Positions 1 through 50,581 of a stretch of 50,581 nucleotides of DNA are shown piece after piece. The first letter of the stretch is position 1. Every line of letters starts with the position of its first letter. The stretch lies in the NCBI GenBank assembly GCA_002084355.1, contig NBLL01000001.1, positions 1 to 50,581 on the forward strand, given 5' to 3'. Made by a program: the position numbers and the translations under genes. Origin of the DNA: Bacteroidetes bacterium 4572_128. GTDB lineage: Bacteria > Bacteroidota > Bacteroidia > Bacteroidales > 4572-128. The notes beneath the pieces are model-generated. The model saw nothing but the letters and a program-made list of their open reading frames with translations. It made no database searches and had not been told where the DNA came from.

Positions 1-46
1 TTTTTTTAGATTAAAAAAAGCATTAAAATATTTGGTTAAAAAAAAT

Positions 47-75
47 AAAATCGTGGAATTTTAATCCACGATTTT
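47..75 (-). terminator. rho-independent terminator candidate downstream of glnA
   Basis: 11-bp stem AAAATCGTGGA / TCCACGATTTT (47-57 pairs with 65-75) with a 7-nt loop. On the minus strand it is followed by a T8 run (complement of 38-45). Confidence 0.5.
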
Positions 76-95
76 TTAATTTATTTTTGAAATAT

Positions 96-1628
96 TTACA
101 TAGTATGAATGTACATTTCTACTAAATCTTTGATTTGTTCATTTTTATCATATAGTCTTTCACTTAAATCTTCATCGTGATAAGACTTTAACATTTTTAT
201 AAAACCGTTTATTGTTCTTTTTGGAAAAACTCCATTTTTTTCAAAAAATTCGCGGGATTTTTTTAATTCATCAGCAGATTCCCAGCAAGATTTTGGTAAT
301 TTTTCTAAGTTTTTTAACTTATCTTTAAAATTTTTATCAAAAATATTTACAGCAACGTAAGTTTCTTCTGCTATTTTCAAAGAATTTTCTTCTTTTAAAC
401 CTTGTTCTACAGCCAAAATCATACTCGCAAGCAAATGATAAATATCTGCTGAACCGTCAGGAGAGCGCAATTCTACGGTTTGTTTTCCTTCTACATAAGG
501 AACTTCGTATTTTTCATTTGGATTTGCATCTTTAATCATTTGTGTTTCAGCAACCCAACCCAAAGGAACACGAACCAAAACAGAGCGATTATAATCTCCC
601 CAGCAAATATTTGTCGGTGCTTCTTGATGTGGTACAAGACGCAAATAAGATGTTGGAATTGTATTTCCAAAGGCAGTCAAAACTTTAGAAAATTTCATCA
701 ATCCAGCAATAGATTTTTTTGCTGTATCACTTAATTCCTTGTTTTCTATCATTAAATTTTTCCCATCTTTTTCAAGAAAAAAATGTATATGTAAACCACT
801 TCCAGCTTTTCCAACAGTAATTTTTGGAGCAAAACTTATCGTAACACCGTATTTTTCTCCAAGCATCCTTAGAACCCATTTTGCAAGAACTAATTGATCT
901 GCTGCGTCTTCTACATCAACAGGTAAAAATTCTATTTCGTGCTGCTCAAATTCCTTAGTTTCTGTAAAAAAATTTCCTACTTCTGAATGTCCATATTTTA
1001 TTTTTCCTCCTATTTCAGAAATTATATTTATTGCTTCTGTTCTTAGGTGTTCCCAATTTGTAAAAGGAGAAGAAGTATGATAAGCTTTCTGGTCTTTTGC
1101 CGGATACAAACTTCTTTTTGGACCTATAATATAATATTCTAACTCACCCATCGCTTTGAAAGTAAAGCCTGTATTTTTTTTTAATTCTTTATGAGCTTTT
1201 CTTAGAATAAATTCCGGAGCAGAATCCCAAGCTAAACCACTGCGCGTATAAAAAGAGCATAAAATATCCAAAGTTGGAATTTCACTAAAAGGGTTTACAA
1301 AAGCAGTTTTAAAACGAGGAATAATATATAAATCGCTTTTTCCTGTCTCTATATAAGAAAACAAACTTGAACCATCTACTCTTTCTCCTGTACACAAAAT
1401 ATGCTCAAGATGCTCCATACTATTTATTACAAAATTTAAAGTTTTTAACTTGCCGTCTTCTGCAACATAACGCAAATTTAGCATCTTGATATTATTACCA
1501 TCAATAAATTTCATAATATCATAACGAGTAAATTCATTCGGATGCTTTTTTAAAAACTTTACTAACTTATTAGGATTTAAAAAAATTTGATTACTTTTCA
1601 TAAATTTATTTATTTTAAATAAATACAA
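96..1628 (-). CDS. glnA: glutamine synthetase family protein
   Basis: 510-aa ORF. GS-type motifs are visible in the translation (KAGSGLHIHFF, ELRSPDGSADIYH), with a beta-grasp-like N-terminus. The true start is probably the ATG at 1601 (MKSNQIF...). Confidence 0.8.
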   Translation of the reverse strand: MYLFKINKFMKSNQIFLNPNKLVKFLKKHPNEFTRYDIMKFIDGNNIKMLNLRYVAEDGKLKTLNFVINSMEHLEHILCTGERVDGSSLFSYIETGKSDLYIIPRFKTAFVNPFSEIPTLDILCSFYTRSGLAWDSAPEFILRKAHKELKKNTGFTFKAMGELEYYIIGPKRSLYPAKDQKAYHTSSPFTNWEHLRTEAINIISEIGGKIKYGHSEVGNFFTETKEFEQHEIEFLPVDVEDAADQLVLAKWVLRMLGEKYGVTISFAPKITVGKAGSGLHIHFFLEKDGKNLMIENKELSDTAKKSIAGLMKFSKVLTAFGNTIPTSYLRLVPHQEAPTNICWGDYNRSVLVRVPLGWVAETQMIKDANPNEKYEVPYVEGKQTVELRSPDGSADIYHLLASMILAVEQGLKEENSLKIAEETYVAVNIFDKNFKDKLKNLEKLPKSCWESADELKKSREFFEKNGVFPKRTINGFIKMLKSYHDEDLSERLYDKNEQIKDLVEMYIHTM

Positions 1629-1680
1629 TTTTAAAAAAAAATTTTATAAAAAAATAATAAAATTTTTAATTTTTTTTTTA

Positions 1681-2802
1681 ATGAAAATAGCTGTTAATAC
1701 AAGACTTTTAATAAAAAATAAACTGGAAGGAATTGCTTGGTTTACTTTGGAAACCTTAAAACGTATAACAAAAAAATACAAAGAGCATCAGTTTTATTTC
1801 CTTTTTGATAGAAAATTTGACGAAGAATTTATTTTTTCGGAAAACATTACTCCGGTAATTATTTCTCCACAAACAAGACATCCATTTTTATGGTATATTT
1901 GGTTTGAAAAAAGGCTTCCTAAAATTTTAAAAAAAATAAACCCAGATGTATTTGTTTCTCCGGACGGTTATATTCCTTTAAATATTCCTTTTCCAAGTCT
2001 TTCGGTTATTCATGATATAAATTTTGTACACAGACCAGAGGATTTACCTTTTTTGGTAAGTAAATATTATAATTATTATTTCCCATTATTTGCAAAAAAA
2101 TCCAAAAGAATAGCAACAGTTTCTGAATATTCTAAAAATGATATTGCGAAAGAATTTAAAATTAATAAAGAAAAAATAGATGTTGTTTATAATGGTTGTA
2201 ATATTTTATATAAAAAAGTTTCGTCAGAATTAAAAGAAAAAACGAAAGAGAAATTTTCTTATGGAAAAAATTATTTCATTTTTATAGGAGCAATGCATCC
2301 ACGTAAAAATGTCAAAAATCTTATAATAGCTTTCGATGAATTTAAAAAATCGTATAATTCTGATTTTAAATTGCTTATTGTTGGAAGTAAAATGTTTAAA
2401 AATAAAGAATTAGAAAAAAGTTTTAAAGAACTTTTTTTTAAAAAAGATATTATTTTCACAGGACGCTTATCTGTAAATGATTTAAAATTAGTACTTGCAA
2501 GTGCTTTTGCTTTAACTTTTACTCCTTTTTTTGAAGGTTTTGGCATTCCAATTTTGGAAGCAATGTATTGTGATGTACCTGTAATAAGTTCTAATTTAAC
2601 TTCAATTCCAGAAGTTTGTGGAGATGCAGGAATTTTAGTAAATCCGCACTCTATTGAAGAAATTAAAAATGCGATGATAAAAATTGTAAAAGATAAAAAT
2701 TTAAGAAAAAAACTAATAAAAAATGCTAAAATTCAAAGAAAAAAATTTTCTTGGAAAAAAACTTCTGATAAATTATGGAATAGCATAGAAAAATTGAAAT
2801 AA
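1681..2802 (+). CDS. glycosyltransferase, GT-B fold, family 4-like
   Basis: 373-aa ORF. The C-terminal FFEGFGIPILEAMYCDVPVISS...PEV..DAG block is the E-x7-E region typical of GT4 enzymes. Confidence 0.8.
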   Translation: MKIAVNTRLLIKNKLEGIAWFTLETLKRITKKYKEHQFYFLFDRKFDEEFIFSENITPVIISPQTRHPFLWYIWFEKRLPKILKKINPDVFVSPDGYIPLNIPFPSLSVIHDINFVHRPEDLPFLVSKYYNYYFPLFAKKSKRIATVSEYSKNDIAKEFKINKEKIDVVYNGCNILYKKVSSELKEKTKEKFSYGKNYFIFIGAMHPRKNVKNLIIAFDEFKKSYNSDFKLLIVGSKMFKNKELEKSFKELFFKKDIIFTGRLSVNDLKLVLASAFALTFTPFFEGFGIPILEAMYCDVPVISSNLTSIPEVCGDAGILVNPHSIEEIKNAMIKIVKDKNLRKKLIKNAKIQRKKFSWKKTSDKLWNSIEKLK

Positions 2803-2833
2803 TGAAAAATATATATAAATTGTAATTTTTTTA

Positions 2834-2841
2834 TATTTTTG
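2834..2841 (+). promoter_or_regulatory. Bacteroidota -7 promoter box (TAnnTTTG)
   Basis: Exact TATTTTTG lies 15 nt upstream of the ATG at 2857. It overlaps the TTG at 2839 that the ORF track used as start, which argues for 2857 as the real start. Confidence 0.4.
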
Positions 2842-2856
2842 CTAAAAAAATTTTTT

Positions 2857-5178
2857 ATGAAAAATGTCAAAAATTTTAAATTAAATAGCCAGTTTAATAT
2901 AATTGTAATTTCTTTTTTGATTTTGGTTTTTATAATTTTCGGATATTTTATTTATGATGATTTTGTTACAAAAGCTGAAGAAAGAAAATATAAAAATTTA
3001 AAAAAAGAATTAGAAAATATATGCGATTTTCTAAATTACAGTACTGTAAAAAGAATAGAAAAACTTAATGATTTTCAAAAAATAACACATAAACTTTTTT
3101 ATCAAAATGGAGATATAGAAATTATTGACAGCATAACAACAACTTTTAATGCTTTTAATCAAATAAGCAAAAAATCTCATGAAGTAGAAGTTAATTTATG
3201 GAAACAAAATGGTATATTTTTACAAAAAAGCGATAAATTTATAAATGAAGTTGAAAAATTTGGTGTGGAAACAGTTACTATTTTTCAAAAAATAGATAAA
3301 GGTTTTTTAAGAATTGCAACTAATATTTTAGATGATTTTGGTAATAAAGCTATAGGAACATATATTCCAAACAATTCAATAGTTGTGAAAACATTAAAAA
3401 AAAATGAAACATATAAAGGAAAAGCATTTGTTTTAAATAAATATTATACAACAATTTATGAGCCAATAAAAATAAATAATAAAATTGTAGGTGCTTTACT
3501 TATAGGAATTTCTGAGATAGATTATACTTCAGTAAAAAACTTTTTCGACAAAAGAACCGAAAATAAAAATAAATATCCTTTTCTTGTAAAAAATAATGGA
3601 GAGCTATTAATTCATCCAGATTTTGAAAGTGAAAACATAAGTTCTACAAATTTTTTTAGAAAAGAAATTGAAAAAAATTTAAAAGAGAATTATTTCCAAT
3701 ATTTTTTTCCAGATAACGAATTGGGTTTTGAAAAAACTGCATGCTATAAATATTTAGATAATCTTGATGCTTATGTTTTTATAACTACTTATGACGAAGC
3801 TTTTTATAAAAGGAATCAAAAAACAATGATCTATATTATCTTAATTTTTTCAATTTTTATTTTTTTATTTTTTGTAATTCTTCACATAATTTTTTCTCCT
3901 ATAAAAAAATATATATACTACATATATGATATTATATATGATATTTCACAAGGTAAAATTTTAGATGAAATTAAAAATAAAAATGAAAAATATTTTAATC
4001 TAAAAATTTTAAAACATTTAAATATTTTAATAAAATCTTTAAAAAGAACTTATAAATTTACTCAGGAAATTCAAAAAGGTAATTTTAAAAGTGATTATAA
4101 ATTAATTAGTAAAGATGATGTATTAGGAAAATCTCTAATGGATATGCGAAATTCCTTAGAAAAAGCAAAAAAAGATGCAACTGAAAGAAAGCGAGAAGAT
4201 GATATAAGAAACTGGGAATCAAAAGGGCAAGCAGAATTTTCCGAAATTTTACGTCAAGATAATGATAATTTAAAAAAAATGAGTGAAAATATTATTGTTT
4301 ACATAACAAAATATTTAAAAGCAAATCAAGGAGGTTTGTTTATTATAAAAAATAAAAATAAAAATGATGCTTTTATAGAGCAGATTTCTTGTTTTGCTTA
4401 TGACAGAAAAAGACAACAAAAAAAACGCATTAGAATTGACGATGGACTTCTTGGGCGTTCTGTTTATGAAAAAGAAACAATTTATTTAACAAATATTCCT
4501 AAAAATTATATAAATATTACTTCTGGTCTTGGTGATGAAACACCAAATAATTTATTAATTGTACCTTTGAAATTAAATGAAAAAGTACTTGGTATTTTAG
4601 AACTTGCTTCTTTTAGGATATTTGAAAAATATGAAATTGAATTTTTAGAAAGAGTTGGAGAAAACATTGCTTCTGTAATGAGTTCAGCGCAAACAAATGA
4701 AGAAACAAAAAAATTATTAATCAAAGCAAAAGAACAAGCAGAAATAATGCTTTCTCAGGACGAAGAAATGAGACAAAATTTAGAAGAAATGCAAGCAACT
4801 CAGGATGAAGCAATAAAAAAAGAAAATCTTGCAAAAGGTTTTATAGATTCAGTAAATAATTTTGTTATGCGTGCAAATTTTGATTTGGAAGGAAATATAA
4901 TTTTTGCAAATAAGTTATTTTTAGAAAAATTAGGGTATAAAAAATTTATCGAAATTAAAAATTTTTCATATTATAATTTTTTTGAAAAAAAAGACCTATT
5001 GAAAATAAAGTCTATTGATTCTAGTTTACAAAGAGGTGGAAAATTTTTCGAAGGAACTATTAAACACATAACAAAAAACAATAAATTAATTGATCTTTTT
5101 GTGATTATAAATATAATTAGAGATAAAAATTTTAAACCAGAATATATTTTATTTCTTATAATAGATAAAAAAAATTAA
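2857..5178 (+). CDS. membrane sensor protein: Cache-type periplasmic domain, HAMP, GAF, coiled coil, PAS; no recognisable output domain
   Basis: Two TM segments (IIVISFLILVFIIFGYFIY and MIYIILIFSIFIFLFFVILHIIF) flank a Cache-like block (FLRIATNILDDFGNKAIGTYIP...KGKAFVLNKYYTTIYEPIKINNKIVGALLIGI). A GAF-like region follows (ITKYLKANQGGLFII...LGDETPNNLLIVPLKLNEKVLGILELASF), then a charged coiled coil and a PAS-like C-terminus. Confidence 0.65.
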   Translation: MKNVKNFKLNSQFNIIVISFLILVFIIFGYFIYDDFVTKAEERKYKNLKKELENICDFLNYSTVKRIEKLNDFQKITHKLFYQNGDIEIIDSITTTFNAFNQISKKSHEVEVNLWKQNGIFLQKSDKFINEVEKFGVETVTIFQKIDKGFLRIATNILDDFGNKAIGTYIPNNSIVVKTLKKNETYKGKAFVLNKYYTTIYEPIKINNKIVGALLIGISEIDYTSVKNFFDKRTENKNKYPFLVKNNGELLIHPDFESENISSTNFFRKEIEKNLKENYFQYFFPDNELGFEKTACYKYLDNLDAYVFITTYDEAFYKRNQKTMIYIILIFSIFIFLFFVILHIIFSPIKKYIYYIYDIIYDISQGKILDEIKNKNEKYFNLKILKHLNILIKSLKRTYKFTQEIQKGNFKSDYKLISKDDVLGKSLMDMRNSLEKAKKDATERKREDDIRNWESKGQAEFSEILRQDNDNLKKMSENIIVYITKYLKANQGGLFIIKNKNKNDAFIEQISCFAYDRKRQQKKRIRIDDGLLGRSVYEKETIYLTNIPKNYINITSGLGDETPNNLLIVPLKLNEKVLGILELASFRIFEKYEIEFLERVGENIASVMSSAQTNEETKKLLIKAKEQAEIMLSQDEEMRQNLEEMQATQDEAIKKENLAKGFIDSVNNFVMRANFDLEGNIIFANKLFLEKLGYKKFIEIKNFSYYNFFEKKDLLKIKSIDSSLQRGGKFFEGTIKHITKNNKLIDLFVIINIIRDKNFKPEYILFLIIDKKN

Positions 5179-5206
5179 AAAAAATTCCATTTTTTATAAA
5201 AAAAAT

Positions 5207-5214
5207 TATTTTTG
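5207..5214 (+). promoter_or_regulatory. possible -7 promoter box (TAnnTTTG) upstream of glyA
   Basis: Exact TATTTTTG, but only 12 nt before the ATG at 5227, which would give a very short leader. Confidence 0.3.
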
Positions 5215-5226
5215 AAAAAAAAAATT

Positions 5227-6510
5227 ATGAAAAGAGATTTAAAAATTTTTGAATTAATAGAAAAAGAACATCAACGTCAGTTGAACGGAATAGAATTAAT
5301 TGCTTCTGAGAATTTTGTTAGTGAGCAAGTTATGGAAGCTATGGGTTCTTGCATGACGAATAAATATGCTGAAGGTTATCCGGGAAAAAGATATTACGGT
5401 GGATGTGAAGTTGTTGACCAGTCTGAACAGCTTGCCATAGATAGAGTGAAAAAACTTTTTGGGGCTTCGTATGCAAATGTACAGCCTCATTCTGGCGCTC
5501 AGGCAAATGCTGCTGTTATGCTTACTTGTTTAAAAGCTGGAGATACTTTTCTTGGTTTAGACTTGTCGCACGGCGGACATTTAACGCATGGTTCTTTTGT
5601 AAATTTCTCGGGAATATTATACAATCCTGTTTCTTACAAAGTAAAAGAAGAAACTGGACAAGTTGATTATGATGAGATGGAAAAAATTGCATTGAAAGTT
5701 AAACCGAAGATGATAATTGGCGGTGCTTCTGCTTATTCCAGAGACTGGGATTACAAACGTATGCGAGAAATTGCTGATAAAGTTAATGCTTTATTGATGT
5801 TTGATATTTCACACCCTGCAGGTTTAATTGCAGCTGGAATATTAAAAAATCCTTTTCCTTACGCTCACATTGTAACTTCAACAACTCATAAAACTTTAAG
5901 AGGTCCAAGAGGAGGAATAATATTATTAGGGGAAGATTTTAAAAATCCTTTCGGGAAAAAAACAAAAAAAGGTCTTACGAGAAAAATGTCCACACTATTA
6001 AATTTAGGAGTATTTCCCGGAACACAAGGAGGACCATTAGAGCATGTTATAGCAGCAAAAGCTGTTGCTTTTGGAGAAGCATTAACAGAAGAGTTTAAGG
6101 AATATCAAAAACAAGTTGTTAAAAATGCTAATTCTATGGCTGAGGCATTTATTAAAAAAGGCTATAAAGTAATTTCTGACGGTACAGATAACCATTCTAT
6201 GTTAATAGATCTACGCAGTAAATTTCCAGAAATTACAGGAAAAAAAGTAGAAAATACTCTTGTGCTTGCTGATATTACTATTAATAAAAATATGGTACCT
6301 TTTGATAGTCGTTCGCCTTTTCAAACTTCTGGTATTCGTGTTGGAACTCCTGCTTTGACAACAAGAGGACTTATGGAAAAAGATATGAAAATTATCGTTG
6401 ATTTTATTGATGAAGTAATTTCAAACATAGATGATGAAAAAGTATATAAAAAAGTTAAAAGTAAAGTAAATAAAATGATGAAAAAATATCCAATTTTTAA
6501 GGGAAATTAA
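5227..6510 (+). CDS. glyA: serine hydroxymethyltransferase
   Basis: Strongly conserved SHMT sequence ([23 protein letters not shown], the PLP-lysine block [31 protein letters not shown]). The ORF track starts at the TTG at 5212; the ATG at 5227 (MKRDLKIF) is more likely. Confidence 0.95.
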
Positions 6511-6516
6511 TTTTTA

Positions 6517-6560
6517 AAAAAAATCAATTTGGATTTTGAAAATCCAAATTGATTTTTTTA
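6517..6560 (+). terminator. rho-independent (bidirectional-type) terminator after glyA
   Basis: Near-perfect palindrome AAAAAAATCAATTTGGATTTT G AAAATCCAAATTGATTTTTTT, 6 nt after the glyA stop, ending in a T run. Confidence 0.65.
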
Positions 6561-6587
6561 TAAATTATAAATTACAAAACATAAAAA

Positions 6588-7279
6588 ATGAAAAATAAAG
6601 AAATGTCATTTTTAGGTCATTTGGAAGAATTAAGATGGCATATAATTCGTTCTTTTATAGCTGTTATAATATTGGCAATATTGGCTTTTATTTATAGCGA
6701 ATTTATTTTTGATAATATTATTTTATTTCCAAAAAATCCAGAATTTTTTACTAATAGAATGTTTTGTAAACTCGGACATTTGATGGGGACAGAGAAATTA
6801 TGTATAAATAGTAATCCTTTAACTTTATAAAACCTGCTTTGGAAAAAAAAGAAAAAAAATATACAACAGGTGCAGTATTTTTCACATCTATTCTTTTTAT
6901 GATGGGAGTTTTATTTGGATATTTTTTAATCGTTCCATTGTCTCTTAATTTTCTTGGTTCTTATGTTGTTAGCGACGAAGTTTTAAATCAAATTAATATT
7001 GGTTCTTACATAGATATGATAACTTCAGTAACTCTTGCTTCAGGTATAATTTTCGAATTACCAGTTTTAATTTATTTTTTAAGTAAACTTGGAATAGTAA
7101 CTCCTTCAATATTAAGGAAATATAGACGACATTCTTTAGTTGTTATTTTATCTCTTTCCGCAATAATTACTCCGCCAGATATTTTTAGTCAAATTTTAGT
7201 TTCATTACCTTTATTTATTTTGTATGAATTTGGAATTTTGATTGCGAAAAATATTTACAAAGAAAAAGAAGAACAATAA
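6588..7279 (+). pseudogene. tatC: twin-arginine translocase subunit TatC, disrupted (internal deletion plus frame change)
   Basis: ORF 6588-6830 carries the TatC N-terminus (MSFLGHLEELRWHIIRS...). ORF 6839-7279 carries the TatC C-terminal two thirds (GAVFFTSILFMMGVLFGYFLIVPLSLNFL...) in a different frame. A TAA lies at 6828. From memory of TatC alignments, roughly 40 residues between the two parts are missing. Confidence 0.7.
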
Positions 7280-7282
7280 AAA

Positions 7283-8410
7283 ATTTTTCAAAAAAAACGC
7301 CAATTTTTTATGAATTATTAAAAAAAAAAATTTTTGAAAAATGCCAATTTTTTTATGAATTATTTAAAAAAAAACTTTTTCCAAAAAATGCCAATTTTTT
7401 ATGAATTATTTAAAAAAAAATTTTTTCAAAAAATGCCAATTTTTTTATGAATTATTAAAAAAAATTTTTTCCAAAAAATGCCAATTTTTTGTGAATTATT
7501 AAAAAAAAATTTTTTTCAAAAAAAACGCCAATTTTTTATGAATTATTTAAAAAAAAATTTTTTCAAAAAACGGCGTTTTTTTATGAGTCATTAAAAAAAA
7601 AAAATTTTTTTCAAAAAACGGCGTTTTTTTTATGAATTATTAAAAAAAAAATTTTTTCCAAAAAATGCCAATTTTTTATGAATTATTTAAAATTTTTTTT
7701 CAAAAAACGGCGTTTTTTTATGAATTATTAAAAAAAAAAATTTTTTCAAAAAACGGCGTTTTTTTTATGAATTATTAAAAAAAAAAATTTTTTCCAAAAA
7801 ACGGCGTTTTTTTATGAATTATTAAAAAAAATTTTTTCAAAAAATGCCAATTTTTTATGAATTATTTAAAAAAAAAATTTTTCCAAAAAATGCCAATTTT
7901 TTATGAATTATTTAAAAAAAAATTTTTTCCAAAAAACGGCGTTTTTTTTATGAGTTATTAAAAAAAAAAATTTTTTTCAAAAAAATGCCAATTTTTTATG
8001 AATTATTTAAAAAAAACTTTTTCCAAAAAATGCCAATTTTTTTATGAATTATTAAAAAAAATTTTTCCAAAAAATGCCAATTTTTTATGAATTATTTAAA
8101 AAAAAAATTTTTCAAAAAACGGCGTTTTTTTTATGAGTTATTAAAAAAAATTTTTTCAAAAAATGCCAATTTTTTATGAATTATTTAAAAAAAAATTTTT
8201 CCAAAAAACGGCGTTTTTTTTATGAGTTATTAAAAAAAAAATTTTTTTCAAAAAAATGCCAATTTTTTTATGAGTTATTAAAAAAAAATTTTTTTTCCAA
8301 AAAACGGCGTTTTTTTATGAATTATTAAAAAAAATTTTTTTCCAAAAACGCCAATTTTTTATAAATTATTAAAAAAAATTTTTTCCAAAAACGCCAATCT
8401 TTTATGAATT
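7283..8410 (+). repeat. tandem array, 25 units of about 45 bp, A/T-block repeat family (array A1)
   Basis: By hand count there are 25 head-to-tail units of ATGAATTATT, A8-10, T6-8, C(C)A6, a core, then T6-8. Core states are TGCCAA (12 units), CGGCG (9) and CGCCAA (4). Confidence 0.9.
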
Positions 8411-8488
8411 TAAAATTAATTTTTTATTGTAACTACAAGGGATATAATAATCATAAGACATTTGAACACTTATAAGAGTAGATTATGA

Positions 8489-8830
8489 TTATATTTCGTT
8501 TTTAATTAAATCTTTAATAAAAGTTATGTTTACATTTTTTTTCTCTGATTTATCGTAAATATGTAAAAGATAAATTTTGAAATCTTCTGTAATTTTATAC
8601 ATTATAATTCTTGCTCCTCCGCTTTTTCCTTGACTTTTGCTTTTTATTGCTAAACGCAATTTAAAAATATTAGATTTTATTTCTACACTATTTTTTAAAT
8701 TTTCTTCTAAATTATTAATAAAGTTTCGTAAATCGCTTTTCAAAGACTTATGTTTTTTAAACAATCTTTTTACATTTTTTTCAAAAGTATTGGAATAACT
8801 AACTTGATATTTTTTATTCATTATTCCCAA
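8489..8830 (-). CDS. RelE/ParE-superfamily type II toxin
   Basis: 113-aa ORF with the characteristic ...FKLRLAIKSKSQGKSGGARIIMY...LLHIYDKSEK block of addiction-module killer/RelE-like toxins. It overlaps the upstream ORF by 10 nt. Confidence 0.65.
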   Translation of the reverse strand: MGIMNKKYQVSYSNTFEKNVKRLFKKHKSLKSDLRNFINNLEENLKNSVEIKSNIFKLRLAIKSKSQGKSGGARIIMYKITEDFKIYLLHIYDKSEKKNVNITFIKDLIKNEI

Positions 8831-9294
8831 TTTTCAAACAATTCTTCTATAGGTTTAAACTCTTTTTCCCCTGCTTCTAATGCTTTCAATTCTTTAAAAG
8901 CATTTGTTAAACTTTCTGTTAATTCATCTTCTTGTTCTTTTTTTAAGTTCAAATATTCATCTATTTTTATTAATAAATTTTTATTTTCATATAGTTTTCC
9001 AAAAAATATAAAAGAAGGAATTTCTTTATAAAGTTCATTAATTTTTTTAATATCAAAATGTAAACTTTTACAATTTTTATAATATAATTTTCTAATATTT
9101 GAAAAATATTCTTTGAAAAAAATATTTTGTTCTTTGATTTGTTTTCTTTTTAAGAGATAATAAAAAGGTAATATCAAAGAATATATAAAAATAGAAAATA
9201 CATTCCAAAGACCTTTTTTAAATTTTCTAATGTATAAAAAAAAACTGTATTCTAATTGCAAATTAATTTGCTTTTGATTTAAAATATTTTCCAT
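8821..9294 (-). CDS. hypothetical protein with a TM segment; possible cognate antitoxin
   Basis: 157-aa ORF translationally coupled to the toxin. It has a hydrophobic segment (VFSIFIYSLILPFYYLL) and an acidic C-terminal tail (ESLTNAFKELKALEAGEKEFKPIEELFENWE) resembling small antitoxin C-termini. No family recognised. Confidence 0.35.
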   Translation of the reverse strand: MENILNQKQINLQLEYSFFLYIRKFKKGLWNVFSIFIYSLILPFYYLLKRKQIKEQNIFFKEYFSNIRKLYYKNCKSLHFDIKKINELYKEIPSFIFFGKLYENKNLLIKIDEYLNLKKEQEDELTESLTNAFKELKALEAGEKEFKPIEELFENWE

Positions 9295-9525
9295 CTTGAA
9301 TAAAATTAATAATTATTAATAATAAAACGATTTTTAATTAAAAAGATTTTTCATATATTATACAAATATAAATAATCTTTTTATTAAAAAAAATTTTTTT
9401 AATAAAAATTTGTTCATTACATTACACAATCATTGATTTTTAACTACGTTTTATAAAAAAAAAATTTTTTATAAAAAATTTTCGTAAAATGCAATTTTAT
9501 TTTTTAAAATTTTAATATTTGTTAT

Positions 9526-10122
9526 ATGAAAACAAGAGTTTTTAATTATTTGTTTATTATTTTTATATTTTCTTTTTTTCTTTCTTGTGCACCAAAAAGA
9601 AAAGTTAATAGAGTTTCTCCAGACCAGCAAATAGATCTTAGTGGACGATGGAATGACACAGATTCTAAAATGTGTGCAAAATCATTAATTGAGCAAGTTC
9701 TGACGGAAAAATGGTTAGATGAATTTAAACAAAAAAACGGAGGTAAAAGACCAATAATTGTTGTTGGACTTGTAAAAAATAAAAGCCACGAACATATTAG
9801 TTCGGAAACTTTTATAAAAGATATAGAAAAAGCAATTATAAAATCTGGATTAGCAAGACTTGTACAAGCAGGAGATAAAAGAGAACAACTAAGAGGTGAA
9901 AGAGCTGGACAACAAGAATTTGCTTCGAAAACCACAGCGAAAAAATGGGGACAAGAACTTGGAGCAGATTTTATGTTACAAGGAACTTTAAACTCAATAG
10001 TTGATAGTTATAAAAAGGAAAAGGTCGTTTCTTACCAAATTGATCTGGAACTTTCTAATTTAGAAACTAACGAAATAGTTTGGATGGGAGATAAAAAAAT
10101 TAAAAAATACATCACAAATTAA
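9526..10122 (+). CDS. LpoB-like (penicillin-binding protein activator family) lipoprotein
   Basis: Lipobox (FFLSC). The body matches the LpoB/YcfM pattern as I remember it (PIIVVGLVKNKS...GADFMLQGTL...VSYQIDLELSNLETNEIVW). Confidence 0.55.
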   Translation: MKTRVFNYLFIIFIFSFFLSCAPKRKVNRVSPDQQIDLSGRWNDTDSKMCAKSLIEQVLTEKWLDEFKQKNGGKRPIIVVGLVKNKSHEHISSETFIKDIEKAIIKSGLARLVQAGDKREQLRGERAGQQEFASKTTAKKWGQELGADFMLQGTLNSIVDSYKKEKVVSYQIDLELSNLETNEIVWMGDKKIKKYITN

Positions 10123-10127
10123 AAAAT

Positions 10128-10212
10128 AATGAGAAATGTGAATGAAAAAAACAAATATGAAAATTAGTTTACAGTTATATGAATTATTCATTTTTCATTC
10201 ACATTTCTCATT
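10128..10212. repeat. 85-bp MITE-like element or long hairpin with 22-bp perfect terminal inverted repeats
   Basis: AATGAGAAATGTGAATGAAAAA (10128-10149) is the exact reverse complement of 10191-10212. The spacer is 41 nt and holds a second small palindrome, ATGAAT-T-ATTCAT. AAAAAT flanks both sides (10122-10127 and 10213-10218). Confidence 0.7.
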
Positions 10213-12103
10213 AAAAATTTTTCATTTTTTTATCTTTTGTTTTTTGTTTTTTTTTTGTAAAAAATCTTTTTCGCAGGAAAACATTAATGACACTTTGATT
10301 TTAGAAGAATTTATTTTTCTTGATAAAAAAGTTTCTGATAAAATAGGTTTTAAAATTACAAAATTCGAAAAAATAATTATAAATGATAAAATTACTGAAA
10401 ACTTATCTGAATTACTTTCGGAAAATTCTAATATTTTTATAAAATCTTACGGAAATGGTCGCATATCAACTGCATCTTTTCGTGGTGCCGGAGCGTCGCA
10501 CACTAAGGTTTTGTGGAACGGAATAAATATAAATTCTGTCATGCTTGGACAGGTAAATTTTTCGCAAATTCCAAATTATTTTATAGATGAAATAAGTTTA
10601 TATCACAGCGGAAGTATTTTTAATAATAGCGGTTCTTTGGGAGGAAGTATTTTTTTAGAAAATAAAATAAATTGGAATAATGATTTTAATTTTGATTTCT
10701 CGCAGGAATTTGCAAGTTTTCAAACTTATAATTCTTTTTTATCTTTTTCTTATGGGAATAAGAAATTTCAAAGTCGGACAAGAATAATTTATGAAATATC
10801 AGAAAATAATTTTTCTTTCGATGATGATTTTGGAGAACAAAAAATACAAGAAAATAATAATTTTTTTCAAAAAGGAATTTTACAAGAATTTTATTTGAAA
10901 AATAATAATAATTATTTTTCCTTGAAATTTTGGGCACAAAATAATAAAACTCAAATTCCGCCGTCAGAAAAAGAGATTCAAAAACAAGATATTTTACGTT
11001 TTATTTTTGAATGGAAAAATTATATGAAAAAATTAATTTTTAAAACAAAAGTCGCTTACACTTACGATTTTATGAATTATAAAAATGAAAATAATATTAT
11101 AAAACCAATAAATTCGAATAATTTAATTAACAGCTTTTATAATTTTTTTGATATAAATTATAATTTTAATAAAAATTTAAAATTAAAAACTGGAATAAAT
11201 TTATTTTATCATCAAGTTGAAACAGGAAATTATAAATCAACAAAAGAAAGAGTTAATATATCTTCTTTTTTAGGAATTAATTATTTATTTTTCAAAAAAT
11301 TACAAACATCTTTTTTTATAAAAAAAGAAATAATTGATAAAAATTTTTCTCCTTTAATACCGTCTATGAGTTTTAATTATAAAATTTTTGAAAATAAAAA
11401 ATTTGAAATGGATTTTAAATGCAATTTTACGAGAAATTATAATTATCCAACTTTAAATGATTTATATTGGTTTCCAAATGGAAATGCAAATTTAAAAGCA
11501 GAAAATGGTTTTTCTTATGAAAATGGCATATTTCTGAAAAAAAATTTTTTCAAAAATATGAGCGTTTTTTTGGAAACAACTTATTTTTATTCTAAAATAA
11601 ATGATTGGATTTTATGGAATGCTTTAAATTCTGAAATTTGGACACCGGAAAATTTAAAAAAAGTTGAACGAAAAGGAATAGAAAATTCTTTGAAAATTGA
11701 TTTTAAAATTAAAAATTTAAATATTTTCTTTAAACATACAAATTCTTATGTTAATTCAAAAAATTTAAAAAAATTTAATGATTTTGATAACTCTTTGAAT
11801 AAACAATTAATTTATGTTCCAAAATTTATTTTTAATAATTTTGTCCATTTTTCATATAAAAATAATTACATATCTTATTCTAATCAATTTTCTGATTTAA
11901 TTTACACAAGCTCAGACAATGAAAATTTTTTACCATCTTATTTTATTTCTAATTTAAAAATTGGAAAAAAATTTATTTTTAAAAATAAATTTTTATTTAT
12001 CAATTTTAAGATTAAAAATTTATTTAATAAAAATTATCAAGTTGTAGAAAATTATCCTATGCAAAAAAGAAATTTTCATTTTATTTTACAAATAAATTTT
12101 TAA
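10142..12103 (+). CDS. TonB-dependent outer-membrane receptor
   Basis: Plug-domain motif (ISTASFRGAGASHTKVLWNGININS), a long beta-barrel-like body rich in Y/N/F, and a terminal aromatic residue (...ILQINF). Both candidate ATG starts (10142, 10157) lie inside the inverted-repeat element. Confidence 0.8.
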   Translation: MKKTNMKISLQLYELFIFHSHFSLKIFHFFIFCFLFFFCKKSFSQENINDTLILEEFIFLDKKVSDKIGFKITKFEKIIINDKITENLSELLSENSNIFIKSYGNGRISTASFRGAGASHTKVLWNGININSVMLGQVNFSQIPNYFIDEISLYHSGSIFNNSGSLGGSIFLENKINWNNDFNFDFSQEFASFQTYNSFLSFSYGNKKFQSRTRIIYEISENNFSFDDDFGEQKIQENNNFFQKGILQEFYLKNNNNYFSLKFWAQNNKTQIPPSEKEIQKQDILRFIFEWKNYMKKLIFKTKVAYTYDFMNYKNENNIIKPINSNNLINSFYNFFDINYNFNKNLKLKTGINLFYHQVETGNYKSTKERVNISSFLGINYLFFKKLQTSFFIKKEIIDKNFSPLIPSMSFNYKIFENKKFEMDFKCNFTRNYNYPTLNDLYWFPNGNANLKAENGFSYENGIFLKKNFFKNMSVFLETTYFYSKINDWILWNALNSEIWTPENLKKVERKGIENSLKIDFKIKNLNIFFKHTNSYVNSKNLKKFNDFDNSLNKQLIYVPKFIFNNFVHFSYKNNYISYSNQFSDLIYTSSDNENFLPSYFISNLKIGKKFIFKNKFLFINFKIKNLFNKNYQVVENYPMQKRNFHFILQINF

Positions 12104-12188
12104 AATTTTAAAAATTATTTTTGAAAAAATTTCGTTTAAGAGGAAATATTTTTTATTTAAATAAATATTTTTTTTAAATTATTATACT

Positions 12189-13943
12189 ATGAAAATAAAA
12201 ATTTTGTTTATAAATTTCTTTTTCGCTTTTATTTTTTCCTATGGACAAAATGATAATCCAATTATGGTTATTAATACACAAGGACATACTGGAATGATAC
12301 GAAATTTGAGTTTTACTCCGGATGGAAGCAGTTTAATTTCTATTAGCGAAGATAAAACTATACGTTTTTGGAATATGCAAACAGGATTTTTAGAAAGAAC
12401 TCTCAGAGGACAACTTGGAGACGGAGTTGATGGTATGCTTTATTCAAGTGCTATTTCCAATGATGGTTTATATTTTGCCATTTCTGGCTATCCTTCAACT
12501 TACGGCATTAGAACATTTAATTTAAGAACAGGCGAACAAACGAAAACTTTAAAAGGAAATACAGATGTAATTAATGATTTATGTTTTTCTCCTAATGGTA
12601 GTTTTTTAGCAAGTGCTTGCTCTGATAATATAGTTAGAATTTGGCGTTTAGATGAAGAAGGTTTATTGAAAGAAAAAAGTGATATTGTTTTACAAGGTCA
12701 TTATGCTCCGGTTTATAGTGTTGCTTTTTCTCCGGATAATAAAAAATTAGTATCTGCTTCTTTTGATAATACTTTGAGGTTGTGGGAATTAGATGAAAAT
12801 GACAATTTTATTTTAATAGCAATTATGGTTGAACATTTTGCAGAAGCAAGAAAAGTAATTTTTTCTCCGGATGGAAAATATATTTTTTCAGGTGGTTTTG
12901 ATGGTAGGGTTCTTATGTGGGATAATGAAGGTAATTTTATCAAAGAAATTACTGCTATGGGAATTAGAGTTCAAACTCTTTCTGTTTCACCTGATGCAAC
13001 AAAATTACTTGTTCATGGTTCACAAGGAATGCTTGGAAGCATTTTTGAAATACCGTCTGGAGATTTAGTTTCTACTTTTAAAAAACATAATAACACAGTT
13101 TTAACTTCTATTTTTTATAATAATGACATAGCTATTACAGCCGGAGGAAATGATAAAGACATCTATATTTGGAATATTCATAATGGAAATGTTTTAAAAC
13201 ATATTAAAGGAAAAGGTAAAAGTGTTTGGTCAGTTGCTTTTTCCAAAAAAGGCTTAAAATTAGCTTTTGGAAATTCTAATCCTACAGGTTTTTTAAAAGA
13301 TTGTCCATTGGAGCGCTCCTTTGATTTAAAAAAATTTAAAATAAGGGATAAAAAATTAAAAACAAAAAATTTCACTTTGACAAAAACAATGATAGGTGGA
13401 AAAGTCATAAAACACACAGATGCATACACCATAAAAAACACAGAAAAAGAAATTATTTTTAATGATAGAGAAAAAGATGGTTTAATTCGTTCTTATACTC
13501 TTTCTAAGGATGGAAATATTATTGTTGGAAGTAGTTTTTCTCTAAAAAAATATAATTATAATGGTGATTTATTAAAAGAATTCAAAGGTCATACAGGTAT
13601 TATTTGGTCTGTTTCTCTATCTAAAAATAATAAAATTTTAGCTTCGTCAAGTGCTGACCAGACAATAAAATTATGGAACTACAAAACAGGAGAGAATCTT
13701 GCTACGTTCTTTTTTTCGTCAAAAAATGAATGGATATGTTTAACTCCACAGGGATATTATTACACTTCAGAAAAAGGCGAAAAATTTATTGGTTGGCATG
13801 TTAATCGCGGAGTAGATCATCTTGCAGAGTTTTTTCCAATAGAAGATTTTAAAAATATTTATTATAAACCAGATTTAGTAAAAAAAATAATATTATCTGG
13901 TTCTTTTAAAAAAGCAGTTCGTTCATTTAGCAATGAATTTTAA
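12189..13943 (+). CDS. secreted WD40-repeat protein
   Basis: Signal-peptide-like N-terminus, then repeated WD units (TIRFWN, VRIWRL, LRLWEL, VLMWD, IYIWNI, IKLWNY). Confidence 0.85.
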   Translation: MKIKILFINFFFAFIFSYGQNDNPIMVINTQGHTGMIRNLSFTPDGSSLISISEDKTIRFWNMQTGFLERTLRGQLGDGVDGMLYSSAISNDGLYFAISGYPSTYGIRTFNLRTGEQTKTLKGNTDVINDLCFSPNGSFLASACSDNIVRIWRLDEEGLLKEKSDIVLQGHYAPVYSVAFSPDNKKLVSASFDNTLRLWELDENDNFILIAIMVEHFAEARKVIFSPDGKYIFSGGFDGRVLMWDNEGNFIKEITAMGIRVQTLSVSPDATKLLVHGSQGMLGSIFEIPSGDLVSTFKKHNNTVLTSIFYNNDIAITAGGNDKDIYIWNIHNGNVLKHIKGKGKSVWSVAFSKKGLKLAFGNSNPTGFLKDCPLERSFDLKKFKIRDKKLKTKNFTLTKTMIGGKVIKHTDAYTIKNTEKEIIFNDREKDGLIRSYTLSKDGNIIVGSSFSLKKYNYNGDLLKEFKGHTGIIWSVSLSKNNKILASSSADQTIKLWNYKTGENLATFFFSSKNEWICLTPQGYYYTSEKGEKFIGWHVNRGVDHLAEFFPIEDFKNIYYKPDLVKKIILSGSFKKAVRSFSNEF

Positions 13944-14590
13944 ATTTAAAAAAAAAAAATTTTTTTTAAAAATGACCAAATTTTTAATTTTTAAAAAATG
14001 CCATTTTTTTTAATTTAAAAAAAAATCAAGATATAGAAACCTAATTTTTATTTTTTTCTTAATTTTTTTCTTCAATTTTTTTTTTTTAATAATTAAAAAA
14101 ACATAAAATTTTAACATTTTTTCTTCAAATTTTTTTTTAATAATTCAAAATCATAAAAATTTTAGTATTTTTTCAAAAAATTTTTTTTTTTAATAATTAA
14201 AAGCATAAAAATTTCGGCATTTTTTAAAAAATTTTTTTTTAATAATCATAAAAATTTCGGCGTTTTTTTGAAAAAACTTTTTTTATTATTATAAAAAAAT
14301 CATTAAAATAATTGGTTTTTTTGAAAAATTTTTTTTTAATAATTCAAAATCATAAAAATTTCGGCGTTTTCTTGAAAAAATTTTTTTTAACATTGTAGGT
14401 TAAAAAAAACCTCCAATGTTGTTTTTTTTAAAATATTAAAATTTTGGACGTTTTTTGAAAAAAATTTTTTTTATTGAAAATTAAAATATTTGAAATTTTG
14501 GACGTTTTTTGGAAAATTTTTTTTAAATTGAAAATTAAAATATTTAAAATTTTGGACGATTTTTGAAAAAAAATTTTTTTTTAATAAATT
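13944..14590. repeat. A/T-block repeat family, mixed-orientation array (A2)
   Basis: Forward units lie at 13944-14020 (cores TGACCAAA, TGCCATT). Reverse-oriented units run from about 14040 (CATAAAAATTTCGGCG..., TAAAATTTTGGACG...TTGAAAAAAA). Confidence 0.8.
14389..14420. repeat. AACATTGGAGGTT palindromic element, degenerate copy
   Basis: AACATTGTAGGTT, an A run, then AACCTCCAATGTT. One arm mismatch relative to the copies at 22.4 kb and 43.9 kb. Confidence 0.75.
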
Positions 14591-14593
14591 TTT

Positions 14594-14637
14594 AAATTTT
14601 TAAGAAATAAAAATTTATTTTTATTTCTTAAAAATTT
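14594..14637 (-). terminator. hairpin immediately downstream of the metallophosphoesterase gene
   Basis: 20-bp perfect stem AAATTTTTAAGAAATAAAAA / TTTTTATTTCTTAAAAATTT with loop TTTA, 7 nt past the stop codon. The stem is almost A/T-only and there is no clear T tract, so this is weak. Confidence 0.35.
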
Positions 14638-14644
14638 AAGAAAT

Positions 14645-15793
14645 TTAATTATTTGTGATTTTTATATTTACAATTTCTGAACGACTTCCAACACGAATTG
14701 GCATAACTGCAGTTCCAAATCCAGAAGAAATATAAAAATTTGTATTTTTCTTTTTCAAATGTCCCCAGTCTTCTTCAAAAAGTAAACCCGTTATATAATT
14801 AAAAGGAAAAATTTGTCCATTGTGTGTATGTCCGGAAAATTGTAAATCTACATCATATTTTGCTGTTTCTTCCAATTTATATGGTTGATGGTCTAATAAA
14901 AATACAGGAAATTTAAAATCTACATCTTTTGTTAATTCTTTCAAGCTTTTTCTTTTTTTATCAAAAGTTTTTTCCAATTGAATGTCGTCTCGTCCAATAA
15001 TATAAAATTTATCATCTACTTTTACAGTGGTATCTCGCAACATATTAATTCCTTTTTCTTTAAAAAAATCTAAATCTTCATAAGCTTTACTAATATATTC
15101 GTGATTTCCGAGACAAGAATAAACACCATATTTTGGTTTTAATTCTTTAAAATTATCCAATAATTTAAAATATTTTACAACTTTCAAATTATCGTCTATT
15201 AAATCGCCGCCCAAAATAATTAAATCTGGATTTTGCTCTTTTATAAGACTTATCAACAATTTTGTTTTAAGTTCATTTACCATTGTCCCCAGATGAATAT
15301 CACTCACCGCAACAACATTTAAAGTATTAAAACCAAGTTGTTTTTTATTTATTGAAATTTCAATGTTTTTAACTTTTGGAATTATCGCATTATAATAACC
15401 AATAACATTTATTGCAGAAATAAGAATTATAGAAATTAAACCAATTAAAGATTTTGCTTTTTGATAATCTTCTGTAATAAATTTAGGATAATAAGGAATA
15501 ATATAATTTATTAGACGAAGTAAATCGAAAAAAGCTACAAAAAGAAGTGCATAAAAGAAAAAACCTGAACTTATCGCTCCTATTCTTACAAAAGAATTGC
15601 TAATAAAACCTATGGAATAATTTTCAATTGATTTGCCAAGAAAAAAAGATGCAAGTAAAATTATATAAAATATCAAAAATAATTTTGAATTTAGAAAATC
15701 ACTTTGAAAAGCTTGTGTTATTCTTGTATAAATATAATATCCGGATAAACCGAATATCATCAAAAAAACTAAAATCGCAATTATCATTTTCAT
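14645..15793 (-). CDS. membrane-anchored metallophosphoesterase
   Basis: N-terminal TM helices, then calcineurin-like motifs (VAVSDIHLG, GGDLID, GNHE, GHTHNGQ). Confidence 0.8.
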   Translation of the reverse strand: MKMIIAILVFLMIFGLSGYYIYTRITQAFQSDFLNSKLFLIFYIILLASFFLGKSIENYSIGFISNSFVRIGAISSGFFFYALLFVAFFDLLRLINYIIPYYPKFITEDYQKAKSLIGLISIILISAINVIGYYNAIIPKVKNIEISINKKQLGFNTLNVVAVSDIHLGTMVNELKTKLLISLIKEQNPDLIILGGDLIDDNLKVVKYFKLLDNFKELKPKYGVYSCLGNHEYISKAYEDLDFFKEKGINMLRDTTVKVDDKFYIIGRDDIQLEKTFDKKRKSLKELTKDVDFKFPVFLLDHQPYKLEETAKYDVDLQFSGHTHNGQIFPFNYITGLLFEEDWGHLKKKNTNFYISSGFGTAVMPIRVGSRSEIVNIKITNN

Positions 15794-15802
15794 AAAAATT
15801 TA

Positions 15803-16345
15803 TTATTTTATTTCAACTTCGCAAGAATCTCCCATACAATTAGGCTTTTCTTCTGGTTCTTTTAATAATTTTATTTTGATAAAAAAATGATATAATTTGC
15901 AACCTACACAAATTCCAAATGCTGTTTCAAAATATAATAAAACAAGGCAAATTAAACACAAAAAACAAACTGCTTGAAAATATGATGAATCATTTATTAA
16001 AAATAAAGATAAAATAAATATCGTAATAGATAAGATTAAACCTAAAGACCAAGCAAATTTCTTCTGCACAGCACCGATTGGAAGCGGCGATTGTTTATTA
16101 ACAAATAAATAAGCAAGCAATAATGTTGGCGAATATTTAGGATTTATAAATATTCCGATGATAAAATTTATTGCAAGAAAACCAGCAATGTAAGGAATGA
16201 TTTCAAATTCATCCAAAATAAAACCATTAATAGATGCGATTGTACCCATTAAAAACATTATGCCTGCACTTGCACGCATACTTCTTTCATCAAGGACTTT
16301 ATAATTGTGTCCGTCAATGTATTCTCCAAAACTTATTATAGACAT
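15803..16345 (-). CDS. small integral membrane protein, DUF4395-like
   Basis: 180 aa with four hydrophobic segments. The N-terminal ...NYKVLDERSMRASAGIMFL and the C-terminal CVGCKLY resemble DUF4395 as I remember it. Confidence 0.45.
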   Translation of the reverse strand: MSIISFGEYIDGHNYKVLDERSMRASAGIMFLMGTIASINGFILDEFEIIPYIAGFLAINFIIGIFINPKYSPTLLLAYLFVNKQSPLPIGAVQKKFAWSLGLILSITIFILSLFLINDSSYFQAVCFLCLICLVLLYFETAFGICVGCKLYHFFIKIKLLKEPEEKPNCMGDSCEVEIK

Positions 16346-16365
16346 ATTTTTTTTTTATAAAAATA

Positions 16366-16373
16366 CAAATTTA
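16366..16373 (-). promoter_or_regulatory. -7 promoter box (TAAATTTG on the minus strand)
   Basis: Plus strand reads CAAATTTA, which is TAnnTTTG on the minus strand. It lies 20 nt upstream of the start codon at 16345. Confidence 0.4.
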
Positions 16374-16414
16374 AAATAATTTTTATTATTTAATAATTTT
16401 TTATTAAAAAAAAA

Positions 16415-16422
16415 TATTTTTG
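16415..16422 (+). promoter_or_regulatory. -7 promoter box (TATTTTTG)
   Basis: Exact TAnnTTTG, followed by TAAAAATT, 23 nt upstream of the ATG at 16446. The same TTTTGTAAAAATT context occurs upstream of atpD and dnaN. Confidence 0.45.
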
Positions 16423-16445
16423 TAAAAATTTAAATTTTTTTTTAA

Positions 16446-18383
16446 ATGTTAAAAAAAGAAATCGTAATTAAATTTACTAAATCGAAAGATATTGAAAAAG
16501 ACGAAGAAAAATCAATAAAGTCTTGGTTTGATGAATTCGCGGAATCAAAAAATGTAAAAATTTCTTGGACTTCAAAAAATATAAAAATAATAGATTTTTA
16601 TATTTTTAGATTTGAATCTATAATTTCAAACACAAATATTGAATTGTTGAAAAACTTAGAGAAGACAAAAAATAATAATGTTATTGTTTGTTTTAATTCC
16701 AGTTTATCAACAGAAATTAAAAATTATAATAATTTTAAAAAAAAGTTCCAATTAAAAAAAATGATAGAAAATTCAAGATATTTTAATTTAATAAAAATTA
16801 AATATTTTGAAGATAATTTAAAAATTGAATTTTTAAAATTTTTTGAAGATTTTTTAATAAAAAATGAATTAGATGAGCTATTAAAAATTCTCGTAAAAAA
16901 TAAAAATTTAAAAAATGATGGAGATTTTTTATTTAAAATTGGAGAACTTTATTATGAATTAAATATTCATAAAAAAGCTTTTGATTTTTTCAAAAAATCT
17001 ATGAATTTTTTAGAAGAAAATTCAAAAAATAAATTTTTTATTTATCAAAACTTATCTGATATTTATAAAGAAAAATCTGATTTAAAGAATGCTTTGAAAT
17101 ATGGAAAATTATCTAATAATTTTCTTTTAAATAATTCTAAAATGAATAATTCTGAAATAATTTATTGTTATAATAATTTGGGAGATATTTATTTAATGAA
17201 TAAAAAATATTTAAAAGCAATTTTATTTTTTGAAAAATCTATAAAAATTTTAGAAAAAGAAAAATTACAAACAGAACTTTATTTTATTTACGATAAAATA
17301 GTTTCTTGTTATTACAAATTAGACGATTTACAAAATCAATATAAATATTTAAAAAAAGCCTTAGATTTTCAAATAAAATTTTCTAAAAACAAAATAAATT
17401 CAAAAATTGCTTTTTTTTATGACAGGTGTGGAAATTTAGCTTCACAACTTAAAGAAGATAAAAATGCTTTAAATTATTATCTTAAAAATTTGGAGATTAT
17501 GGAAAAAATTTTACATCCGAATCATTCCGCTTTATCCAGTTTTTATAATAAAGTAAAAAATGCTTATTTTTCTTTGAAAAAATTTGATAAAGCTTTAAAA
17601 TATTCTTTGCGAGAATTAGGTTATGATATAAAAAATTTATCAGAAAAACATCCAGCATTAGCAAGTTCTTATAATGATGTCGGCGAACATTATTTTTATT
17701 TAAAAGATTATAAAAATGCCTTAGAAAATTATTTAAAAGCATTAGAAATTATTGGAAAACCAGACTCAAGAGAATTAAGTTTTTATTATGTAGATGTGAT
17801 AAAAACTTATGAAAAATTAAAAGATTTTGAAAATGTTTTAAAATATGAGTTAGAATTTTTATCTGAAATACCTTTTCTCGAAAGAGAAAATGATATGGAA
17901 TTATCTTTATTATGCAATTCCATTGCAAAAAAATTTTCTCATAAAAAAGATTTTGAATTAGCAATAAAATATAATTTGAAATCTATAAAATCAATAAAAA
18001 ATAGTCCTGAAATTGATAAAAATGTTTTGGCTTTTTATTATAAAAGTCTTAGCGAAAATTATATGGAAATAAAGAATTATGATAGAGCTTTAAAATATGT
18101 TTTAATAGCTTTAAAATTTCTAAAAAAATATAATTCTAATGAATATAAAACGATGGTAGAATTTCATAATGCAATTAGTTTTAATTATTTTAGAATTGGT
18201 GAGAGTAAAAATTCTTTATTTCATTTGAAAGAAAGTTTAAAAATTGCTAAAAAAGTTTATGATAAAAATGATTATAGTATTTTTTCCATTTATGGTTATT
18301 TAAAAGTAGTTTATGAAAAAATTGGAGATTTAAAAAATTCCAAAATAGTTCAGAAAATTATTGACGATATTAAGAAAAAATAA
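16446..18383 (+). CDS. TPR-repeat protein (kinesin-light-chain-type TPRs)
   Basis: 645 aa with more than 10 repeats of the pattern ...YNNLGDIYLMNKKYLKAILFFEKSIKI.... Confidence 0.8.
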   Translation: MLKKEIVIKFTKSKDIEKDEEKSIKSWFDEFAESKNVKISWTSKNIKIIDFYIFRFESIISNTNIELLKNLEKTKNNNVIVCFNSSLSTEIKNYNNFKKKFQLKKMIENSRYFNLIKIKYFEDNLKIEFLKFFEDFLIKNELDELLKILVKNKNLKNDGDFLFKIGELYYELNIHKKAFDFFKKSMNFLEENSKNKFFIYQNLSDIYKEKSDLKNALKYGKLSNNFLLNNSKMNNSEIIYCYNNLGDIYLMNKKYLKAILFFEKSIKILEKEKLQTELYFIYDKIVSCYYKLDDLQNQYKYLKKALDFQIKFSKNKINSKIAFFYDRCGNLASQLKEDKNALNYYLKNLEIMEKILHPNHSALSSFYNKVKNAYFSLKKFDKALKYSLRELGYDIKNLSEKHPALASSYNDVGEHYFYLKDYKNALENYLKALEIIGKPDSRELSFYYVDVIKTYEKLKDFENVLKYELEFLSEIPFLERENDMELSLLCNSIAKKFSHKKDFELAIKYNLKSIKSIKNSPEIDKNVLAFYYKSLSENYMEIKNYDRALKYVLIALKFLKKYNSNEYKTMVEFHNAISFNYFRIGESKNSLFHLKESLKIAKKVYDKNDYSIFSIYGYLKVVYEKIGDLKNSKIVQKIIDDIKKK

Positions 18384-18403
18384 ATTTAAAATAAAAAAAA
18401 TAA

Positions 18404-18411
18404 TATTTTTG
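18404..18411 (+). promoter_or_regulatory. -7 promoter box (TATTTTTG) for atpDC
   Basis: Exact TAnnTTTG, 23 nt upstream of the atpD ATG. Confidence 0.45.
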
Positions 18412-18431
18412 TAAAAATTAAAAGAAATTAA

Positions 18432-19946
<1,515 letters not shown>

Positions 19947-19962
19947 AAAAATTTATAAAATT

Positions 19963-20205
19963 ATGTTTTTAGAGATAATTACTCCGGATAAAAAGATCTT
20001 TGAAGGAGAAATAAAATTAATACAAATGACTGGAATTGATGGTTCTTTTGAGATTTTGAAAAACCACGCTCCTATAGTTTCAATTTTGGAAAAGGGCAAT
20101 ATAAAAATTTTAGACGAAAATGATAAAAAATTTTTTTTTGAAATTGATGGCGGCGCAATAGAAGCAAAAAATAATAAAATTATTGTGCTTGCTGATAATT
20201 TTTAA
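19963..20205 (+). CDS. atpC: F0F1 ATP synthase subunit epsilon (short form)
   Basis: 80 aa immediately after atpD, with the N-terminal beta-sandwich pattern (LEIITPDKKIFEGEIKLIQMTGIDGSFEILKNHAPIVSIL). Confidence 0.8.
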   Translation: MFLEIITPDKKIFEGEIKLIQMTGIDGSFEILKNHAPIVSILEKGNIKILDENDKKFFFEIDGGAIEAKNNKIIVLADNF

Positions 20206-20207
20206 AT

Positions 20208-20251
20208 AAAAAGAATAATGGAATATTTAAATATTTCATTATTCTTTTTTT
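20208..20251 (+). terminator. rho-independent terminator after atpC
   Basis: AAAAAGAATAATGGAATATTT / AAATATTTCATTATTCTTTTT forms a 21-bp stem with one G-U position. It ends in a T run, 3 nt after the stop. Confidence 0.6.
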
Positions 20252-20935
20252 AATTAAAAAAAATTTTTTTCAAAAATCGTCCAAAATTTTAATGTTTTTT
20301 TTAAATTGAAATTCTAAGTACACGACAAAAGTTTAAAAATGTTTATTTTTACTTTTTTTGCTGTGTTTAATAATTGATTTGTAATTTGATTTAATCCGAA
20401 ATAAATATTGTGATTTCTTTTCTTTTATGTTTTTTAGTTTTTATTTTTTTTCCATTTTTGGATGTTTTAATGATTTTTTAAAATTAAAAAAAAATTTTTT
20501 TTTCAATAAAATGCGGATTTTTAATGATTTTTTAAAATTAAAAAAAAATTTTTTTTTCAATAAAATGCGGATTTTTTAATAATTTTAAAATTCAATAAAA
20601 TGCGGATTTTTTAATAATTTTAAAAATTGAAAAAAAATTTTTTTTTCAATAAAATGCGGATTTTTAATGATTTTTTAAAATTGAAAAAAAATTTTTTTTT
20701 CAATAAAATGCGGATTTTTAATGATTTTTTAAAATTAAAAAAAAATTTTTTTTTCAATAAAATGCGGATTTTTTAATAATTTTAAAATTTTAAAATTAAA
20801 AAAAAATTTTTTTTTCAATAAAATGCGGATTTTTTAATAATTTTAAAAATTAAAAAAAAATTTTTTTTTCAATAAAATGCGGATTTTTTATTATTTTAAA
20901 ATTAAAAAAAATTTTTTTTTAATTAAAAAATTATA
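20252..20935 (+). repeat. A/T-block repeat family array (A3), private core TGCGGA
   Basis: One CGTCCAAAATTTTAATG unit at about 20275, a non-repeat island at about 20300-20455, then 8 units of ...A8-9 T9 CAATAAAATGCGGATTTTTAATGATTTT.... Spacing is mostly 54 bp (ATGCGG at 20511, 20565, 20600, 20654, 20708, 20762, 20823, 20877). Confidence 0.85.
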
Positions 20936-20960
20936 ATTATAATTGTAAAAAAATTAAAAA

Positions 20961-21199
20961 ATGCCAACATTAACAAGAATTAAAGGTTTTATTATTAGAA
21001 TGTTTTATAAAGATCATCCCCACCACATTTTCATGTAAATAATAATGAAAGAAATGGTATTTTTGATTTAAAAAATTTGAATATGTTTCAAGGAAATCTT
21101 TCGGAGAAAGAACAAAGAGAAATTAAAAAATGGGCATATAACAAACAAAATAAATTAAAAAAAATGTGGGAAACTCAAGAAATTACAAAATTAAATTAA
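20961..21199 (+). pseudogene. DUF4160-family protein, single frameshift
   Basis: MPTLTRIKGFIIRMFYKDH then, after a 1-nt frame change at CATCCCCACC, PPHFHVNNNERNGIFDLKNL...EIKKWAYNKQNKLKKMWE. This reproduces the MPxIxxFxGIxIxMYxxDHxPPHFH signature. Confidence 0.6.
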
Positions 21200-21210
21200 T
21201 TAATTTAATC

Positions 21211-21474
21211 ATGAAATATCCTCGTATAAATTATATAGAAATATTAGAAAATTATAAAATTTTTGTTATTTTTAATAATGGACAAATTAAAATTTATTCA
21301 GTTTCTAATTTATTAAATGAAAAACCATTTACGGCATTTAGAGATAAAAATTTATTTCTAAATGCTAAAAAAGAACAAAATGGTTATGGAATTATTTGGA
21401 ATGATGAAATAGATATAAGCGAATACGAAATTTGGAAAAATGGAAAAAATATTATAAACTTAAAAAATCTTTAA
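21211..21474 (+). CDS. DUF2442-family protein (usual partner of DUF4160)
   Basis: MKYPRINYIEILENYKIFVIFNNGQIKIYSVSNLL...YGIIWNDEIDISEYEIW. The ORF track extends to 21166, but the ATG at 21211 fits the family. Confidence 0.6.
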   Translation: MKYPRINYIEILENYKIFVIFNNGQIKIYSVSNLLNEKPFTAFRDKNLFLNAKKEQNGYGIIWNDEIDISEYEIWKNGKNIINLKNL

Positions 21475-21642
21475 ATTTAAATTAAAAAAAAATTTTTTTT
21501 CAATAAAATGTTATTTTTTAATGTTTTTTAAAAATTAAATAAAAAAATTATTTTTTATTTATTTTTTTTAAATTTGCAATTTATTTATATAAAAATAAAT
21601 AAAATCAAGAAATCAAATTTTTAAATTTAAAAACATAATATT

Positions 21643-21972
21643 ATGCAAATATACAAAATAGCGGATCAAGAATTAGATTTAAAAAAATTAATTAATGAAC
21701 AAAGAAAAGAACCAATTATTTTAAAAAATAATTCTGGTAACAGTTTTCTATTAATGCCGTTTTCGGAAAATAAAATGAATGATATTTTTCTTATGCTTTA
21801 TAAATCGTTTGAAGATTTGAATAAACCTTCATTTGAAAAATCTCAAAAGAAGAAAAAATACAAAATGACCGGCAAAGAATTTATTGAAAAATGGAGTGGA
21901 ACATTAAACGAGAATGATATTGAAAACTGGAAAGAAGACAGATATAAATATTTAATGGATAAACACAAATGA
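21643..21972 (+). CDS. putative antitoxin of a PIN (VapC-like) toxin
   Basis: 109 aa. Its stop overlaps the ATG of the downstream PIN remnant in an ATGA arrangement. The N-terminus resembles Phd/YefM-type antitoxins. Confidence 0.45.
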   Translation: MQIYKIADQELDLKKLINEQRKEPIILKNNSGNSFLLMPFSENKMNDIFLMLYKSFEDLNKPSFEKSQKKKKYKMTGKEFIEKWSGTLNENDIENWKEDRYKYLMDKHK

Positions 21973-22313
21973 AAAAATTATATAAGGTATATTTTGATAC
22001 AAATATTCTTTTAGATTTTGCATTAAAACGCAAAAAATTCAATACCGTTGCCGCACAATTCATTATATTATTTCAAAACATAGAAACAGAACATTAGCAT
22101 TAGAATTTGTTAATGATCTAATGAATATTTTTGAAATCGCAGAATTTGATAAAAAAATTATTCAAAATGCTTTAAACTCTGATTTTAAAGATTTTGAAGA
22201 AGTTTTCTGCAATTGATTCCAATGTAGATATCATTGTTACAAGAAATATCAAAGATTTTAAAACTTCGCAACTAAAAGTATATAAACCAGAACAGTTTAT
22301 CAAATATTTTTAA
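21969..22313 (+). pseudogene. PIN-domain toxin remnant
   Basis: MKKLYKVYFDTNILLDFALKR... at the 5' end and ...DIIVTRNIKDFKTSQLKVYKPEQFIKYF at the 3' end are typical PIN ends. The middle is broken by several stops and frame changes. Confidence 0.55.
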
Positions 22314-22335
22314 CGAAAATCTTAAAACATTTTCA

Positions 22336-22900
22336 AACATTGGTGTTAAAAAAAAAACTCCAATCCAGTGTTAAAAAATTTTTTTCAAAAATCGCCCAAA
22401 ATTTTAAGATTTTTAAAAAAACAACATTGGAGGTTTTTTTTTAAACCTCCAATGTTTGATGTCGAAACATTGGAGGTTAAAAAAAAAACCTCCAATGTTT
22501 TATTTGAATTAAAAAAAATTTTTTTGAAAAAAATGTCCAAAATTTTAAGATTTTTAAAAAAACAACATTGGAGGTTTTTTTTTAAACCTCCAATGTTTGA
22601 TGTCGAAACATTGGAGGTTAAAAAAAAAACCTCCAATGTTTTAAAAAATTTTTTTTTCAAAAAAACGTCCAAAATTTTATGATTTTTTATTTGAATTAAA
22701 AAAAAATTTTTTTTCAAAAATCGTCCAAAATTTTAAGATTTTTTATTTCAATTAAAAAAAAATTTTTTTTTCAAAAAATGCCTAAAATTTTAATGTTTTT
22801 TAATCTCAAAATTAAAAAAATTTTTTTCAAAAAACGCAATTATTTTAATGAATTTTATAATTAAAAAAAAAAAATTAAATTTGTTTTTTTATAAAAAATT
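22336..22900 (+). repeat. composite repeat region (A4): A/T-block units plus paired AACATTGGAGGTT palindromes, with a 141-bp tandem duplication
   Basis: The double-hairpin module at 22423-22500 is repeated at 22564-22641, an offset of exactly 141 bp. A degenerate copy lies at 22336-22372. A/T-block units with cores CGCCCAAAA, TGTCCAAAA, CGTCCAAAA, TGCCTAAAA and CGCAATTA follow, up to 22875. Confidence 0.85.
22876..22883 (+). promoter_or_regulatory. -7 promoter box (TAAATTTG) for the ATPase operon
   Basis: Exact TAnnTTTG, 22 nt upstream of the ATG at 22906. Confidence 0.4.
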
Positions 22901-22905
22901 AAAAA

Positions 22906-24294
22906 ATGTTTAATTTATATTTGAATAATTACCGAAATTTTGTCAATCAAAAATTTGAGTTTTCTCGTTTTAATATTCTCATAGGTGAAAATAGTTCTGG
23001 AAAAAGTTCTATTTTAAAATTTCTTTTGATGCTCAAACAAAGCCTACAACAAAATGAGTTAAATTTAAAATTTAAAGGTAATTTAGTAGATTTAGGTAAA
23101 TATACAGATGTTATTCATCAACATAAAGAAAATAAAAAAATAACATTTGGGTTTGAATTAGGAGAAGAATTTGATATTTTTTTTGAGAAAAATTTATTAA
23201 GAAATTTTCCTAAAGAAGGAGATATTTCTGAATATAAAAAAATCTTGCAAAATATTTTTTTTGGAGAAAAAACTTTTATTTCTTTTATTTTAGATAGAAA
23301 TCTAAATTCTCATAAATCTATTGAAATTAAAATTAAAAATAAAAAAGTTGGTGAAATAGAAATTAAATTTCGAGATAATATTAATAATATTTTTGCTGAG
23401 CAACATCAGGCAGATATTACTTTTAAAAATAATAAAGGTAAGTTTATTATACATAAAAAATTATCCTATCAAAAACATGCTTTTTTAGCATTTTTCTCAT
23501 TTAGAGAAATAGAAACAAATGATATAAATAAGCAATATATAAATTATTTATCTCTTTCTTTCACTTATCTAATGGGATCAATTTTTAATATTCAATATAT
23601 CAATCCTATAGAATCAAGTCCTGAAAGAATTTTTTTAGAAGAAGACAATAAAGGTTTAGTACCAGTCAGAAATTTAAAAGATGTCATAAATATTTTAAAT
23701 GATACTTCTATTGAAGATAGAGATTTATTATTGAATAAATTAAATAAAATTTTACAAGATTTTGGAATTATTAAAGATTTAAAAGTAATCAAAGCAAGTA
23801 ATATAAGTGTTTTTGAATTACAAGTAAAAACTGTAAATAGTAATATTTGGTGTAATATTATGGATGTTGGTTATGGTGTAAGTATGCAAATTCCTATATT
23901 TTTTCAAATTATAATCTCTGAATTTTCAACAAAAAAACAAGAAATAATATCTGAACTATTTACAGAAAAAGTTGAAACTATTTTAATTGAGCAACCGGAA
24001 ATACATATTCATCCAAAGTTACACGCAAAATTTATAGAAACCTTAGCGAAAATTGAAAAGAAAAATACTTATATTATAGAAACACATAGCGAACATATTA
24101 TTAGAATGTTGCAAGTGCTTGTTAAAAATAAAACGCTTAAATCTTCCGATGTTTCCATTCATTATTTTAAAAATGGAAAAGATAAGTTTGATGTCAGCAA
24201 ACACGAAATTGAAGAAACAGGAATGTTAAAACCTTGGCTACCAGAAGAGTTTTTTGACAATTCTTATCATTTATCTTTACAACTTTTAGACTAA
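22906..24294 (+). CDS. AAA_15/AAA_21-type (ABC-like) ATPase with a DUF3696-like C-terminus
   Basis: Walker A GENSSGKSS at residues 27-35. A long insertion is followed by DVGYGVSMQIPIF, Walker B/D-loop ILIEQPEIHIHP and the H-loop IIETHSEHII. The C-terminal tail (VSIHYFKNG...) is as in COG4938/DUF3696 proteins. Confidence 0.8.
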   Translation: MFNLYLNNYRNFVNQKFEFSRFNILIGENSSGKSSILKFLLMLKQSLQQNELNLKFKGNLVDLGKYTDVIHQHKENKKITFGFELGEEFDIFFEKNLLRNFPKEGDISEYKKILQNIFFGEKTFISFILDRNLNSHKSIEIKIKNKKVGEIEIKFRDNINNIFAEQHQADITFKNNKGKFIIHKKLSYQKHAFLAFFSFREIETNDINKQYINYLSLSFTYLMGSIFNIQYINPIESSPERIFLEEDNKGLVPVRNLKDVINILNDTSIEDRDLLLNKLNKILQDFGIIKDLKVIKASNISVFELQVKTVNSNIWCNIMDVGYGVSMQIPIFFQIIISEFSTKKQEIISELFTEKVETILIEQPEIHIHPKLHAKFIETLAKIEKKNTYIIETHSEHIIRMLQVLVKNKTLKSSDVSIHYFKNGKDKFDVSKHEIEETGMLKPWLPEEFFDNSYHLSLQLLD

Positions 24295-24299
24295 AAAAA

Positions 24300-24572
24300 A
24301 TGGACGTTTTATTGCACATAGATATTATTGCTCAATATTTTAAAAATAAATTATCTGTTGATATTTTTAATGAAGAATTTATTTTAATTAAAAATTTTTT
24401 TGAAAAAAATGATGATAATTTTAAAATTATTTTAACACAAAATATAATTCAAAATGTAAAAAAAAGTTTGAAAAACCATTATGCGTCATCGTCCACGCTT
24501 GATTTCGGAAATCAAGCGTGGACGATGACGCATAATGGATTAATACAGAAAAAATTTTCTATGAATAATTAA
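24300..24572 (+). CDS. small hypothetical protein, carries an in-frame 63-nt palindromic insertion
   Basis: 90-aa ORF starting 5 nt after the ATPase stop. Residues YASSSTLDFGNQAWTMTH are encoded by the palindrome at 24476-24538. No family recognised. Confidence 0.4.
   Translation: MDVLLHIDIIAQYFKNKLSVDIFNEEFILIKNFFEKNDDNFKIILTQNIIQNVKKSLKNHYASSSTLDFGNQAWTMTHNGLIQKKFSMNN
24476..24538. repeat. 63-bp G/C-rich perfect palindrome (30-bp arms, 3-nt loop)
   Basis: CCATTATGCGTCATCGTCCACGCTTGATTT CGG AAATCAAGCGTGGACGATGACGCATAATGG. The arms are exact reverse complements. G/C content is far above the surroundings. Confidence 0.9.
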
Positions 24573-24627
24573 ATTTTAATTTAAAAATATTTTTTTTAAT
24601 TGTGAACATATTTAAAAAATAAATATT

Positions 24628-26679
24628 ATGATAACAAATAATTTTTTCCAAGATTTTGATTTTCAGATTTTAAATTCTAATGATTTCAAAGAAGATGCGG
24701 TTAGAGAAGAATTAATTAACCCTATTTTAAAAAAATTAGGATATAAGGCTTACGGAAATAATAGAATAATTTACAGTAAAACGCTTTCACATCCTTTTGT
24801 AAAAATAGGCTCGGGAAAAAGAAAAATAAATATTATTCCAGATTATTTATTTTCTGTAAATGACCAATATACTTGGGTACTTGACGCAAAAGCTCCAAAT
24901 GAAAAAATTATAAATAGTGATAATGTTGGGCAAGTTTATTCTTATGCAATTCACCCAGAAAGAAAAAGAACCATTATTATTTTTTCAGCTTAACAAAATT
25001 GATAAACACTGGAACGAAATACAAAAATTATTATCTCCGGATATTTTTACAGAAAAACAAATTAAAAAAAAAGAAAAAAAAGAAGAAAAGAAAAATAATA
25101 ATTTTAATTATTTAGATTGTAAATTACCGAAATCTATTAAAGTAAAAAAACAAGCTGTAAAACGACATTATGGCGTACATGGTTATTTTACAAGACAAAG
25201 TTGGGATATTTTACAACATTATATTAAAAATTTCACCAAAAAAGGAGATCTTATTTTAGATAGTTTTGCCGGAACCGGAGTAACTGCGATAGAGGCTTTG
25301 ATGCTCGAAAGAAAAGCAATTAATATAGATTTAAATCCGATGGTTATTTTTTTAACTAAAGCTTTAACTATTCCTGTTGATTTCGAAATTTTACAAAAAG
25401 AATTTGAAATAATAAAAATTGCTTTTGAAAAAGATTGTCCAGAAACAAATGAAGAAATTGAAATTTCTTTAAAAAAATACCCCTTTCCTCAAAAAAAAAT
25501 TTTTTCTAAAGGTGCTGATGTAAAAGATGTAGAATATTTTTAACATTTCATAACTCAAAAAGAGGAGGAGGTCATCCAGGAGCATTTCGTTATTATCGTT
25601 ATCGTATTGCTCCAAATCCATATTTATTAGATTTATCTTCACTTTTTGTTTCTCGTTATAAAAAAATTATAAAAGCGAAAAAAGAGATTTTACCTTTTAT
25701 TAATAAAAAAACGATAAAAAATTTACAAATTTACAAAGGTAGTGCTACGAATTTAGAAAAAATAAAAAATGAAAGTATTGACTATATTTATACTGACCCC
25801 CCTTATGGCTCAAAAATACATTATTTAGATTTGTCTGTAATGTGGAATGCTTGGCTTGATTTAGAAGTCAGCGAAAAAGACCGCAATTTAGAAGCAATAG
25901 AAGGCGGAAGTAAAAATAAAAGCAAAGATGAATATGCCGAATTACTGCAAATTTCTATTAAAGAAATGTATAGAGTTTTAAAATTTAATCGTTGGATGTC
26001 TTTTGTTTTTGCTCATAAAGACCCACATTATTGGCATATAATTGTAGATACTGCCCAGAAATGCGGTTTTGAATATATTGGCGTTGTGAAACAATCCAAT
26101 GGACAAACGAGTTTTAAAAAACGTCAAAATCCTTTTTCGGTTTTGTCTGGTCAATTAATTATTAATTTTATCAAAAAAGAGCGTCCTTTATCAATTAATA
26201 AAATTAAATTAGGTGAGATTTATGATTTGGTTATAAATACTATAGAAAATATTATAGCCACCAATGACGGAGCTACCATAGAAGAAATTAATGATGAGTT
26301 AATTATCATGGGTTTAGAACATGGTTTTTTGCATATTTTAAGCAAAGAATATAAAGATTTAACGCCGATTTTGGTTTCAGAATTTGATCATAACCAAGAA
26401 ACAGAAAAATTTTATATTCGTAAAAACAGCAAATTTAAAAGTAAAATACCTTTAGATATGCGTATTAAATATTTTCTTTTTTCTTATTTTAAACAAAAAG
26501 AACGAGAAGATATTTATCCGACAACAGATAATATAATTTTGGATATTATGCCGCTTCTACAAAATGGAATTACTCCGGATGATCAAACAATTTTAATTAT
26601 TTTACGTTCCTTAGCAAATCCAATGAAAGATAATAAATGGAAATTAAAAGAAAAAGACCAGATAAAAATTTTTTTTTGA
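24628..26679 (+). pseudogene. PD-(D/E)xK (HsdR_N-type) nuclease-like domain fused to an N6A/N4C DNA methyltransferase; at least 2 frameshifts
   Basis: The gene is read in three frames: 24628-24993, 24917-25543 and 25519-26679. The N-terminus is EDAVREELINPILKKLGY...IPDYLF...WVLDAKAP (HsdR_N-like with PD...DAK). Motif I is LILDSFAGTGVTAIEALMLERKAINIDLNP. Motif IV is IYTDPPYGSKIHYLDLSVMWNAWL, reached only by reading the frame upstream of the called ORF at 25831. Both shifts lie in A/T homopolymer contexts. Confidence 0.7.
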
Positions 26680-26950
26680 AAAAACGGCGATTATTTTAAT
26701 GATTTTTGATAATTAAAAAAAAATTTTTTCCAAAATTCGTCCAAAATTTTAATGTTTTTAAAATTTAAAATTAAAAAAAATTTTTTTTCAAATTCGTCCA
26801 AAAATTTAATGTTTTAAAAATTAAAAAAAATTTTTTCAAAAAAATGACCAAAATTTTAACATTTTTAATTTCGAAAATAAAAAATGTTAAAATTTTTTTT
26901 CAAAAAAATGACCAAAATTTTCAATTTTTTTAAATGTTCAGAATGTCAGA
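26680..26950 (+). repeat. A/T-block repeat family array (A5)
   Basis: Five units with cores CGGCGATTA, TTCGTCCAAAA, TTCGTCCAAAAA, TGACCAAAA and TGACCAAAA. The array begins at the methyltransferase stop codon. Confidence 0.85.
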
Positions 26951-26954
26951 GCAA

Positions 26955-28028
26955 TTAATTTTTTTTCATTAAGTATAATGTTCCTTTATTTTTTCCAATT
27001 GTTTTCAATATTTTTTCATTTCTTAGATAGCTCAAATCCTTTTTTATTGTATTACGTGAAAATCCCTTTAAATGTTTCATTAAATCACCAATTTTCATAG
27101 GTTGATATTTTATTATCAAATTTTTTATTAATTTTTGTCTATGGTTTAAATATATTTTTGTATCCCTGTAAATTTCATATTTTTTTTCTAATCTCTTAAT
27201 TAGAATTCTCATACTGTCTAAAAAATATAATATCCAATTATCTATTTTTTCCTTATCTGTATATCTGTTTTTTTGCCCTTCCATTAGAGTTTTATAATAA
27301 TTTTTTTTACTGTCTTCAATTACTTTTTCAAAGGAAACATACTGCACAAATAAATATTCTTGTTGTAATAATAAAAATGTTGTTAATAATCTTGATAATC
27401 TACCATTTCCGTCTTGAAATGGGTGAATTGATAAAAATTCATAAACTAAAATTGCAATTATTATCAAAGGATGATTTTCTGCTTCGAAAAAATTGTTATT
27501 TGTCCAAAGTATTAAATCCGACATTTCTTTATCAACCAAATGAGGTTCTGTTGTTTTAAAGATAATTTTTTGAGTTCCGTCCGGATAAGTTGCAACAACT
27601 TTATTAGTCAATTGTTTATACTTGCCTTTGTGTCTTTCATCTTTATGACTGTATTTTAATAAAATACTGTGTAATTGTTTTATGAAATTTTCACTTAGTT
27701 CTATATTTTCATAATTGTCAATTACAATATCTAAGCTTTCCCAATAACCGATAACTTCTTGTTCATCTCTTGTTTTTAATTTGTCAATATTGATTCTAGT
27801 AACAACTTTTGCAATTTCTTTGTCTGTTAATTTGACACCTTCAATTCTTGTTGAAGAGCCAATACTTTCAATTGTTGCAATTTTTCGTAACTCTTGCAAA
27901 TGGCGATTTTCTTTTGTTTCTATGATATTCCATTTTCCTTTGAAAGTATCAATAAAACTTATTTTTTTCAATATCTGCTGACTTGTTTTAAGACTGAAAT
28001 TTAATTTCTGATTTATCAAATTATCCAT
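26955..28028 (-). CDS. Fic family protein (Fic_N, Fic core, C-terminal winged-helix)
   Basis: Fic motif HPFQDGNGRLSRLL. The N-terminal inhibitory-type motif SxxxEG is present (SSTRIEG). The C-terminus is wHTH-like (IGDLMKHLKGFSRNTIKKDLSYLRNEKIL). The start is taken at the ATG at 28028 (MDNLINQ...), because the longer ORF to 28091 would include the predicted promoter. Confidence 0.85.
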   Translation of the reverse strand: MDNLINQKLNFSLKTSQQILKKISFIDTFKGKWNIIETKENRHLQELRKIATIESIGSSTRIEGVKLTDKEIAKVVTRINIDKLKTRDEQEVIGYWESLDIVIDNYENIELSENFIKQLHSILLKYSHKDERHKGKYKQLTNKVVATYPDGTQKIIFKTTEPHLVDKEMSDLILWTNNNFFEAENHPLIIIAILVYEFLSIHPFQDGNGRLSRLLTTFLLLQQEYLFVQYVSFEKVIEDSKKNYYKTLMEGQKNRYTDKEKIDNWILYFLDSMRILIKRLEKKYEIYRDTKIYLNHRQKLIKNLIIKYQPMKIGDLMKHLKGFSRNTIKKDLSYLRNEKILKTIGKNKGTLYLMKKN

Positions 28029-28101
28029 ATTATATAGTATTATATCCAAAAATATTTTTGCAAATATATTATATATCCAAAAGGTATCCAAATTATATCC
28101 A
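28021..28101. promoter_or_regulatory. five helically phased TATCCA repeats (candidate operator or iteron)
   Basis: TATCCA occurs at 28022, 28043, 28074, 28085 and 28096, all in the same orientation. Spacings are 21, 31, 11 and 11 bp. The repeats span the fic start codon and its promoter box. Confidence 0.4.
28061..28068 (-). promoter_or_regulatory. -7 promoter box (TATATTTG on the minus strand) for fic
   Basis: Plus strand reads CAAATATA, 32 nt upstream of the ATG at 28028. Confidence 0.4.
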
Positions 28102-28129
28102 TAAAAATATTAAATTTTATCAGATTTTA

Positions 28130-28294
28130 ATTTAAATCGTCAAAATTTTCAATTTTTAACGAAAAAAATTTTTCCAAAAAAACGCCCAAAATTTTAACAT
28201 TTTAATTTAGAGTTAAAAAAATTTTTTCAAAAAAATGACCAAAATTTTAACATTTTAATTTTGAAAAAATTTTTTCAAAAAAATGACCAAAATT
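28130..28294 (+). repeat. A/T-block repeat family array (A6)
   Basis: Units with cores CGTCAAAA, CGCCCAAAA, TGACCAAAA and TGACCAAAA. Confidence 0.8.
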
Positions 28295-29242
28295 TTATAA
28301 TTTATTTTTTAATAAGTTATCAAAATAATTTATTGTTTTTATCAAACCTTCTTCCAACTGAATTTTTGGTGCCCAGTTATTTAGATTTTTTTTTGCTAAT
28401 TTAATATCTGGTTTTCTTTGCATAGGGTCGTCTTTTGGCAAAGGAAAATAAGTTATTTTAGAATTAGAATTTGTCAATTTTATAACTTTTTTAGCTAATT
28501 CCATAATGGTAAATTCATTAGGGTTTCCAATATTTACAGGACCAATAAATTCATCATTAGTATTCATCATTCTTATCATTCCTTCAACTAAATCGTCCAC
28601 ATATTGAAAACTTCTTGTCTGCAAACCATCACCGTAAATGGTAATATCTTCATTTTTTAAAGCCTGAATGATAAAATTAGAAACTACTCTACCATCTTTT
28701 TTATGCATACGAGGTCCATAAGTATTAAAAATTCTAACAATTTTAATTTTGACATTGTTTAATTGGTGATAATTCATAAATAAAGTTTCCGCACATCTTT
28801 TGCCTTCGTCATAACAAGCACGCAAACCAATAGGATTTACATTTCCCCAGTAACTTTCTTTTTGTGGATGAACTTTTGGGTCTCCATAAACTTCACTTGT
28901 TGAAGCTTGTAAAATTTTTGCTTTTTTTCGTTTAGCAAGTCCAAGCATATTTATCGCTCCCATTACAGAAGTTTTTACTGTTTTTATGCCGTTTTCTTGA
29001 TAATGAATTGGAGACGCTGGACAAGCTAAATTATAAATTTGTTCAACTTCTGCATAATATGGCATAATAATATCATGTCTAACTAATTCAAAATAAGGAT
29101 ATTTTAATAAATGAACAATATTTTTTTTGTCTCCGGTAAAATAATTATCTAAACAAATAATATCATTTCCTTCGTTCAATAATCTTTCGCAAAGGTGCGA
29201 ACCAACAAAACCAGAACCACCAGTAATTAAAATTTTTTTCAT
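28295..29242 (-). CDS. UDP-glucuronate decarboxylase (UDP-xylose synthase-like SDR)
   Basis: [33 protein letters not shown], catalytic YDEGKR, overall UXS-type sequence. Confidence 0.85.
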
Positions 29243-30018
29243 AATACAAATTTATTTTTTTTTTATTATTTAAAATAAAAAATTTTTTTTCAAAAAATGG
29301 CAATTATTTTAAGATTTTTTTCAAAAAAATGACAATTTTTTAATGATTTTTTATAATTAAAAAAAAATTTTTTTTCAAAAAACGTCCAAATTTTAATGTT
29401 TTTCAAATTAAATTAAAAAATTTTGGCTATCGAACCTTTTTGTGGAGGGAAATTTTTTCATAATAAAATTGTGAAAAATTTGTGTTTTTTTTTTAATATT
29501 TTTTAAAATTTTTTATTTCAAATCGTCACTAAAGCATTAAAAATCAATGCTTTGTAAAAAGATGCAACGAAATCATCGTGGACGATGAATCATTTTGTGT
29601 CCAAAATTTTAATATTTTTAAAATTAAAAATAAAAAAAATTTTTTCAAAATTCGTCCAAAAATTTAATGTTTTTAAAATTAAAAATAAAAAAAATTTTTT
29701 CAAATTCGTCCAAAAATTTAATGTTTTTAAAATTAAAATTTAAAAAAAAATTTTTTTCAAATTCGTCCAAAAATTTAATATTTTTTAATTTCAAAAATAA
29801 AAAAAATTTTTTTCAAATTCGTCCAAAAATTTAATGTTTTTAAATTTAAAAAATTTTTTTTTCAAATTCGTCCAAAAATTTAATGTTTTTAAAATTAAAA
29901 TTTAAAAAAATTTTTTTTTTGAAAAATCCAAATATTTTTTAATCTCAAAAATCCAAATATTTTAATATTTTATTTCAAAAATAAATTTTTCAAAATTGCG
30001 TTTTTTTTTAATGTTTTT
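29243..30018 (+). repeat. A/T-block repeat family array (A7), interrupted by about 200 bp of unique sequence
   Basis: Units at 29283-29400 have cores TGGCAATTA, TGACAATTT and CGTCCAAA. Unique sequence at 29401-29600 contains a half copy of the 63-bp palindrome at about 29570-29595. Five units of about 57 bp carrying TTCGTCCAAAAATTTAAT lie at 29650-29885. Degenerate units follow to 30018. Confidence 0.85.
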
Positions 30019-30453
30019 TCAAAATTTGGATATTTTTTTTAAAGCAAAATTTAAAATTTCTTTGTGGTCGAAAGCAAGTTCTTTTATGTTTTTTACAGCG
30101 ACCCATTTTAAATTCATAGCATCATCTTTTGCTTTTGGAAATATTTTTTCTTTTTCTACAAAAGTAAAATAAACTATAGAAATTGTTCTTCCTCTTGGGT
30201 CTCTTTTCACTTTTCCAAAAGTCTTTAATTGTTTTAAATCAATATTTTCAATACTTGTTTCTTCTTTTAATTCTCTTAAAACTGCTTCTTTTAAATTTTC
30301 ATCTTCATTAACAAAACCTCCGGGAAATGCCCAATAATATTGAAAAGGTGGATATTTTCTTTGTATAAGTAAAATCTCTAATTCATCATTTTTTTTAGAA
30401 AAAAGAATGGCATCTACTGTTACTGCTGGACGTGGATAATCATATTTATACAT
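30019..30453 (-). CDS. NUDIX hydrolase
   Basis: Nudix box GGFVNEDENLKEAVLRELKEETSI. Confidence 0.8.
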   Translation of the reverse strand: MYKYDYPRPAVTVDAILFSKKNDELEILLIQRKYPPFQYYWAFPGGFVNEDENLKEAVLRELKEETSIENIDLKQLKTFGKVKRDPRGRTISIVYFTFVEKEKIFPKAKDDAMNLKWVAVKNIKELAFDHKEILNFALKKISKF

Positions 30454-30470
30454 AATTTTGAAATTTTTTT

Positions 30471-30507
30471 ATAATTATCAAAAAAAAAAAAATTTTTTGA
30501 TAATTAT
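30471..30507 (-). terminator. A/T hairpin between the DUF1015 gene and the NUDIX gene
   Basis: ATAATTATCAAAAAA, A7, then TTTTTTGATAATTAT: 15-bp perfect arms. There is no T tract after it on the minus strand, so this is weak. Confidence 0.3.
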
Positions 30508-30517
30508 AAATTTTAAA

Positions 30518-31676
30518 TTATTTTAAAGAGTGAAATACTAAACCACTTCTTAATTTTGGCTCGAACCAAGTTGTTTTTGGAGGCATAATTTTATCATTAT
30601 CAGCAATATCCATCAATTGTTTCATACTAACAGGATATAAAGCAAAAGCAACTTTCATCTCTCCAGAATCAACACGTTTTTTTAATTCACCAATTCCACG
30701 TATTCCTCCAACAAAATCTATACGTTTAGAACGTCTCAAATCTAAAATATTAAGATGTGGCTCTAAAATATGCTCATAAATACATAGAAAAATTATGTAA
30801 TTTATTTGGTTTATATTCTTCTTTTTTTTCACAAATAACAAAATTTTCTTTTAATTTTGTTATAAATTCTTCATCAGACATTCCATTTAAATCTTTTACA
30901 ACTCTATTGTAATCAATAATTGTAAGCTGACTTTCTGGAAAATTTACAGACATAAAAAAATTATATTCTTCATCTCCATTGTGATTTGGATTATTATTTT
31001 TTCTCTCTTCACCAACCAAAGCAGCAGCAGCAGTTCTGTGATGTCCATCAGCAACATAAACAAATGGAATTTCTTTATCAAAAATTTCCGTAATTCTTTT
31101 TATTGTTTTATCGTTATTAATAATCCAAAAATGATGTCCAACTTCATCGTCAGTTTTAAAATCATATTCTGCTTTTTCTTTTACCGTTTTTTCTATAATT
31201 TCATTAATTTCTTTATTATCCCTAAAAGCAAAAAATACTGGTTCAGCGTTTGCATCTGTATAACGAACATGATTCATTCTATCCTCTTCTTTATCTGGTC
31301 TTGTCAGTTCATGTTTTTTTATAATATTATTATTATAATCTTCAACAGAACTACACGCAACAATACCATATTGAGTTTTCCCCCACATAGTTTGTCCATA
31401 AATATAAAATTTATCTTTCTCATCTTGAAAAAACATCCCACTATCGACAAGAGATTTCAAATTTGATTTTGCTTTGTTGTAAAGAATTTCACCATGTAAA
31501 TCTACATCTTTCGGAAGATCTACTTCTGGTTTTACAACATGTAAAAAAGAATGAGGATTTCCTTTTACTTCTTCTCTCGCTTCATCAGAATTTAGAACGT
31601 CATAGGGACGAGAAGCAATTTCATTTACATTATCCTTTTTAGGACGAAAACCTTTAAATGCTCTTAGAACAGCCAT
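30518..31676 (-). pseudogene. DUF1015-family protein, internal deletion plus frame change
   Basis: ORF 30774-31676 is the DUF1015 N-terminal 300 aa (MAVLRAFKGFRP...ASRPYDVL...). ORF 30518-30841 carries the family C-terminus (...RIDFVGGIRG...AFALYPVSMKQLMDIADNDKIMPPKTTWFEPKLRSGL) in another frame. The junction is ...NFSMYL | EHILEPHLNILD. From memory, about 40 residues are missing. Confidence 0.65.
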
Positions 31677-31704
31677 TTATAATTTTTTTAAATTTATTGA
31701 ATTA

Positions 31705-31712
31705 CAAAGATA
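31705..31712 (-). promoter_or_regulatory. -7 promoter box (TATCTTTG on the minus strand)
   Basis: Plus strand reads CAAAGATA, 28 nt upstream of the start codon at 31676. Confidence 0.35.
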
Positions 31713-31758
31713 ATTATATTTTTAAAAATGAAAAAAAAAAAATTTTGAAAATATTTTT

Positions 31759-32952
31759 TTAAAATGAAATTTTTGTATATGGTAAAAGCTCCTTAATTTT
31801 TTGCATTTCATCTACATCAAAAAAATTTCCATATAATAATAATTCTTCTAAATTTTTTAGTTCAGAAATTTCTTCTGGCAATTTTTTTAGTTTATTATTT
31901 GCAATATAAAAAAATCTCAAATTCTTTAAAAACCCAATTTCATAAGGTAAAAATTTAATATAATTATTTAATAAATTTAAAGTTACAAGATTTTCTAAAT
32001 CTCCAATTTCAAAAGGCAAAAAAGTAATTTGATTTTCATTAGCAATTAATTCTGATAGGTTTTCCATCTTACCAATTTCTTCTGGAAAGCTATGTAAATA
32101 ATTATAACTTACATCAATAACTTCTAATTTTTTCATTTTTTCTATTGTTTTTGGAATTTCGTCCATTCGATTTCTTACAACAAATAATAATTTCAAATTT
32201 TTTAACTTTCCTATTCCATCAGGTAATTTTCTAATTCTATTTTCATTGAGATTTAAAAGTTCTAAATTCTTTAATTTTTTTATATTATCAGGCAAAATTT
32301 CAATTTTATTATCATAAAGATATAATTCTTTTAAATTTTTAAATTTTTTAATTTCGTTGAAAGTTTTTTCAAAATCTAAATATGGATTGTTTGAAATATC
32401 TAAAACCTCAATATTTTTTAATTTTCTTAATTTATTTGGATTAATAAGCATTGTGCTTGATAAAAGCAATTTTCTTAAATCTTGCAAATTTTGTAATTTT
32501 TCAAAAGCGTCTTCAAAATTTAAATTTTGATTTCCTCCAATATTTAAAGAGATTAATTTTTTTAATTTTGAAATATTAGAAGGTAAAGTATCTATAAAAT
32601 TATTGAATAAATTTAGTTCTTTCAAATTTTGAAATTCACTTAAAATCTCAAAAACATCGGTAAAATTTAGTTTTTGATTTCCTGAAAGGTTCAAAATTTC
32701 TAATTCTTCAAAATGTAAAATTTCAAAATCTAAGGTATCAAAAAAATTATTGCTTAAATCTAACTCTTTTAAGTTTCCAAATTTATAAAGTTGTTTAGGA
32801 ATTTTTCCAATTCCTGTTTCTTTTAAGGAGAAACGATAAACTTCTTCCGGATTTTTTAATCCTTCATTTATATTCTTATAAAGCTTTTCTTCCTGAGAAA
32901 ATATTTGTAAAAAATAAACAAAAAAAGATAATGTTAAAAAAATTTTTTTCAT
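31759..32952 (-). CDS. secreted leucine-rich-repeat (LRR) protein
   Basis: Signal peptide MKKIFLTLSFFVYFLQIFSQ, then about 14 LRR units (LxxLxLxxNxLxxLPxxIxxLKNL). The ORF extension to 33012 runs into the repeat array and is probably not translated. Confidence 0.85.
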   Translation of the reverse strand: MKKIFLTLSFFVYFLQIFSQEEKLYKNINEGLKNPEEVYRFSLKETGIGKIPKQLYKFGNLKELDLSNNFFDTLDFEILHFEELEILNLSGNQKLNFTDVFEILSEFQNLKELNLFNNFIDTLPSNISKLKKLISLNIGGNQNLNFEDAFEKLQNLQDLRKLLLSSTMLINPNKLRKLKNIEVLDISNNPYLDFEKTFNEIKKFKNLKELYLYDNKIEILPDNIKKLKNLELLNLNENRIRKLPDGIGKLKNLKLLFVVRNRMDEIPKTIEKMKKLEVIDVSYNYLHSFPEEIGKMENLSELIANENQITFLPFEIGDLENLVTLNLLNNYIKFLPYEIGFLKNLRFFYIANNKLKKLPEEISELKNLEELLLYGNFFDVDEMQKIKELLPYTKISF

Positions 32953-33012
32953 AAATATTTTTTTGCAAAATAATAATTTTTTATTTTTATAAAAAAAACG
33001 CCATTTTTTCAA

Positions 33013-33360
33013 AAAATATTTTTCAAAAAAACGCTAAATTTTTAATGATTTTAAATTAAAATTTTTTTATTTGAAATTATTAAAAAAAAATTTTCCAAAA
33101 ACGCCAAAATTTTTAATTTTTATTTCAAAAAATATTTTCCAAAAAACGCCAAAATTTTCAATTTATTTAAAAAAAAATTTTTCCCAAAAACGCCAAAATT
33201 TTTAATTTATTTAAAAAAATATTTTTCCAAAAAACGCCAAAATTTTTAATTTATTTAAAAAAATATTTTCCAAAAAAACGCCAAAATTTTTGATTTTTAT
33301 TTCAAAAAAAATTTTTCCAAAAAACGCCAAAATTTTCATGATTTTATTTTTCAATAAAAA
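33013..33360 (+). repeat. A/T-block repeat family array (A8), core CGCCAAAA
   Basis: Seven units of about 45-55 bp: ...TTTTTCCAAAAAACGCCAAAATTTTTAATTTATTTAAAAAAA.... Confidence 0.85.
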
Positions 33361-33413
33361 AATTTAAATTTATATCGTTTTTTATTTTTTTTTATTTTAA
33401 ATAAAAATTATTT

Positions 33414-35856
33414 TTGTTTAAAATAAAAAAAATGAGCAGTTTAAAAAAAAAAATTTTTTCTTGGAAAGAATTTAAAATTAATAAAAAAATAAGAATAATA
33501 ATATTTTTTATGAGCATTACACCTGTTCTATTTATGGCTTTTCTCGGCTATTATAGTGGAATAACAATGATAAATAAAGGATATTTTCAAGGATTGAATG
33601 TTATTAGAGATTCTAAAAAAGAGCTAATTGAAAATTATTTTAAAAATATTGAAAATTCATTAATCTATTTGTCTAAATATAAAAAAACTATAAATGCAAT
33701 AAAAGATTTTAAAAAAGCAATTTCTTCTATAAAAATAAGAAATGATGAAGAATATAAAAAAGCAGAAAAAAATTTACATTATTTTTATAAAACAAATTTT
33801 TTACCGAGATTAAACGAAAAATTAGAAAAGAATAAAAATATTTATGATTTTCTTCCGAAAGACAGTACAACAGTAATTTTACAAAATTCTTATATTTTAA
33901 AAAATAAAAATAAAAATCATAAATTATATGATATTTATAATAATAAATATCATAAAACATTTGAAAATTTTTTCAATTTATTTGATTGTAGAGATGTTTT
34001 TCTAATAGATGCAAAAGATTTAAAAATTATTTATACTGTTTATAAAGAAACAGATTTTGCAAGGTCTTTAAAATCGGCAATTTTTTTTAAAAAAAATATA
34101 AAAGAAGTTTGTAAAAAGATAATTTCAAATCCAGAAAGAAATTCTTTTTTTATTAGCGATTTAAAAAGATATGAATTTTCATTTATGGAACCAGCATTTT
34201 TTATTGGAAGTCCAGTTTTTGACGAGAATGAATTAATTGGAATGATTATTTTTCAAATTTCTATGAAAAAAATAAATCAAATAATCGCTTCTGAAAATAA
34301 AAATTCTGAAGATATAGAAATTTCAATTTTAGGAGAAGATTTTAAAATTAGAGCAAATAATAAATATATTGAGGACCAAGACTTATATTTAGAAAAACTT
34401 GAAAAAACAAATTATAATAATAATATTATTAATAATATTAAAAAATATAAATCAAATGTTTTAATTCAAAAAATAGAAAATGAAAACTTAAAAAAGTTTT
34501 TAAATGGTAAAGAAAGAAACAAAATTATAAAAAATGACTTTGACAAAAATGTTTTTATTTCTTATTCTAATATAAAAATTGGAGAATTAAATTGGAAAAT
34601 AATTGTAGAATTAGAAAAAGAAAAAACCTCTGAATATTTTTTTAAAGTGCGAACTTTTATTACTATAATTACTATTATTTTAATAATAATTATTTATTTT
34701 TTTACAAATATTTTTGTAAAAAAATTAGTTGAACCGATAATTCAATTAAAAGAAAATTTTATATTACTTTCTGATGGTAAATTTCCTAAGAAAATAGAGA
34801 TAAAATATAATGATGAAATTGGAGAAACAATTAATGCTTTAAATGAATTATCAAATGGTTTAAAATTATCTGTTGATTTTGCAAATAAAATCGGAGAAGG
34901 AAAATTAGATGCCGAATATATCGTTTCAAAAGACGGTGATTTTGGAAATGCTCTTTTGCGTATGCGAGATAAATTAAAAATTGCAAAAAACGACGAAGAA
35001 AAAAATAATGAAGAAAAAAGAATACAAAAATGGATAAATGACGGAATAAATGGAATTAATAAAATTACTCATAATAAATATGAAAATATTAGTTTGCTTT
35101 CGAAAAATATTTTGTATTTTGTAATAAATTATTTAGATGCAAATCAAGGCGGTTTTTTTGTAATTAATGATGAAAAAAAAAATATTGAAATGACCGCTTG
35201 TGTTGCTTAGAAAAAGAAATTATTTATATTAAAAATTTACCGCAATCATATTTAGAAATTACTTCTGGACTTGGTGATGAAAATCCAAAAAATTTAATTA
35301 TTGTTCCTCTGATTCTTAATGGAGAAGTTTTTGGTGTTATAGAAATTGCTTCTTTTAAATTATTTAAAAAATGGGAAATAGAATTTGTGAAAAAAATATC
35401 TGAAGATTTAGCATCATCTGTTTTGGGAGTAAAATCTCACCAAAGAACAGAAATAAAGAATTACAAACATCACAAGAAATGTCTGTAAGAAAAACAAAAG
35501 AAATGCAAGATATTTTATCTGTAATAGACAATTCTATTATGATGGTAGAATTTGATAAAAACTCTAAATTTATTTCGACAACTAATGCTGTGGAAAAATT
35601 TCTTAAAATAAACAAATCAGATGTTTTGAATAAAAAACATCAAGAAGTTTCTAATTTAAGTGATTTAGAATTTAGTAAATTATGGAATAAATTAAAAAAT
35701 GGTGAAATTGTAGAAAGATATTTTTATTTTGATTATTTAGATAAATATGTAAAAGATATTTATACTCCTATTTTTGACGAAAATGATAAGTTAGAAAAAG
35801 TTATTCTAATTTATTTTGATATTACAGAAGAAACAAAATTAAAAATGAAAAATTAG
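33414..35856 (+). pseudogene. second Cache-HAMP-GAF-PAS sensor, disrupted paralogue of 2857-5178
   Basis: There are three ORFs in three frames: 33414-35210, 35198-35488 and 35479-35856. The GAF region aligns with the intact paralogue (NYLDANQGGFFVI..., ITSGLGDENPKNLIIVPLILNGEVFGVIEIASF). About 20-25 residues are missing at the first junction (ACVA | LEKEIIYI), and the coiled coil is shortened at the second. Confidence 0.65.
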
Positions 35857-36140
35857 ATTTTTTATTTTTAATTATAAATTTTTAATCAACATTATTAAAA
35901 AAATTTTTATGCTTTGATATTTGATTTATCAAGTTCGTATAAAATTTGTTTTCGTAAAGTATTTGCATCTATTTCTAACATTTTATATAATTAAAAAAAA
36001 ATTAAAATAAAAACGACATAATAATTTTTATTTTAAATTTTAAAAATTATTTTTTTTTTTCAAAAATTGCATCTTTTTTATAAAATAAATTAAAAAAAAA
36101 CGTTAAAAAAATTGAAAAAAATTTAATAATTTTAATTTTT

Positions 36141-36170
36141 TTCTGCACTTGCGGTATTTTTACCGCACAT
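36141..36170. repeat. G/C-containing hairpin element, copy 1 (related to 43786-43820)
   Basis: TCTGCACTTGCGGTATTTTTACCGCACATATTATT. The stem is TGCGGTA/TACCGCA. It shares the CTGC.C..TGCGGT.TTTT.ACCGCACAT.ATTATT frame with the copy at 43.8 kb. Confidence 0.6.
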
Positions 36171-36179
36171 ATTATTCAT

Positions 36180-36330
36180 AATTTCAAAATTAAAAAAATT
36201 TTTTTCAAAAATCATTCAAAATTTTAAATTTTTTAAATCAAAATAAAAAAATTTTTTTCAAAATTCGTGAAAATTTCAATATTTTGATTTAAAAATAATT
36301 TTTCAAAATTCGTGAAAAATTTAATATTAA
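36180..36330 (+). repeat. A/T-block repeat family, three degenerate units (A9)
   Basis: Cores TCATTCAAAA, TTCGTGAAAA and TTCGTGAAAAA, each followed by TTT(C/T)AA(A)T. Confidence 0.6.
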
Positions 36331-36396
36331 AAAAAACATTTTTTTTATTAAAATGTTTTTTTTAATATTGAATTCAAAAATTTTTAATTTTAAATT

Positions 36397-38402
36397 ATGA
36401 AAAAATTTATTTTGCCAATTTTAATTTTGGCTTTTGTTTCTTGTGATAATAAAAAATCAAGTTTTGAATATCCAGAAACAAAAAAAGTTGATAGTGTTGA
36501 TACATATTTTGGTGTGGAAGTAAAAGATAATTACAGATGGTTGGAGGATGATATGTCTGAAGAAACAGCAAATTGGGTACAATCTCAAAATAAAGTAACT
36601 TTTGATTATTTGGAAAAAATACCTTTTAGGAAAAAAATTAATGACAGATTAACAGAAATATGGAATTACGAAAAATTTTCTGTCCCTTTCAAAAGAGGCG
36701 GAAAATATTTTTTCTTTAAAAATACTGGTTTACAAAATCAAAGTGTTTTGTATATTCAAGATAATTTAAATAAAAAAGAAAAAGTTTTATTAGACCCAAA
36801 TAAACTTTCTAAAGATGGAACTGTTGCTCTTGCTGGTTTAAAATTGACAAAAGATATAAAATATCTTGCTTATTCTATTGCCCGCGGTGGTTCTGATTGG
36901 AACGAAATTTTTGTTAAAGAAGTGAAAACTGGAAAAATTTTGAAAGACCATATAAAATGGGTAAAGTTTTCGGGGATTTCTTGGTTTAAAGATGGTTTTT
37001 TCTACAGCTCTTACGACAAACCTGAAGGAAGTGCTTTATCAAAGAAAAATGAATTTCATAAAGTTTATTATCACAAATTAGGAACTGAGCAAAAAGAAGA
37101 TAAATTAATTTATGAAAACAAAAAATTTCCTTTGAGAAATTATTATGTTTCTATTACAGATGATGAAAAATTTTTGATAATGTCTGAAACAGAATCTACT
37201 CACGGCGAAAGTGTTTATTTTAAAAATTTAGAAAAAGAAAATTCTGAATTTGTAAAAATTGCTGATGGTTTCAAATATGAATATAAAATTCTTGAGCATT
37301 CGAAAGGTAAATTTTATATTCTTACAAACGATAATTCTCCAAAATACAAACTTGTTGAAGTTGAAATTAAAAATCCAGAAATTAAAAACTGGAAAGAAAT
37401 TTTACCAGAAAAAGAAAAAAATTGCCAACAATAGGAACCGTTGGAGGATTTTCTTATTTAAAAGGTGAAAATATGGCTTTTTATACTTTTACATCTTTTA
37501 CTGTACCTTCTATAATTTATAAATATGATTTTAAAACAGGAAAATCTGTAATCTATAAAAAACCAAAAATAAATTTTGATTTTGATAATTATGAGACAAA
37601 ACAAATTTTTTACAGGAGTAAAGATGGTACAAAAGTTCCAATGTTTATTGTCCATAAAAAAGGTTTAAAAATGGAAGGTAACAATCCGACTTTATTGTAT
37701 GCTTACGGTGGTTTTAATATTAGTTTAACTCCAAGTTTTAGCGTAACTCGTTTGGCATTTTTAGAAAACGGCGGAGTTTTTGTCATGGCAAATTTGCGTG
37801 GCGGAGGAGAATACGGAGAAAAATGGCATTTAGATGGAACAAAAATGCATAAACAAAATGTTTTTGATGATTTTATTTATGCTGCTGAATATTTAATAAA
37901 AGAAAAATATACTTCTTCTGAAAAACTTGCAATACAAGGAGGTTCTAATGGAGGTTTACTTGTCGGTGCTGTTATTAATCAACGACCAGAATTGTTTAAA
38001 GTTGCTTTGCCTGCGGTTGGAGTGATGGATATGTTACGTTATCAAAAGTTTACCATTGGATGGGCGTGGGCTGGAGATTATGGAACAAGCGATGATAGTA
38101 AAGAAATGTTTGAATATTTAAAAAATTATTCACCGCTTCACACTGTAAAGAAAAATGGAAAATATCCTGCAGTTCTTGTCAGTACTGCTGACCACGATGA
38201 TAGAGTCGTTCCTGCACATTCTTTTAAATATATTGCAGAACTACAAAGTAAAAATAAAAATAATGAAAATCCTTTGTTCATTAGAATAGGAGTAGATGCT
38301 GGACATGGAGCAGGAAAACCTACAGAAAAAATCATTGAAGAATATTCTGATATATGGGCATTTTTATTTTATAATATGAATATAGAACCATATAAAGATT
38401 AA
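36397..38402 (+). pseudogene. prolyl oligopeptidase (S9A), internal deletion plus frame change
   Basis: ORF 36397-37434 has a lipoprotein-type signal, the N-terminal domain and most of the beta-propeller. ORF 37422-38402 has the end of the propeller and the catalytic domain (GGSNGGLLVGA, ADHDDRVVPAHS, GHGAG). The frames differ, and the propeller-to-catalytic junction appears shortened. Confidence 0.8.
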
Positions 38403-38483
38403 TTTCTTATAAATTATATAAATTTTCAAAATATTGAAATTTTGGACGAATTTGAAAAAAAATGTTTTTTTAATAAATTAAAA

Positions 38484-39263
38484 TCATTCTTCATCTTCTT
38501 CTTCTGAAACGTATCTTTTTAAAATTTTCCCAAAACTATAAGACAAAAATAAAGTAAAGAAAAATTGTTTGTTTTTTTCTGTAGCCATAATTTCAACTTT
38601 TTTCAAAAAAAGTTCCATCAAAAATCCACCTTCTAAAGCCTGTACATCGTCATTTTTTTTGCTAAATTCAAAATTAACACCTGCTTTTAAGAAAACAGAA
38701 GGAATTATTTTTAATTCAGAAAAACCTTCTAAAAAAGAAGATCTTGCAAAAATATAACCATCTCTATGATTTCTATTATTGATGTTAAATTTTTCCTCTT
38801 TGACTATCATTAATTGAGATTCACGATAAGCAACTTCATAATAAATTGGTTTCAAAATAGCAAAAGAACCACCAGATAAAGTAAAAAAATTTATTTCAAC
38901 TCCGCCTTTATCTAATTTTGGAAACCTTCGCCTTTGCCAACCAACACCACCACGTAAAACAACAGCAAGATTTTTTTTGCCAAAAACAAAACGCTTTTGA
39001 CTGTCAAAACTTGAATTTGTAATTTTCACTTCTTTTTGATGTCTGATATATGATATATCTCCATAAAATAATTTCTTATTGTAAGCGTCTATAAATTCTC
39101 CATAACGAAAATTCCCTCCAAAACCATCAGAATTTATCGAAATACCAAAAGAACGTTCATCTCTAAAAAGTGTCTTTTTTTGTTCTTCAATCAACTCGCC
39201 TTGTCCATAAGTATACGAAAAAACAAACAAGAATAAAATTAAAAAAAAAAATTTTTTATTCAT
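38484..39263 (-). CDS. hypothetical secreted protein, probable outer-membrane beta-barrel
   Basis: Signal peptide, alternating hydrophobic beta-strand pattern, aromatic residues near the C-terminus. No family recognised. Confidence 0.4.
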   Translation of the reverse strand: MNKKFFFLILFLFVFSYTYGQGELIEEQKKTLFRDERSFGISINSDGFGGNFRYGEFIDAYNKKLFYGDISYIRHQKEVKITNSSFDSQKRFVFGKKNLAVVLRGGVGWQRRRFPKLDKGGVEINFFTLSGGSFAILKPIYYEVAYRESQLMIVKEEKFNINNRNHRDGYIFARSSFLEGFSELKIIPSVFLKAGVNFEFSKKNDDVQALEGGFLMELFLKKVEIMATEKNKQFFFTLFLSYSFGKILKRYVSEEEDEE

Positions 39264-39298
39264 TTATGCAATTTTTTAACGTTTTTTGGCATTTTTTA

Positions 39299-39421
39299 TT
39301 AAACCTTAATTTCTTCCTCTAATTCTACATTTCCATAAGCAGGACAATCTTGAACTGTTTTACAAGACGAAAGAATGACAATAGATATAATAAAAGCAAA
39401 TATTAGTAATATTTTTTTCAT
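39299..39421 (-). CDS. small lipoprotein (40 aa), below the ORF-track size cutoff
   Basis: Minus-strand translation is MKKILLIFAFIISIVILSSCKTVQDCPAYGNVELEEEIKV: a signal peptide plus lipobox (LSSC). It lies 35 nt upstream of the beta-barrel gene on the same strand. Confidence 0.45.
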   Translation of the reverse strand: MKKILLIFAFIISIVILSSCKTVQDCPAYGNVELEEEIKV

Positions 39422-39492
39422 AATTTTTTATTTATAATTTTGTAAAAAAAAACGAATTTACAAAAATTTTATTATTTCAAATATAAAATTTT

Positions 39493-39500
39493 TATTTTTG
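39493..39500 (+). promoter_or_regulatory. -7 promoter box (TATTTTTG) for the flippase gene
   Basis: Exact TAnnTTTG, 25 nt upstream of the TTG start at 39526. Confidence 0.35.
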
Positions 39501-39525
39501 ATAAAAAATTTTAAATTAAAAAAAT

Positions 39526-40980
39526 TTGAAAAAGAAATTTGTTATTAATTTAATTTTGTTAGTTTTTATAAATTTATTGATAAAACCTTTCTGGGTTTTT
39601 GGCATAGATAGAAGCATTCAAAATCTCGTAGGAGCAGAAGAATATGGTCTTTATGCTTCTATATTTAGTTTTTCATTTTTATTAAATATAATTCTGGATT
39701 TGGGAATTACAAGTTTTAATAACAGAAATATTTCTCAACATAAACAATTATTAAGTAAACATTTTTCAAATATTGTTATTTTAAAATTCCTACTTGGAGT
39801 TTTATATTTTTTAATAAGTCTTATAATTGCAATTTTTATAGATTATAATTATAGACAATTAGAACTATTTTTATTTCTCGGTTTCAACCAATTTTTATTA
39901 TCTTTTATTTTATATTTACGTTCTAATATCGCTGGTTTACAATTATTTAAAACAGATAGTTTAATTTCTGTTCTGGACAGAAGTTTGATGATTTTATTTT
40001 GCGGAATTTTACTCTGGGGAAATTGCACAGATATAAATTTCAAAATTGAATGGTTTGTTTATGCACAAAATATTTCATATTTAATTACTGCCGTTGTTGC
40101 TTTTTTTATAGTTTTTTTGAAATCAAAATTTTTAAAATTAAATTTCAATAGAAAATTTTTCCTTGTAATATTAAAAAAATCTTATCCTTTTGCGATACTT
40201 TTTTTATTAATGGGAGTTTATACGAGAGTTGATATTGTTATGATAGAAAGACTTTTAATAGACGGAAAATTACAAGCAGGAATTTATGCACAATCTTTTA
40301 GAATACTTGACGCAGCATCAATGTTTGCATTATTATTTTCAAGTTTACTTTTGCCAATGTTTTCAAAGATGTTAAAAAACAAAGAAAATGTTGGCGAATT
40401 AACAAGATTATCATATAAAATTTTAATTGCGCCCGCAATTATGATAGCTGTAATTTCTTGGTATTTTAAAATTGAAATTTTAGAAATGCTTTATAATGAA
40501 CATATAAAAAAATCGTCAGAAATTTTTGGAGTTCTAATGATGAGTTTTGTTGCAATCGCAACGACGAATATTTTCGGAACTTTATTAACAGCAAATGCAA
40601 ATTTAAAAGCATTAAATTTAATGGCTGCTTTTGGAATGTTTACTAATTTTATTTTGAATTTTATTTTGATACCAAAATATCAAGCACTTGGAGCAGCAAT
40701 TGCAAGTTTAATAACACAATTTTTAACCGCTTTTATACAAATTTTCATTGCAAATAATAAGTTCAAAGGAAAATTAATTAATAAAAAAATGTTTTTTTAT
40801 ATTTTAATTTTTACTTTGGTAATATGTTTTTCAGGAGGAATTATTTATAATTTAGAAATTGAAAATTGGCTAATAAAAGTTGTAATTTTATCTGTTCTTG
40901 GAACAATTCTTTATTTATTTATGTTTTTTTCTAAAAAAATAATTTTAAAATTGTTAAAAAAAAATAATTTATTTCAATAA
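39526..40980 (+). CDS. polysaccharide/oligosaccharide flippase (MOP/Wzx-like)
   Basis: 484 aa with about 12-14 TM segments and the polysaccharide-biosynthesis-protein pattern. Confidence 0.65.
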   Translation: MKKKFVINLILLVFINLLIKPFWVFGIDRSIQNLVGAEEYGLYASIFSFSFLLNIILDLGITSFNNRNISQHKQLLSKHFSNIVILKFLLGVLYFLISLIIAIFIDYNYRQLELFLFLGFNQFLLSFILYLRSNIAGLQLFKTDSLISVLDRSLMILFCGILLWGNCTDINFKIEWFVYAQNISYLITAVVAFFIVFLKSKFLKLNFNRKFFLVILKKSYPFAILFLLMGVYTRVDIVMIERLLIDGKLQAGIYAQSFRILDAASMFALLFSSLLLPMFSKMLKNKENVGELTRLSYKILIAPAIMIAVISWYFKIEILEMLYNEHIKKSSEIFGVLMMSFVAIATTNIFGTLLTANANLKALNLMAAFGMFTNFILNFILIPKYQALGAAIASLITQFLTAFIQIFIANNKFKGKLINKKMFFYILIFTLVICFSGGIIYNLEIENWLIKVVILSVLGTILYLFMFFSKKIILKLLKKNNLFQ

Positions 40981-40983
40981 AAA

Positions 40984-42313
40984 ATGAGAGAAATTTTAAT
41001 AAAAAATGCAAAAATTTTAATAAAAAATGAAGGAAATTTTAATAAAAAATGCAAAAATTTTAATGAAAATAAAATTTTTTCCGGAGACGTTTTTTTAAAA
41101 GATGAAAAAATAGAAGATATTTTTTTAAAAAAAAACGGCAAATATTCAAAAAAAAATTTTTCAAAAGATATTTTGGAAATAGATGCTTCGGGAAAATATT
41201 TAATTCCGGGAATTATTGACACACACGTACATTTTAGAGATTTTAAAATCTCTGAAAAAGGAACTATAGAAACAGAATCTAAGGCAGGAATTGCGGGAGG
41301 AGTTACTTCTTACATAGAAATGCCCAACACAGACCCTCCGACGGTTTCTATAAAATCTTTGAATGAAAAATTTCAAATTGCTTCGGAAAAATCATGGTCA
41401 AATTATTCTTTTTACATAGGTGCAACAGATGATAATTTTGACGAAATTTTAAAAATTAATCCTAAAAAGATTTGTGGAGTAAAAGTTTTTCTTGGTTCTT
41501 CTACGGGAAATATTATTGTAAAAAACAAAGAAATTTTGAAAAAAATTTTTTCTTTACCTTTTTTAATTGCCGTACATTGTGAGGACGAAGAAATTATAAA
41601 AAAAAACGAGATTTTTTATAAAAAAAAATTTGGTGAAAATATTGATATAAAATATCATTCTAAAATTAGAAGTGAAGAGGCTTGTTTTAAATCGTCTTTT
41701 TTTGCGGTAGAAATGGCAAAAAAATATAATACAAGATTGCACATTAAGTGAAGTTTGTTTACATCATTTATTTTTTGACGAAAATGATTATTTTGATAAA
41801 AAAGGAAGAATAAAATTAAATCCCTCTATAAAAACGTGTAAAGATAAAAATGCTTTATTTAATTCTGTAAAAAACGGAAAAATAGATGTCATTTCAACAG
41901 ACCATGCTCCGCATTTGTCAGAAGAAAAAGAAAATTCTTATTTTAAATGTCCATCAGGTTCTCCTTTTATACAACATTCACTCATTGCAATTTTAGAAAA
42001 ATATCATAAAAAAGAGATTTCTCTTGAAAAAATAGTTGAGAAAATGGCTCACGCACAAAGTGATATTTTTAATATTTATAAAAGAGGATACATTAAAAAA
42101 GGATATTTTGCAGATTTAGTGCTTTTAGATTTATCAAAAAAATGGACGGTAAATAAAAAAGATATTTTATATAAATGTGCATGGTCTCCATTGGAAAATG
42201 AAATTTTTTCTTCAAAAGTTACGCACACTTTTGTAAATGGAAATTTAATTTATGAAAATGGAAATTTTTATAAAAAAATTAAAGCAAAAGCTTTAGTTTT
42301 TAAAAAATCATAA
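40984..42313 (+). pseudogene. pyrC: dihydroorotase, internal deletion plus frame change; also carries a 5' repeat expansion
   Basis: ORF 40984-41751 has IPGIIDTHVHFRD and AVHCEDEEII. From 41750, in another frame, the sequence reads EVCLHHLFFDENDYFDKKGRIKLNPSIKT...IDVISTDHAPH and continues into ORF 41915-42313. The segment between ...RLHI and EVCLHHL is missing. Confidence 0.75.
40990..41064 (+). repeat. 21/22-bp tandem repeats inside the 5' end of pyrC
   Basis: AAATTTTAATAAAAAATG(C/A)A occurs three times, plus a fourth diverged copy. A 32-bp perfect direct repeat lies at 40990-41021 and 41033-41064. The net effect is a 42-nt in-frame insertion (IKNEGNFNKKCKNF). Confidence 0.85.
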
Positions 42314-42400
42314 AATTTTGGACGAATTTTGAAAAAAAATTTTTTTTATTTTAAAATTAAAAAAATTAAAATTTTGGTTATTTTTTGAAAAAAAATCAAA
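42314..42400 (-). repeat. A/T-block repeat family, two reverse-oriented units (A11)
   Basis: ATAAAATTTTGGACGAATTTTGAAAAAAAATTTTTTTT and TTAAAATTTTGGTTATTTTTTGAAAAAAAA. Confidence 0.6.
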
Positions 42401-42428
42401 AGAAATAAATATCTTTTTAAATTATTTA

Positions 42429-43576
42429 TTATTTTGATATTGTATCCAAAATGTGATTATAATTTTCCCAGAATTCAGGGTCATATTCTAGATTTTCTTG
42501 GTAATAAATACTTTTATTTTTCATTTTATTTTCTGGTTTACGAACATTTACAGTATCAATATTATTAACTAATATTTTGGTAAAATATTGAGAATTTAAA
42601 AGCATTTCACCATTTTGTTCAAAATTTTTAATATCATGATAACTATACATGGTATATAAAAATAATTTATTATTAATTTCTTTGAACTTTATTATTTCTA
42701 CATATTTTTCTATATCATATATTTCTCTTTTAATTATTTTGTTTATCTCTGATGGTTTTTTAGAATCATAAAAAAATTGAACCTATTTTCATATTTTAAA
42801 TTGATAATATAAACTAAATTATCATCATATAATTTTGTATTTTCTTTTTCAAAATTATATTTTTTTAAAAATTTCTTTCTAAGAAATGGGTGTTTATAAC
42901 GAAAAATATTTCTTTTTAAAGTGATTTTTACTTCATTAATTTTTTTAATAATTTTTATTGGCTCTGTATAACAGTCTTCATTTCGTCTTACTCCAATAAT
43001 TTCTACTGTTTCGTCTAATGCTGAAAATATATATTTATGTGTTTTTTTAAATTTCGGTGTATATAATTTAATTGCAACTCCTAATTTCATATGAGATTTT
43101 TTATACTTTCCATTTTGAAATTCTTTTTCTTCAAAATAAACATCAGAAATATGTTTTTTTGTGTAATAATTTTCTGGAATTTTTTCAATAGCTTTAAAAA
43201 AAATATCTTCAGCTTTAATTTTTTTAGAAATTACATTTACTTCTTCAAGAATTAATATTGATTTCTCTATAAAAAAAGATTTAAAATTATTTGTTAATTT
43301 CAAATCTTTAATATGTAATTTTAAATTATGATAACCAATAAAGGAAATTATTAAAGTATCATCTATATATTTCTTAGGAATTTTAAAATTAAATTTTCCT
43401 TTTTCGTTACTTACTGTTCCAATATGTTTTTGTAATATTGAAATGTTTGCAAAAGCAAGAATTTCTTTAGAATTTTTATCTTTTACAATTCCTTTAATTG
43501 TAATTAAATTTTGTGAAAACAAAAAATTATTTAATAATAATGACAGAATTACAAGGATTGACAAATTCATTTTCAA
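42429..43576 (-). pseudogene. secreted CarboxypepD_reg-like domain protein, one frameshift at a homopolymer
   Basis: Signal peptide plus ITIKGIVKDKNSKEILAFANISI (carboxypeptidase-regulatory-like fold). The reading frame of ORF 42429-42650 stays open upstream to about 42755, so a 1-nt change at the T6 run (42756-42761) joins it to ORF 42743-43576. Confidence 0.5.
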
Positions 43577-43652
43577 AATTTTTTCATTTACAAAAAGATT
43601 TTATTATTATTACAAGAATAATAAAACAAACATAATGCAAATAAAGAGCTAA

Positions 43653-44027
43653 TTTTTTTTTTTTAATTTAAAAAAAAAAATCATTAAAATTTCGTCGCTT
43701 TTTTCAAAAAATTTTTTTTAATTAAAAAAAATCATTAAAATTTCGTCGTTTTTTTCAATTTTTTTTTTTTTAATTATAAAAAATCATCCTGCGCCTGTGC
43801 GGTGTTTTCACCGCACATTATTAAATTAAAAATGTTAAAATTTTGGGCAAATTTCAAATTTTTTTTTTTAAATTGAAAATTAAAAAATGTTAAAATTTTG
43901 GACGAATTTGAAAAATTTTTTTAACATTAACATTGGAGGTTTTTTTTTAAACCTCCAATGTTTGATGTCGAAACATTGATGTCGAAACATTGATTTCAAA
44001 ATTTATTTTTTGAATTCAAAAATATAA
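43653..44027 (-). repeat. composite repeat region (A12): reverse A/T-block units, G/C hairpin, AACATTGGAGGTT palindrome
   Basis: Reverse units carry ATTAAAATTTCGTCG and TAAAATTTTGGGCA/GGACG. The hairpin is at 43797-43816. The palindrome is at 43929-43962, followed by ATGTCGAAACATTG twice. Confidence 0.8.
43786..43820. repeat. G/C-containing hairpin element, copy 2
   Basis: ATCCTGCGCCTGTGCGGTGTTTTCACCGCACATTATT. The 8-bp stem is GTGCGGTG/CACCGCAC with loop TTTT. Confidence 0.6.
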
Positions 44028-44951
44028 TTAATTAACCTTAAAAGTAATATCACCTTTTTTGAAAAAATTAACAATTTGATTTGCTGAAGCTATGCCAGCA
44101 TTTATATTTGCTTCTGCTGTTTGTGCTCCCATTTTTTTAGGTGTGAAGAAATACCTATTTTCATAATTTTCAATAATTTCATCTTTACAATCTGGTGCAA
44201 GATCAGAAATATATGAAAAATCTTTTCTATCATGGAAAATCTGCAAAAGAGATTTTTCACAAATAACTTCCTTACGTGCCGTATTTACTAAAACAGCATT
44301 TTCTGGCATCGATTTTAATAAATCAATGTTTATCGATTTTTTAGTATTTTTATTAGAAGGAATATTTAAGGAAATATATTGACAAGTCTTATACAATTCT
44401 TCGGCAGAATTCAAAACTTTTACACCGTCTTTTTCTATATCTTTTTTTTCTAAGAAAGGGTCAAAAGCATAAACTTCCATAGAAAATCCTTTAGCCATTT
44501 TTGCTATACAACGACCAACATTTCCATATGCATGTATTCCGATTTTTTTATTTTTCAACTCACTTCCAGCTTTTCCATTAAAAAAACCGCGAGATTTAAA
44601 AAGCATCATACCAAAAGCTAATTCTGCTACAGCATTTGAATTTTGTCCAGGTGTGTTCATTACAACAATATTTTTTTCTGTGGCAGCTTTCAAATCTATA
44701 TTATCATAACCTGCTCCTGCACGTACAACAATTTTCAAATTTTTTGCAGATTGCAAAATTTCTTTTGTTACTTTATCACTTCTAACAATCAGAGCATCAA
44801 CATTGTAAATAGCATTTTCAAAATTGTCTTGACCCCTATAATTTTCCATTATAAGGAATATATAACCATTTTTTTCTACTATTTCTTCTATCCTATTTAC
44901 TGCTTCTGGAGCAAAAGGTTTTTTCGTTACAACTAAAATTTTTTTTCTCAT
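44028..44951 (-). CDS. D-isomer-specific 2-hydroxyacid dehydrogenase (3-phosphoglycerate dehydrogenase-like)
   Basis: 307 aa. NAD-binding GIHAYGNVGRCIAKMA, LLKSMPENAVLVNTARKEV, and the overall SerA/PdxB-type order. Confidence 0.75.
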   Translation of the reverse strand: MRKKILVVTKKPFAPEAVNRIEEIVEKNGYIFLIMENYRGQDNFENAIYNVDALIVRSDKVTKEILQSAKNLKIVVRAGAGYDNIDLKAATEKNIVVMNTPGQNSNAVAELAFGMMLFKSRGFFNGKAGSELKNKKIGIHAYGNVGRCIAKMAKGFSMEVYAFDPFLEKKDIEKDGVKVLNSAEELYKTCQYISLNIPSNKNTKKSINIDLLKSMPENAVLVNTARKEVICEKSLLQIFHDRKDFSYISDLAPDCKDEIIENYENRYFFTPKKMGAQTAEANINAGIASANQIVNFFKKGDITFKVN

Positions 44952-44968
44952 TCTTTAAAATTTTTTTA

Positions 44969-44976
44969 CAAAAATA
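44969..44976 (-). promoter_or_regulatory. -7 promoter box (TATTTTTG on the minus strand)
   Basis: Plus strand reads CAAAAATA, 17 nt upstream of the start codon at 44951. Confidence 0.4.
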
Positions 44977-45065
44977 AAAAAAAAATTTAATTTTTCGTTT
45001 TTTTTGAAAATTTTTTTCAAAAAATATATTAAAATTTATACGATTTTTGAAAAAATTTTTTATTT

Positions 45066-45665
45066 TTAAAAATTAAAAAAAAATAAAATAAATAGAAAAG
45101 CAAAAAAGAAACCATAAATAATTTGTAAAATATTATGAGCTTTTAATTCTAATCTTGCCCATGCAATTACAAAAGTCATAAAAAAAACAACAATTAATAA
45201 TAATTTTAAATTAAAATTAAATTTATGAATTAAAATAATAATAGATGCAAAAAGAGAACCCATTCCAGATAAATGTAAACTAATTTTCCATTTTAAGGAA
45301 ATAAAAGCTGAAAAAATTAAAATAATAAAAGCAGAAATTAAAAAATCTGATAATATTTTTTCAAAAAGATAAATTTTCAACAAAAAAATTCCCAGTAGAT
45401 AAAAAACAGAGCTTATTAAAAGAGGTAAAAATCTTTCTTTATGTGATTTCATTTCTAAACTTTTTATATTTTTTGTAAAATAAAAAAAAGGTAAAGAAAA
45501 TACAGGCATTAAAAAAGTTGTTAAAAAAATAATTAGAAAGAGTATTTTTTTTCTTTCAAAATTTAATGCTAAGAAATTTTCATTTTCAAAAAAAATTAAA
45601 ACTAAGCAAGTTGGAATTAAAGACGGATGAAAAATAATTGATAAAATTCTTGCTAAATTTTTCAA
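45066..45665 (-). CDS. integral membrane protein, PAP2-phosphatase-like
   Basis: Six hydrophobic segments. WKISLHLSGMG and WARLELKAHNILQIIYG resemble PAP2 motifs C2 and C3. Weak call. Confidence 0.4.
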   Translation of the reverse strand: MKNLARILSIIFHPSLIPTCLVLIFFENENFLALNFERKKILFLIIFLTTFLMPVFSLPFFYFTKNIKSLEMKSHKERFLPLLISSVFYLLGIFLLKIYLFEKILSDFLISAFIILIFSAFISLKWKISLHLSGMGSLFASIIILIHKFNFNLKLLLIVVFFMTFVIAWARLELKAHNILQIIYGFFFAFLFILFFFNF

Positions 45666-45681
45666 TATTAAAAATATTTTT

Positions 45682-47405
45682 TTATTTTAATTTTTCTTCT
45701 AATTTATTTATAATTTCATTTGCGTCTTTATAAATTTTCTCCATTTTACTGTCATCTTTTGAAGGTGAAAATATAAGTTTTTGACAATTATCCAAAGTTT
45801 TGATAAATTCATCTATAATTTTATTGTCTAATTTATTTTTTTGCAAAGTTTCTATGGCATTATCTCTGGACAATTCTGCAGCAGAAATGGAGCTTTTTTT
45901 AGACGTTTTTTAAAACGTTTATTTGCTTTTCTGTATTTTACTAATAAAATATTTGAATTTTCTTTAATTTGTTTTCTTCTCATAATAAAAAATATCAAAA
46001 ATAAAAGAAACGGAATAATATAACTTAAATAAAAATTCAAAGAGCCATAAAATAATTTACCTTTTTTCTTCATATTGAAATTTCCTGTTTTAATAAATCT
46101 TATATCTTCTCCTATAAATTTTATTTCTTCTTTATTTGAAGTTGTTTGATTATAAACTATACTTGTTGTATCGCCGTCTTCTCTTTCAACTTTAATTTCA
46201 AAATCTTTAGTTTTTAATGTTTTATACTTTTTTTTTTGTGTAGAAAAATACGAAAATTTTACAGATTTAATTTTAAAATCTCCGGGATAACGTGGAATTA
46301 TTAAATAATCAAAAGTTTTACTTCCGGAAACTCCGTTTGATGTGGCTTTTGTGCTTATTTTAATTTTTGGGTCGAAAACTTCAAAATCACTTGGGAATTT
46401 CACGTCTAAATTATCTATTAAATTTAAATTACCATTCCCATAAATTTTTATTTTTAAATTTATTGCATCATTTGCTTTTACTTTATTTTTATTAAGATTT
46501 GCTGTCATTTTAAATTCTCCAACTGCACCATTAAAAGATAAAGGAGGATTTTCTGGCAATTCTTTAACTTTAACTAAACGAGAGCGACTTTTTACTTTCT
46601 TTTTTATTTCTTTAAAAGAGGGTCCCCAAAATGAAGTTTTACCTGTTCTTATTCTCAGAACACATTCCAATTCAAATTGTTCTATATTAATTTCTCCAAT
46701 ACTTTGTGGATATAAAACTATTTTTTTCAAAGTTCCGACATTATAAATTTTTCCGTTTATATTCTCTCTTTTTAAAGAGATCTGCTCTGATGATGGAATA
46801 TCTTTCGTCCAAAAACCACTAAAAGAAGGGTATTTTATATTATCAAAACCAACAAGATTTTTTAAAGTATAAACTTTTATTGTAGCAATTATATGTTCAC
46901 CCCTATTTACATTTGTTTTGCTTAAATTTACTCTTACAAATAAATCTTCATCGTCAACTTTTAAAGATTGAACTTTATTTTTTTTCCTATTATTACGATT
47001 ATTATTTTGTGGTGATTCTCCTTTTACAACTTCTATAGTTGTTTTTTTTGTTTTATAAATTTTATTCTCAACTTTTATTCTTGCTTCTGGAATTGTAAAT
47101 TTTCCTTCTTTTCTAGCAACTAAAATATATGTATAAGTATAATCATAACTACTCGTTACCTTTCCGTTTATAATTTGAATATTACTACTGGAAGAAACAC
47201 TCGGACCAGCAAGTATAGAAAAATTATTTAAAACCGGAGCTTTGAAATCAGTTCCTTCAGCATTTAGAGTAAATTTCAATCTAAATTGTTCGCCTATAGC
47301 AACAACTGAAGGAGCAGAAACATTAAATTCAATATCATCTGCTTTTAGATTTTTTAAAGGCAAAATAATGTATAAACAAAATAAAATATAAATAAATTTT
47401 TTCAT
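45682..47405 (-). pseudogene. batD: BatD-family (oxygen-tolerance operon) protein, frameshift in a 7-nt homopolymer
   Basis: BatD-like N-terminus (signal peptide, FNVSAPSVVAIGEQFRLKFTLN...) and a TM near the C-terminus. The C-terminal 63 aa (ORF 45682-45873) are in another frame. The switch maps to the T7 run at 45894-45900. Confidence 0.65.
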
Positions 47406-47456
47406 ATAATTTTAAATTAAAATTTCAAAATTAAATTTTTTTTCAAAAAAATCAAA

Positions 47457-48224
47457 TTACCAATCTTTATCAATTTTAAATTTTTGTAATTTCTTTTTGT
47501 CTTTTTTCAATTTATCTTTTGTTTCTTTCTCTTTATGTTGAATTGCTTTTAAAATATTTTGAGCATCTTTTTTAGAAATTTCTTGTTTTTCTTGTTTTTG
47601 TTGTTCTTTTTTATCGTCCTTTTTATCATTTTTTTCATCGTCCTTTTTTTCTTTCTTCTTTTTTTCTTTATTTTTTTCATCTTCATTTTTTTTATCTTGT
47701 TCATCCTTTTGATTTTTTTTATCTTTTTGGTCTTCACCTTTATCATCGTCATTTTTTTTATCGCTGTCCGGATTAGGATTTTCACATTCTGGTTGTTTCT
47801 TTTTTAAATTATTTGCCATAGCAAGATTAAATTTTGTGTCCATACGTTCTGGCATATTTTTTAAAGCATTTTTATAAGATTTTATTGCCTCATCTAATTT
47901 TTGGTTTTTTAAATAAGAATTACCAAGATTATGAAAAATATTTGCAAGTTTCTCTTTGCTTCTCTGCGTATTTGATAAAAAAGAAAAATATTCTATTGCT
48001 TTCTCATAATTACCTTTCTTATAATAAGAATTCCCTAAATTAAATTCTGCTTCGAAAGAATTTGAATTTATTTCCAGAGCTTTTTCGTAAGAATTAATTG
48101 CTCTACTATAATTTTTTTTTTCAAAAAAATCGTTTCCTTCTCTAATATAACTTCTTTCCATCTGAGAAAATGCAGAGAAATAAAAAAATAAAATTAAAAT
48201 ACCAGTAAAAAATTTTTTATACAT
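47457..48224 (-). CDS. TPR protein with a K/D/E-rich tail (BatC/BatE-like)
   Basis: Signal/TM segment, three TPR units (YSRAINSYEKALEINS, YEKAIEYFSFL, LDEAIKSYKNALKN), then about 90 residues of KDE low complexity. It lies directly upstream of batD. Start taken at the ATG at 48224. Confidence 0.6.
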   Translation of the reverse strand: MYKKFFTGILILFFYFSAFSQMERSYIREGNDFFEKKNYSRAINSYEKALEINSNSFEAEFNLGNSYYKKGNYEKAIEYFSFLSNTQRSKEKLANIFHNLGNSYLKNQKLDEAIKSYKNALKNMPERMDTKFNLAMANNLKKKQPECENPNPDSDKKNDDDKGEDQKDKKNQKDEQDKKNEDEKNKEKKKKEKKDDEKNDKKDDKKEQQKQEKQEISKKDAQNILKAIQHKEKETKDKLKKDKKKLQKFKIDKDW

Positions 48225-48281
48225 TTTTTTTTTAAATTTTTGCAAATTAAATTTTTTTTTTTTTATAAAAAAAAAAATTTT

Positions 48282-49196
48282 TTAATCATTTGTTAAAATA
48301 TCGTTTCTTAATTTATCTATATAATTAACAATATTCATAACTTGTTCATCTGTAATTTCTATTTTTTCAAGATTTCGCAAAGTTATTATGCTATTTTCTT
48401 TATCTATTTTTAGATTTTTATCTAAATTTTTAATCTTAATTTTATCAAATTTACTTTTTAAAATCATCAACCTTGTAAAATATTTAGAAACAGTTAAATC
48501 ATTTTGATTTTTACTAAGAAGTTCCAAAATCGTATTTAAGGATAATTTTTGCAATAAAAAATAATTTTTTAATTCTAAATTATCTTTTTCTCTGGTAATA
48601 ATATTTCCAGTAATATACATAGATTCTAACCATCCACCCATAATAACAAGTATGGGTGTATTTTTTTTATTTTCTTCTTTCAAATATTTATTTAATATTT
48701 CATAAGTTTTTATCATAATTTTTTCTATTTCTGCATTACTTTTGCTATTTTCCCACTCTGAGTAAATATCAGATGTCTCTTCTCTTGAAATATTTAATTT
48801 TTCCATCATTAAAATTATTATCGGAATATAATTTATAGCATATAAATCATATTCAAAAACTCTACAGTAAATTAGATCAGCCATATAAGTTCCAAGTTTC
48901 AATGCAAGATAACCGCCACTAAAATTATCTATTTTTTCTATTTCTGGACTTAGTAAATCTGGATAAAAGTCAGCTTTTCCATTTACAATAATTTCACTTA
49001 CTTGTTCTGGACTTGGCAGATTATAATATATTTTAATAACATTTTTTTTCTCAAATTTTAATTTTTTGAGAGAATCTTCAATGACTTTTTTTAGACTATC
49101 TTCTTTAGATAAAAAATCTAATTTATTATTTTGATTGCAAGAAATCAAAATAAATAATACTATGATTAATAAAATTATAAAGCTATTTTTTTTCAT
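48282..49196 (-). CDS. hypothetical lipoprotein
   Basis: Lipobox (FILISC). No family recognised. It is the first gene of the minus-strand cluster that ends with batD and the PAP2-like gene. Confidence 0.4.
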   Translation of the reverse strand: MKKNSFIILLIIVLFILISCNQNNKLDFLSKEDSLKKVIEDSLKKLKFEKKNVIKIYYNLPSPEQVSEIIVNGKADFYPDLLSPEIEKIDNFSGGYLALKLGTYMADLIYCRVFEYDLYAINYIPIIILMMEKLNISREETSDIYSEWENSKSNAEIEKIMIKTYEILNKYLKEENKKNTPILVIMGGWLESMYITGNIITREKDNLELKNYFLLQKLSLNTILELLSKNQNDLTVSKYFTRLMILKSKFDKIKIKNLDKNLKIDKENSIITLRNLEKIEITDEQVMNIVNYIDKLRNDILTND

Positions 49197-49264
49197 AAAA
49201 AAATTTTTTTATTATTAAAAAAAAAACAAATTAATTTTTTTTTTAATAATAAAAAAATTTTACA

Positions 49265-49272
49265 TACTTTTG
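49265..49272 (+). promoter_or_regulatory. -7 promoter box (TACTTTTG) for dnaN
   Basis: Exact TAnnTTTG in the TTTTGTAAAAATT context, 25 nt upstream of the ATG at 49298. Confidence 0.45.
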
Positions 49273-49297
49273 TAAAAATTATTTAAATATTTTATAA

Positions 49298-50392
49298 ATG
49301 AGATTTATAGTTTCAAGTTCTGAGTTGCTTATGCACTTACAAATGGTAAGTAAAGTTATTGGTAATAGAAATTCTCTTCCTATTCTTGATAATTTTCTGT
49401 TTAATTTAAGAAAAGATGAAGTTTTAACGGTTACAACTTCTGATTTAGAAACAACATTAACGACAGAAATAGAAGATCTAAGTATGGTAGAAGGAGAGGG
49501 AAATATTGCTATAGAGTCAAAAAGATTATTAGAAATTTTAAGATTGTTACCAGAACAACCATTAACTTTTGAAATAAACGAAGAAAACCTTGACGCAATT
49601 ATTTTTTCAGAAAACGGTGAATTTAGTATAGCAGCTTATCCGCCAGAAGATTTTCCATTACCTCCAGAAGTAGATAAAGAAAAAGGAGTTGATCTTGTTT
49701 TAGACGCTAATCTTTTTCTTAATGGAATAAATACGACGCTTTTTGCAACTGGAGATGACGAATTACGTCCAGTTATGAATGGTATATTTATTGAATTTTT
49801 AAAATCTTTTATTTTACCAAATAAACCATCATCTTTATTAAAAAGTTTTTTATCTAAGGAAGATAATGTTTCTTTGAAATTTGATGATAAAAATGCTATT
49901 TTTTCAATAGGAAATAGAAAATTAGTTTGTCGTTTGCAAGAGGGCGAATATCCTGCTTACAATAATGTTATTCCTTTGGAAAATCCAAATAAAATGGTGA
50001 TTGAAAGAATGGACTTTTTAAATTCTTTAAAAAGAGTACATGCTTTTTCTAACGAAATAACAAGTCTTGTAGAATTGGAATTAGATAAAGATCAAATTAA
50101 AGTTTCTGCAAAAGACGTTGATTATAATGTTTCTGCTTACGAGAATTTATCTTGTGAATATTCTAATGAAAAAATAAAAATTGGGTTTAAAGGTTCTTAT
50201 TTAACAGAGATTTTACAAAATTTAAAATCTGCTGACATAAATTTTGAATTGTCAGACCCAAACAGAGCAGCACTTTTATTTCCTTATGTAAATGAAAATG
50301 AAAACGAAGATGTATTGATGTTAATTATGCCTATGATGATAGATGTTTATTATGCCTATGATGATAGATGTTTAAAAAACATAAAGTTTTAA
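49298..50392 (+). CDS. dnaN: DNA polymerase III beta sliding clamp, aberrant (in-frame internal deletion and altered C-terminus)
   Basis: Clear DnaN N-terminus (MRFIVSSSELL...LPILDNFLF...) and C-terminus (...NRAALLFP...MLIMPMMI). The universally conserved ATDxHRL strand of domain II is absent (junction ...RPVMNGIFIEF | LKSFILPNKP near 49799). The 3' end is extended by a 25-bp tandem duplication. Confidence 0.8.
   Translation: MRFIVSSSELLMHLQMVSKVIGNRNSLPILDNFLFNLRKDEVLTVTTSDLETTLTTEIEDLSMVEGEGNIAIESKRLLEILRLLPEQPLTFEINEENLDAIIFSENGEFSIAAYPPEDFPLPPEVDKEKGVDLVLDANLFLNGINTTLFATGDDELRPVMNGIFIEFLKSFILPNKPSSLLKSFLSKEDNVSLKFDDKNAIFSIGNRKLVCRLQEGEYPAYNNVIPLENPNKMVIERMDFLNSLKRVHAFSNEITSLVELELDKDQIKVSAKDVDYNVSAYENLSCEYSNEKIKIGFKGSYLTEILQNLKSADINFELSDPNRAALLFPYVNENENEDVLMLIMPMMIDVYYAYDDRCLKNIKF
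50324..50373 (+). repeat. perfect 25-bp tandem duplication at the dnaN stop codon
   Basis: ATTATGCCTATGATGATAGATGTTT occurs at 50324-50348 and again at 50349-50373. Confidence 0.95.
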
Positions 50393-50395
50393 TTC

Positions 50396-50431
50396 AAATT
50401 CCAATTTTTAAAAAAATTGGAATTTTTTTTT
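50396..50431 (+). terminator. rho-independent terminator after dnaN
   Basis: AAATTCCAATTTTT / AAAAATTGGAATTT palindrome followed by a T9 run, 4 nt after the stop. Confidence 0.55.
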
Positions 50432-50581
50432 CAAAAAAACGACCAAATTTTAATGATTTTTTAAAATTAAAAAAATATTTTTTTCAAAAAAACGACCAAA
50501 TTTTAATGATTTTTTAAAATTAAAAAAATTTTTTTTTCAAAAAAACGACCAAATTTTAATGATTTTTTAAAATTAAAAAAA
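50432..50581 (+). repeat. A/T-block repeat family array (A14), core CGACCAAA, 53-bp period
   Basis: Three essentially identical units, CAAAAAAACGACCAAATTTTAATGATTTTTTAAAATTAAAAAAA(T)ATTTTTTT. The core C is at 50440, 50493 and 50546. The array runs off the window end. Confidence 0.9.

Follow-up and report, generated by a model that had tools for sequence, protein, structure and literature searches.

The tandem array at positions 7278-8414 of the analysed window, a 50,581-nt stretch of DNA from an uncultured Bacteroidales species of ~22% GC, is one of at least 12 related arrays in this window and of hundreds in the species, and exceeds all the others in size. On balance, it probably belongs to a dispersed minisatellite, non-coding and specific to this lineage, which has expanded further here than at any other locus. 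No role can be made out at the RNA, protein or regulatory level. The locus had originally been described by itself; since it has many relatives, the question moves from a single locus to a repeat family. The array and its surroundings are laid out as follows.

6588-7279, + strand: tatC, left flank, lacking 106 nt at 6820/6821 (Pfam TatC)
7278-8414, + strand: 25-unit tandem array (TRF, unit parse, base-identical independent assemblies)
7278-7319, + strand: unit 1, CGCCAA core (unit parse)
7501-7547, + strand: unit 6, CGCCAA core (unit parse)
7913-8007, + strand: units 15-16, block copy 1, a CGGCG unit with ATGAGT followed by an A7-TGCCAA unit (edit distance)
8186-8279, + strand: units 21-22, block copy 2 (edit distances 1 and 3 to units 15 and 16)
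8327-8414, + strand: right-edge units 24-25, CGCCAA core (top family-HMM scores)
8489-8821, - strand: gene for a 110-aa RelE-like toxin on the right flank (Pfam PF06296, 29.9 bits, E=7e-7)
8821-9294, - strand: 157-aa gene, partner of the RelE-like gene and upstream of it (no Pfam match)
9445-9515, + strand: one isolated, degenerate unit of the family, past the two-gene cassette (read by eye)

The TRF check proposed for the 1.1-kb array returns a single array there (7278-8410, period 46, 24.8 copies, score 1340). An independent unit parse gives 25 head-to-tail units of ~46 bp (range 42-49 bp) over 7278-8414, built on the plan A8-12, T5-8, C(C), A5-8, core, T6-8, ATGARTTATT. The first unit begins on the tatC stop codon and the last one is degenerate. 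The core counts of the original prediction, obtained by hand, are reproduced exactly by this parse, with 12 TGCCAA, nine CGGCG and four CGCCAA. The latter core is indeed confined to units 1, 6, 24 and 25, three of these four units lying at the array ends. The rare variant A-run-C-T5-CC, said to recur, is found in precisely two units (7355-7400 and 7998-8043). The proposed link between ATGAGT and the CGGCG core needed rephrasing: only two of the five ATGAGT copies lie inside CGGCG units as first phased, and the motif goes with the preceding core, since four of the five are directly downstream of CGGCG. A derivation of CGGCG by inversion of the core through its A6/T6 arms was considered and dropped, being not more parsimonious than three substitutions. 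The suggested higher-order structure is real, if modest. Units 13 and 20 have the same sequence, and the two-unit block 15-16 is duplicated as 21-22, with rare variants in common and edit distances of 1 and 3, compared with an array mean of ~7. The units are contiguous, leaving no unique spacers, and no ORF of 60 aa or more was found, in keeping with the initial description, the longest reaching 50 aa (8176-8328). As a warning for annotation, gene callers do place ORFs of 30-50 aa inside the arrays.

The 7278-8414 array is real and not an assembly artefact, because contigs from other samples or assemblers reproduce its sequence exactly over stretches of 313-928 nt. Starting at the tatC stop and reading rightwards, two contigs are identical to the window over 928 nt (L174) and 674 nt (L177); leftwards from the RelE-side flank, three others are identical over 635 nt (L169), 613 nt (L167) and 313 nt (L165). 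The left-anchored and right-anchored sets overlap by ~376 nt, and the matching contigs stem from at least four other samples or assemblers, with every homopolymer length in agreement. Mis-assembly of low-complexity reads, which would have created the array or set its length, is suggested by the numerous short-read contigs of the species that stop inside family arrays, by N gaps that public scaffolds show within further arrays and within the MAG version of the present one, and by the divergence of the L167 contig from the window past its 613 identical bases. Given the concordant contigs, their overlap and a distinctive, non-uniform order of units, this explanation is extremely improbable. A copy from another strain, L081, shows unit-level differences from the window at the same locus, including one unit indel; its identity is 93.8% at the array, compared with 96.8% over a 4.9-5.5-kb syntenic stretch elsewhere.

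Related arrays are spread along the window, and the arrays of the family together make up 9.6% of its bases.

14079-14582, - strand: related array, period 51-54, between convergent genes (TRF, family search)
20256-20928, + strand: one family unit, then a 54-bp-period array with core CAATAAAATGCGGA, downstream of atpC
22373-22876, + strand: stretch where family units and a 34-bp hairpin repeat are interspersed, followed by an array of 56-bp period
26664-26934, + strand: related array, 5 units
28162-28297, + strand: related array, 3 units
29277-29979, + strand: two related arrays, period 53-55
33012-33350, + strand: related array between two divergent genes, with core CGCCAAAATTTT and period 44
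36181-36298, + strand: related array, 2 units
42300-42347, - strand: single family unit
43669-43922, - strand: family units, period 51
50421-50581, + strand: related array, period 53, running past the window end

In the window and in loci of same-species MAGs, 712 family units forming 218 arrays were found in 531 kb; the resulting density of ~1.3 units per kb comes from loci picked for containing the repeat, which biases absolute frequencies upwards. The units are ~90% A+T, with A-runs and T-runs and only 5-6 G/C-bearing positions, and follow the consensus A8 T7 C A6 CG(T/C)CC A4 T4 AAT... Their length varies from 44 to 57 bp, with two modes at 46-47 and 55-57 bp. As detected by the family profile, arrays hold 1-19 units, the 7278-8414 array being the largest. 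Every array carries its own variants, and arrays differ between strains by whole units; the one at 20256-20928 is among those that vary. The 7278-8414 array is a locally diverged subfamily of this dispersed intergenic repeat. The family itself appears confined to one species among the GTDB species representatives: all non-chance matches returned by three scans of these representatives belong to a single MAG, JAOZVH01. The subfamily pattern matches only the same locus in GTDB and JGI metagenomes, and TRF (period of at least 25, at least 2.5 copies) detected no comparable array around atpD in 79 related Bacteroidota. The literature on low-GC Bacteroidales MAGs yielded nothing useful.

The family is present, as head-to-tail arrays, in a large share of intergenic regions. 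It is strictly intergenic, the three sole cases located inside a gene involving spurious or unconfirmed ORFs. Arrays adjoin gene 3' ends and keep clear of 5' ends: the median distance is 44.5 nt to 3' ends and 83 nt to 5' ends (p=1.3e-5), and ~18 of 102 3' junctions touch or overlap the stop codon. Within this set of loci, which was picked for the repeat, arrays are present in 56% of the intergenic regions between convergent genes, compared with 23-29% for the other classes. This enrichment also fits a role at 3' ends, which counts against a purely neutral reading. Orientation shows no bias, either relative to flanking genes (30 same, 33 opposite) or, for arrays abutting 3' ends, relative to the upstream gene (24 same, 26 opposite). 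A replication-strand bias was also considered, but the agreement between neighbouring arrays (58 vs 40, p=0.085) is not convincing.

Adjacency to stop codons and frequent location between convergent genes, a pattern known for REP sequences (PMC3184786), would be expected if the arrays were transcribed and acted as terminators, mRNA 3' stabilisers or small RNAs. Such an RNA-level role is nevertheless very improbable. Arrays show no preferred orientation to the upstream gene, and folding energies are no better than those of dinucleotide shuffles on either strand (MFE z-scores of -0.54 and -0.84). Any stem would be made of A:U pairs only; the array contains no terminator-like sites or hairpins and no G+C-containing hairpins, and Rfam 15 gives no match at gathering threshold over the whole window. 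A terminator or structured RNA was discarded on these grounds. A promoter array was likewise rejected, sigma-70-like sites showing no excess (24, compared with 25.4 +/- 6.3 in shuffles). The -7 box of Bacteroidota has the consensus TAnnTTTG. This box is absent from the 7278-8414 array and is not enriched in family arrays, which hold five of 100 boxes in 9.6% of bases.

With a wedge model checked on A5N5, A4T4 and T4A4 controls only, the predicted local curvature of the 7278-8414 array reaches 37.6 degrees per 31 bp, compared with a window mean of 23.7 and with 24.7 +/- 2.0 in dinucleotide shuffles. This is the highest sustained value in the window, and the array provides 10 of the top 25 200-nt curvature bins. 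In this model, the order of the blocks would thus give more curvature than composition alone, which counts against a neutral reading. In the core, the G/C positions are 72-94% conserved across more than 700 units despite the strong AT pressure of the genome, while positions beside them vary freely (the N of CGNCC, consensus position 37). Such conservation could mean constraint, for example a putative protein-binding site, and would then count against neutrality; it could equally reflect recent spread plus detection bias.

Both features have their place in an architectural interpretation, where phased A/T blocks would impose a fixed bend per unit and the G/C core would be a putative protein-docking site. 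The docked protein could be nucleoid-associated or lineage-specific, and arrays at gene ends could provide insulation, either topological or at the level of transcription, or could take up supercoils. A DNA-level role would be strand-symmetric, which would account for the missing orientation bias. The enrichment in convergent regions, the arrays adjoining 3' ends and the difference of about one helical turn between the two unit-length modes (46-47 and 55-57 bp) are also consistent with it. Several observations argue in the opposite direction. The curvature estimate depends on a wedge model checked on three control types only. Moreover, this model predicts no curvature for the large family array at 20460-20928 (24.4 degrees), and predicted end-to-end compaction is unremarkable (0.84-0.88). 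The family occurs in one species-level lineage, whereas one would rather expect a core function of the chromosome to be older, and close strains differ in the length and presence of arrays. An architectural role is thus a tentative proposal, considered unlikely. Its most elaborate version appears quite unlikely: a functional satellite DNA, in which bend and docking core CGNCC would recruit a lineage-specific architectural protein at 3' ends, insulate adjacent genes or cassettes, topologically or transcriptionally, and place ~10% of the chromosome under selection. There, ~46 and ~56 bp would both correspond to whole helical turns plus about one third, so that three units would complete one superhelix turn.

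The original prediction placed the array between a broken tatC and a toxin gene. The tatC gene is indeed broken in the window, but public assemblies of the same locus encode an intact TatC of 265 aa; a public scaffold otherwise 100% identical here has 106 extra bases at window position 6820/6821. The break is a window-specific 106-nt deletion. An alternative genetic code could be ruled out as its cause, the stop being a TAA followed by a frame change. The RelE-like gene is convergent with tatC, and the same gene is called in 14 public contigs. Beyond its partner gene, the degenerate unit at 9445-9515 includes a weak nhmmer match at 9455-9478. No tRNA or tmRNA was found in the window.

Hundreds of dispersed loci require some seeding mechanism. 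The units could belong to a non-autonomous mobile element, either as the internal tandem module of a MITE- or BOX-like element or as the substrate of a REP-type transposase or site-specific recombinase, an enzyme that would spread them and employ them as cassette boundaries. Among the accessory or defence-like genes of the window, the RelE-like pair, DUF2442/PIN, AAA_15 plus methylase and Fic are each bracketed by arrays; one strain difference consists of a ~800-nt two-gene insertion bounded by family units, and the array in L081 has a different left flank. However, the junction in L081 crosses a run of 100 Ns in the scaffold and could have been wrongly joined. In the flanks inspected, array ends carry neither terminal inverted repeats nor conserved head or tail modules, and units run head to tail rather than alternating. 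A Pfam scan of 40 window ORFs revealed no transposase or integrase domain. Viral, plasmid and phage collections gave no match (0 for the family pattern in IMG/VR; none by blastn against plasmids and phages, where the low-complexity filter may blunt the search). A mobile element is thus judged decidedly improbable.

The best reading takes the family as a dispersed minisatellite specific to one lineage, of the same kind as MIRU or boxB arrays. MIRU and other bacterial minisatellites are direct tandem repeats of 40-100-bp units, found at many intergenic loci of one lineage with strain-variable copy number (PMC5056196, PMC3184786). The present family compares well, with direct tandem units of 44-57 bp at dispersed intergenic loci and unit-level strain differences. 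MIRU are otherwise G+C-rich, occupy ~40-50 loci in a fixed orientation to the transcription of adjacent genes and contain small ORFs overlapping flanking genes (PMC5056196, PMC3184786). The family, in contrast, has no orientation bias and no ORF of at least 60 aa; most of its spacings (46, 47, 55 and 56 bp) are not multiples of 3, and it is far denser in the selected loci. Given its ~90% A+T, homology to mycobacterial MIRU seems implausible. The pneumococcal boxB is also a tandem module in variable number at dispersed intergenic sites of one species group, larger arrays varying more, and unequal crossover and slippage have been invoked as mechanisms (PMC3049150). The likeness extends to the restriction of the family to one species. 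BOX elements are, however, flanked by boxA and boxC modules that carry terminal inverted repeats, and have a predicted RNA fold (PMC3049150), whereas family arrays begin at unique DNA or degenerate units, with no shared head module and no predicted fold better than that of shuffles. This flank inspection drew on 80-nt flanks extracted for 107 arrays, the upstream flanks of 60 being read by eye.

REP sequences measure about 35 nt, lie in alternating orientation within clusters and have an associated RAYT (Y1) transposase. They are abundant, extragenic, biased to convergent regions and 3' ends, associated with recombination and bound by the architectural proteins IHF and gyrase; they are G+C-rich imperfect palindromes (PMC3184786). 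The family shares their extragenic location and, in the selected loci, their enrichment at 3' ends and convergent regions. It differs from REP and BIME by its A/T blocks with a 5-6-nt G/C core, by the absence of a G+C-rich stem and by the head-to-tail order of all 25 units in the 7278-8414 array. The contiguous units differ from CRISPR repeats, between which lie unique spacers of similar length, and no cas domain was detected by Pfam in the 40 window ORFs; neither TIRs nor recurrent flanking duplications, as in MITEs, were seen in the flanks inspected. Along with the negative Rfam, virus, plasmid and phage searches, these observations agree with the initial statement that the unit is not a described REP, BIME, MITE or CRISPR repeat. 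A-tract-rich satellite DNA of eukaryotes forms long head-to-tail arrays, up to megabase blocks, with subtypes, higher-order blocks and less homogenised edges. By analogy, subtypes, higher-order blocks, less homogenised edges and predicted A-tract bending make the family resemble a bacterial "satellite DNA". Unlike eukaryotic satellites, its arrays reach at most ~1.1 kb between single genes of a bacterial chromosome, and no centromere-like role is implied.

The minisatellite reading also offers a plausible account of array growth. The family displays within-array homogenisation, block duplication and strain copy-number polymorphism, as expected of minisatellites: units of one array share 85% identity, those of different arrays 80% (73% and 63% at variable columns). 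Arrays would gain and lose units through replication slippage and through unequal recombination among them. The initial suggestion of such local duplication fits the identical or near-identical non-adjacent units, the duplicated block and the unit differences of L081, the mechanism itself being deduced from these patterns. Slippage and unequal recombination would then homogenise interior units and replace them, here by the TGCCAA and CGGCG types, while edge units would retain an ancestral CGCCAA type. That older variants persist at the edges, as first proposed, gains independent support from the CGCCAA core being closest to the genome-wide family consensus, and from units 24 and 25 scoring highest, by a small margin (24.2 and 25.6 bits), against a family HMM from which this array had been left out. 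Neither an RNA nor a protein would be produced from the units, which would not require any sequence-specific function. Selection would act on the location of arrays only, leaving them in place at gene 3' ends and purging them from coding sequence and from DNA close to promoters. There would be two by-products: DNA that is intrinsically bent and melts easily, and extra homology, leading to rearrangement and broken short-read assemblies. The cell may or may not use the strong bending predicted by the model.

It is unusual for satellite-like tandem DNA to occupy about a tenth of a region in a bacterial chromosome, since bacterial genomes are normally compact. The fragmentation of MAGs in this species is explained by the many contigs that stop in family units, and the arrays provide ready-made VNTR markers for strain tracking. 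If the bent-DNA or protein-binding reading were true, the family would represent a new kind of chromosome-organising element. For work on how minisatellites arise and homogenise in a prokaryote, and on their edge effects, the family provides a clean natural system.

The window is part of a bacterial chromosome of about 22% G+C, with genes for glutamine synthetase, SHMT, TatC, LpoB, a TonB-dependent receptor, ATP synthase beta and similar ones. Its AtpD shares 99% identity with that of 'Bacteroidales bacterium GMC9.metabat2.18' (JAOZVH01), a same-species MAG with 96.8% DNA identity to the window, the next relatives lying at about 80%.

The tandem array between tatC and the RelE-like gene (the 7283 array) is returned by TRF as a single call (7278-8410, period 46, 24.8 copies, 82% matches), with by far the strongest score in the window (1340). 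Cutting the region at its ATGARTTATT anchor yields 25 cores, in units of 42-49 bp that read A8-12, T5-8, C or CC, A5-8, core, T6-8, ATGARTTATT. The array of about 1.1 kb and 25 units described in the original prediction is thus borne out, and the hand counts of its cores match exactly: TGCCAA in 12 units, CGGCG in 9 and CGCCAA in 4, namely units 1, 6, 24 and 25. The rare variant said to recur in two units (A-run-C-T5-CC) is indeed found at 7355 and 7998. As also claimed, the array contains no unique spacers between units and no ORF of 60 aa or more, the longest reaching 50 aa. Public annotation includes ORFs of 30-50 aa inside this array (L167, a GenBank metagenome contig, 2768-3328; L169, a JGI contig, 658-810), which are almost certainly spurious.

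The proposed link between CGGCG cores and a sequence variant holds for ATGAGT, since four of its five occurrences directly follow a CGGCG core. A unit is thus best delimited as starting at the A-run and ending with ATGARTTATT, so that the variant goes with the core upstream of it; this corrects the unit phase first adopted. The higher-order structure is real but modest: units 13 and 20 are identical, and units 15-16 share rare variants with units 21-22 (edit distances 1 and 3, for a mean of about 7).

Both the SHMT and the RelE-like protein of the flanks are found in many public contigs. That the array was produced by the assembly appears very improbable, being contradicted by base-identical contigs of other samples and studies that enter it from both flanks, a check made here with public contigs. 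Rightwards from the tatC stop codon, identity to the window extends over 928 nt in L174 (a second sample's scaffold, to its end) and 674 nt in L177 (a SPAdes-style contig of another study); leftwards from the RelE-side flank, it covers 635 nt in L169, 613 nt in L167 and 313 nt in L165 (a MAG contig). The two sets share about 376 nt, with all homopolymer lengths in agreement, and the simplest reconstruction would be the array of 25 units.

Elsewhere, four short internal stretches of the public scaffold DOMB18-1...scaffold_416 are missing from the window, in surroundings otherwise 99.4-100% identical:

window 6820/6821, 106 nt, tatC
window 24960 and 25539, 59 nt and 121 nt, 743-aa N6/N4 methylase
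window 30775/30776, 83 nt, DUF1015

These three genes look frameshifted or split in the window alone. A sensor gene split in the window encodes 853 aa in the same scaffold. Conversely, the 20460 array, sequenced in the window, is interrupted by an N gap in this scaffold.

The 7283 array belongs to a family dispersed over the window, in which TRF and a loose regular expression detected the following related arrays:

14079-14582, minus strand
20256-20928
22373-22876
26664-26934
28162-28297
29277-29979
33012-33350
36181-36298
42300-42347, minus strand
43669-43922, minus strand
50421-50581

Family arrays cover 9.6% of the window. Over 531 kb, made up of the window and MAG loci of the same species, the family profile (consensus AAAAAAAATTTTTTTCAAAAAACGTCCAAAATTTTAATATTTTTTAATTT) detects 712 units, in arrays to which it assigns 1-19 units each, the 7283 array being the largest. 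Its runs of A and T, its C15 and its CG.CC core reach 72-100% conservation, and free variation is seen at the core's middle base and at position 37. That the G/C core is conserved in a genome this rich in A+T may reflect either youth or constraint. Units are most often spaced 55-57 bp apart, with a second mode at 46-47 bp. Units are more alike within than between arrays (85% vs 80% overall, 73% vs 63% at variable columns), and the 7283 array is a diverged subfamily, with a shortened unit, a ATGAATTATT tail and altered cores. Of its cores, CGCCAA comes nearest to the family consensus, and the best scores against a profile built without this array go to units 24-25. The edges thus appear ancestral, as had been proposed; the evolutionary reading offered at that time was largely right, although too local for one member of a genome-wide family.

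Using a simple ORF-based gene call, family arrays are strictly intergenic, the three sole 'inside' cases involving spurious or unconfirmed ORFs. They are found in tandem, convergent and divergent regions, with occupancies of 56% for convergent regions vs 29% and 23% for the others, of which only the ratios are meaningful because the loci were picked for containing the repeat. Arrays often reach the stop codon itself (many distances are 0, the median being 44.5 nt) and keep further from start codons, at a median of 83 nt (p=1.3e-5). Their orientation follows that of flanking genes in 30 cases and opposes it in 33 (24 vs 26 for arrays at most 40 nt from a 3' end), with a weak concordance along contigs (58 vs 40, p=0.085). 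Between 20.2 and 33.4 kb the layout is cassette-like, accessory or defence-like genes each being bracketed by family arrays, without any integrase:

DUF2442 and PIN-like gene
AAA_15 ATPase, 90-aa ORF and N6/N4 methylase
Fic/DOC
epimerase, likewise bracketed
NUDIX-DUF1015-LRR block, likewise bracketed

An action of the arrays through RNA is highly unlikely: four units fold no more stably than dinucleotide shuffles on either strand (z = -0.54, -0.84), and Rfam gives no match anywhere in the window. In the 7283 array, sigma-70-like sites are as numerous as expected from shuffles, and neither terminator-like hairpins nor the Bacteroidota -7 box, which is not enriched in the family, were found. Common unit lengths of the family are not multiples of three. 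Terminator, sRNA, promoter, MITE/BOX-type and ancient functional elements are all disfavoured, since the arrays show neither an orientation bias nor RNA structure, have no terminal modules and lack a wider taxonomic spread.

An architectural role in the DNA is somewhat unlikely. A dinucleotide wedge model (Bolshoy-Trifonov parameters; sanity controls A5N5, A4T4 and T4A4) predicts for the 7283 array the highest sustained local curvature of the window, with 37.6 degrees per 31 bp for a window mean of 23.7 and 24.7 +/- 2.0 for its dinucleotide shuffles. The predicted end-to-end ratio of 0.84-0.88 is unremarkable in terms of compaction, which fits bends that would spiral rather than add up in one plane, and no curvature is predicted for another large array of the family (20460-20928).

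Comparison with the MAG reveals variation between strains. In L081, a MAG locus 3% diverged (JAOZVH010000024.1, 1-1000), the portion of the array on the RelE side shares 93.8% identity with the window and carries an additional TGCCAA unit; beyond a 100-N scaffold gap within it, the array adjoins a 313-aa ORF absent from the window instead of tatC, either through a rearrangement with its breakpoint in the array or through a scaffolding misjoin. At the MAG locus L103 (JAOZVH010000192.1, compared with window 20303-20460), two extra units and an insert of about 800 nt with two small ORFs, all absent from the window, follow downstream of atpC, the difference beginning exactly where a shared unit ends. 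Among the matches listed, many MAG contigs end less than 70 nt from a family unit, and N gaps lie inside family arrays in public scaffolds. That the units are substrates of a mobile element or recombinase is improbable: no common terminal module or inverted repeat was seen among the array flanks inspected, IMG/VR has 0 matches to the family pattern, and plasmid and phage collections give none.

Other repeats lie nearby. A perfect 34-bp hairpin, AACATTGGAGG-(T/A)9-12-CCTCCAATGTT, has about 7 copies in the 531 kb examined and could act as a terminator in both directions or be REP-like:

22423-22640, 4 copies, interleaved with family units (22.4-22.6 kb)
43929-43962, 1 copy
14410-14418, further entry

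A palindrome, TCATCGTGGACGATGA, and a motif, CACAAAAAGGTTnnnAGnnCC, recur next to arrays (8 and 22 matches, both strands, 531 kb), with sites at window 29573-29588 and 29425-29444 (minus strand) and in MAG loci L109, L133 and L134. A G+C-containing hairpin (GCGGTATTTTTACCGC) followed by ACATATYATTCATAATTTCAAAAT stands directly upstream of arrays at two unrelated loci (window 36140-36190; L109, about 7640). Two tandem repeats are unrelated: a 21-nt unit x4.6 (ATTTTAATAAAAAATGCAAAA) at 40971-41069, at the junction of two ORFs, and a 66-nt period x2.4 at 47606-47762, on the minus-strand ORF 47457-48245, which probably encodes a repetitive protein.

The subfamily pattern matches, among GTDB representatives, the same-species MAG alone at the same locus and, in JGI metagenomes, only two contigs, both of that locus. 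Two family patterns gave at least 82 and at least 60 stretches in GTDB scans, those listed coming from JAOZVH01 except five single matches without arrays (Chryseobacterium 3, Planctomycetaceae 1, Thermodesulfobacteriota 1). No comparable tandem array was found in 79 related Bacteroidota atpD loci.

With direct tandem repeats in the range of 40-100 bp, scattered over intergenic loci and polymorphic in copy number, the family is closest in kind to MIRUs (PMC5056196, PMC3184786), but their fixed orientation and overlapping ORFs are not seen here. Pneumococcal BOX elements also come close in their boxB arrays (PMC3049150), but the boxA/boxC ends and the RNA folding of BOX have no counterpart here. 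The bias towards 3' ends and convergent genes is shared with REP/BIME, whose G+C-rich palindromes are lacking, as are MITE ends and CRISPR spacers, in keeping with the original prediction, in which the unit was not recognised as a described REP, BIME, MITE or CRISPR repeat.

The 7283 feature is real, as yet unnamed and specific to its lineage, and the tests made here revealed no function for it. A minisatellite dispersed within one lineage agrees with the data, and a neutral or selfish one is the reading towards which we lean. Arrays would grow and shrink locally, each drifting to its own variant while its edges keep the ancestral form, and selection would clear them from coding and promoter-proximal DNA. 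The family is filed as a new one in a known class, the interspersed tandem repeats of bacteria, and stands out by its design in A/T blocks and its very high density.

Follow-up and report, generated by a model that had tools for sequence, protein, structure and literature searches.

A short A+T-rich intergenic repeat that behaves like fast-evolving satellite DNA in a Bacteroidetes genome

What is the short repeat that occupies so many of the gaps between genes in contig NBLL01000001.1 of Bacteroidetes bacterium 4572_128, and does it behave as a signal, a mobile element or simply as amplified DNA? We analysed the first 50,581 nucleotides of this contig (the window), in which an initial annotation had recognized one repeat family in almost every gap between genes. 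The unit is non-coding, 44–57 bp long and ~85% A+T, and runs from a perfect A-run/T-run palindrome through a C, an A-run, CG(T/C)CC, A4T4 and AAT(G)A to a T-run (family consensus A8 T7 C A6 CG(T/C)CC A4T4 AAT(G)A T6 AA). Rfam returned no match for the units. With an nhmmer profile made from 40 units cut by hand (non-overlapping matches at E≤0.01), we found 74 copies in the window, with envelopes totalling 3,237 bp, against 0–1 matches in each of 20 dinucleotide-preserving shuffles of its intergenic DNA (14.9% GC). A two-unit pattern likewise matched 19 times in real DNA and never in 100 shuffles. The initial observation is thereby confirmed. Units were present at all 15 sites that had been listed, those at 21.5, 36.2–36.3 and 45.0 kb being weak or degenerate (E 0.007–0.06). 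The accompanying estimate of about a tenth of the window proved slightly too high, because the arrays span 3,853 bp, equal to 7.6% of the window and 38% of its non-ORF DNA.

The family extends well beyond the window. We located 531 further copies on ~62 contigs of the metagenome-assembled genome (MAG) GMC9.metabat2.18, which is ~97% identical to the window genome, and 601 of the 605 copies in the two sources are intergenic. Across the roughly 0.5 Mb sampled there are at least 171 arrays, distributed over more than 170 separate gaps with one unit architecture throughout; 45 of the 171 are solo units, and copies per gap range from 1 to 25. Occupancy follows gap size: units occur in 22 of 24 gaps of at least 600 bp, in 31 of 39 gaps of 300–599 bp and in 6 of 169 gaps shorter than 150 bp. 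Long arrays are where short-read assemblies break or acquire N-gaps, and the window contig has odd deletions relative to other assemblies, both of which would fit an assembly artefact of low-complexity reads. We regard that explanation as extremely improbable, since five or more assemblies made independently (ENA, NCBI and JGI) contain the same arrays with the same flanking genes, and 600 bp of the longest array are base-identical between assemblies. Exact copy numbers of long arrays are nonetheless uncertain, because several of these independent assemblies place N-gaps inside them.

Array composition varies along the window. The array at 7279..8412 (+) begins on the stop codon of a tatC fragment and holds 25 units with a period of 44–49 bp and interleaved TGCCAA, CGGCG and CGCCAA cores; its positions 7816–8412 recur without change in L193, an independent JGI contig. 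Near 14 kb, two degenerate + units (13951..14011; E 0.0013 and 0.11) share a gap with arrays on the − strand, namely five units with (C/T)GCCGA cores and a period of about 51 bp (14146..14388), then a hairpin element (14392–14421), then three CGTCC units with a period of 54 bp (14430..14580). A solo TCGTCC unit directly follows the atpC terminator hairpin (20256..20300, +); the GMC9 strain keeps it and has two additional units and two genes after it. The 7–8 TGCGGA units at 20488..20897 (+; period 54 bp) include a 35-bp partial-unit duplication at 20556–20625, and their core type is shared by the GMC9 strain at this locus. Beyond a weak solo unit (21486..21530, +; E 0.013) lie six units with mixed cores (22373..22858, +), the first two within a 141-bp higher-order repeat that also holds paired hairpin elements; assembly L001 carries one extra unit here, an exact one-unit difference from the window. 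Five units (one CGGCG, two TTCGTCC and two TGACC) occupy 26664..26921 (+), the first overlapping the final 15 bp of the upstream ORF, and three more (one CGCCC, two TGACC) adjoin the stop of an epimerase gene at 28162..28306 (+). Three units with mixed cores (29277..29403, +) precede an array at 29632..30018 (+) in which five TTCGTCC units (29632–29894; period 55–57 bp) give way to degenerate ones. Seven CGCCAA units with a period of about 44–45 bp (33011..33347, +) stop 85 bp short of the next start codon, and three degenerate units follow at 36193..36321 (+; E 0.007–0.6). On the − strand we mapped a solo unit in a convergent gap (38425..38470), at which GMC9 carries a unit in + orientation beside different genes; a good unit overlapping the stop of the upstream ORF plus a degenerate one (42301..42394), with GMC9 synteny ending directly after the first; two pairs of units with a GTGCGGT...ACCGCAC hairpin between them and a hairpin element after them (43675..43921); and degenerate remnants (45040..45061; E 0.06). 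Three CGACC units with a period of 53 bp (50425..50581, +) are interrupted by the window end, and other assemblies continue this array to at least eight units counted on either side of an N-gap. Tandem Repeats Finder and direct reading of the arrays gave periods of 46, 51–52, 54 and 56–57 bp, in keeping with the earlier observation that unit length differs between arrays.

Comparing units within and between arrays showed how this variation is organized. Cores had been described as array-specific, and the strings reported for individual arrays are indeed there, but several arrays are mixed (at 14.2, 22.4, 26.7 and 29.3 kb, besides the three interleaved variants at 7.3–8.4 kb). The core is a family-wide conserved CG(T/C)CC with a few variable positions rather than a free G/C box: C24, G25 and C27 are retained in 81–93% of copies, and a core-independent census found at least three G/C within the 6-nt core at 385 of 460 anchors. 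Mismatch averages 0.19 within arrays and 0.28 between them, a difference more than 20 s.d. from label permutation, and inside arrays it climbs from 0.161 at lag 1 to 0.209 at lag 5. Together with the out-of-register duplications of 35 bp at 20.56 kb and 141 bp at 22.4 kb, these values bear out the idea of local amplification or concerted evolution. Similarity between arrays beside the same gene did not exceed that of random arrays, so simple local spreading is not seen.

Orientation and gap usage bear on whether the units act as transcription signals, that is, as intrinsic terminators, Bacteroidota-type promoters or promoter decoys. Units are stacked head-to-tail: neighbours within an array share orientation in 422 cases and oppose each other in 12. 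Of 109 arrays flanked by genes on both sides, 28 lie in convergent, 25 in divergent and 56 in co-directional gaps, and arrays run with co-directional neighbours in 23 cases and against them in 28, in agreement with the annotated lack of any consistent relation to flanking transcription. The annotated orientations within the window also hold (+ at 7–36 and 50 kb; − at 14.1–14.6 and 38–45 kb). A short + remnant at 13.95 kb can be added to them. Units do adjoin stop codons or terminator hairpins, and on the reverse strand they show AAATTTTG, which departs at one position from TAnnTTTG, the Bacteroides promoter −7 consensus. However, no −33 TTTG lies 19–21 bp from this near-match, the canonical TATTTTTG upstream of the 33.4 kb gene falls outside the array, and sigma-70-like sites are not enriched (117 versus 107.5 ± 10.6). 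Nor do the units fold beyond shuffles as RNA or DNA on either strand (z −0.8 to +1.9), whereas true terminator hairpins near arrays score z −7 and −12. All terminator-like matches in 20–34 kb belong to elements other than the units. A separate embedded family of AACATTGGAGG-T9-AAACCTCCAATGTT hairpins (22421..22641, unstranded; also 14392–14421 and 43927–43960; z −12), not the repeat units, forms terminator-like structures. With orientation random relative to genes and convergent gaps used as freely as divergent ones, the terminator and promoter or decoy roles floated in the initial annotation are not supported, and a transcription-signal reading, already disfavoured, is very improbable.

Strain comparisons revealed that array turnover is much faster than that of the flanking genes. 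Between strains whose array flanks are 96–98% identical, orthologous arrays can be opposite in orientation with different cores (L087 versus L073) or differ from at least five units to one (L192 versus L031); comparison of L034 and L043 with the window shows two extra genes and synteny breaks at units. Short-read misassembly at repeats may account for some of these differences. An array was nevertheless present at all seven orthologous gaps compared, even where its content differed. The suggestion that arrays are recombination hotspots fits these comparisons, but arrays fill most large gaps anyway, and the two effects are indistinguishable here. In the nearest relatives the family was absent from the loci sampled, including 20-kb loci of relatives at 27% and 33% GC; no conserved cellular process therefore depends on it.

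The spread of one unit architecture to more than 170 loci raises the possibility of a non-autonomous mobile element, copied into new gaps by a trans-acting enzyme with tandem growth as a secondary event. Consistent with this, about a quarter of arrays are the solo units counted above, orthologous gaps can hold oppositely oriented arrays, and the copies look young. Against it, the flanks of 18 solo units contained no inverted ends or target-site duplications and graded into degenerate units rather than showing sharp boundaries. As had been annotated, no transposase, integrase or RAYT domain was found among the window ORFs scanned, and no high-copy gene appeared among 338 proteins of the sampled loci. 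One candidate enzyme is an expanded, stand-alone family of ~215 aa whose invariant D...QExK motif is, in our alignment, reminiscent of PD-(D/E)XK nucleases. It has at least seven paralogues in the sampled loci, each flanked by arrays and one lying just past the window end, and 298 database clusters, at least nine of them named for this MAG. However, array flanking is expected for any gene in this genome, the paralogues are old (39–63% identity), the family has no Pfam, NCBIfam or PDB match, and it also occurs in the relatives at 27% and 33% GC whose 20-kb loci lack units. On balance, we consider mobilization in trans unlikely.

Alternatively, the arrays might be functional DNA. Each unit would then offer a site, CG(T/C)CC set between intrinsically bent A-run/T-run junctions, to a DNA-binding or nucleoid protein particular to this lineage, and the arrays would serve as orientation-independent insulators, spacers or chromosome-organizing sites. 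Retention of G/C positions in 15% GC DNA, the presence of an array at every orthologous gap compared, and a combination of orientation indifference with use of every gap type would all suit a duplex-binding role. So would predicted local curvature, 16–22 degrees versus about 13 ± 1–2 in shuffles (wedge model, under which control sequences behaved correctly). The predicted bends are only local, which weakens the curved-DNA role proposed earlier: predicted end-to-end compaction of arrays equals that of shuffles, so they do not add up in phase, and the helical repeat does not divide evenly into unit periods of 43–50 and 54–58 bp. Also against a binding role, strains ~97% identical do not conserve array sequence, copy number or even orientation, copies per gap range from 1 to 25, the family is absent from the loci sampled in the nearest relatives, and no candidate protein was found. 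We therefore hold a protein-binding function to be rather improbable.

The repeat thus acts like fast-evolving satellite DNA, unlike a promoter, terminator or classic mobile element, and we think it probable that the family is a lineage-specific, non-coding, interspersed minisatellite that grows locally by slippage or unequal exchange. Arrays would expand, contract and homogenize through replication slippage or exchange between neighbouring units, for which long A/T runs and identical palindromes could supply homology. Rapid turnover, rather than selection, would preserve the few G/C positions, and the arrays, presumably lacking sequence-specific cellular function, would still enlarge intergenic DNA. 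They may also act as substrates for rearrangement and for gene gain or loss between strains. Several observations sit less easily with the minisatellite interpretation. Slippage accounts for array growth but not for the unit's reach to so many gaps; arrays flanking the same gene are no more alike than random ones; arrays less than 2 kb apart tend to share orientation (36:10); bending is predicted above shuffles; and G/C retention could mean selection for a protein-binding site instead of youth.

Known systems offer partial parallels. In Proteobacteria, REPs are imperfect palindromes rich in G+C; they fold into stable hairpins, switch orientation from copy to copy within BIMEs and have a partner RAYT (Y1 transposase) gene. 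Like REP/BIME and REPIN–RAYT systems, the present family comprises hundreds of short, lineage-confined intergenic copies, often in composite arrays, but it has no hairpin, uniform orientation within arrays and no RAYT in the window. A MITE is bounded by terminal inverted repeats and target-site duplications and inserts as one copy, and Rickettsia palindromic elements (RPEs) also insert into genes. Our units share with MITEs such as Neisseria Correia elements and RPEs a short, non-coding, highly reiterated form without its own transposase, yet they lack such ends and duplications, are dominated by tandem arrays and are 99% intergenic. Eukaryotic satellite or minisatellite DNA, which evolves in concert by unequal exchange, shares the array-local homogenization, the fall in similarity with distance within an array, the higher-order repeats and the quick turnover seen among close relatives, although here short arrays of 1–25 units are scattered between the genes of a bacterial chromosome, with no large blocks. 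A bacterial precedent for intergenic tandem-repeat proliferation, accompanied by structural instability, is 'Candidatus Portiera aleyrodidarum' of Bemisia tabaci, for which slippage and altered replication or repair are the proposed causes (Sloan & Moran 2013, PMC3673631). Its genome, too, is AT-rich, with unusually large intergenic regions full of tandem repeats that correlate with structural variation and rearrangement, but those are 7-bp microsatellites, not a 44–57 bp family with a conserved internal motif at all loci (PMC3673631). The MIRUs (mycobacterial interspersed repetitive units, minisatellite/VNTR loci) of Mycobacterium tuberculosis (see PMC3635867) likewise measure tens of bp per unit and lie head-to-tail between genes at many scattered places, with locus-specific variants, copy number varying between strains and no hairpins. 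MIRUs are GC-rich, occupy about 40 loci, follow the orientation of neighbouring operons and in some cases carry small ORFs overlapping flanking genes, in contrast to our A+T-rich units with their A-run/T-run palindrome, at least 171 arrays, absence of an orientation rule and share of about 38% of non-coding DNA. The two have no sequence similarity, and the best reading of the present family is a new, MIRU-like interspersed minisatellite.

Reading of the sequence found the AT-rich units head-to-tail at every site where the initial annotation had reported them, with the core strings and orientations that it gave, and Tandem Repeats Finder returned periods of 46, 51–52, 54 and 56–57 bp in the window. 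Carrying out the profile mapping it had proposed, with an nhmmer profile of 40 hand-cut and aligned units and with overlapping opposite-strand echoes discarded, we identified 74 window units at E ≤ 0.01, whose envelopes cover 3,237 bp. The arrays that these units form span 3,853 bp, making up 38% of the window's non-ORF DNA and 7.6% of its total length. Base composition does not account for this density: 20 dinucleotide-preserving shuffles of the intergenic DNA (14.9% GC) yielded 0–1 unit each, and a two-unit pattern matching 19 times in the window found nothing in 100 shuffles. Across the window and loci from Bacteroidales bacterium GMC9.metabat2.18 (GMC9), we counted at least 605 units in 171 arrays of 1–25 units, with GMC9 contributing at least 531. 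Unit period is bimodal, at 43–50 bp and at 54–58 bp with a peak at 56 bp (385 adjacent unit pairs). Aligned to the profile, the 605 units give the consensus A8 T7 C A6 CG(T/C)CC A4T4 AAT(G)A T6 AA. The strings reported earlier for the 'G/C core' were right, but because the consensus contains CG(T/C)CC, the core is a conserved motif whose variation is mostly confined to 3–4 positions; C24, G25 and C27 are retained in 81%, 91% and 93% of units, respectively.

The family is genome-wide and lineage-restricted. In a GTDB scan for the two-unit pattern, with each species represented by one genome, ~62 of the 70 matches listed belonged to GMC9, which is 97–98% identical to the window where the two overlap and is therefore a close strain. 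The other six genomes among the matches listed contained no profile match, so we regard them as chance hits of the pattern. Unit-bearing JGI metagenome contigs are all 17–29% GC, nearly all at or below 25%, and two share 99.9–100% identity with the window where they overlap it. Units were not found in L202 (27.7% GC), a locus from the same sample that belongs to a relative at 58% identity, nor in two 20-kb loci from relatives at 27% and 33% GC. The window itself is 22% GC and its DNA is carried by several public assemblies. On the scaffold that contains it, the product of a gene lying just beyond the window end is identical to an NCBI protein labelled 'MAG: Bacteroidetes bacterium 4572_128', a name that presumably denotes one of the Guaymas Basin sediment MAGs. 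The lineage is isolated, since, among 5.8 billion proteins, the next-nearest DnaN shares only 58% identity. Among the products of window genes are glutamine synthetase, SHMT, the beta and epsilon subunits of ATP synthase, BatD, DnaN and a TonB-type Plug receptor, and accessory genes are plentiful (RelE, PIN, DUF2442, Fic, an N6/N4 methyltransferase and an AAA_15 ATPase).

Nearly all units (601 of 605) are intergenic. Within GMC9 loci, they occupy 22 of 24 gaps of at least 600 bp, 31 of 39 gaps of 300–599 bp, 27 of 44 gaps of 150–299 bp and 6 of 169 gaps below 150 bp, counts that are biased upward because these loci were picked for containing units. Arrays begin on or overlapping stop codons, or after a terminator hairpin, and end ~50–85 bp before start codons. 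Searching the literature on similar repeats in Bacteroidales, we found no published description of the family, which is previously undescribed and notable for its density and for consisting almost entirely of A and T runs around a short conserved CG(T/C)CC motif.

Several observations bear the signatures of slippage or unequal exchange. Over positions 7–46, mismatch averages 0.19 within arrays versus 0.28 between arrays, a difference of >20 sd by label permutation that bears out the earlier proposal of local amplification or concerted evolution. The excess of within-array similarity also appears in the core alone and in the tail alone, and mismatch within arrays grows with lag, from 0.161 (lag 1) to 0.209 (lag 5). 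Two duplications are out of register, one of 35 bp (20556–20625) and one of a 141-bp module comprising one unit and two hairpins (22.37–22.64 kb). At 22.5 kb, L001, an overlapping scaffold from another assembly, has exactly one unit more than the window. Core homogenisation per array, as described in the initial annotation, stands insofar as arrays are internally more alike, but it has not gone to completion, with mixed arrays at 14.2, 22.4, 26.7 and 29.3 kb and a 25-unit array that interleaves TGCCAA, CGGCG and CGCCAA. Prompted by TGACC units flanking Fic, we considered whether genes had inserted into existing arrays. Arrays on the two sides of one gene resemble each other no more than random arrays do, and thus there is no sign of gene insertion or of local spread across genes. 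We think that the units are probably a neutral or selfish minisatellite.

Conservation of the core could alternatively reflect selection. Profile matches are biased toward intact cores and so cannot serve as proof of it; we therefore ran a core-independent census anchored on the A-run/T-run-C-A-run. CG came next in 309 of 460 anchors and at least three G/C fell within the following six bases in 385 of 460, an ambiguous outcome. We favour young copies as the explanation, which fits with fast array turnover, with a putative binding site as the alternative; that the units serve as a binding platform seems distinctly unlikely.

Comparing array turnover between relatives, as the initial annotation had suggested, revealed arrays that differ strongly between flanks of 96–98% identity. 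An array was present in all seven orthologous gaps compared, often with different content. After atpC, the window and GMC9 have the first unit in common, and also the TGCGGA array that follows. At 38.4 kb, window and GMC9 units are oppositely oriented and the neighbouring genes differ; at 42.35 kb, synteny between the two stops directly after a shared unit. Two further loci, L087 and L073, have a common flank with opposite array orientation and different cores. Unit number differs as at least 5 versus 1 (L192 versus L031) and 3 versus 1 (the GMC9 locus L034 versus the window), in short-read assemblies with long arrays N-gapped. N-gaps likewise make long-array copy numbers not comparable with the overlapping scaffolds L001, L002, L196 and L198, and misassembly of short reads at repeats may contribute to the strain differences. 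Arrays coincide with gene-content differences between close strains, but synteny breaks at units are not by themselves proof that units cause rearrangements, because arrays cover most large gaps anyway.

Between the shared elements after atpC, GMC9 carries two more units and two small genes (L034, 180–980), where unrelated DNA of ~150 bp lies in the window (20300–20450). The two genes are a strain-specific presence/absence difference bounded by units.

The window also lacks stretches of 46–121 bp at 22060, 24960, 25539, 41745, 42782, 45891 and 49800. These seven short deletions hit six genes (PIN, the methyltransferase twice, a dihydroorotase-like gene, CarbopepD_reg, BatD and dnaN) that are intact in up to four other, otherwise ~100% identical assemblies, the comparison at 22060, 24960 and 25539 being with one assembly only. 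Microhomology at the junctions is 0–3 bp. Further genes are split, namely tatC (6.6–7.3 kb), DUF1015 (30.5–31.7 kb) and a prolyl oligopeptidase (36.4–38.4 kb). These deletions and splits would be explained either by genuine pseudogenisation in a single population or by faulty assembly of the contig.

Other dispersed elements accompany the arrays. A second family consists of perfect AACATTGGAGG-T9-AAACCTCCAATGTT hairpins, frequently in back-to-back pairs, at 14392–14421, 22421–22500, 22562–22641 and 43927–43960 in the window; the motif also occurs in 11–17 GMC9 loci. These hairpins look like putative bidirectional terminators in or beside unit arrays. A third hairpin, GTGCGGT(N5-6)ACCGCAC, lies at 36150–36172 and 43790–43815 and in 10 GMC9 loci, and a fourth short element, TTGGCTATCGAACC(T4)GTGGAGGG, at 29421–29450 and in 5 GMC9 loci. 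Scanning a viral collection for units gave two matches only, chance or partial. The 108.8-kb phage contig IMGVR_UViG_3300032322_002195 (32% GC) has three ~57-bp tandem units at 2925–3100, intergenic and beside a G-rich block, that start with an A-run/T-run, C, A6 and GGG. Their partial resemblance to the first half of our unit is probably chance or convergent, and the rest is unrelated.

Orientation is uniform within arrays, with adjacent units in the same orientation in 422 cases and opposed in 12. As noted in the initial annotation, orientation has no consistent relation to flanking transcription: between co-directional genes, 23 arrays run in the same direction as their neighbours and 28 in the opposite one. 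Arrays are divided 28:25:56 among convergent, divergent and co-directional gaps, near the chance expectation of 1:1:2. Among window and GMC9 loci, the ratio of matching to opposed orientation is 36:10 for arrays separated by less than 2 kb, compared with 29:22 beyond 2 kb; although they tend to match in orientation, these close arrays are no more similar in sequence than random arrays.

We then assessed functional readings of the units. Neither strand of three-unit stretches from three arrays folded better than dinucleotide shuffles (z −0.8 to +1.9); nearby controls gave z −7.2 (atpC terminator) and z −12 (AACATTGGAGG-T9-AAACCTCCAATGTT hairpin). Rfam 15 had no match at gathering score in the whole window, and a tRNA scan was likewise negative. 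An intrinsic terminator would have a G+C stem-loop, a T run and a gene-oriented arrangement. The units lack the fold, are randomly oriented and were absent from a terminator scan, whose matches were other elements only (the atpC terminator and the hairpins). Bacteroidota promoters pair a −33 TTTG with a −7 TAnnTTTG at ~19–21 bp spacing. The one-mismatch −7 octamer reported earlier does exist, but by sequence reading no −33 TTTG stands at the proper spacing, and a canonical TATTTTTG lies outside the array, upstream of the 33.4 kb gene. Sigma-70-like sites numbered 117 against 107.5 ± 10.6 expected, under a sigma-70 model. Both the terminator and the promoter reading fail on folds, scans and orientation statistics, and units are equally frequent in convergent gaps.

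The suggestion of DNA curvature was weakened. A wedge-model trajectory, with A6-phased, A4T4 and T4A4 controls behaving as expected, predicts local bends of 16–22 degrees versus ~13 ± 1–2 in shuffles. Macroscopic curvature was rejected, since modelled end-to-end compaction equals that of shuffles and unit periods avoid 10.5-bp multiples. From the larger bends, equal compaction and off-helix periods, the units are predicted to be locally bent, with no sign of a selected curved superstructure.

How units reach new loci bears on whether they are a mobilised element, which we consider unlikely. Flanks of 18 solo units contained no inverted ends or target-site duplications, only a single A-run/T-run end, and often graded into degenerate units. 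A Pfam scan of window ORFs recovered no transposase, integrase or RAYT domain, consistent with the initial annotation, and 338 proteins from the sampled loci included no product of a high-copy gene and none of a multi-copy gene resembling a transposase. The largest paralogue family in these loci is a stand-alone protein of ~215–260 aa with an invariant D...QExK (D109, Q127, E128, K130), a motif resembling that of PD-(D/E)XK nucleases. One member lies ~1.3 kb beyond the window end (L196, 11858–12502), with others in loci L011, L040, L051, L060 and L063. The family comprises 298 database clusters, with at least nine paralogues named for 'Bacteroidetes bacterium 4572_128', and has no match in Pfam, NCBIfam or PDB. 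A link to the units is weakened by this and because relatives without units also have the family, partly in tandem (L203, L204), and we do not draw one.

There is a slim chance that the units are something new, either a chromatin/insulator element or DNA on which a novel system of mobilisation acts. As the former, repeated CG(T/C)CC sites within bent A-run/T-run palindromes could be bound by a lineage-specific protein. As the latter, the palindrome, being its own reverse complement, could permit duplication, deletion and inversion, and the expanded D...QExK family might possibly serve such a system. Finding a binding protein or mobilising enzyme would sharply raise the importance of the unit family.

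About one-third of the non-coding DNA in this uncultured, 22% GC Bacteroidetes is one satellite-like family. Such a load is unusually heavy by bacterial standards and makes the genome a natural system in which to examine concerted evolution, slippage and the expansion of intergenic DNA beyond eukaryotes and insect symbionts. Contig ends and N-runs fall on arrays; because short-read assemblies are broken or gapped there, arrays can confound MAG binning and analyses of synteny. Like VNTRs, they would also serve as very fine strain markers.

Among known repeat classes, REP/BIME sequences are defined by a stable stem-loop that the units are missing (fold z −0.8 to +1.9). MITEs such as the Correia element do not fit either, given the lack of terminal inverted repeats and target-site duplications at the 18 solo units. 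CRISPR arrays have unique spacers, absent here because the whole period repeats, and no cas domains were found in the window. The units are closest in kind to MIRU-type interspersed minisatellites. Both have units of ~40–100 bp arranged head-to-tail (here 43–50 or 54–58 bp), a likeness in kind and not homology, and in both, many dispersed intergenic loci carry one unit (here 171 arrays, with 601 of 605 units intergenic). True MIRUs are oriented with the adjacent operon and contain small ORFs overlapping the flanking genes. Such operon orientation is absent here (23 same versus 28 opposite among co-directional neighbours). Closest to the units in process is Portiera of Bemisia tabaci, whose intergenic DNA is inflated by tandem repeats (PMC3673631).

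Follow-up and report, generated by a model that had tools for sequence, protein, structure and literature searches.

A DUF3696-tailed ATPase with a truncated partner beside a fragmented nuclease-methyltransferase gene: probably two decayed defence modules in an uncultured Bacteroidales bacterium

Menshen (NsnA-NsnB-NsnC) is an antiphage system that was reportedly described by Millman et al. in 2022. ATPases of the NsnB type do pair with DUF262 proteins in this system (PMC12065111), and HEC-03, a two-gene system composed of an ABC ATPase and a PIN-domain protein, was validated against phages, with both genes being required (10.1101/2024.01.29.577857). Type IIG enzymes, such as MmeI and BpuSI, unite a nuclease, a methyltransferase of the gamma class (N6_Mtase, motif NPPY/F) and a C-terminal domain in one polypeptide of ~900–1000 aa that works with no partner.

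We have analysed a stretch of 50,581 nucleotides from Bacteroidetes bacterium 4572_128 (contig NBLL01000001.1), referred to below as the window, in which three ORFs of the same strand (22906–24294, 24300–24572 and from 24628, all +) are separated by gaps of 5 nt and 55 nt. A preliminary description had read them as one three-gene defence operon; the genes, their common strand and their spacing are real, but the single system did not withstand comparison with related loci. The region very probably consists of two unrelated, independent defence modules, which adjoin one another and are both decayed. Module A (genes 1 and 2) would be a two-gene system of an ABC ATPase plus an effector, of the type to which Menshen NsnB-NsnC, HEC-03, PARIS and Septu belong, and module B (gene 3) a self-contained restriction-modification-type enzyme of ~745 aa, a single polypeptide that would need no partner gene. 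The features of the region are listed by their positions in the window:

22643–22876, no strand: tandem-repeat array of ~56-nt units just upstream of gene 1 (Tandem Repeats Finder)
22876–22883, + strand: TAAATTTG box, 23 nt ahead of the start codon (ATG) of gene 1
22906–24294, + strand: gene 1, intact, 462-aa ABC-type ATPase, AAA_15 with DUF3696 tail, NsnB-like (Pfam, PADLOC)
24300–24476, + strand: gene 2, codons 1–59, sole surviving piece of the ~285-aa partner of the ATPase (alignment to P0243, BLASTP)
24476–24538, no strand: perfect palindrome with 30-bp stem and 3-nt loop at the deletion scar, translated in the end part of the 90-aa ORF
24628–24959, + strand: gene 3, piece A, codons 1–111 of 743, most of the HsdR_N-type PD-(D/E)xK domain with PD72 and D86-A-K88 (alignment to L080, L081 and L082)
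24960–25538, + strand: gene 3, piece B, codons ~131–323, in a different frame from pieces A and C, linker and motif I DSFAGTG
25539–26679, + strand: gene 3, piece C, codons ~364–743, motif IV TDPPYG, remainder of the methyltransferase core and C-terminal helical domain
26711–26934, no strand: downstream tandem-repeat array of ~31–57-nt units, same repeat family as the upstream array

Repeats of the family to which the upstream array belongs occupy many intergenic spacers of the genome, as seen from dispersed blastn matches across the window. The TAAATTTG box, earlier taken for a promoter element, exists and could be a -7 element of the Bacteroidota type; it carries no weight, because TAnnTTTG is no commoner in the window than expected by chance (100 occurrences vs 113 expected). 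The proposed defence-island setting was borne out by nearby genes of defence or toxin-antitoxin character (DUF2442, PIN_3 and Fic). Rlo-type ATPase modules, to which the region had been likened, have RloA/RloB-like genes embedded among hsdM, hsdS and hsdR; among the annotated ORFs between 18000 and 32000 there was no hsdM, no hsdS and no full hsdR. All motifs quoted in the preliminary description (GENSSGKSS, IEQPEIHIHP, ETHSEH, PD...DAK, DSFAGTG...IDLNP and TDPPYGSKIHYLDLSVMWNAWL) were found in the sequence, and profile searches agreed with its domain calls, namely a DUF3696/AAA_15 ATPase and an HsdR_N-type PD-(D/E)xK domain fused to an N6_N4-type methyltransferase.

Gene 1 possesses a Walker A motif (GENSSGKS), a Walker B-like ILIEQPE, a G-Y-G signature and an H-loop (ETHSEH). 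Pfam matches were to AAA_15 (1.5e-15), AAA_21 and DUF3696, the last with 22.0 bits, exactly at the cut-off of 22. The best PADLOC model was NsnB, the Menshen ATPase (5.9e-51, residues 3–455); further matches were PDC-M55A and HEC-03B (8.8e-35). Homologues number in the thousands, and the NCBI name, where the source names any, is DUF3696 protein. The likeness to Menshen NsnB extends to the AAA_15 core with a C-terminal DUF3696 helix, the GxG signature and a non-canonical Walker B motif, E-Q in gene 1 and E-N in NsnB.

The pairing with DUF262 proteins, which the preliminary description had mentioned for such ATPases, is true of Menshen but does not extend to the loci compared here: no DUF262 gene, and no gene for NsnA (ParB-DUF262 plus ParBDB), adjoins the ATPase in the window, in the sister genome (L166) or in nine close relatives, and the DGxQR motif is absent from all upstream ORFs of the close relatives. 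Those ORFs encode unrelated housekeeping proteins (Lnt, S41 peptidase, SecB) or unknown proteins, and upstream of gene 1 in the window there are only repeats and a toxin-antitoxin module. What does accompany the ATPase is a protein of ~285 aa. It is encoded directly 3' of the ATPase gene, with 0–4 nt spacing, in 9 of 9 close genome loci (L001–L009, fragmented in L007), and also follows it in the closest metagenomic relative (L085) and in the sister genome, a position like that of NsnC in Menshen. In more distant relatives (L012–L079), the gene after the ATPase mostly encodes a protein of ~160 aa whose N-terminus is PIN-like.

An adaptor region makes up the N-terminal part of this partner; its C-terminal half was modelled as a PLD-like nuclease and contains a conserved H-E-R motif, which resembles the 'HDR' motif of the PB-PLD1 class of Menshen NsnC effectors (PMC12065111). 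The AlphaFold model, built on only 4 sequences, has a mean pLDDT of 59.7, with moderate confidence in the C-terminal half and low confidence in the N-terminal fold; Foldseek searches with it matched Zucchini, NucT, Nuc and BfiI, and the C-terminal half is a putative nuclease of the PLD fold. Its nuclease activity can only be presumed, as H-x-R stands in place of the canonical HxK(x)4D motif and the model is mediocre. The partner matched no Pfam or PADLOC model, including PIN and any NsnC model. Menshen NsnC combines an N-terminal inPIN domain with a nuclease or toxin domain at its C-terminus; the partner's N-terminus is modelled at low confidence, and an inPIN fold could not be confirmed in it. 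HEC-03 resembles module A in that a DUF3696-type ABC ATPase is followed immediately by a small effector, and differs in that the gene 1 clade has an effector of ~285 aa that is modelled as PLD-like, not PIN. With Menshen models and HEC-03 as a guide, the DUF3696-tailed ATPase would normally hold and control the ~285-aa effector and, on sensing infection, would set the nuclease free or activate it.

In the window, unlike in Menshen, the partner is cut to 59 codons. The 90-aa protein, for which no family had been recognised, is a stump of this partner: its residues 1–59 are identical at 57 of 59 positions to the same residues of the 284-aa protein of the sister genome (P0243), and BLASTP gave 46% identity (E = 2e-12) with the partner of L085. 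The remainder of the 284-aa protein is not present in the window, and the rest of the ORF, which ends at 24572, runs through the 30-bp palindrome. In the sister genome, the order is ATPase, 284-aa partner, ~960 nt with two ORFs on the opposite strand, and a 746-aa methylase; synteny is broken at 24475/24539 of the window, corresponding to 7095/8649 of L166. Judging from this alignment, ~1.55 kb appears to have been deleted in the present lineage, comprising effector codons ~60–284 (three quarters of the partner gene) and the downstream spacer, and such a deletion would leave a 59-codon stump running into the palindromic scar. The palindrome folds as RNA with -54.9 kcal/mol (z = -13.5), its arm occurs once in the window, and it matches positions 7795–7831 of L166, where the partner's stop codon is followed by a hairpin of which the palindrome is a rearranged copy. 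The operon-like spacing of genes 1–3 exists because the deletion brought the two modules together and is not evidence of joint function.

Because effector codons ~60–284 are lost, module A is almost certainly dead in the window, despite the intact ORF of its ATPase. Gene 1 differs from its sister-genome orthologue by 11 amino acids, with a dN/dS of about 0.24, a ratio that rests on only 24 substitutions and is weak either way. The ATPase may keep some role, or the loss of its partner may simply be recent.

Gene 3 belongs to a family with more than 550 genome matches, 53–68% identical across phyla and all ~745 aa in length, in which an HsdR_N/MmeI_N-like PD-(D/E)xK nuclease is followed by a DNA methyltransferase and a C-terminal helical domain, which may be the target-recognition part. 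Among N-terminal domains of the family, HSDR_N matched 17 of the 17 tested and MmeI_N 11 of 17, weakly; gene 3 itself matched HSDR_N weakly, its N-terminus matched the PADLOC model REase_MTase_IIG (2.7e-6), and its methyltransferase matched N6_N4_Mtase of Pfam (1.8e-17) and PglXI of PADLOC (2.5e-43). The methyltransferase, probably specific for N6-adenine, has a DPPY motif IV and, between this and motif I, a helical insert of ~200 aa; motif I precedes motif IV, as had been noted, and lies ~215 aa before it. The resemblance of motif IV to COG1743/PglXI-type methylases was likewise supported: PglXI (BREX type 3) and the DrmMI/COG1743/DUF1156-type methylases have a similar core and, as in the DUF1156 protein of L072, share the pattern DPPY-x6-Y-x-DLS-x4-W around this motif, but gene 3 carries the HsdR_N nuclease domain in place of DUF1156. 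NCBIfam DUF1156_antiphage gave E = 0.018 and 0.0085 on gene 3 (13–14 bits vs a cut-off of 1000). As for MADS (methylation-associated defence system), NCBIfam MAD3, for its ATPase, reached 41 bits vs a cut-off of 420, and PADLOC mad2, for its methylase, only 2.5e-9, far below MTase_II and PglXI.

The earlier comparison of gene 3, taken alone, with a compact type IIG-like enzyme is reasonable. The intact allele (L080) has nuclease, methyltransferase and C-terminal domain in one polypeptide and no partner, and differs from MmeI and BpuSI in its COG1743-like N6_N4_Mtase with DPPY and the ~200-aa insert, and in its smaller size. In a structural search with the full-length model, the only multi-domain enzyme matched was BpuSI, weakly (probability 0.80, TM 0.14). 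From its architecture, we infer that gene 3 would act like a type IIG enzyme, methylating its own recognition site and cutting unmodified DNA.

Alternatively, the family may consist of solitary (orphan) DNA methyltransferases, in which the HsdR_N-like domain has only a DNA-binding or regulatory function and no restriction takes place. Identities of 53–68% across phyla are unusually high and more typical of a fixed function than of diversifying restriction-modification specificity, and the sources annotate family members as 'DNA methyltransferase'; yet PD72, D86-x-K88 and Q102 are invariant in alignments of 35 diverse members, which argues for a maintained active site, and the patchy cross-phylum distribution and strain-level inactivation look like those of mobile defence or selfish elements. 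We consider this explanation unlikely, albeit one that deserves to be taken seriously, and prefer to see gene 3 as a restriction-modification-type enzyme.

The fusion anticipated for gene 3 is present as far as its domains are concerned, but in the window it is broken into three frame-shifted pieces. After 24959, 59 nt are missing, with loss of the conserved strand ...FALCNGxEF..., and after 25538 another 121 nt; both deletions are frameshifting, and both segments are present in L080, L081, L082, L166 and all homologues. Piece B matches Pfam N6_N4_Mtase at its positions 95–213, and piece C the PADLOC model PglXI (1.7e-31). The two deletions appear to have inactivated gene 3, although they could be assembly errors and not biology. 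Three other assemblies of the same organism contain gene 3 intact with 743 codons (L080, an ENA scaffold, and L081 and L082 from NCBI) and are otherwise 100% identical to the window over kilobases; moreover, 59 and 121 add up to 180 nt, by which the downstream frame is restored, an odd coincidence. If these deletions, and one of roughly 58–64 nt in PIN_3 at ~22055–22060, were assembly or consensus artefacts, the organism itself would have an intact gene 3 like that of L080. We regard this as improbable: the junctions show 1–3 nt of microhomology and no repeats liable to collapse an assembly, deletions of such lengths are untypical of sequencing errors, and all three fall into toxic or defence genes, with housekeeping genes intact, a pattern that fits real strain-level inactivation.

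A single functional defence operon of all three genes, not described before, in which the ATPase and a 90-aa adaptor would supervise the nuclease-methylase fusion, is highly improbable and has largely been refuted by the neighbourhood survey: strand and spacing fit it, in the three other assemblies an intact gene 3 comes immediately after the ATPase and the 90-aa ORF, and some distant DUF3696 ATPases adjoin a PglXI/COG1743-like (L035) or DUF1156-type (L072) methylase, or helicases, but the trio, whose failure to co-occur elsewhere the preliminary description had named as a refutation, was found in none of 80 gene 3 loci (no homologue of gene 1 or of gene 2 within 7 kb, no conserved neighbour of any kind, no ATPase, no BREX/DISARM companion genes such as PglZ and BrxC or DrmA/B/C) and in none of the nine close gene 1 loci (no gene 3 homologue), members of the gene 3 family stand alone in all other places, the sister genome has a full-length partner and keeps the modules apart, and the 90-aa ORF is a stump joined to a translated palindrome.

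With two independent modules as the preferred reading, A and B would be neighbours in a variable island of defence genes. The bacterium that carries it, an uncultured member of the Bacteroidales, is very AT-rich (~22% GC).

The locus had been put forward in the preliminary description as a three-gene defence operon behind a promoter box. The gaps of 5 nt and 55 nt between the three same-strand genes are present in the sequence, as is every motif quoted there, and the domain calls were good: gene 1 matches Pfam AAA_15 (1.5e-15), AAA_21 and, exactly at the gathering score, DUF3696, and gene 3 matches HSDR_N and N6_N4_Mtase. The features of the window are the following.

22876-22883: TAAATTTG box, seen in the sequence
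22906-24294, + strand: gene 1 ORF, 462 aa
24300-24572, + strand: gene 2 ORF, 90 aa
24476-24538: perfect palindrome of 63 nt with a 30-bp stem at the deletion scar (-54.9 kcal/mol, z = -13.5)
24628-24993, 24917-25543 and 25831-26679, + strand: pieces of the gene 3 ORF, overlapping or abutting, in different frames
20460-20928, 22335-22876, 26711-26934, 28162-28297 and 29284-29979: tandem repeat arrays
about 7272-8420, 14077-14626, 32935-33428, 36179-36390 and 50403-50581: further tandem repeat arrays

The TAAATTTG box exists in a strongly AT-rich window (GC of about 15-35% in each kilobase). The pattern TAnnTTTG, however, was counted 100 times there, against an expectation of 113 from shuffles. 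A generic scan for sigma-70 promoters and terminators likewise gave the background level only, so the promoter argument carries no weight.

Gene 2, described as a 90-aa protein, was found to be the stump of a larger gene. Pfam, PADLOC and NCBIfam returned no match for it, and tblastn of the partner proteins of distant Bacteroidota against the window gave nothing significant at its position; the homology is evident only with the closest relatives. In all nine close genome loci of the gene 1 family (L001-L009) the ATPase is followed, after 0-4 nt, by a partner protein of approx. 285-300 aa, intact in eight and fragmented in L007. Flavobacterium anhuiense and Chryseobacterium aurantiacum are examples of organisms with an intact pair. 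The closest metagenomic relative, L085, has the same order, with an ATPase 51% identical to gene 1 and a partner of 291 aa; over 59 residues the N-terminus of this partner is 46% identical to gene 2 (E = 2e-12). The partner profile also retrieved a 284-aa protein (P0243) of a sister genome (L166 and L167), in which 57 of the first 59 residues are the same as in gene 2; the window has nothing of its remaining sequence. The closing 31 codons of the '90-aa protein' are made up of the palindrome and of what used to be the stretch 5' of gene 3.

In the sister genome, a 462-aa ATPase that differs from gene 1 at 11 amino acids is followed after 5 nt by the 284-aa partner, then by a spacer of approx. 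960 nt with two opposite-strand ORFs and by a 746-aa methylase 92% identical to intact gene 3. By blastn, L166 5261-7095 corresponds to window 22640-24475, and synteny resumes at L166 8649 and window 24539; therefore, about 1.55 kb have been replaced by 63 nt in the window. The palindrome at 24476-24538, present in a single copy in the window, derives from a 13-bp-stem hairpin located 3' of the partner stop codon in L166. Part of this shorter hairpin seems to have been duplicated in inverted orientation, which suggests that the deletion arose by a hairpin-mediated rearrangement. The same deletion is found in three other assemblies of the organism (L080, L081 and L082).

The distribution of the genes gave the same answer. 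Among the best 80 of more than 550 gene 3 relatives, none (0/80) had a homologue of gene 1 or of the partner within 7 kb, and clustering of the neighbouring ORFs at these 80 loci revealed no family common to more than eight. Conversely, no gene 3 homologue occurred at the close gene 1 loci (0/9). This lack of co-occurrence, named in the preliminary description itself as an outcome that would refute it, speaks strongly against the trio as one system. The ATPase with its partner of approx. 285 aa (module A) and gene 3 (module B) lie near each other only in the window lineage and in the sister, where they are clearly apart; they are independent modules, juxtaposed by deletion. Module A, a putative ATPase and PLD-like effector pair, is left without its effector, and module B, a type IIG-like nuclease-methylase, is whole in the sibling assemblies and broken in the window.

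Gene 1 belongs to a family with thousands of homologues, the closest being 40-51% identical and approx. 460 aa long; those with organism names are from Bacteroidota and, where the source gives a name, are labelled by NCBI as 'DUF3696 domain-containing protein'. In PADLOC, gene 1 matched best, over its full length, the Menshen ATPase model NsnB (5.9e-51), and then PDC-M55A, HEC-03B and AriA; the NCBIfam matches to MAD3 and PtuA were far under their cut-offs. Menshen comprises NsnA (DUF262 and ParBDB), NsnB (AAA_15 and DUF3696) and NsnC (inactive PIN and nuclease) (PMC12065111). The ILIEQPE and G-Y-G of gene 1 are analogous to the non-canonical Walker B and the GxG signature of NsnB (PMC12065111). 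A DUF262 gene was absent 5' of the ATPase in all close loci examined, the genes in that position coding for Lnt, an S41 peptidase, SecB or unknowns. The pair of the close relatives thus resembles Menshen minus its DUF262 sensor, and, strictly speaking, the Bacteroidota clade is not Menshen but an ATPase-effector pair of two genes.

The full-length partners had no Pfam or PADLOC match. Residues H236, R238 and W263 are invariant and the motif IHERK is present. The AlphaFold model, built from only four sequences, has a mean pLDDT of 59.7, with values of roughly 65-80 across most of residues 140-290. Foldseek against the PDB matched it to PLD-fold proteins (Zucchini, NucT, Nuc, BfiI, PLD3, PLD4 and the C-terminal domain of TrmBL2) with E-values of 1e-4 to 2e-2 and TM scores of 0.45-0.63, normalised to nucleases of approx. 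160 aa. In the NsnC effector class PB-PLD1, which is similar to NucT, an 'HDR' motif is conserved (PMC12065111). Based on these matches and this likeness, we regard the partner, with moderate confidence, as an NsnC-like effector whose nuclease domain is of the PLD type. The literature search for ATPase-PLD pairings surfaced the Menshen paper alone.

Behind most of the more distant DUF3696 ATPases (L012-L079) lies a protein of approx. 160 aa with a PIN-like N-terminus (...VVDTNV...), which is the HEC-03 layout. With hhalign, the partner profile showed no significant similarity to the 326-aa protein 3' of one of these ATPases (L026). HEC-03 is a two-gene phage defence in which both genes are needed (bioRxiv 10.1101/2024.01.29.577857); by analogy, the module A ATPase would be useless without its effector. 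A motif search for DUF262 among the large ORFs 5' of the distant ATPases found none. Several of these ORFs encode a DUF1156 methylase (L072), a PglXI/COG1743-like methylase (L035), SNF2-like helicases (L015, L025) or type III Res-like helicases (L068, L076), a hint at larger composite systems built around the DUF3696 ATPase family.

The gene 3 family, with more than 550 genome matches, all of approx. 745 aa, spans Bacteroidota, Cyanobacteria, Chloroflexota, Desulfobacterota, Gammaproteobacteria and others at 53-68% identity. PD72, D86-A-K88 and Q102 do not vary among 35 members; with the N-terminal domain taken alone, all 17 members tested matched Pfam HSDR_N and 11 of the 17, weakly, MmeI_N. 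The rest of the protein matched N6_N4_Mtase (1.8e-17), PADLOC PglXI (2.5e-43) and MTase_II models, with motif I (DxFxGxG) approx. 215 residues before motif IV (DPPY) and a helical insert between them. Searched against PDB sequences, the profile of the whole family hit just beta-class methylases, on motif I, and that of the N-terminal domain nothing meaningful; Foldseek with the full-length model was dominated by generic Rossmann methyltransferases. The proposed likeness to the COG1743 signature was borne out by comparison with the DUF1156 protein of L072, but gene 3 lacks the DUF1156 domain. Membership of BREX or DISARM was rejected on this ground and for want of conserved neighbours at the 80 loci, and membership of MADS on the sub-threshold MAD3 match of gene 1. 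Two diverged copies of the gene of approx. 745 aa occur on one Desulfococcaceae contig (JBFXEJ010000001.1; L139 and L094) and in one Ignavibacteria MAG (L147 and L152), as would fit restriction-modification-like enzymes of differing specificity.

An intact gene 3 of 743 codons is present in L080 (an ENA scaffold of 59.8 kb) and in L081 and L082 (NCBI), all of which match the window at 100% over kilobases. Missing from the window are 59 nt after 24959 and 121 nt after 25538; each deletion causes a frameshift, and the protein would end after 121 residues. L166 has both segments, and the residues that they encode are conserved throughout the homologues; the junctions show microhomology of just 1-3 nt. 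Between L080 (7723-9954) and L166 (8738-10978), 45 of 58 amino-acid differences fall in residues 320-413, the helical insert between motifs I and IV and the site of the 121-nt deletion; recombination may have exchanged this patch, or it may evolve fast and possibly determine specificity. In the upstream TA-like module, the PIN_3 toxin gene (window 21969-22213) is broken as well: relative to the intact 103-codon gene of L080 it has lost roughly 58-64 nt, with a junction near 22055-22060, and is split into two frames. In the stretch compared, all three window-specific deletions lie in toxin or defence genes, and no difference is seen in the genes for ATP synthase, Fic and the epimerase.

In L080-type strains the deletion has set the ATPase and a 59-residue effector stump directly before an intact 743-aa gene. 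The stump is the N-terminal part, which in Menshen models docks onto the DUF3696 tails. The ATPase might be imagined as rewired to regulate, or be co-expressed with, the type IIG-like enzyme in a freshly born hybrid; we regard this as highly improbable and retain the juxtaposition of two independent modules by deletion.

The reading of the neighbourhood as a defence island is reasonable, given the DUF2442, PIN_3 and Fic genes here and the conflict genes of the sister. In L166 199-5248, 5' of the ATPase, these comprise SMEK_N/CTD10, MC6 and DUF2326 genes and a further AAA_15 ATPase of 450 aa, the second in the locus, whose 201-aa partner is not assigned to a family; they are absent at the matching window position, and the island content differs between the two close genomes. 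AtpD is 99% identical to that of the uncultured Bacteroidales MAG GMC9.metabat2.18 and approx. 80% to those of other Bacteroidales. Many intergenic spacers are filled by an AT-rich tandem repeat family of approx. 54-57 nt (...TTTTCAAAAAAACGTCCAAAATTTTAA... is one of the unit variants), which also flanks the locus on both sides; the same arrays occur in the sister genome, and copy numbers vary between assemblies. Several spurious ORFs of 50-110 aa in the ORF list are translated arrays.

The main value of the finding as submitted is negative: in a shrinking, deletion-prone genome, operon-like spacing can be a scar and not a functional link, and what looks like a short 'orphan' ORF can be all that is left of a bigger gene. 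On a small scale, the intact and broken alleles of near-identical assemblies also exemplify how strains naturally lose defence and toxin genes. As uncharacterised families, the two modules retain some modest novelty. One lead is the Bacteroidota pair of an ABC ATPase and a PLD-like effector without a PADLOC model, which, lacking NsnA, may be an undescribed minimal relative of Menshen. The other is the widespread nuclease-methylase fusion with a COG1743-like core and no characterised member, which may represent an unusually conserved class of single-chain restriction-modification enzymes.

Follow-up and report, generated by a model that had tools for sequence, protein, structure and literature searches.

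Does the organism behind this record replicate its DNA with a sliding clamp that has lost part of its core, or does the record misreport an ordinary gene? The question is raised by dnaN, which lies near the end of the window, that is, of the whole stretch of DNA that was analysed (50,581 nt, positions 1 to 50,581 of contig NBLL01000001.1 of Bacteroidetes bacterium 4572_128). A preliminary description of this sequence claimed that a conserved strand of domain II had been removed from the clamp by an in-frame deletion, and offered four possible explanations: a second dnaN copy, a decaying genome, a mis-assembly or an unusually tolerant clamp. In what follows, G000 denotes the genome under study, P0001 the deposited DnaN of 364 aa and P0002 the intact allele of 377 aa.

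Two lesions in the deposited dnaN

The deposited open reading frame (49298..50392, forward strand) encodes a protein with a 27-residue internal gap and an aberrant C-terminal tail of 14 residues, and this protein is already present in NCBI nr and IMG. It belongs clearly to the TIGR00663 family (209.7 bits; cut-off, 137.65), but the match falls into two pieces that cover profile positions 1-160 and 192-365, skipping positions 161-191. Pfam gives a similar picture. DNA_pol3_beta is matched by aa 1-121 and DNA_pol3_beta_3 by aa 223-346, and the match to DNA_pol3_beta_2 (aa 170-219) is confined to profile positions 65-115 of 116. A full clamp comprises three whole domains of similar fold (PF00712, PF02767 and PF02768), whereas in the deposited protein PF02767 is partial. 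The best solved clamp, 8dt6 (E-value of 3.6e-63), aligns with query residues 1-169 at chain positions 1-168 and with residues 170-347 at chain positions 196-374, and about 27 residues of the chain have no counterpart in the deposited DnaN.

At the DNA level, alignment to a genome of the same genus (G001, with a dnaN of 377 aa at L004 919..2052) and to contigs of the same strain reveals a single clean gap of 81 nt between 49800 and 49801 on the forward strand, where GAATTTTT is followed directly by AAAATC. The preliminary description had estimated the junction to lie near 49799 with the frame preserved; the frame is indeed kept, and the DNA alignment places the gap at 49800/49801. Because the break falls within two codons (TT/T and GA/A, now read as TTA), F168 is changed to L, and residues 169-195 of P0002, 27 in all, are absent from the deposited protein. 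The loss of a conserved domain-II strand in frame is thus a correct reading of the deposited sequence, borne out by the profiles, by 8dt6 and by the DNA alignment.

The motif of this strand was expected as ATDxHRL, and the preliminary description had noted that nothing like it occurs in the frame. The form found in this lineage is SDAHKL (P0002 residues 177-182, aligned with VATDGHRL of a solved clamp); it lies within the deletion, and no form of it remains elsewhere in the ORF. In an alignment of 46 sequences, nine residues of the deleted block are invariant, namely, V175, D178, H180, K181, L182, V183, R184, R187 and D189, so that the gap does not represent chance divergence.

A second lesion in the same gene had been overlooked in the preliminary description. 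DNA comparison shows an exact tandem duplication of 25 nt over the native dnaN stop codon (50324..50373, forward strand), in which positions 50324-50348 are identical to positions 50349-50373. The duplication shifts the frame and adds YYAYDDRCLKNIKF, so that the native end, MPMMIDV followed by the stop codon, is replaced by a 14-residue out-of-frame tail. Whereas a native C-terminus lies just past the MPM(M/R) pocket motif, the deposited DnaN runs on for 14 extra residues. The duplication is missing in G001. Among nine same-strain assemblies included in the DNA comparison, eight lack it as well, and the ninth, L034, stops short of the site. It is probably a contig overlap that was left unmerged.

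The partner pocket of the clamp is common to polymerase, clamp loader and repair proteins. In E. coli beta, subsite I of this pocket is made up of R152, L155, T172, G174, H175, R176, L177, P242, R246, V247, V360 and M362 (PMC11139829), and H175 and M362 connect it with subsite II, to which P363, M364 and R365 also belong (PMC11139829, a 2024 review). In the deposited DnaN, the equivalents of T172, G174, H175, R176 and L177 are deleted, which amounts to five of the 12 subsite-I residues and includes the His linking the two subsites of this universal partner-binding pocket. The duplication, in turn, changes the end adjoining the MPMM motif. Since the deletion takes the T172-L177 equivalents and the duplication alters the C-terminal end, both lesions strike the partner pocket and, judging from the structural knowledge cited above, a single-copy clamp carrying both of them should not support replication.

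The structure predictions suggested in the preliminary description point in the same direction, as the AlphaFold model of the deposited clamp is worse than that of the intact one and has no counterpart of two domain-II strands. In the model of P0002 (pLDDT of 89.2, pTM of 0.86), strands 172-177 and 181-187 and the loop that follows them sit within the deleted stretch. The model of the deposited protein reaches a pLDDT of 80.1 and a pTM of 0.72, and its pLDDT falls below 50 at residues 150-159, before the junction, as well as at 338-343 and 348-364.

One could suppose that the protein is nevertheless a real, working clamp that does without the domain-II hairpin, either because it is unusually tolerant or because it has been repurposed; its frame is open, and AlphaFold still builds three domains with the pTM given above. 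Such a clamp, however, would have to function after the loss of nine residues that are invariant in 46 homologues, of five subsite-I residues out of 12 together with the bridging His, and of two whole strands, with pLDDT values below 50 at 150-159 and over most of 338-364 and with a pocket-lining C-terminus altered by the duplication. Moreover, this class of lesion is not specific to dnaN. We therefore regard this explanation as extremely improbable. The tolerant clamp put forward earlier is also not needed, since the same kind of gap breaks tatC, an amidohydrolase gene, batD, a prolyl oligopeptidase gene and others, as described below.

The intact allele and the number of dnaN loci

A database search returned P0001 as a singleton, encoded by one contig, and no other contigs encoding it were returned, in a search that may leave out records of the window's own genome. 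P0002, in contrast, is encoded by at least nine public assemblies that are independent of one another: three from NCBI, three Logan run assemblies and, from ENA, two scaffolds belonging to two BioSamples and one additional contig. It is identical to P0001 everywhere outside the 27-residue gap, F168L and the tail; it has the missing 27 residues, a normal C-terminus and all three Pfam domains. The longer allele that the preliminary description had named as grounds for refuting its claim thus exists at the assembly level.

The assemblies that carry P0002 come from the same strain as the window. On either side of the junction, same-strain contigs are 100.000% identical to it in blocks of 1.6-3.9 kb. 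Aligned with L029, the longest same-strain piece used (12.7 kb, with the intact dnaN at 10001-11134), the window differs at a single base over about 11 kb and, beyond this, by four deletions that are found only in G000 (71, 46, 85 and 81 nt) and the 25-nt duplication. On the strength of these sequence comparisons, the real dnaN of the organism can be taken to be the ordinary, complete 377-aa allele P0002.

As for a second dnaN copy, a search of G000, which is 73% complete, with the TIGR00663 profile found none, and a single dnaN locus was found both in G000 and in most of its relatives. The second copy considered earlier was therefore not found, and it is not needed to explain the data. One relative of the same order does carry, beside its normal dnaN, a second and divergent dnaN-like match with 25% identity and an open frame of 284 aa (G013:C231:1945-2718).

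Deletions across the window and beyond

The gap in dnaN is one of many. We aligned about 41 kb of the window pairwise with G001 (92-98% identity) and L029, and 12 segments of 46-155 nt proved to be missing from G000. No extra segments of at least 46 nt were present in G000 within the same aligned 41 kb, where the extras were limited to three in-frame indels of 15 nt and the 25-nt duplication. The three 15-nt extras relative to G001 were considered as possible duplications, and this was rejected, as they are ordinary in-frame differences between species.

Besides dnaN, three of these gaps were placed by comparison with L029. A deletion of 85 nt in batD (45891..45892, reverse strand) turns a protein of 602 aa into pieces of 63 and 517 aa; one of 46 nt in a CarbopepD_reg_2 gene (42782..42783, reverse strand) turns 397 aa into 73 and 277 aa; and one of 71 nt in an amidohydrolase gene that is dihydroorotase-like, or pyrC-like (41745..41746, forward strand), turns 466 aa into 255 and 132 aa. 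The remaining gaps were placed by comparison with G001. They include 112 nt in a prolyl oligopeptidase (S9) gene (37417..37418, forward strand), two deletions in one gene for an 862-aa GAF-domain protein (35209..35455, forward strand; 67 nt after 35209 and 70 nt after 35454) and 83 nt in a DUF1015 gene (30775..30776, reverse strand). Three further deletions lie close together on the reverse strand (24420..25539): 155 nt after 24420, within an ORF of 109 aa that has no Pfam match; 59 nt after 24956, within a DNA methylase gene of 762 aa; and 121 nt after 25538, a gap whose right-hand flanking sequence could not be located in the reference locus. Finally, 106 nt are missing from tatC (6820..6821, forward strand).

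Ten of the 12 deletions fall in nine recognisable genes, intact forms of which are found in relatives. Divisibility by three is seen for the dnaN gap only and for none of the other 11 lengths, and such a ratio gives no hint that the frame was under selection. A second contig, C1 (L059, 20 kb), has five more gaps of 60-109 nt relative to G001 in about 13.5 kb of alignment (469/470, around 1454, 13491, around 15075 and 19296/19297), and the presence of the same gaps there means that the defect is genome-wide. Overall, their density is about one per 3-4 kb. Taken together, the lesion is unique to the G000 record, recurrent throughout the genome, one-directional and blind to the reading frame.

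We also looked at the sequences around the breaks. Microhomology amounted to 0 nt at all four junctions that could be checked against same-strain DNA, and replication slippage between direct repeats was rejected as their source for this reason.

A possible biological reading of so many interrupted genes is real genome decay, in which short deletions would cause mass pseudogenisation and dnaN would be one victim among many. The number of interrupted genes in the window fits this idea, as does the extreme AT-richness of the genome (23% GC), a property often associated with reductive evolution. Decaying lineages, however, gain substitutions alongside indels, and here about 11 kb differ by one mismatch from assemblies of the same population in which every one of the genes is intact. 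The genome is also not a reduced one, as its congener has about 3.4 Mb, the joint loss of the dnaN pocket, tatC and other genes would not be viable, and the deletions lack microhomology. We find genome decay very improbable, and a single mismatch in about 11 kb next to about one deletion per 3-4 kb does not fit the decaying genome proposed in the preliminary description.

It could also be argued that the 81-nt deletion is a real allele of the population, for instance a non-functional variant of recent origin that only some cells carry, or one that accompanies an intact copy left unassembled, and that the assembler happened to pick this allele. The preserved reading frame would suit such an allele, the bin of a genome that is 73% complete may well lack a second copy, and our case is built on the comparison of assemblies. 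Against this, the allele would need to have appeared alongside similar deletions at a density of about one per 3-4 kb, 11 of 12 of them not multiples of three and most of them inside genes, and yet differ from the other assemblies by only a single point difference. It was also seen once, against at least nine assemblies with the intact form, and only one dnaN locus is found in G000 and most relatives. A real population allele is thus unlikely in our view. The narrower proposition that the deletion, and perhaps the duplication too, is a real allele that encodes a clamp without its subsite-I strand has a very slight chance of being right; if it were true, this could be a natural pocket-less or dominant-negative clamp, or one that persists thanks to a second copy missing from the assembly.

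Comparison of the available sequences makes a local error in the assembly of this scaffolded metagenome-assembled genome (MAG) a very probable explanation for the 81-nt gap, which would then not be a property of the organism. The dnaN variant is absent from the independent assemblies of the same population, where P0001 remains a singleton, and the gaps recur regardless of gene, frame and function, with 12 deletions against no comparable insertions and five more deletions on C1. One mismatch in about 11 kb, combined with one-directional and frame-blind short gaps in many genes, argues for a faulty consensus and not for a living lineage. Mis-assembly had been among the options listed earlier, and it gains support both from the intact allele found elsewhere and from the recurrent gaps that only G000 has.

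Assembly of the record and comparison with known systems

The G000 record has been scaffolded, as it contains ten N-runs of 7-42 N. One of these is found next to dnaN: a 53-bp tandem repeat in three copies lies downstream of the gene (50421..50581, no strand assigned), and a scaffold gap of 42 N (C49 50582-50623) follows directly past the end of the window, inside the tandem array; this gap, too, marks the record as scaffolded.

Several features of the surrounding DNA were observed along the way. The length of the tandem array at the window end of C49 is unlike that in L029 and L030. Intergenic spacers are filled by a family of A/T-rich tandem repeats of 44-57 bp, for instance at 7278-8410, 14079-14581, 20460-20928, 22335-22876, 29599-29979, 33080-33336 and 50421-50581, with hundreds of matches in G001. 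The GC content, 23.2%, is very low for a non-reduced genome of the Bacteroidota type; the congener G001, at about 3.4 Mb, has a completeness of 91%.

How could such gaps come about? Contig pieces that truly lie 46-155 nt apart may have been butt-joined without Ns, which would create deletions. This may have happened at scaffolding or during gap handling, with the true distance ignored, and few joins would have kept their Ns. At one site or more, neighbouring pieces sharing a 25-nt overlap would have been placed end to end unmerged, and the tandem duplication over the stop codon of dnaN would be the result. The gap in dnaN would be a multiple of three by chance, so that its ORF survives and comes to resemble a clamp with an excised strand. 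We infer both the butt-joining and the pipeline step responsible for it from the pattern of the gaps, and reads would likewise be expected to give the 81-nt junction no support. Simple stripping of Ns from scaffolds was considered as well and is unlikely to be the whole cause, given that ten N-runs remain in the record.

Since the organism has an ordinary clamp, the dnaN lesion is without importance as biology. It does matter as a warning about data quality. Many of the predicted proteins of G000 are truncated, split or internally deleted, and those affected include the products of dnaN, tatC, batD, the pyrC-like amidohydrolase gene, the prolyl oligopeptidase gene, the methylase gene and others. 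Claims based on G000 that genes are lost, split or pseudogenised, or that a domain architecture is odd, call for a prior check against the other assemblies from this population. Because the short deletions are spread genome-wide, the completeness estimate of 73% may also be depressed by the gaps and may thus be too low.

Compared with the bacterial beta sliding clamp DnaN (TIGR00663; PF00712, PF02767 and PF02768; reference E. coli beta, e.g., 1mmi), the deposited ORF shares the three-domain architecture. It differs in being without domain II strands 172-177 and 181-187, including the pocket strand with SDAHKL (TDGHRL in E. coli), and in having a 14-residue out-of-frame tail past the C-terminal MPMM pocket motif.

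The closest parallel for the defect itself is found in the literature on MAGs. Among the error types that Chen et al. (2020; PMC7111523) describe for such genomes are a consensus without support from any read and sequence duplicated where scaffolds are joined; they suspect that IDBA-UD assemblies are particularly prone to both, and they caution that erroneous protein sequences enter public databases in this way. The case of G000 resembles the errors reported by Chen, Anantharaman, Shaiber, Eren and Banfield in several respects: its consensus occurs in no other assembly of the population, a stretch of sequence is duplicated at a join, and errors are found throughout a scaffolded MAG, corrupting its predicted proteins. 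There are also differences. The errors in that publication are defined by lacking read support, whereas the lesions of G000 are known from the comparison of assemblies, and the joins described there contain N with duplicated flanks, in contrast to those of G000, which are made without Ns. Finally, the density of errors in G000 is high, at about one per 3-4 kb.
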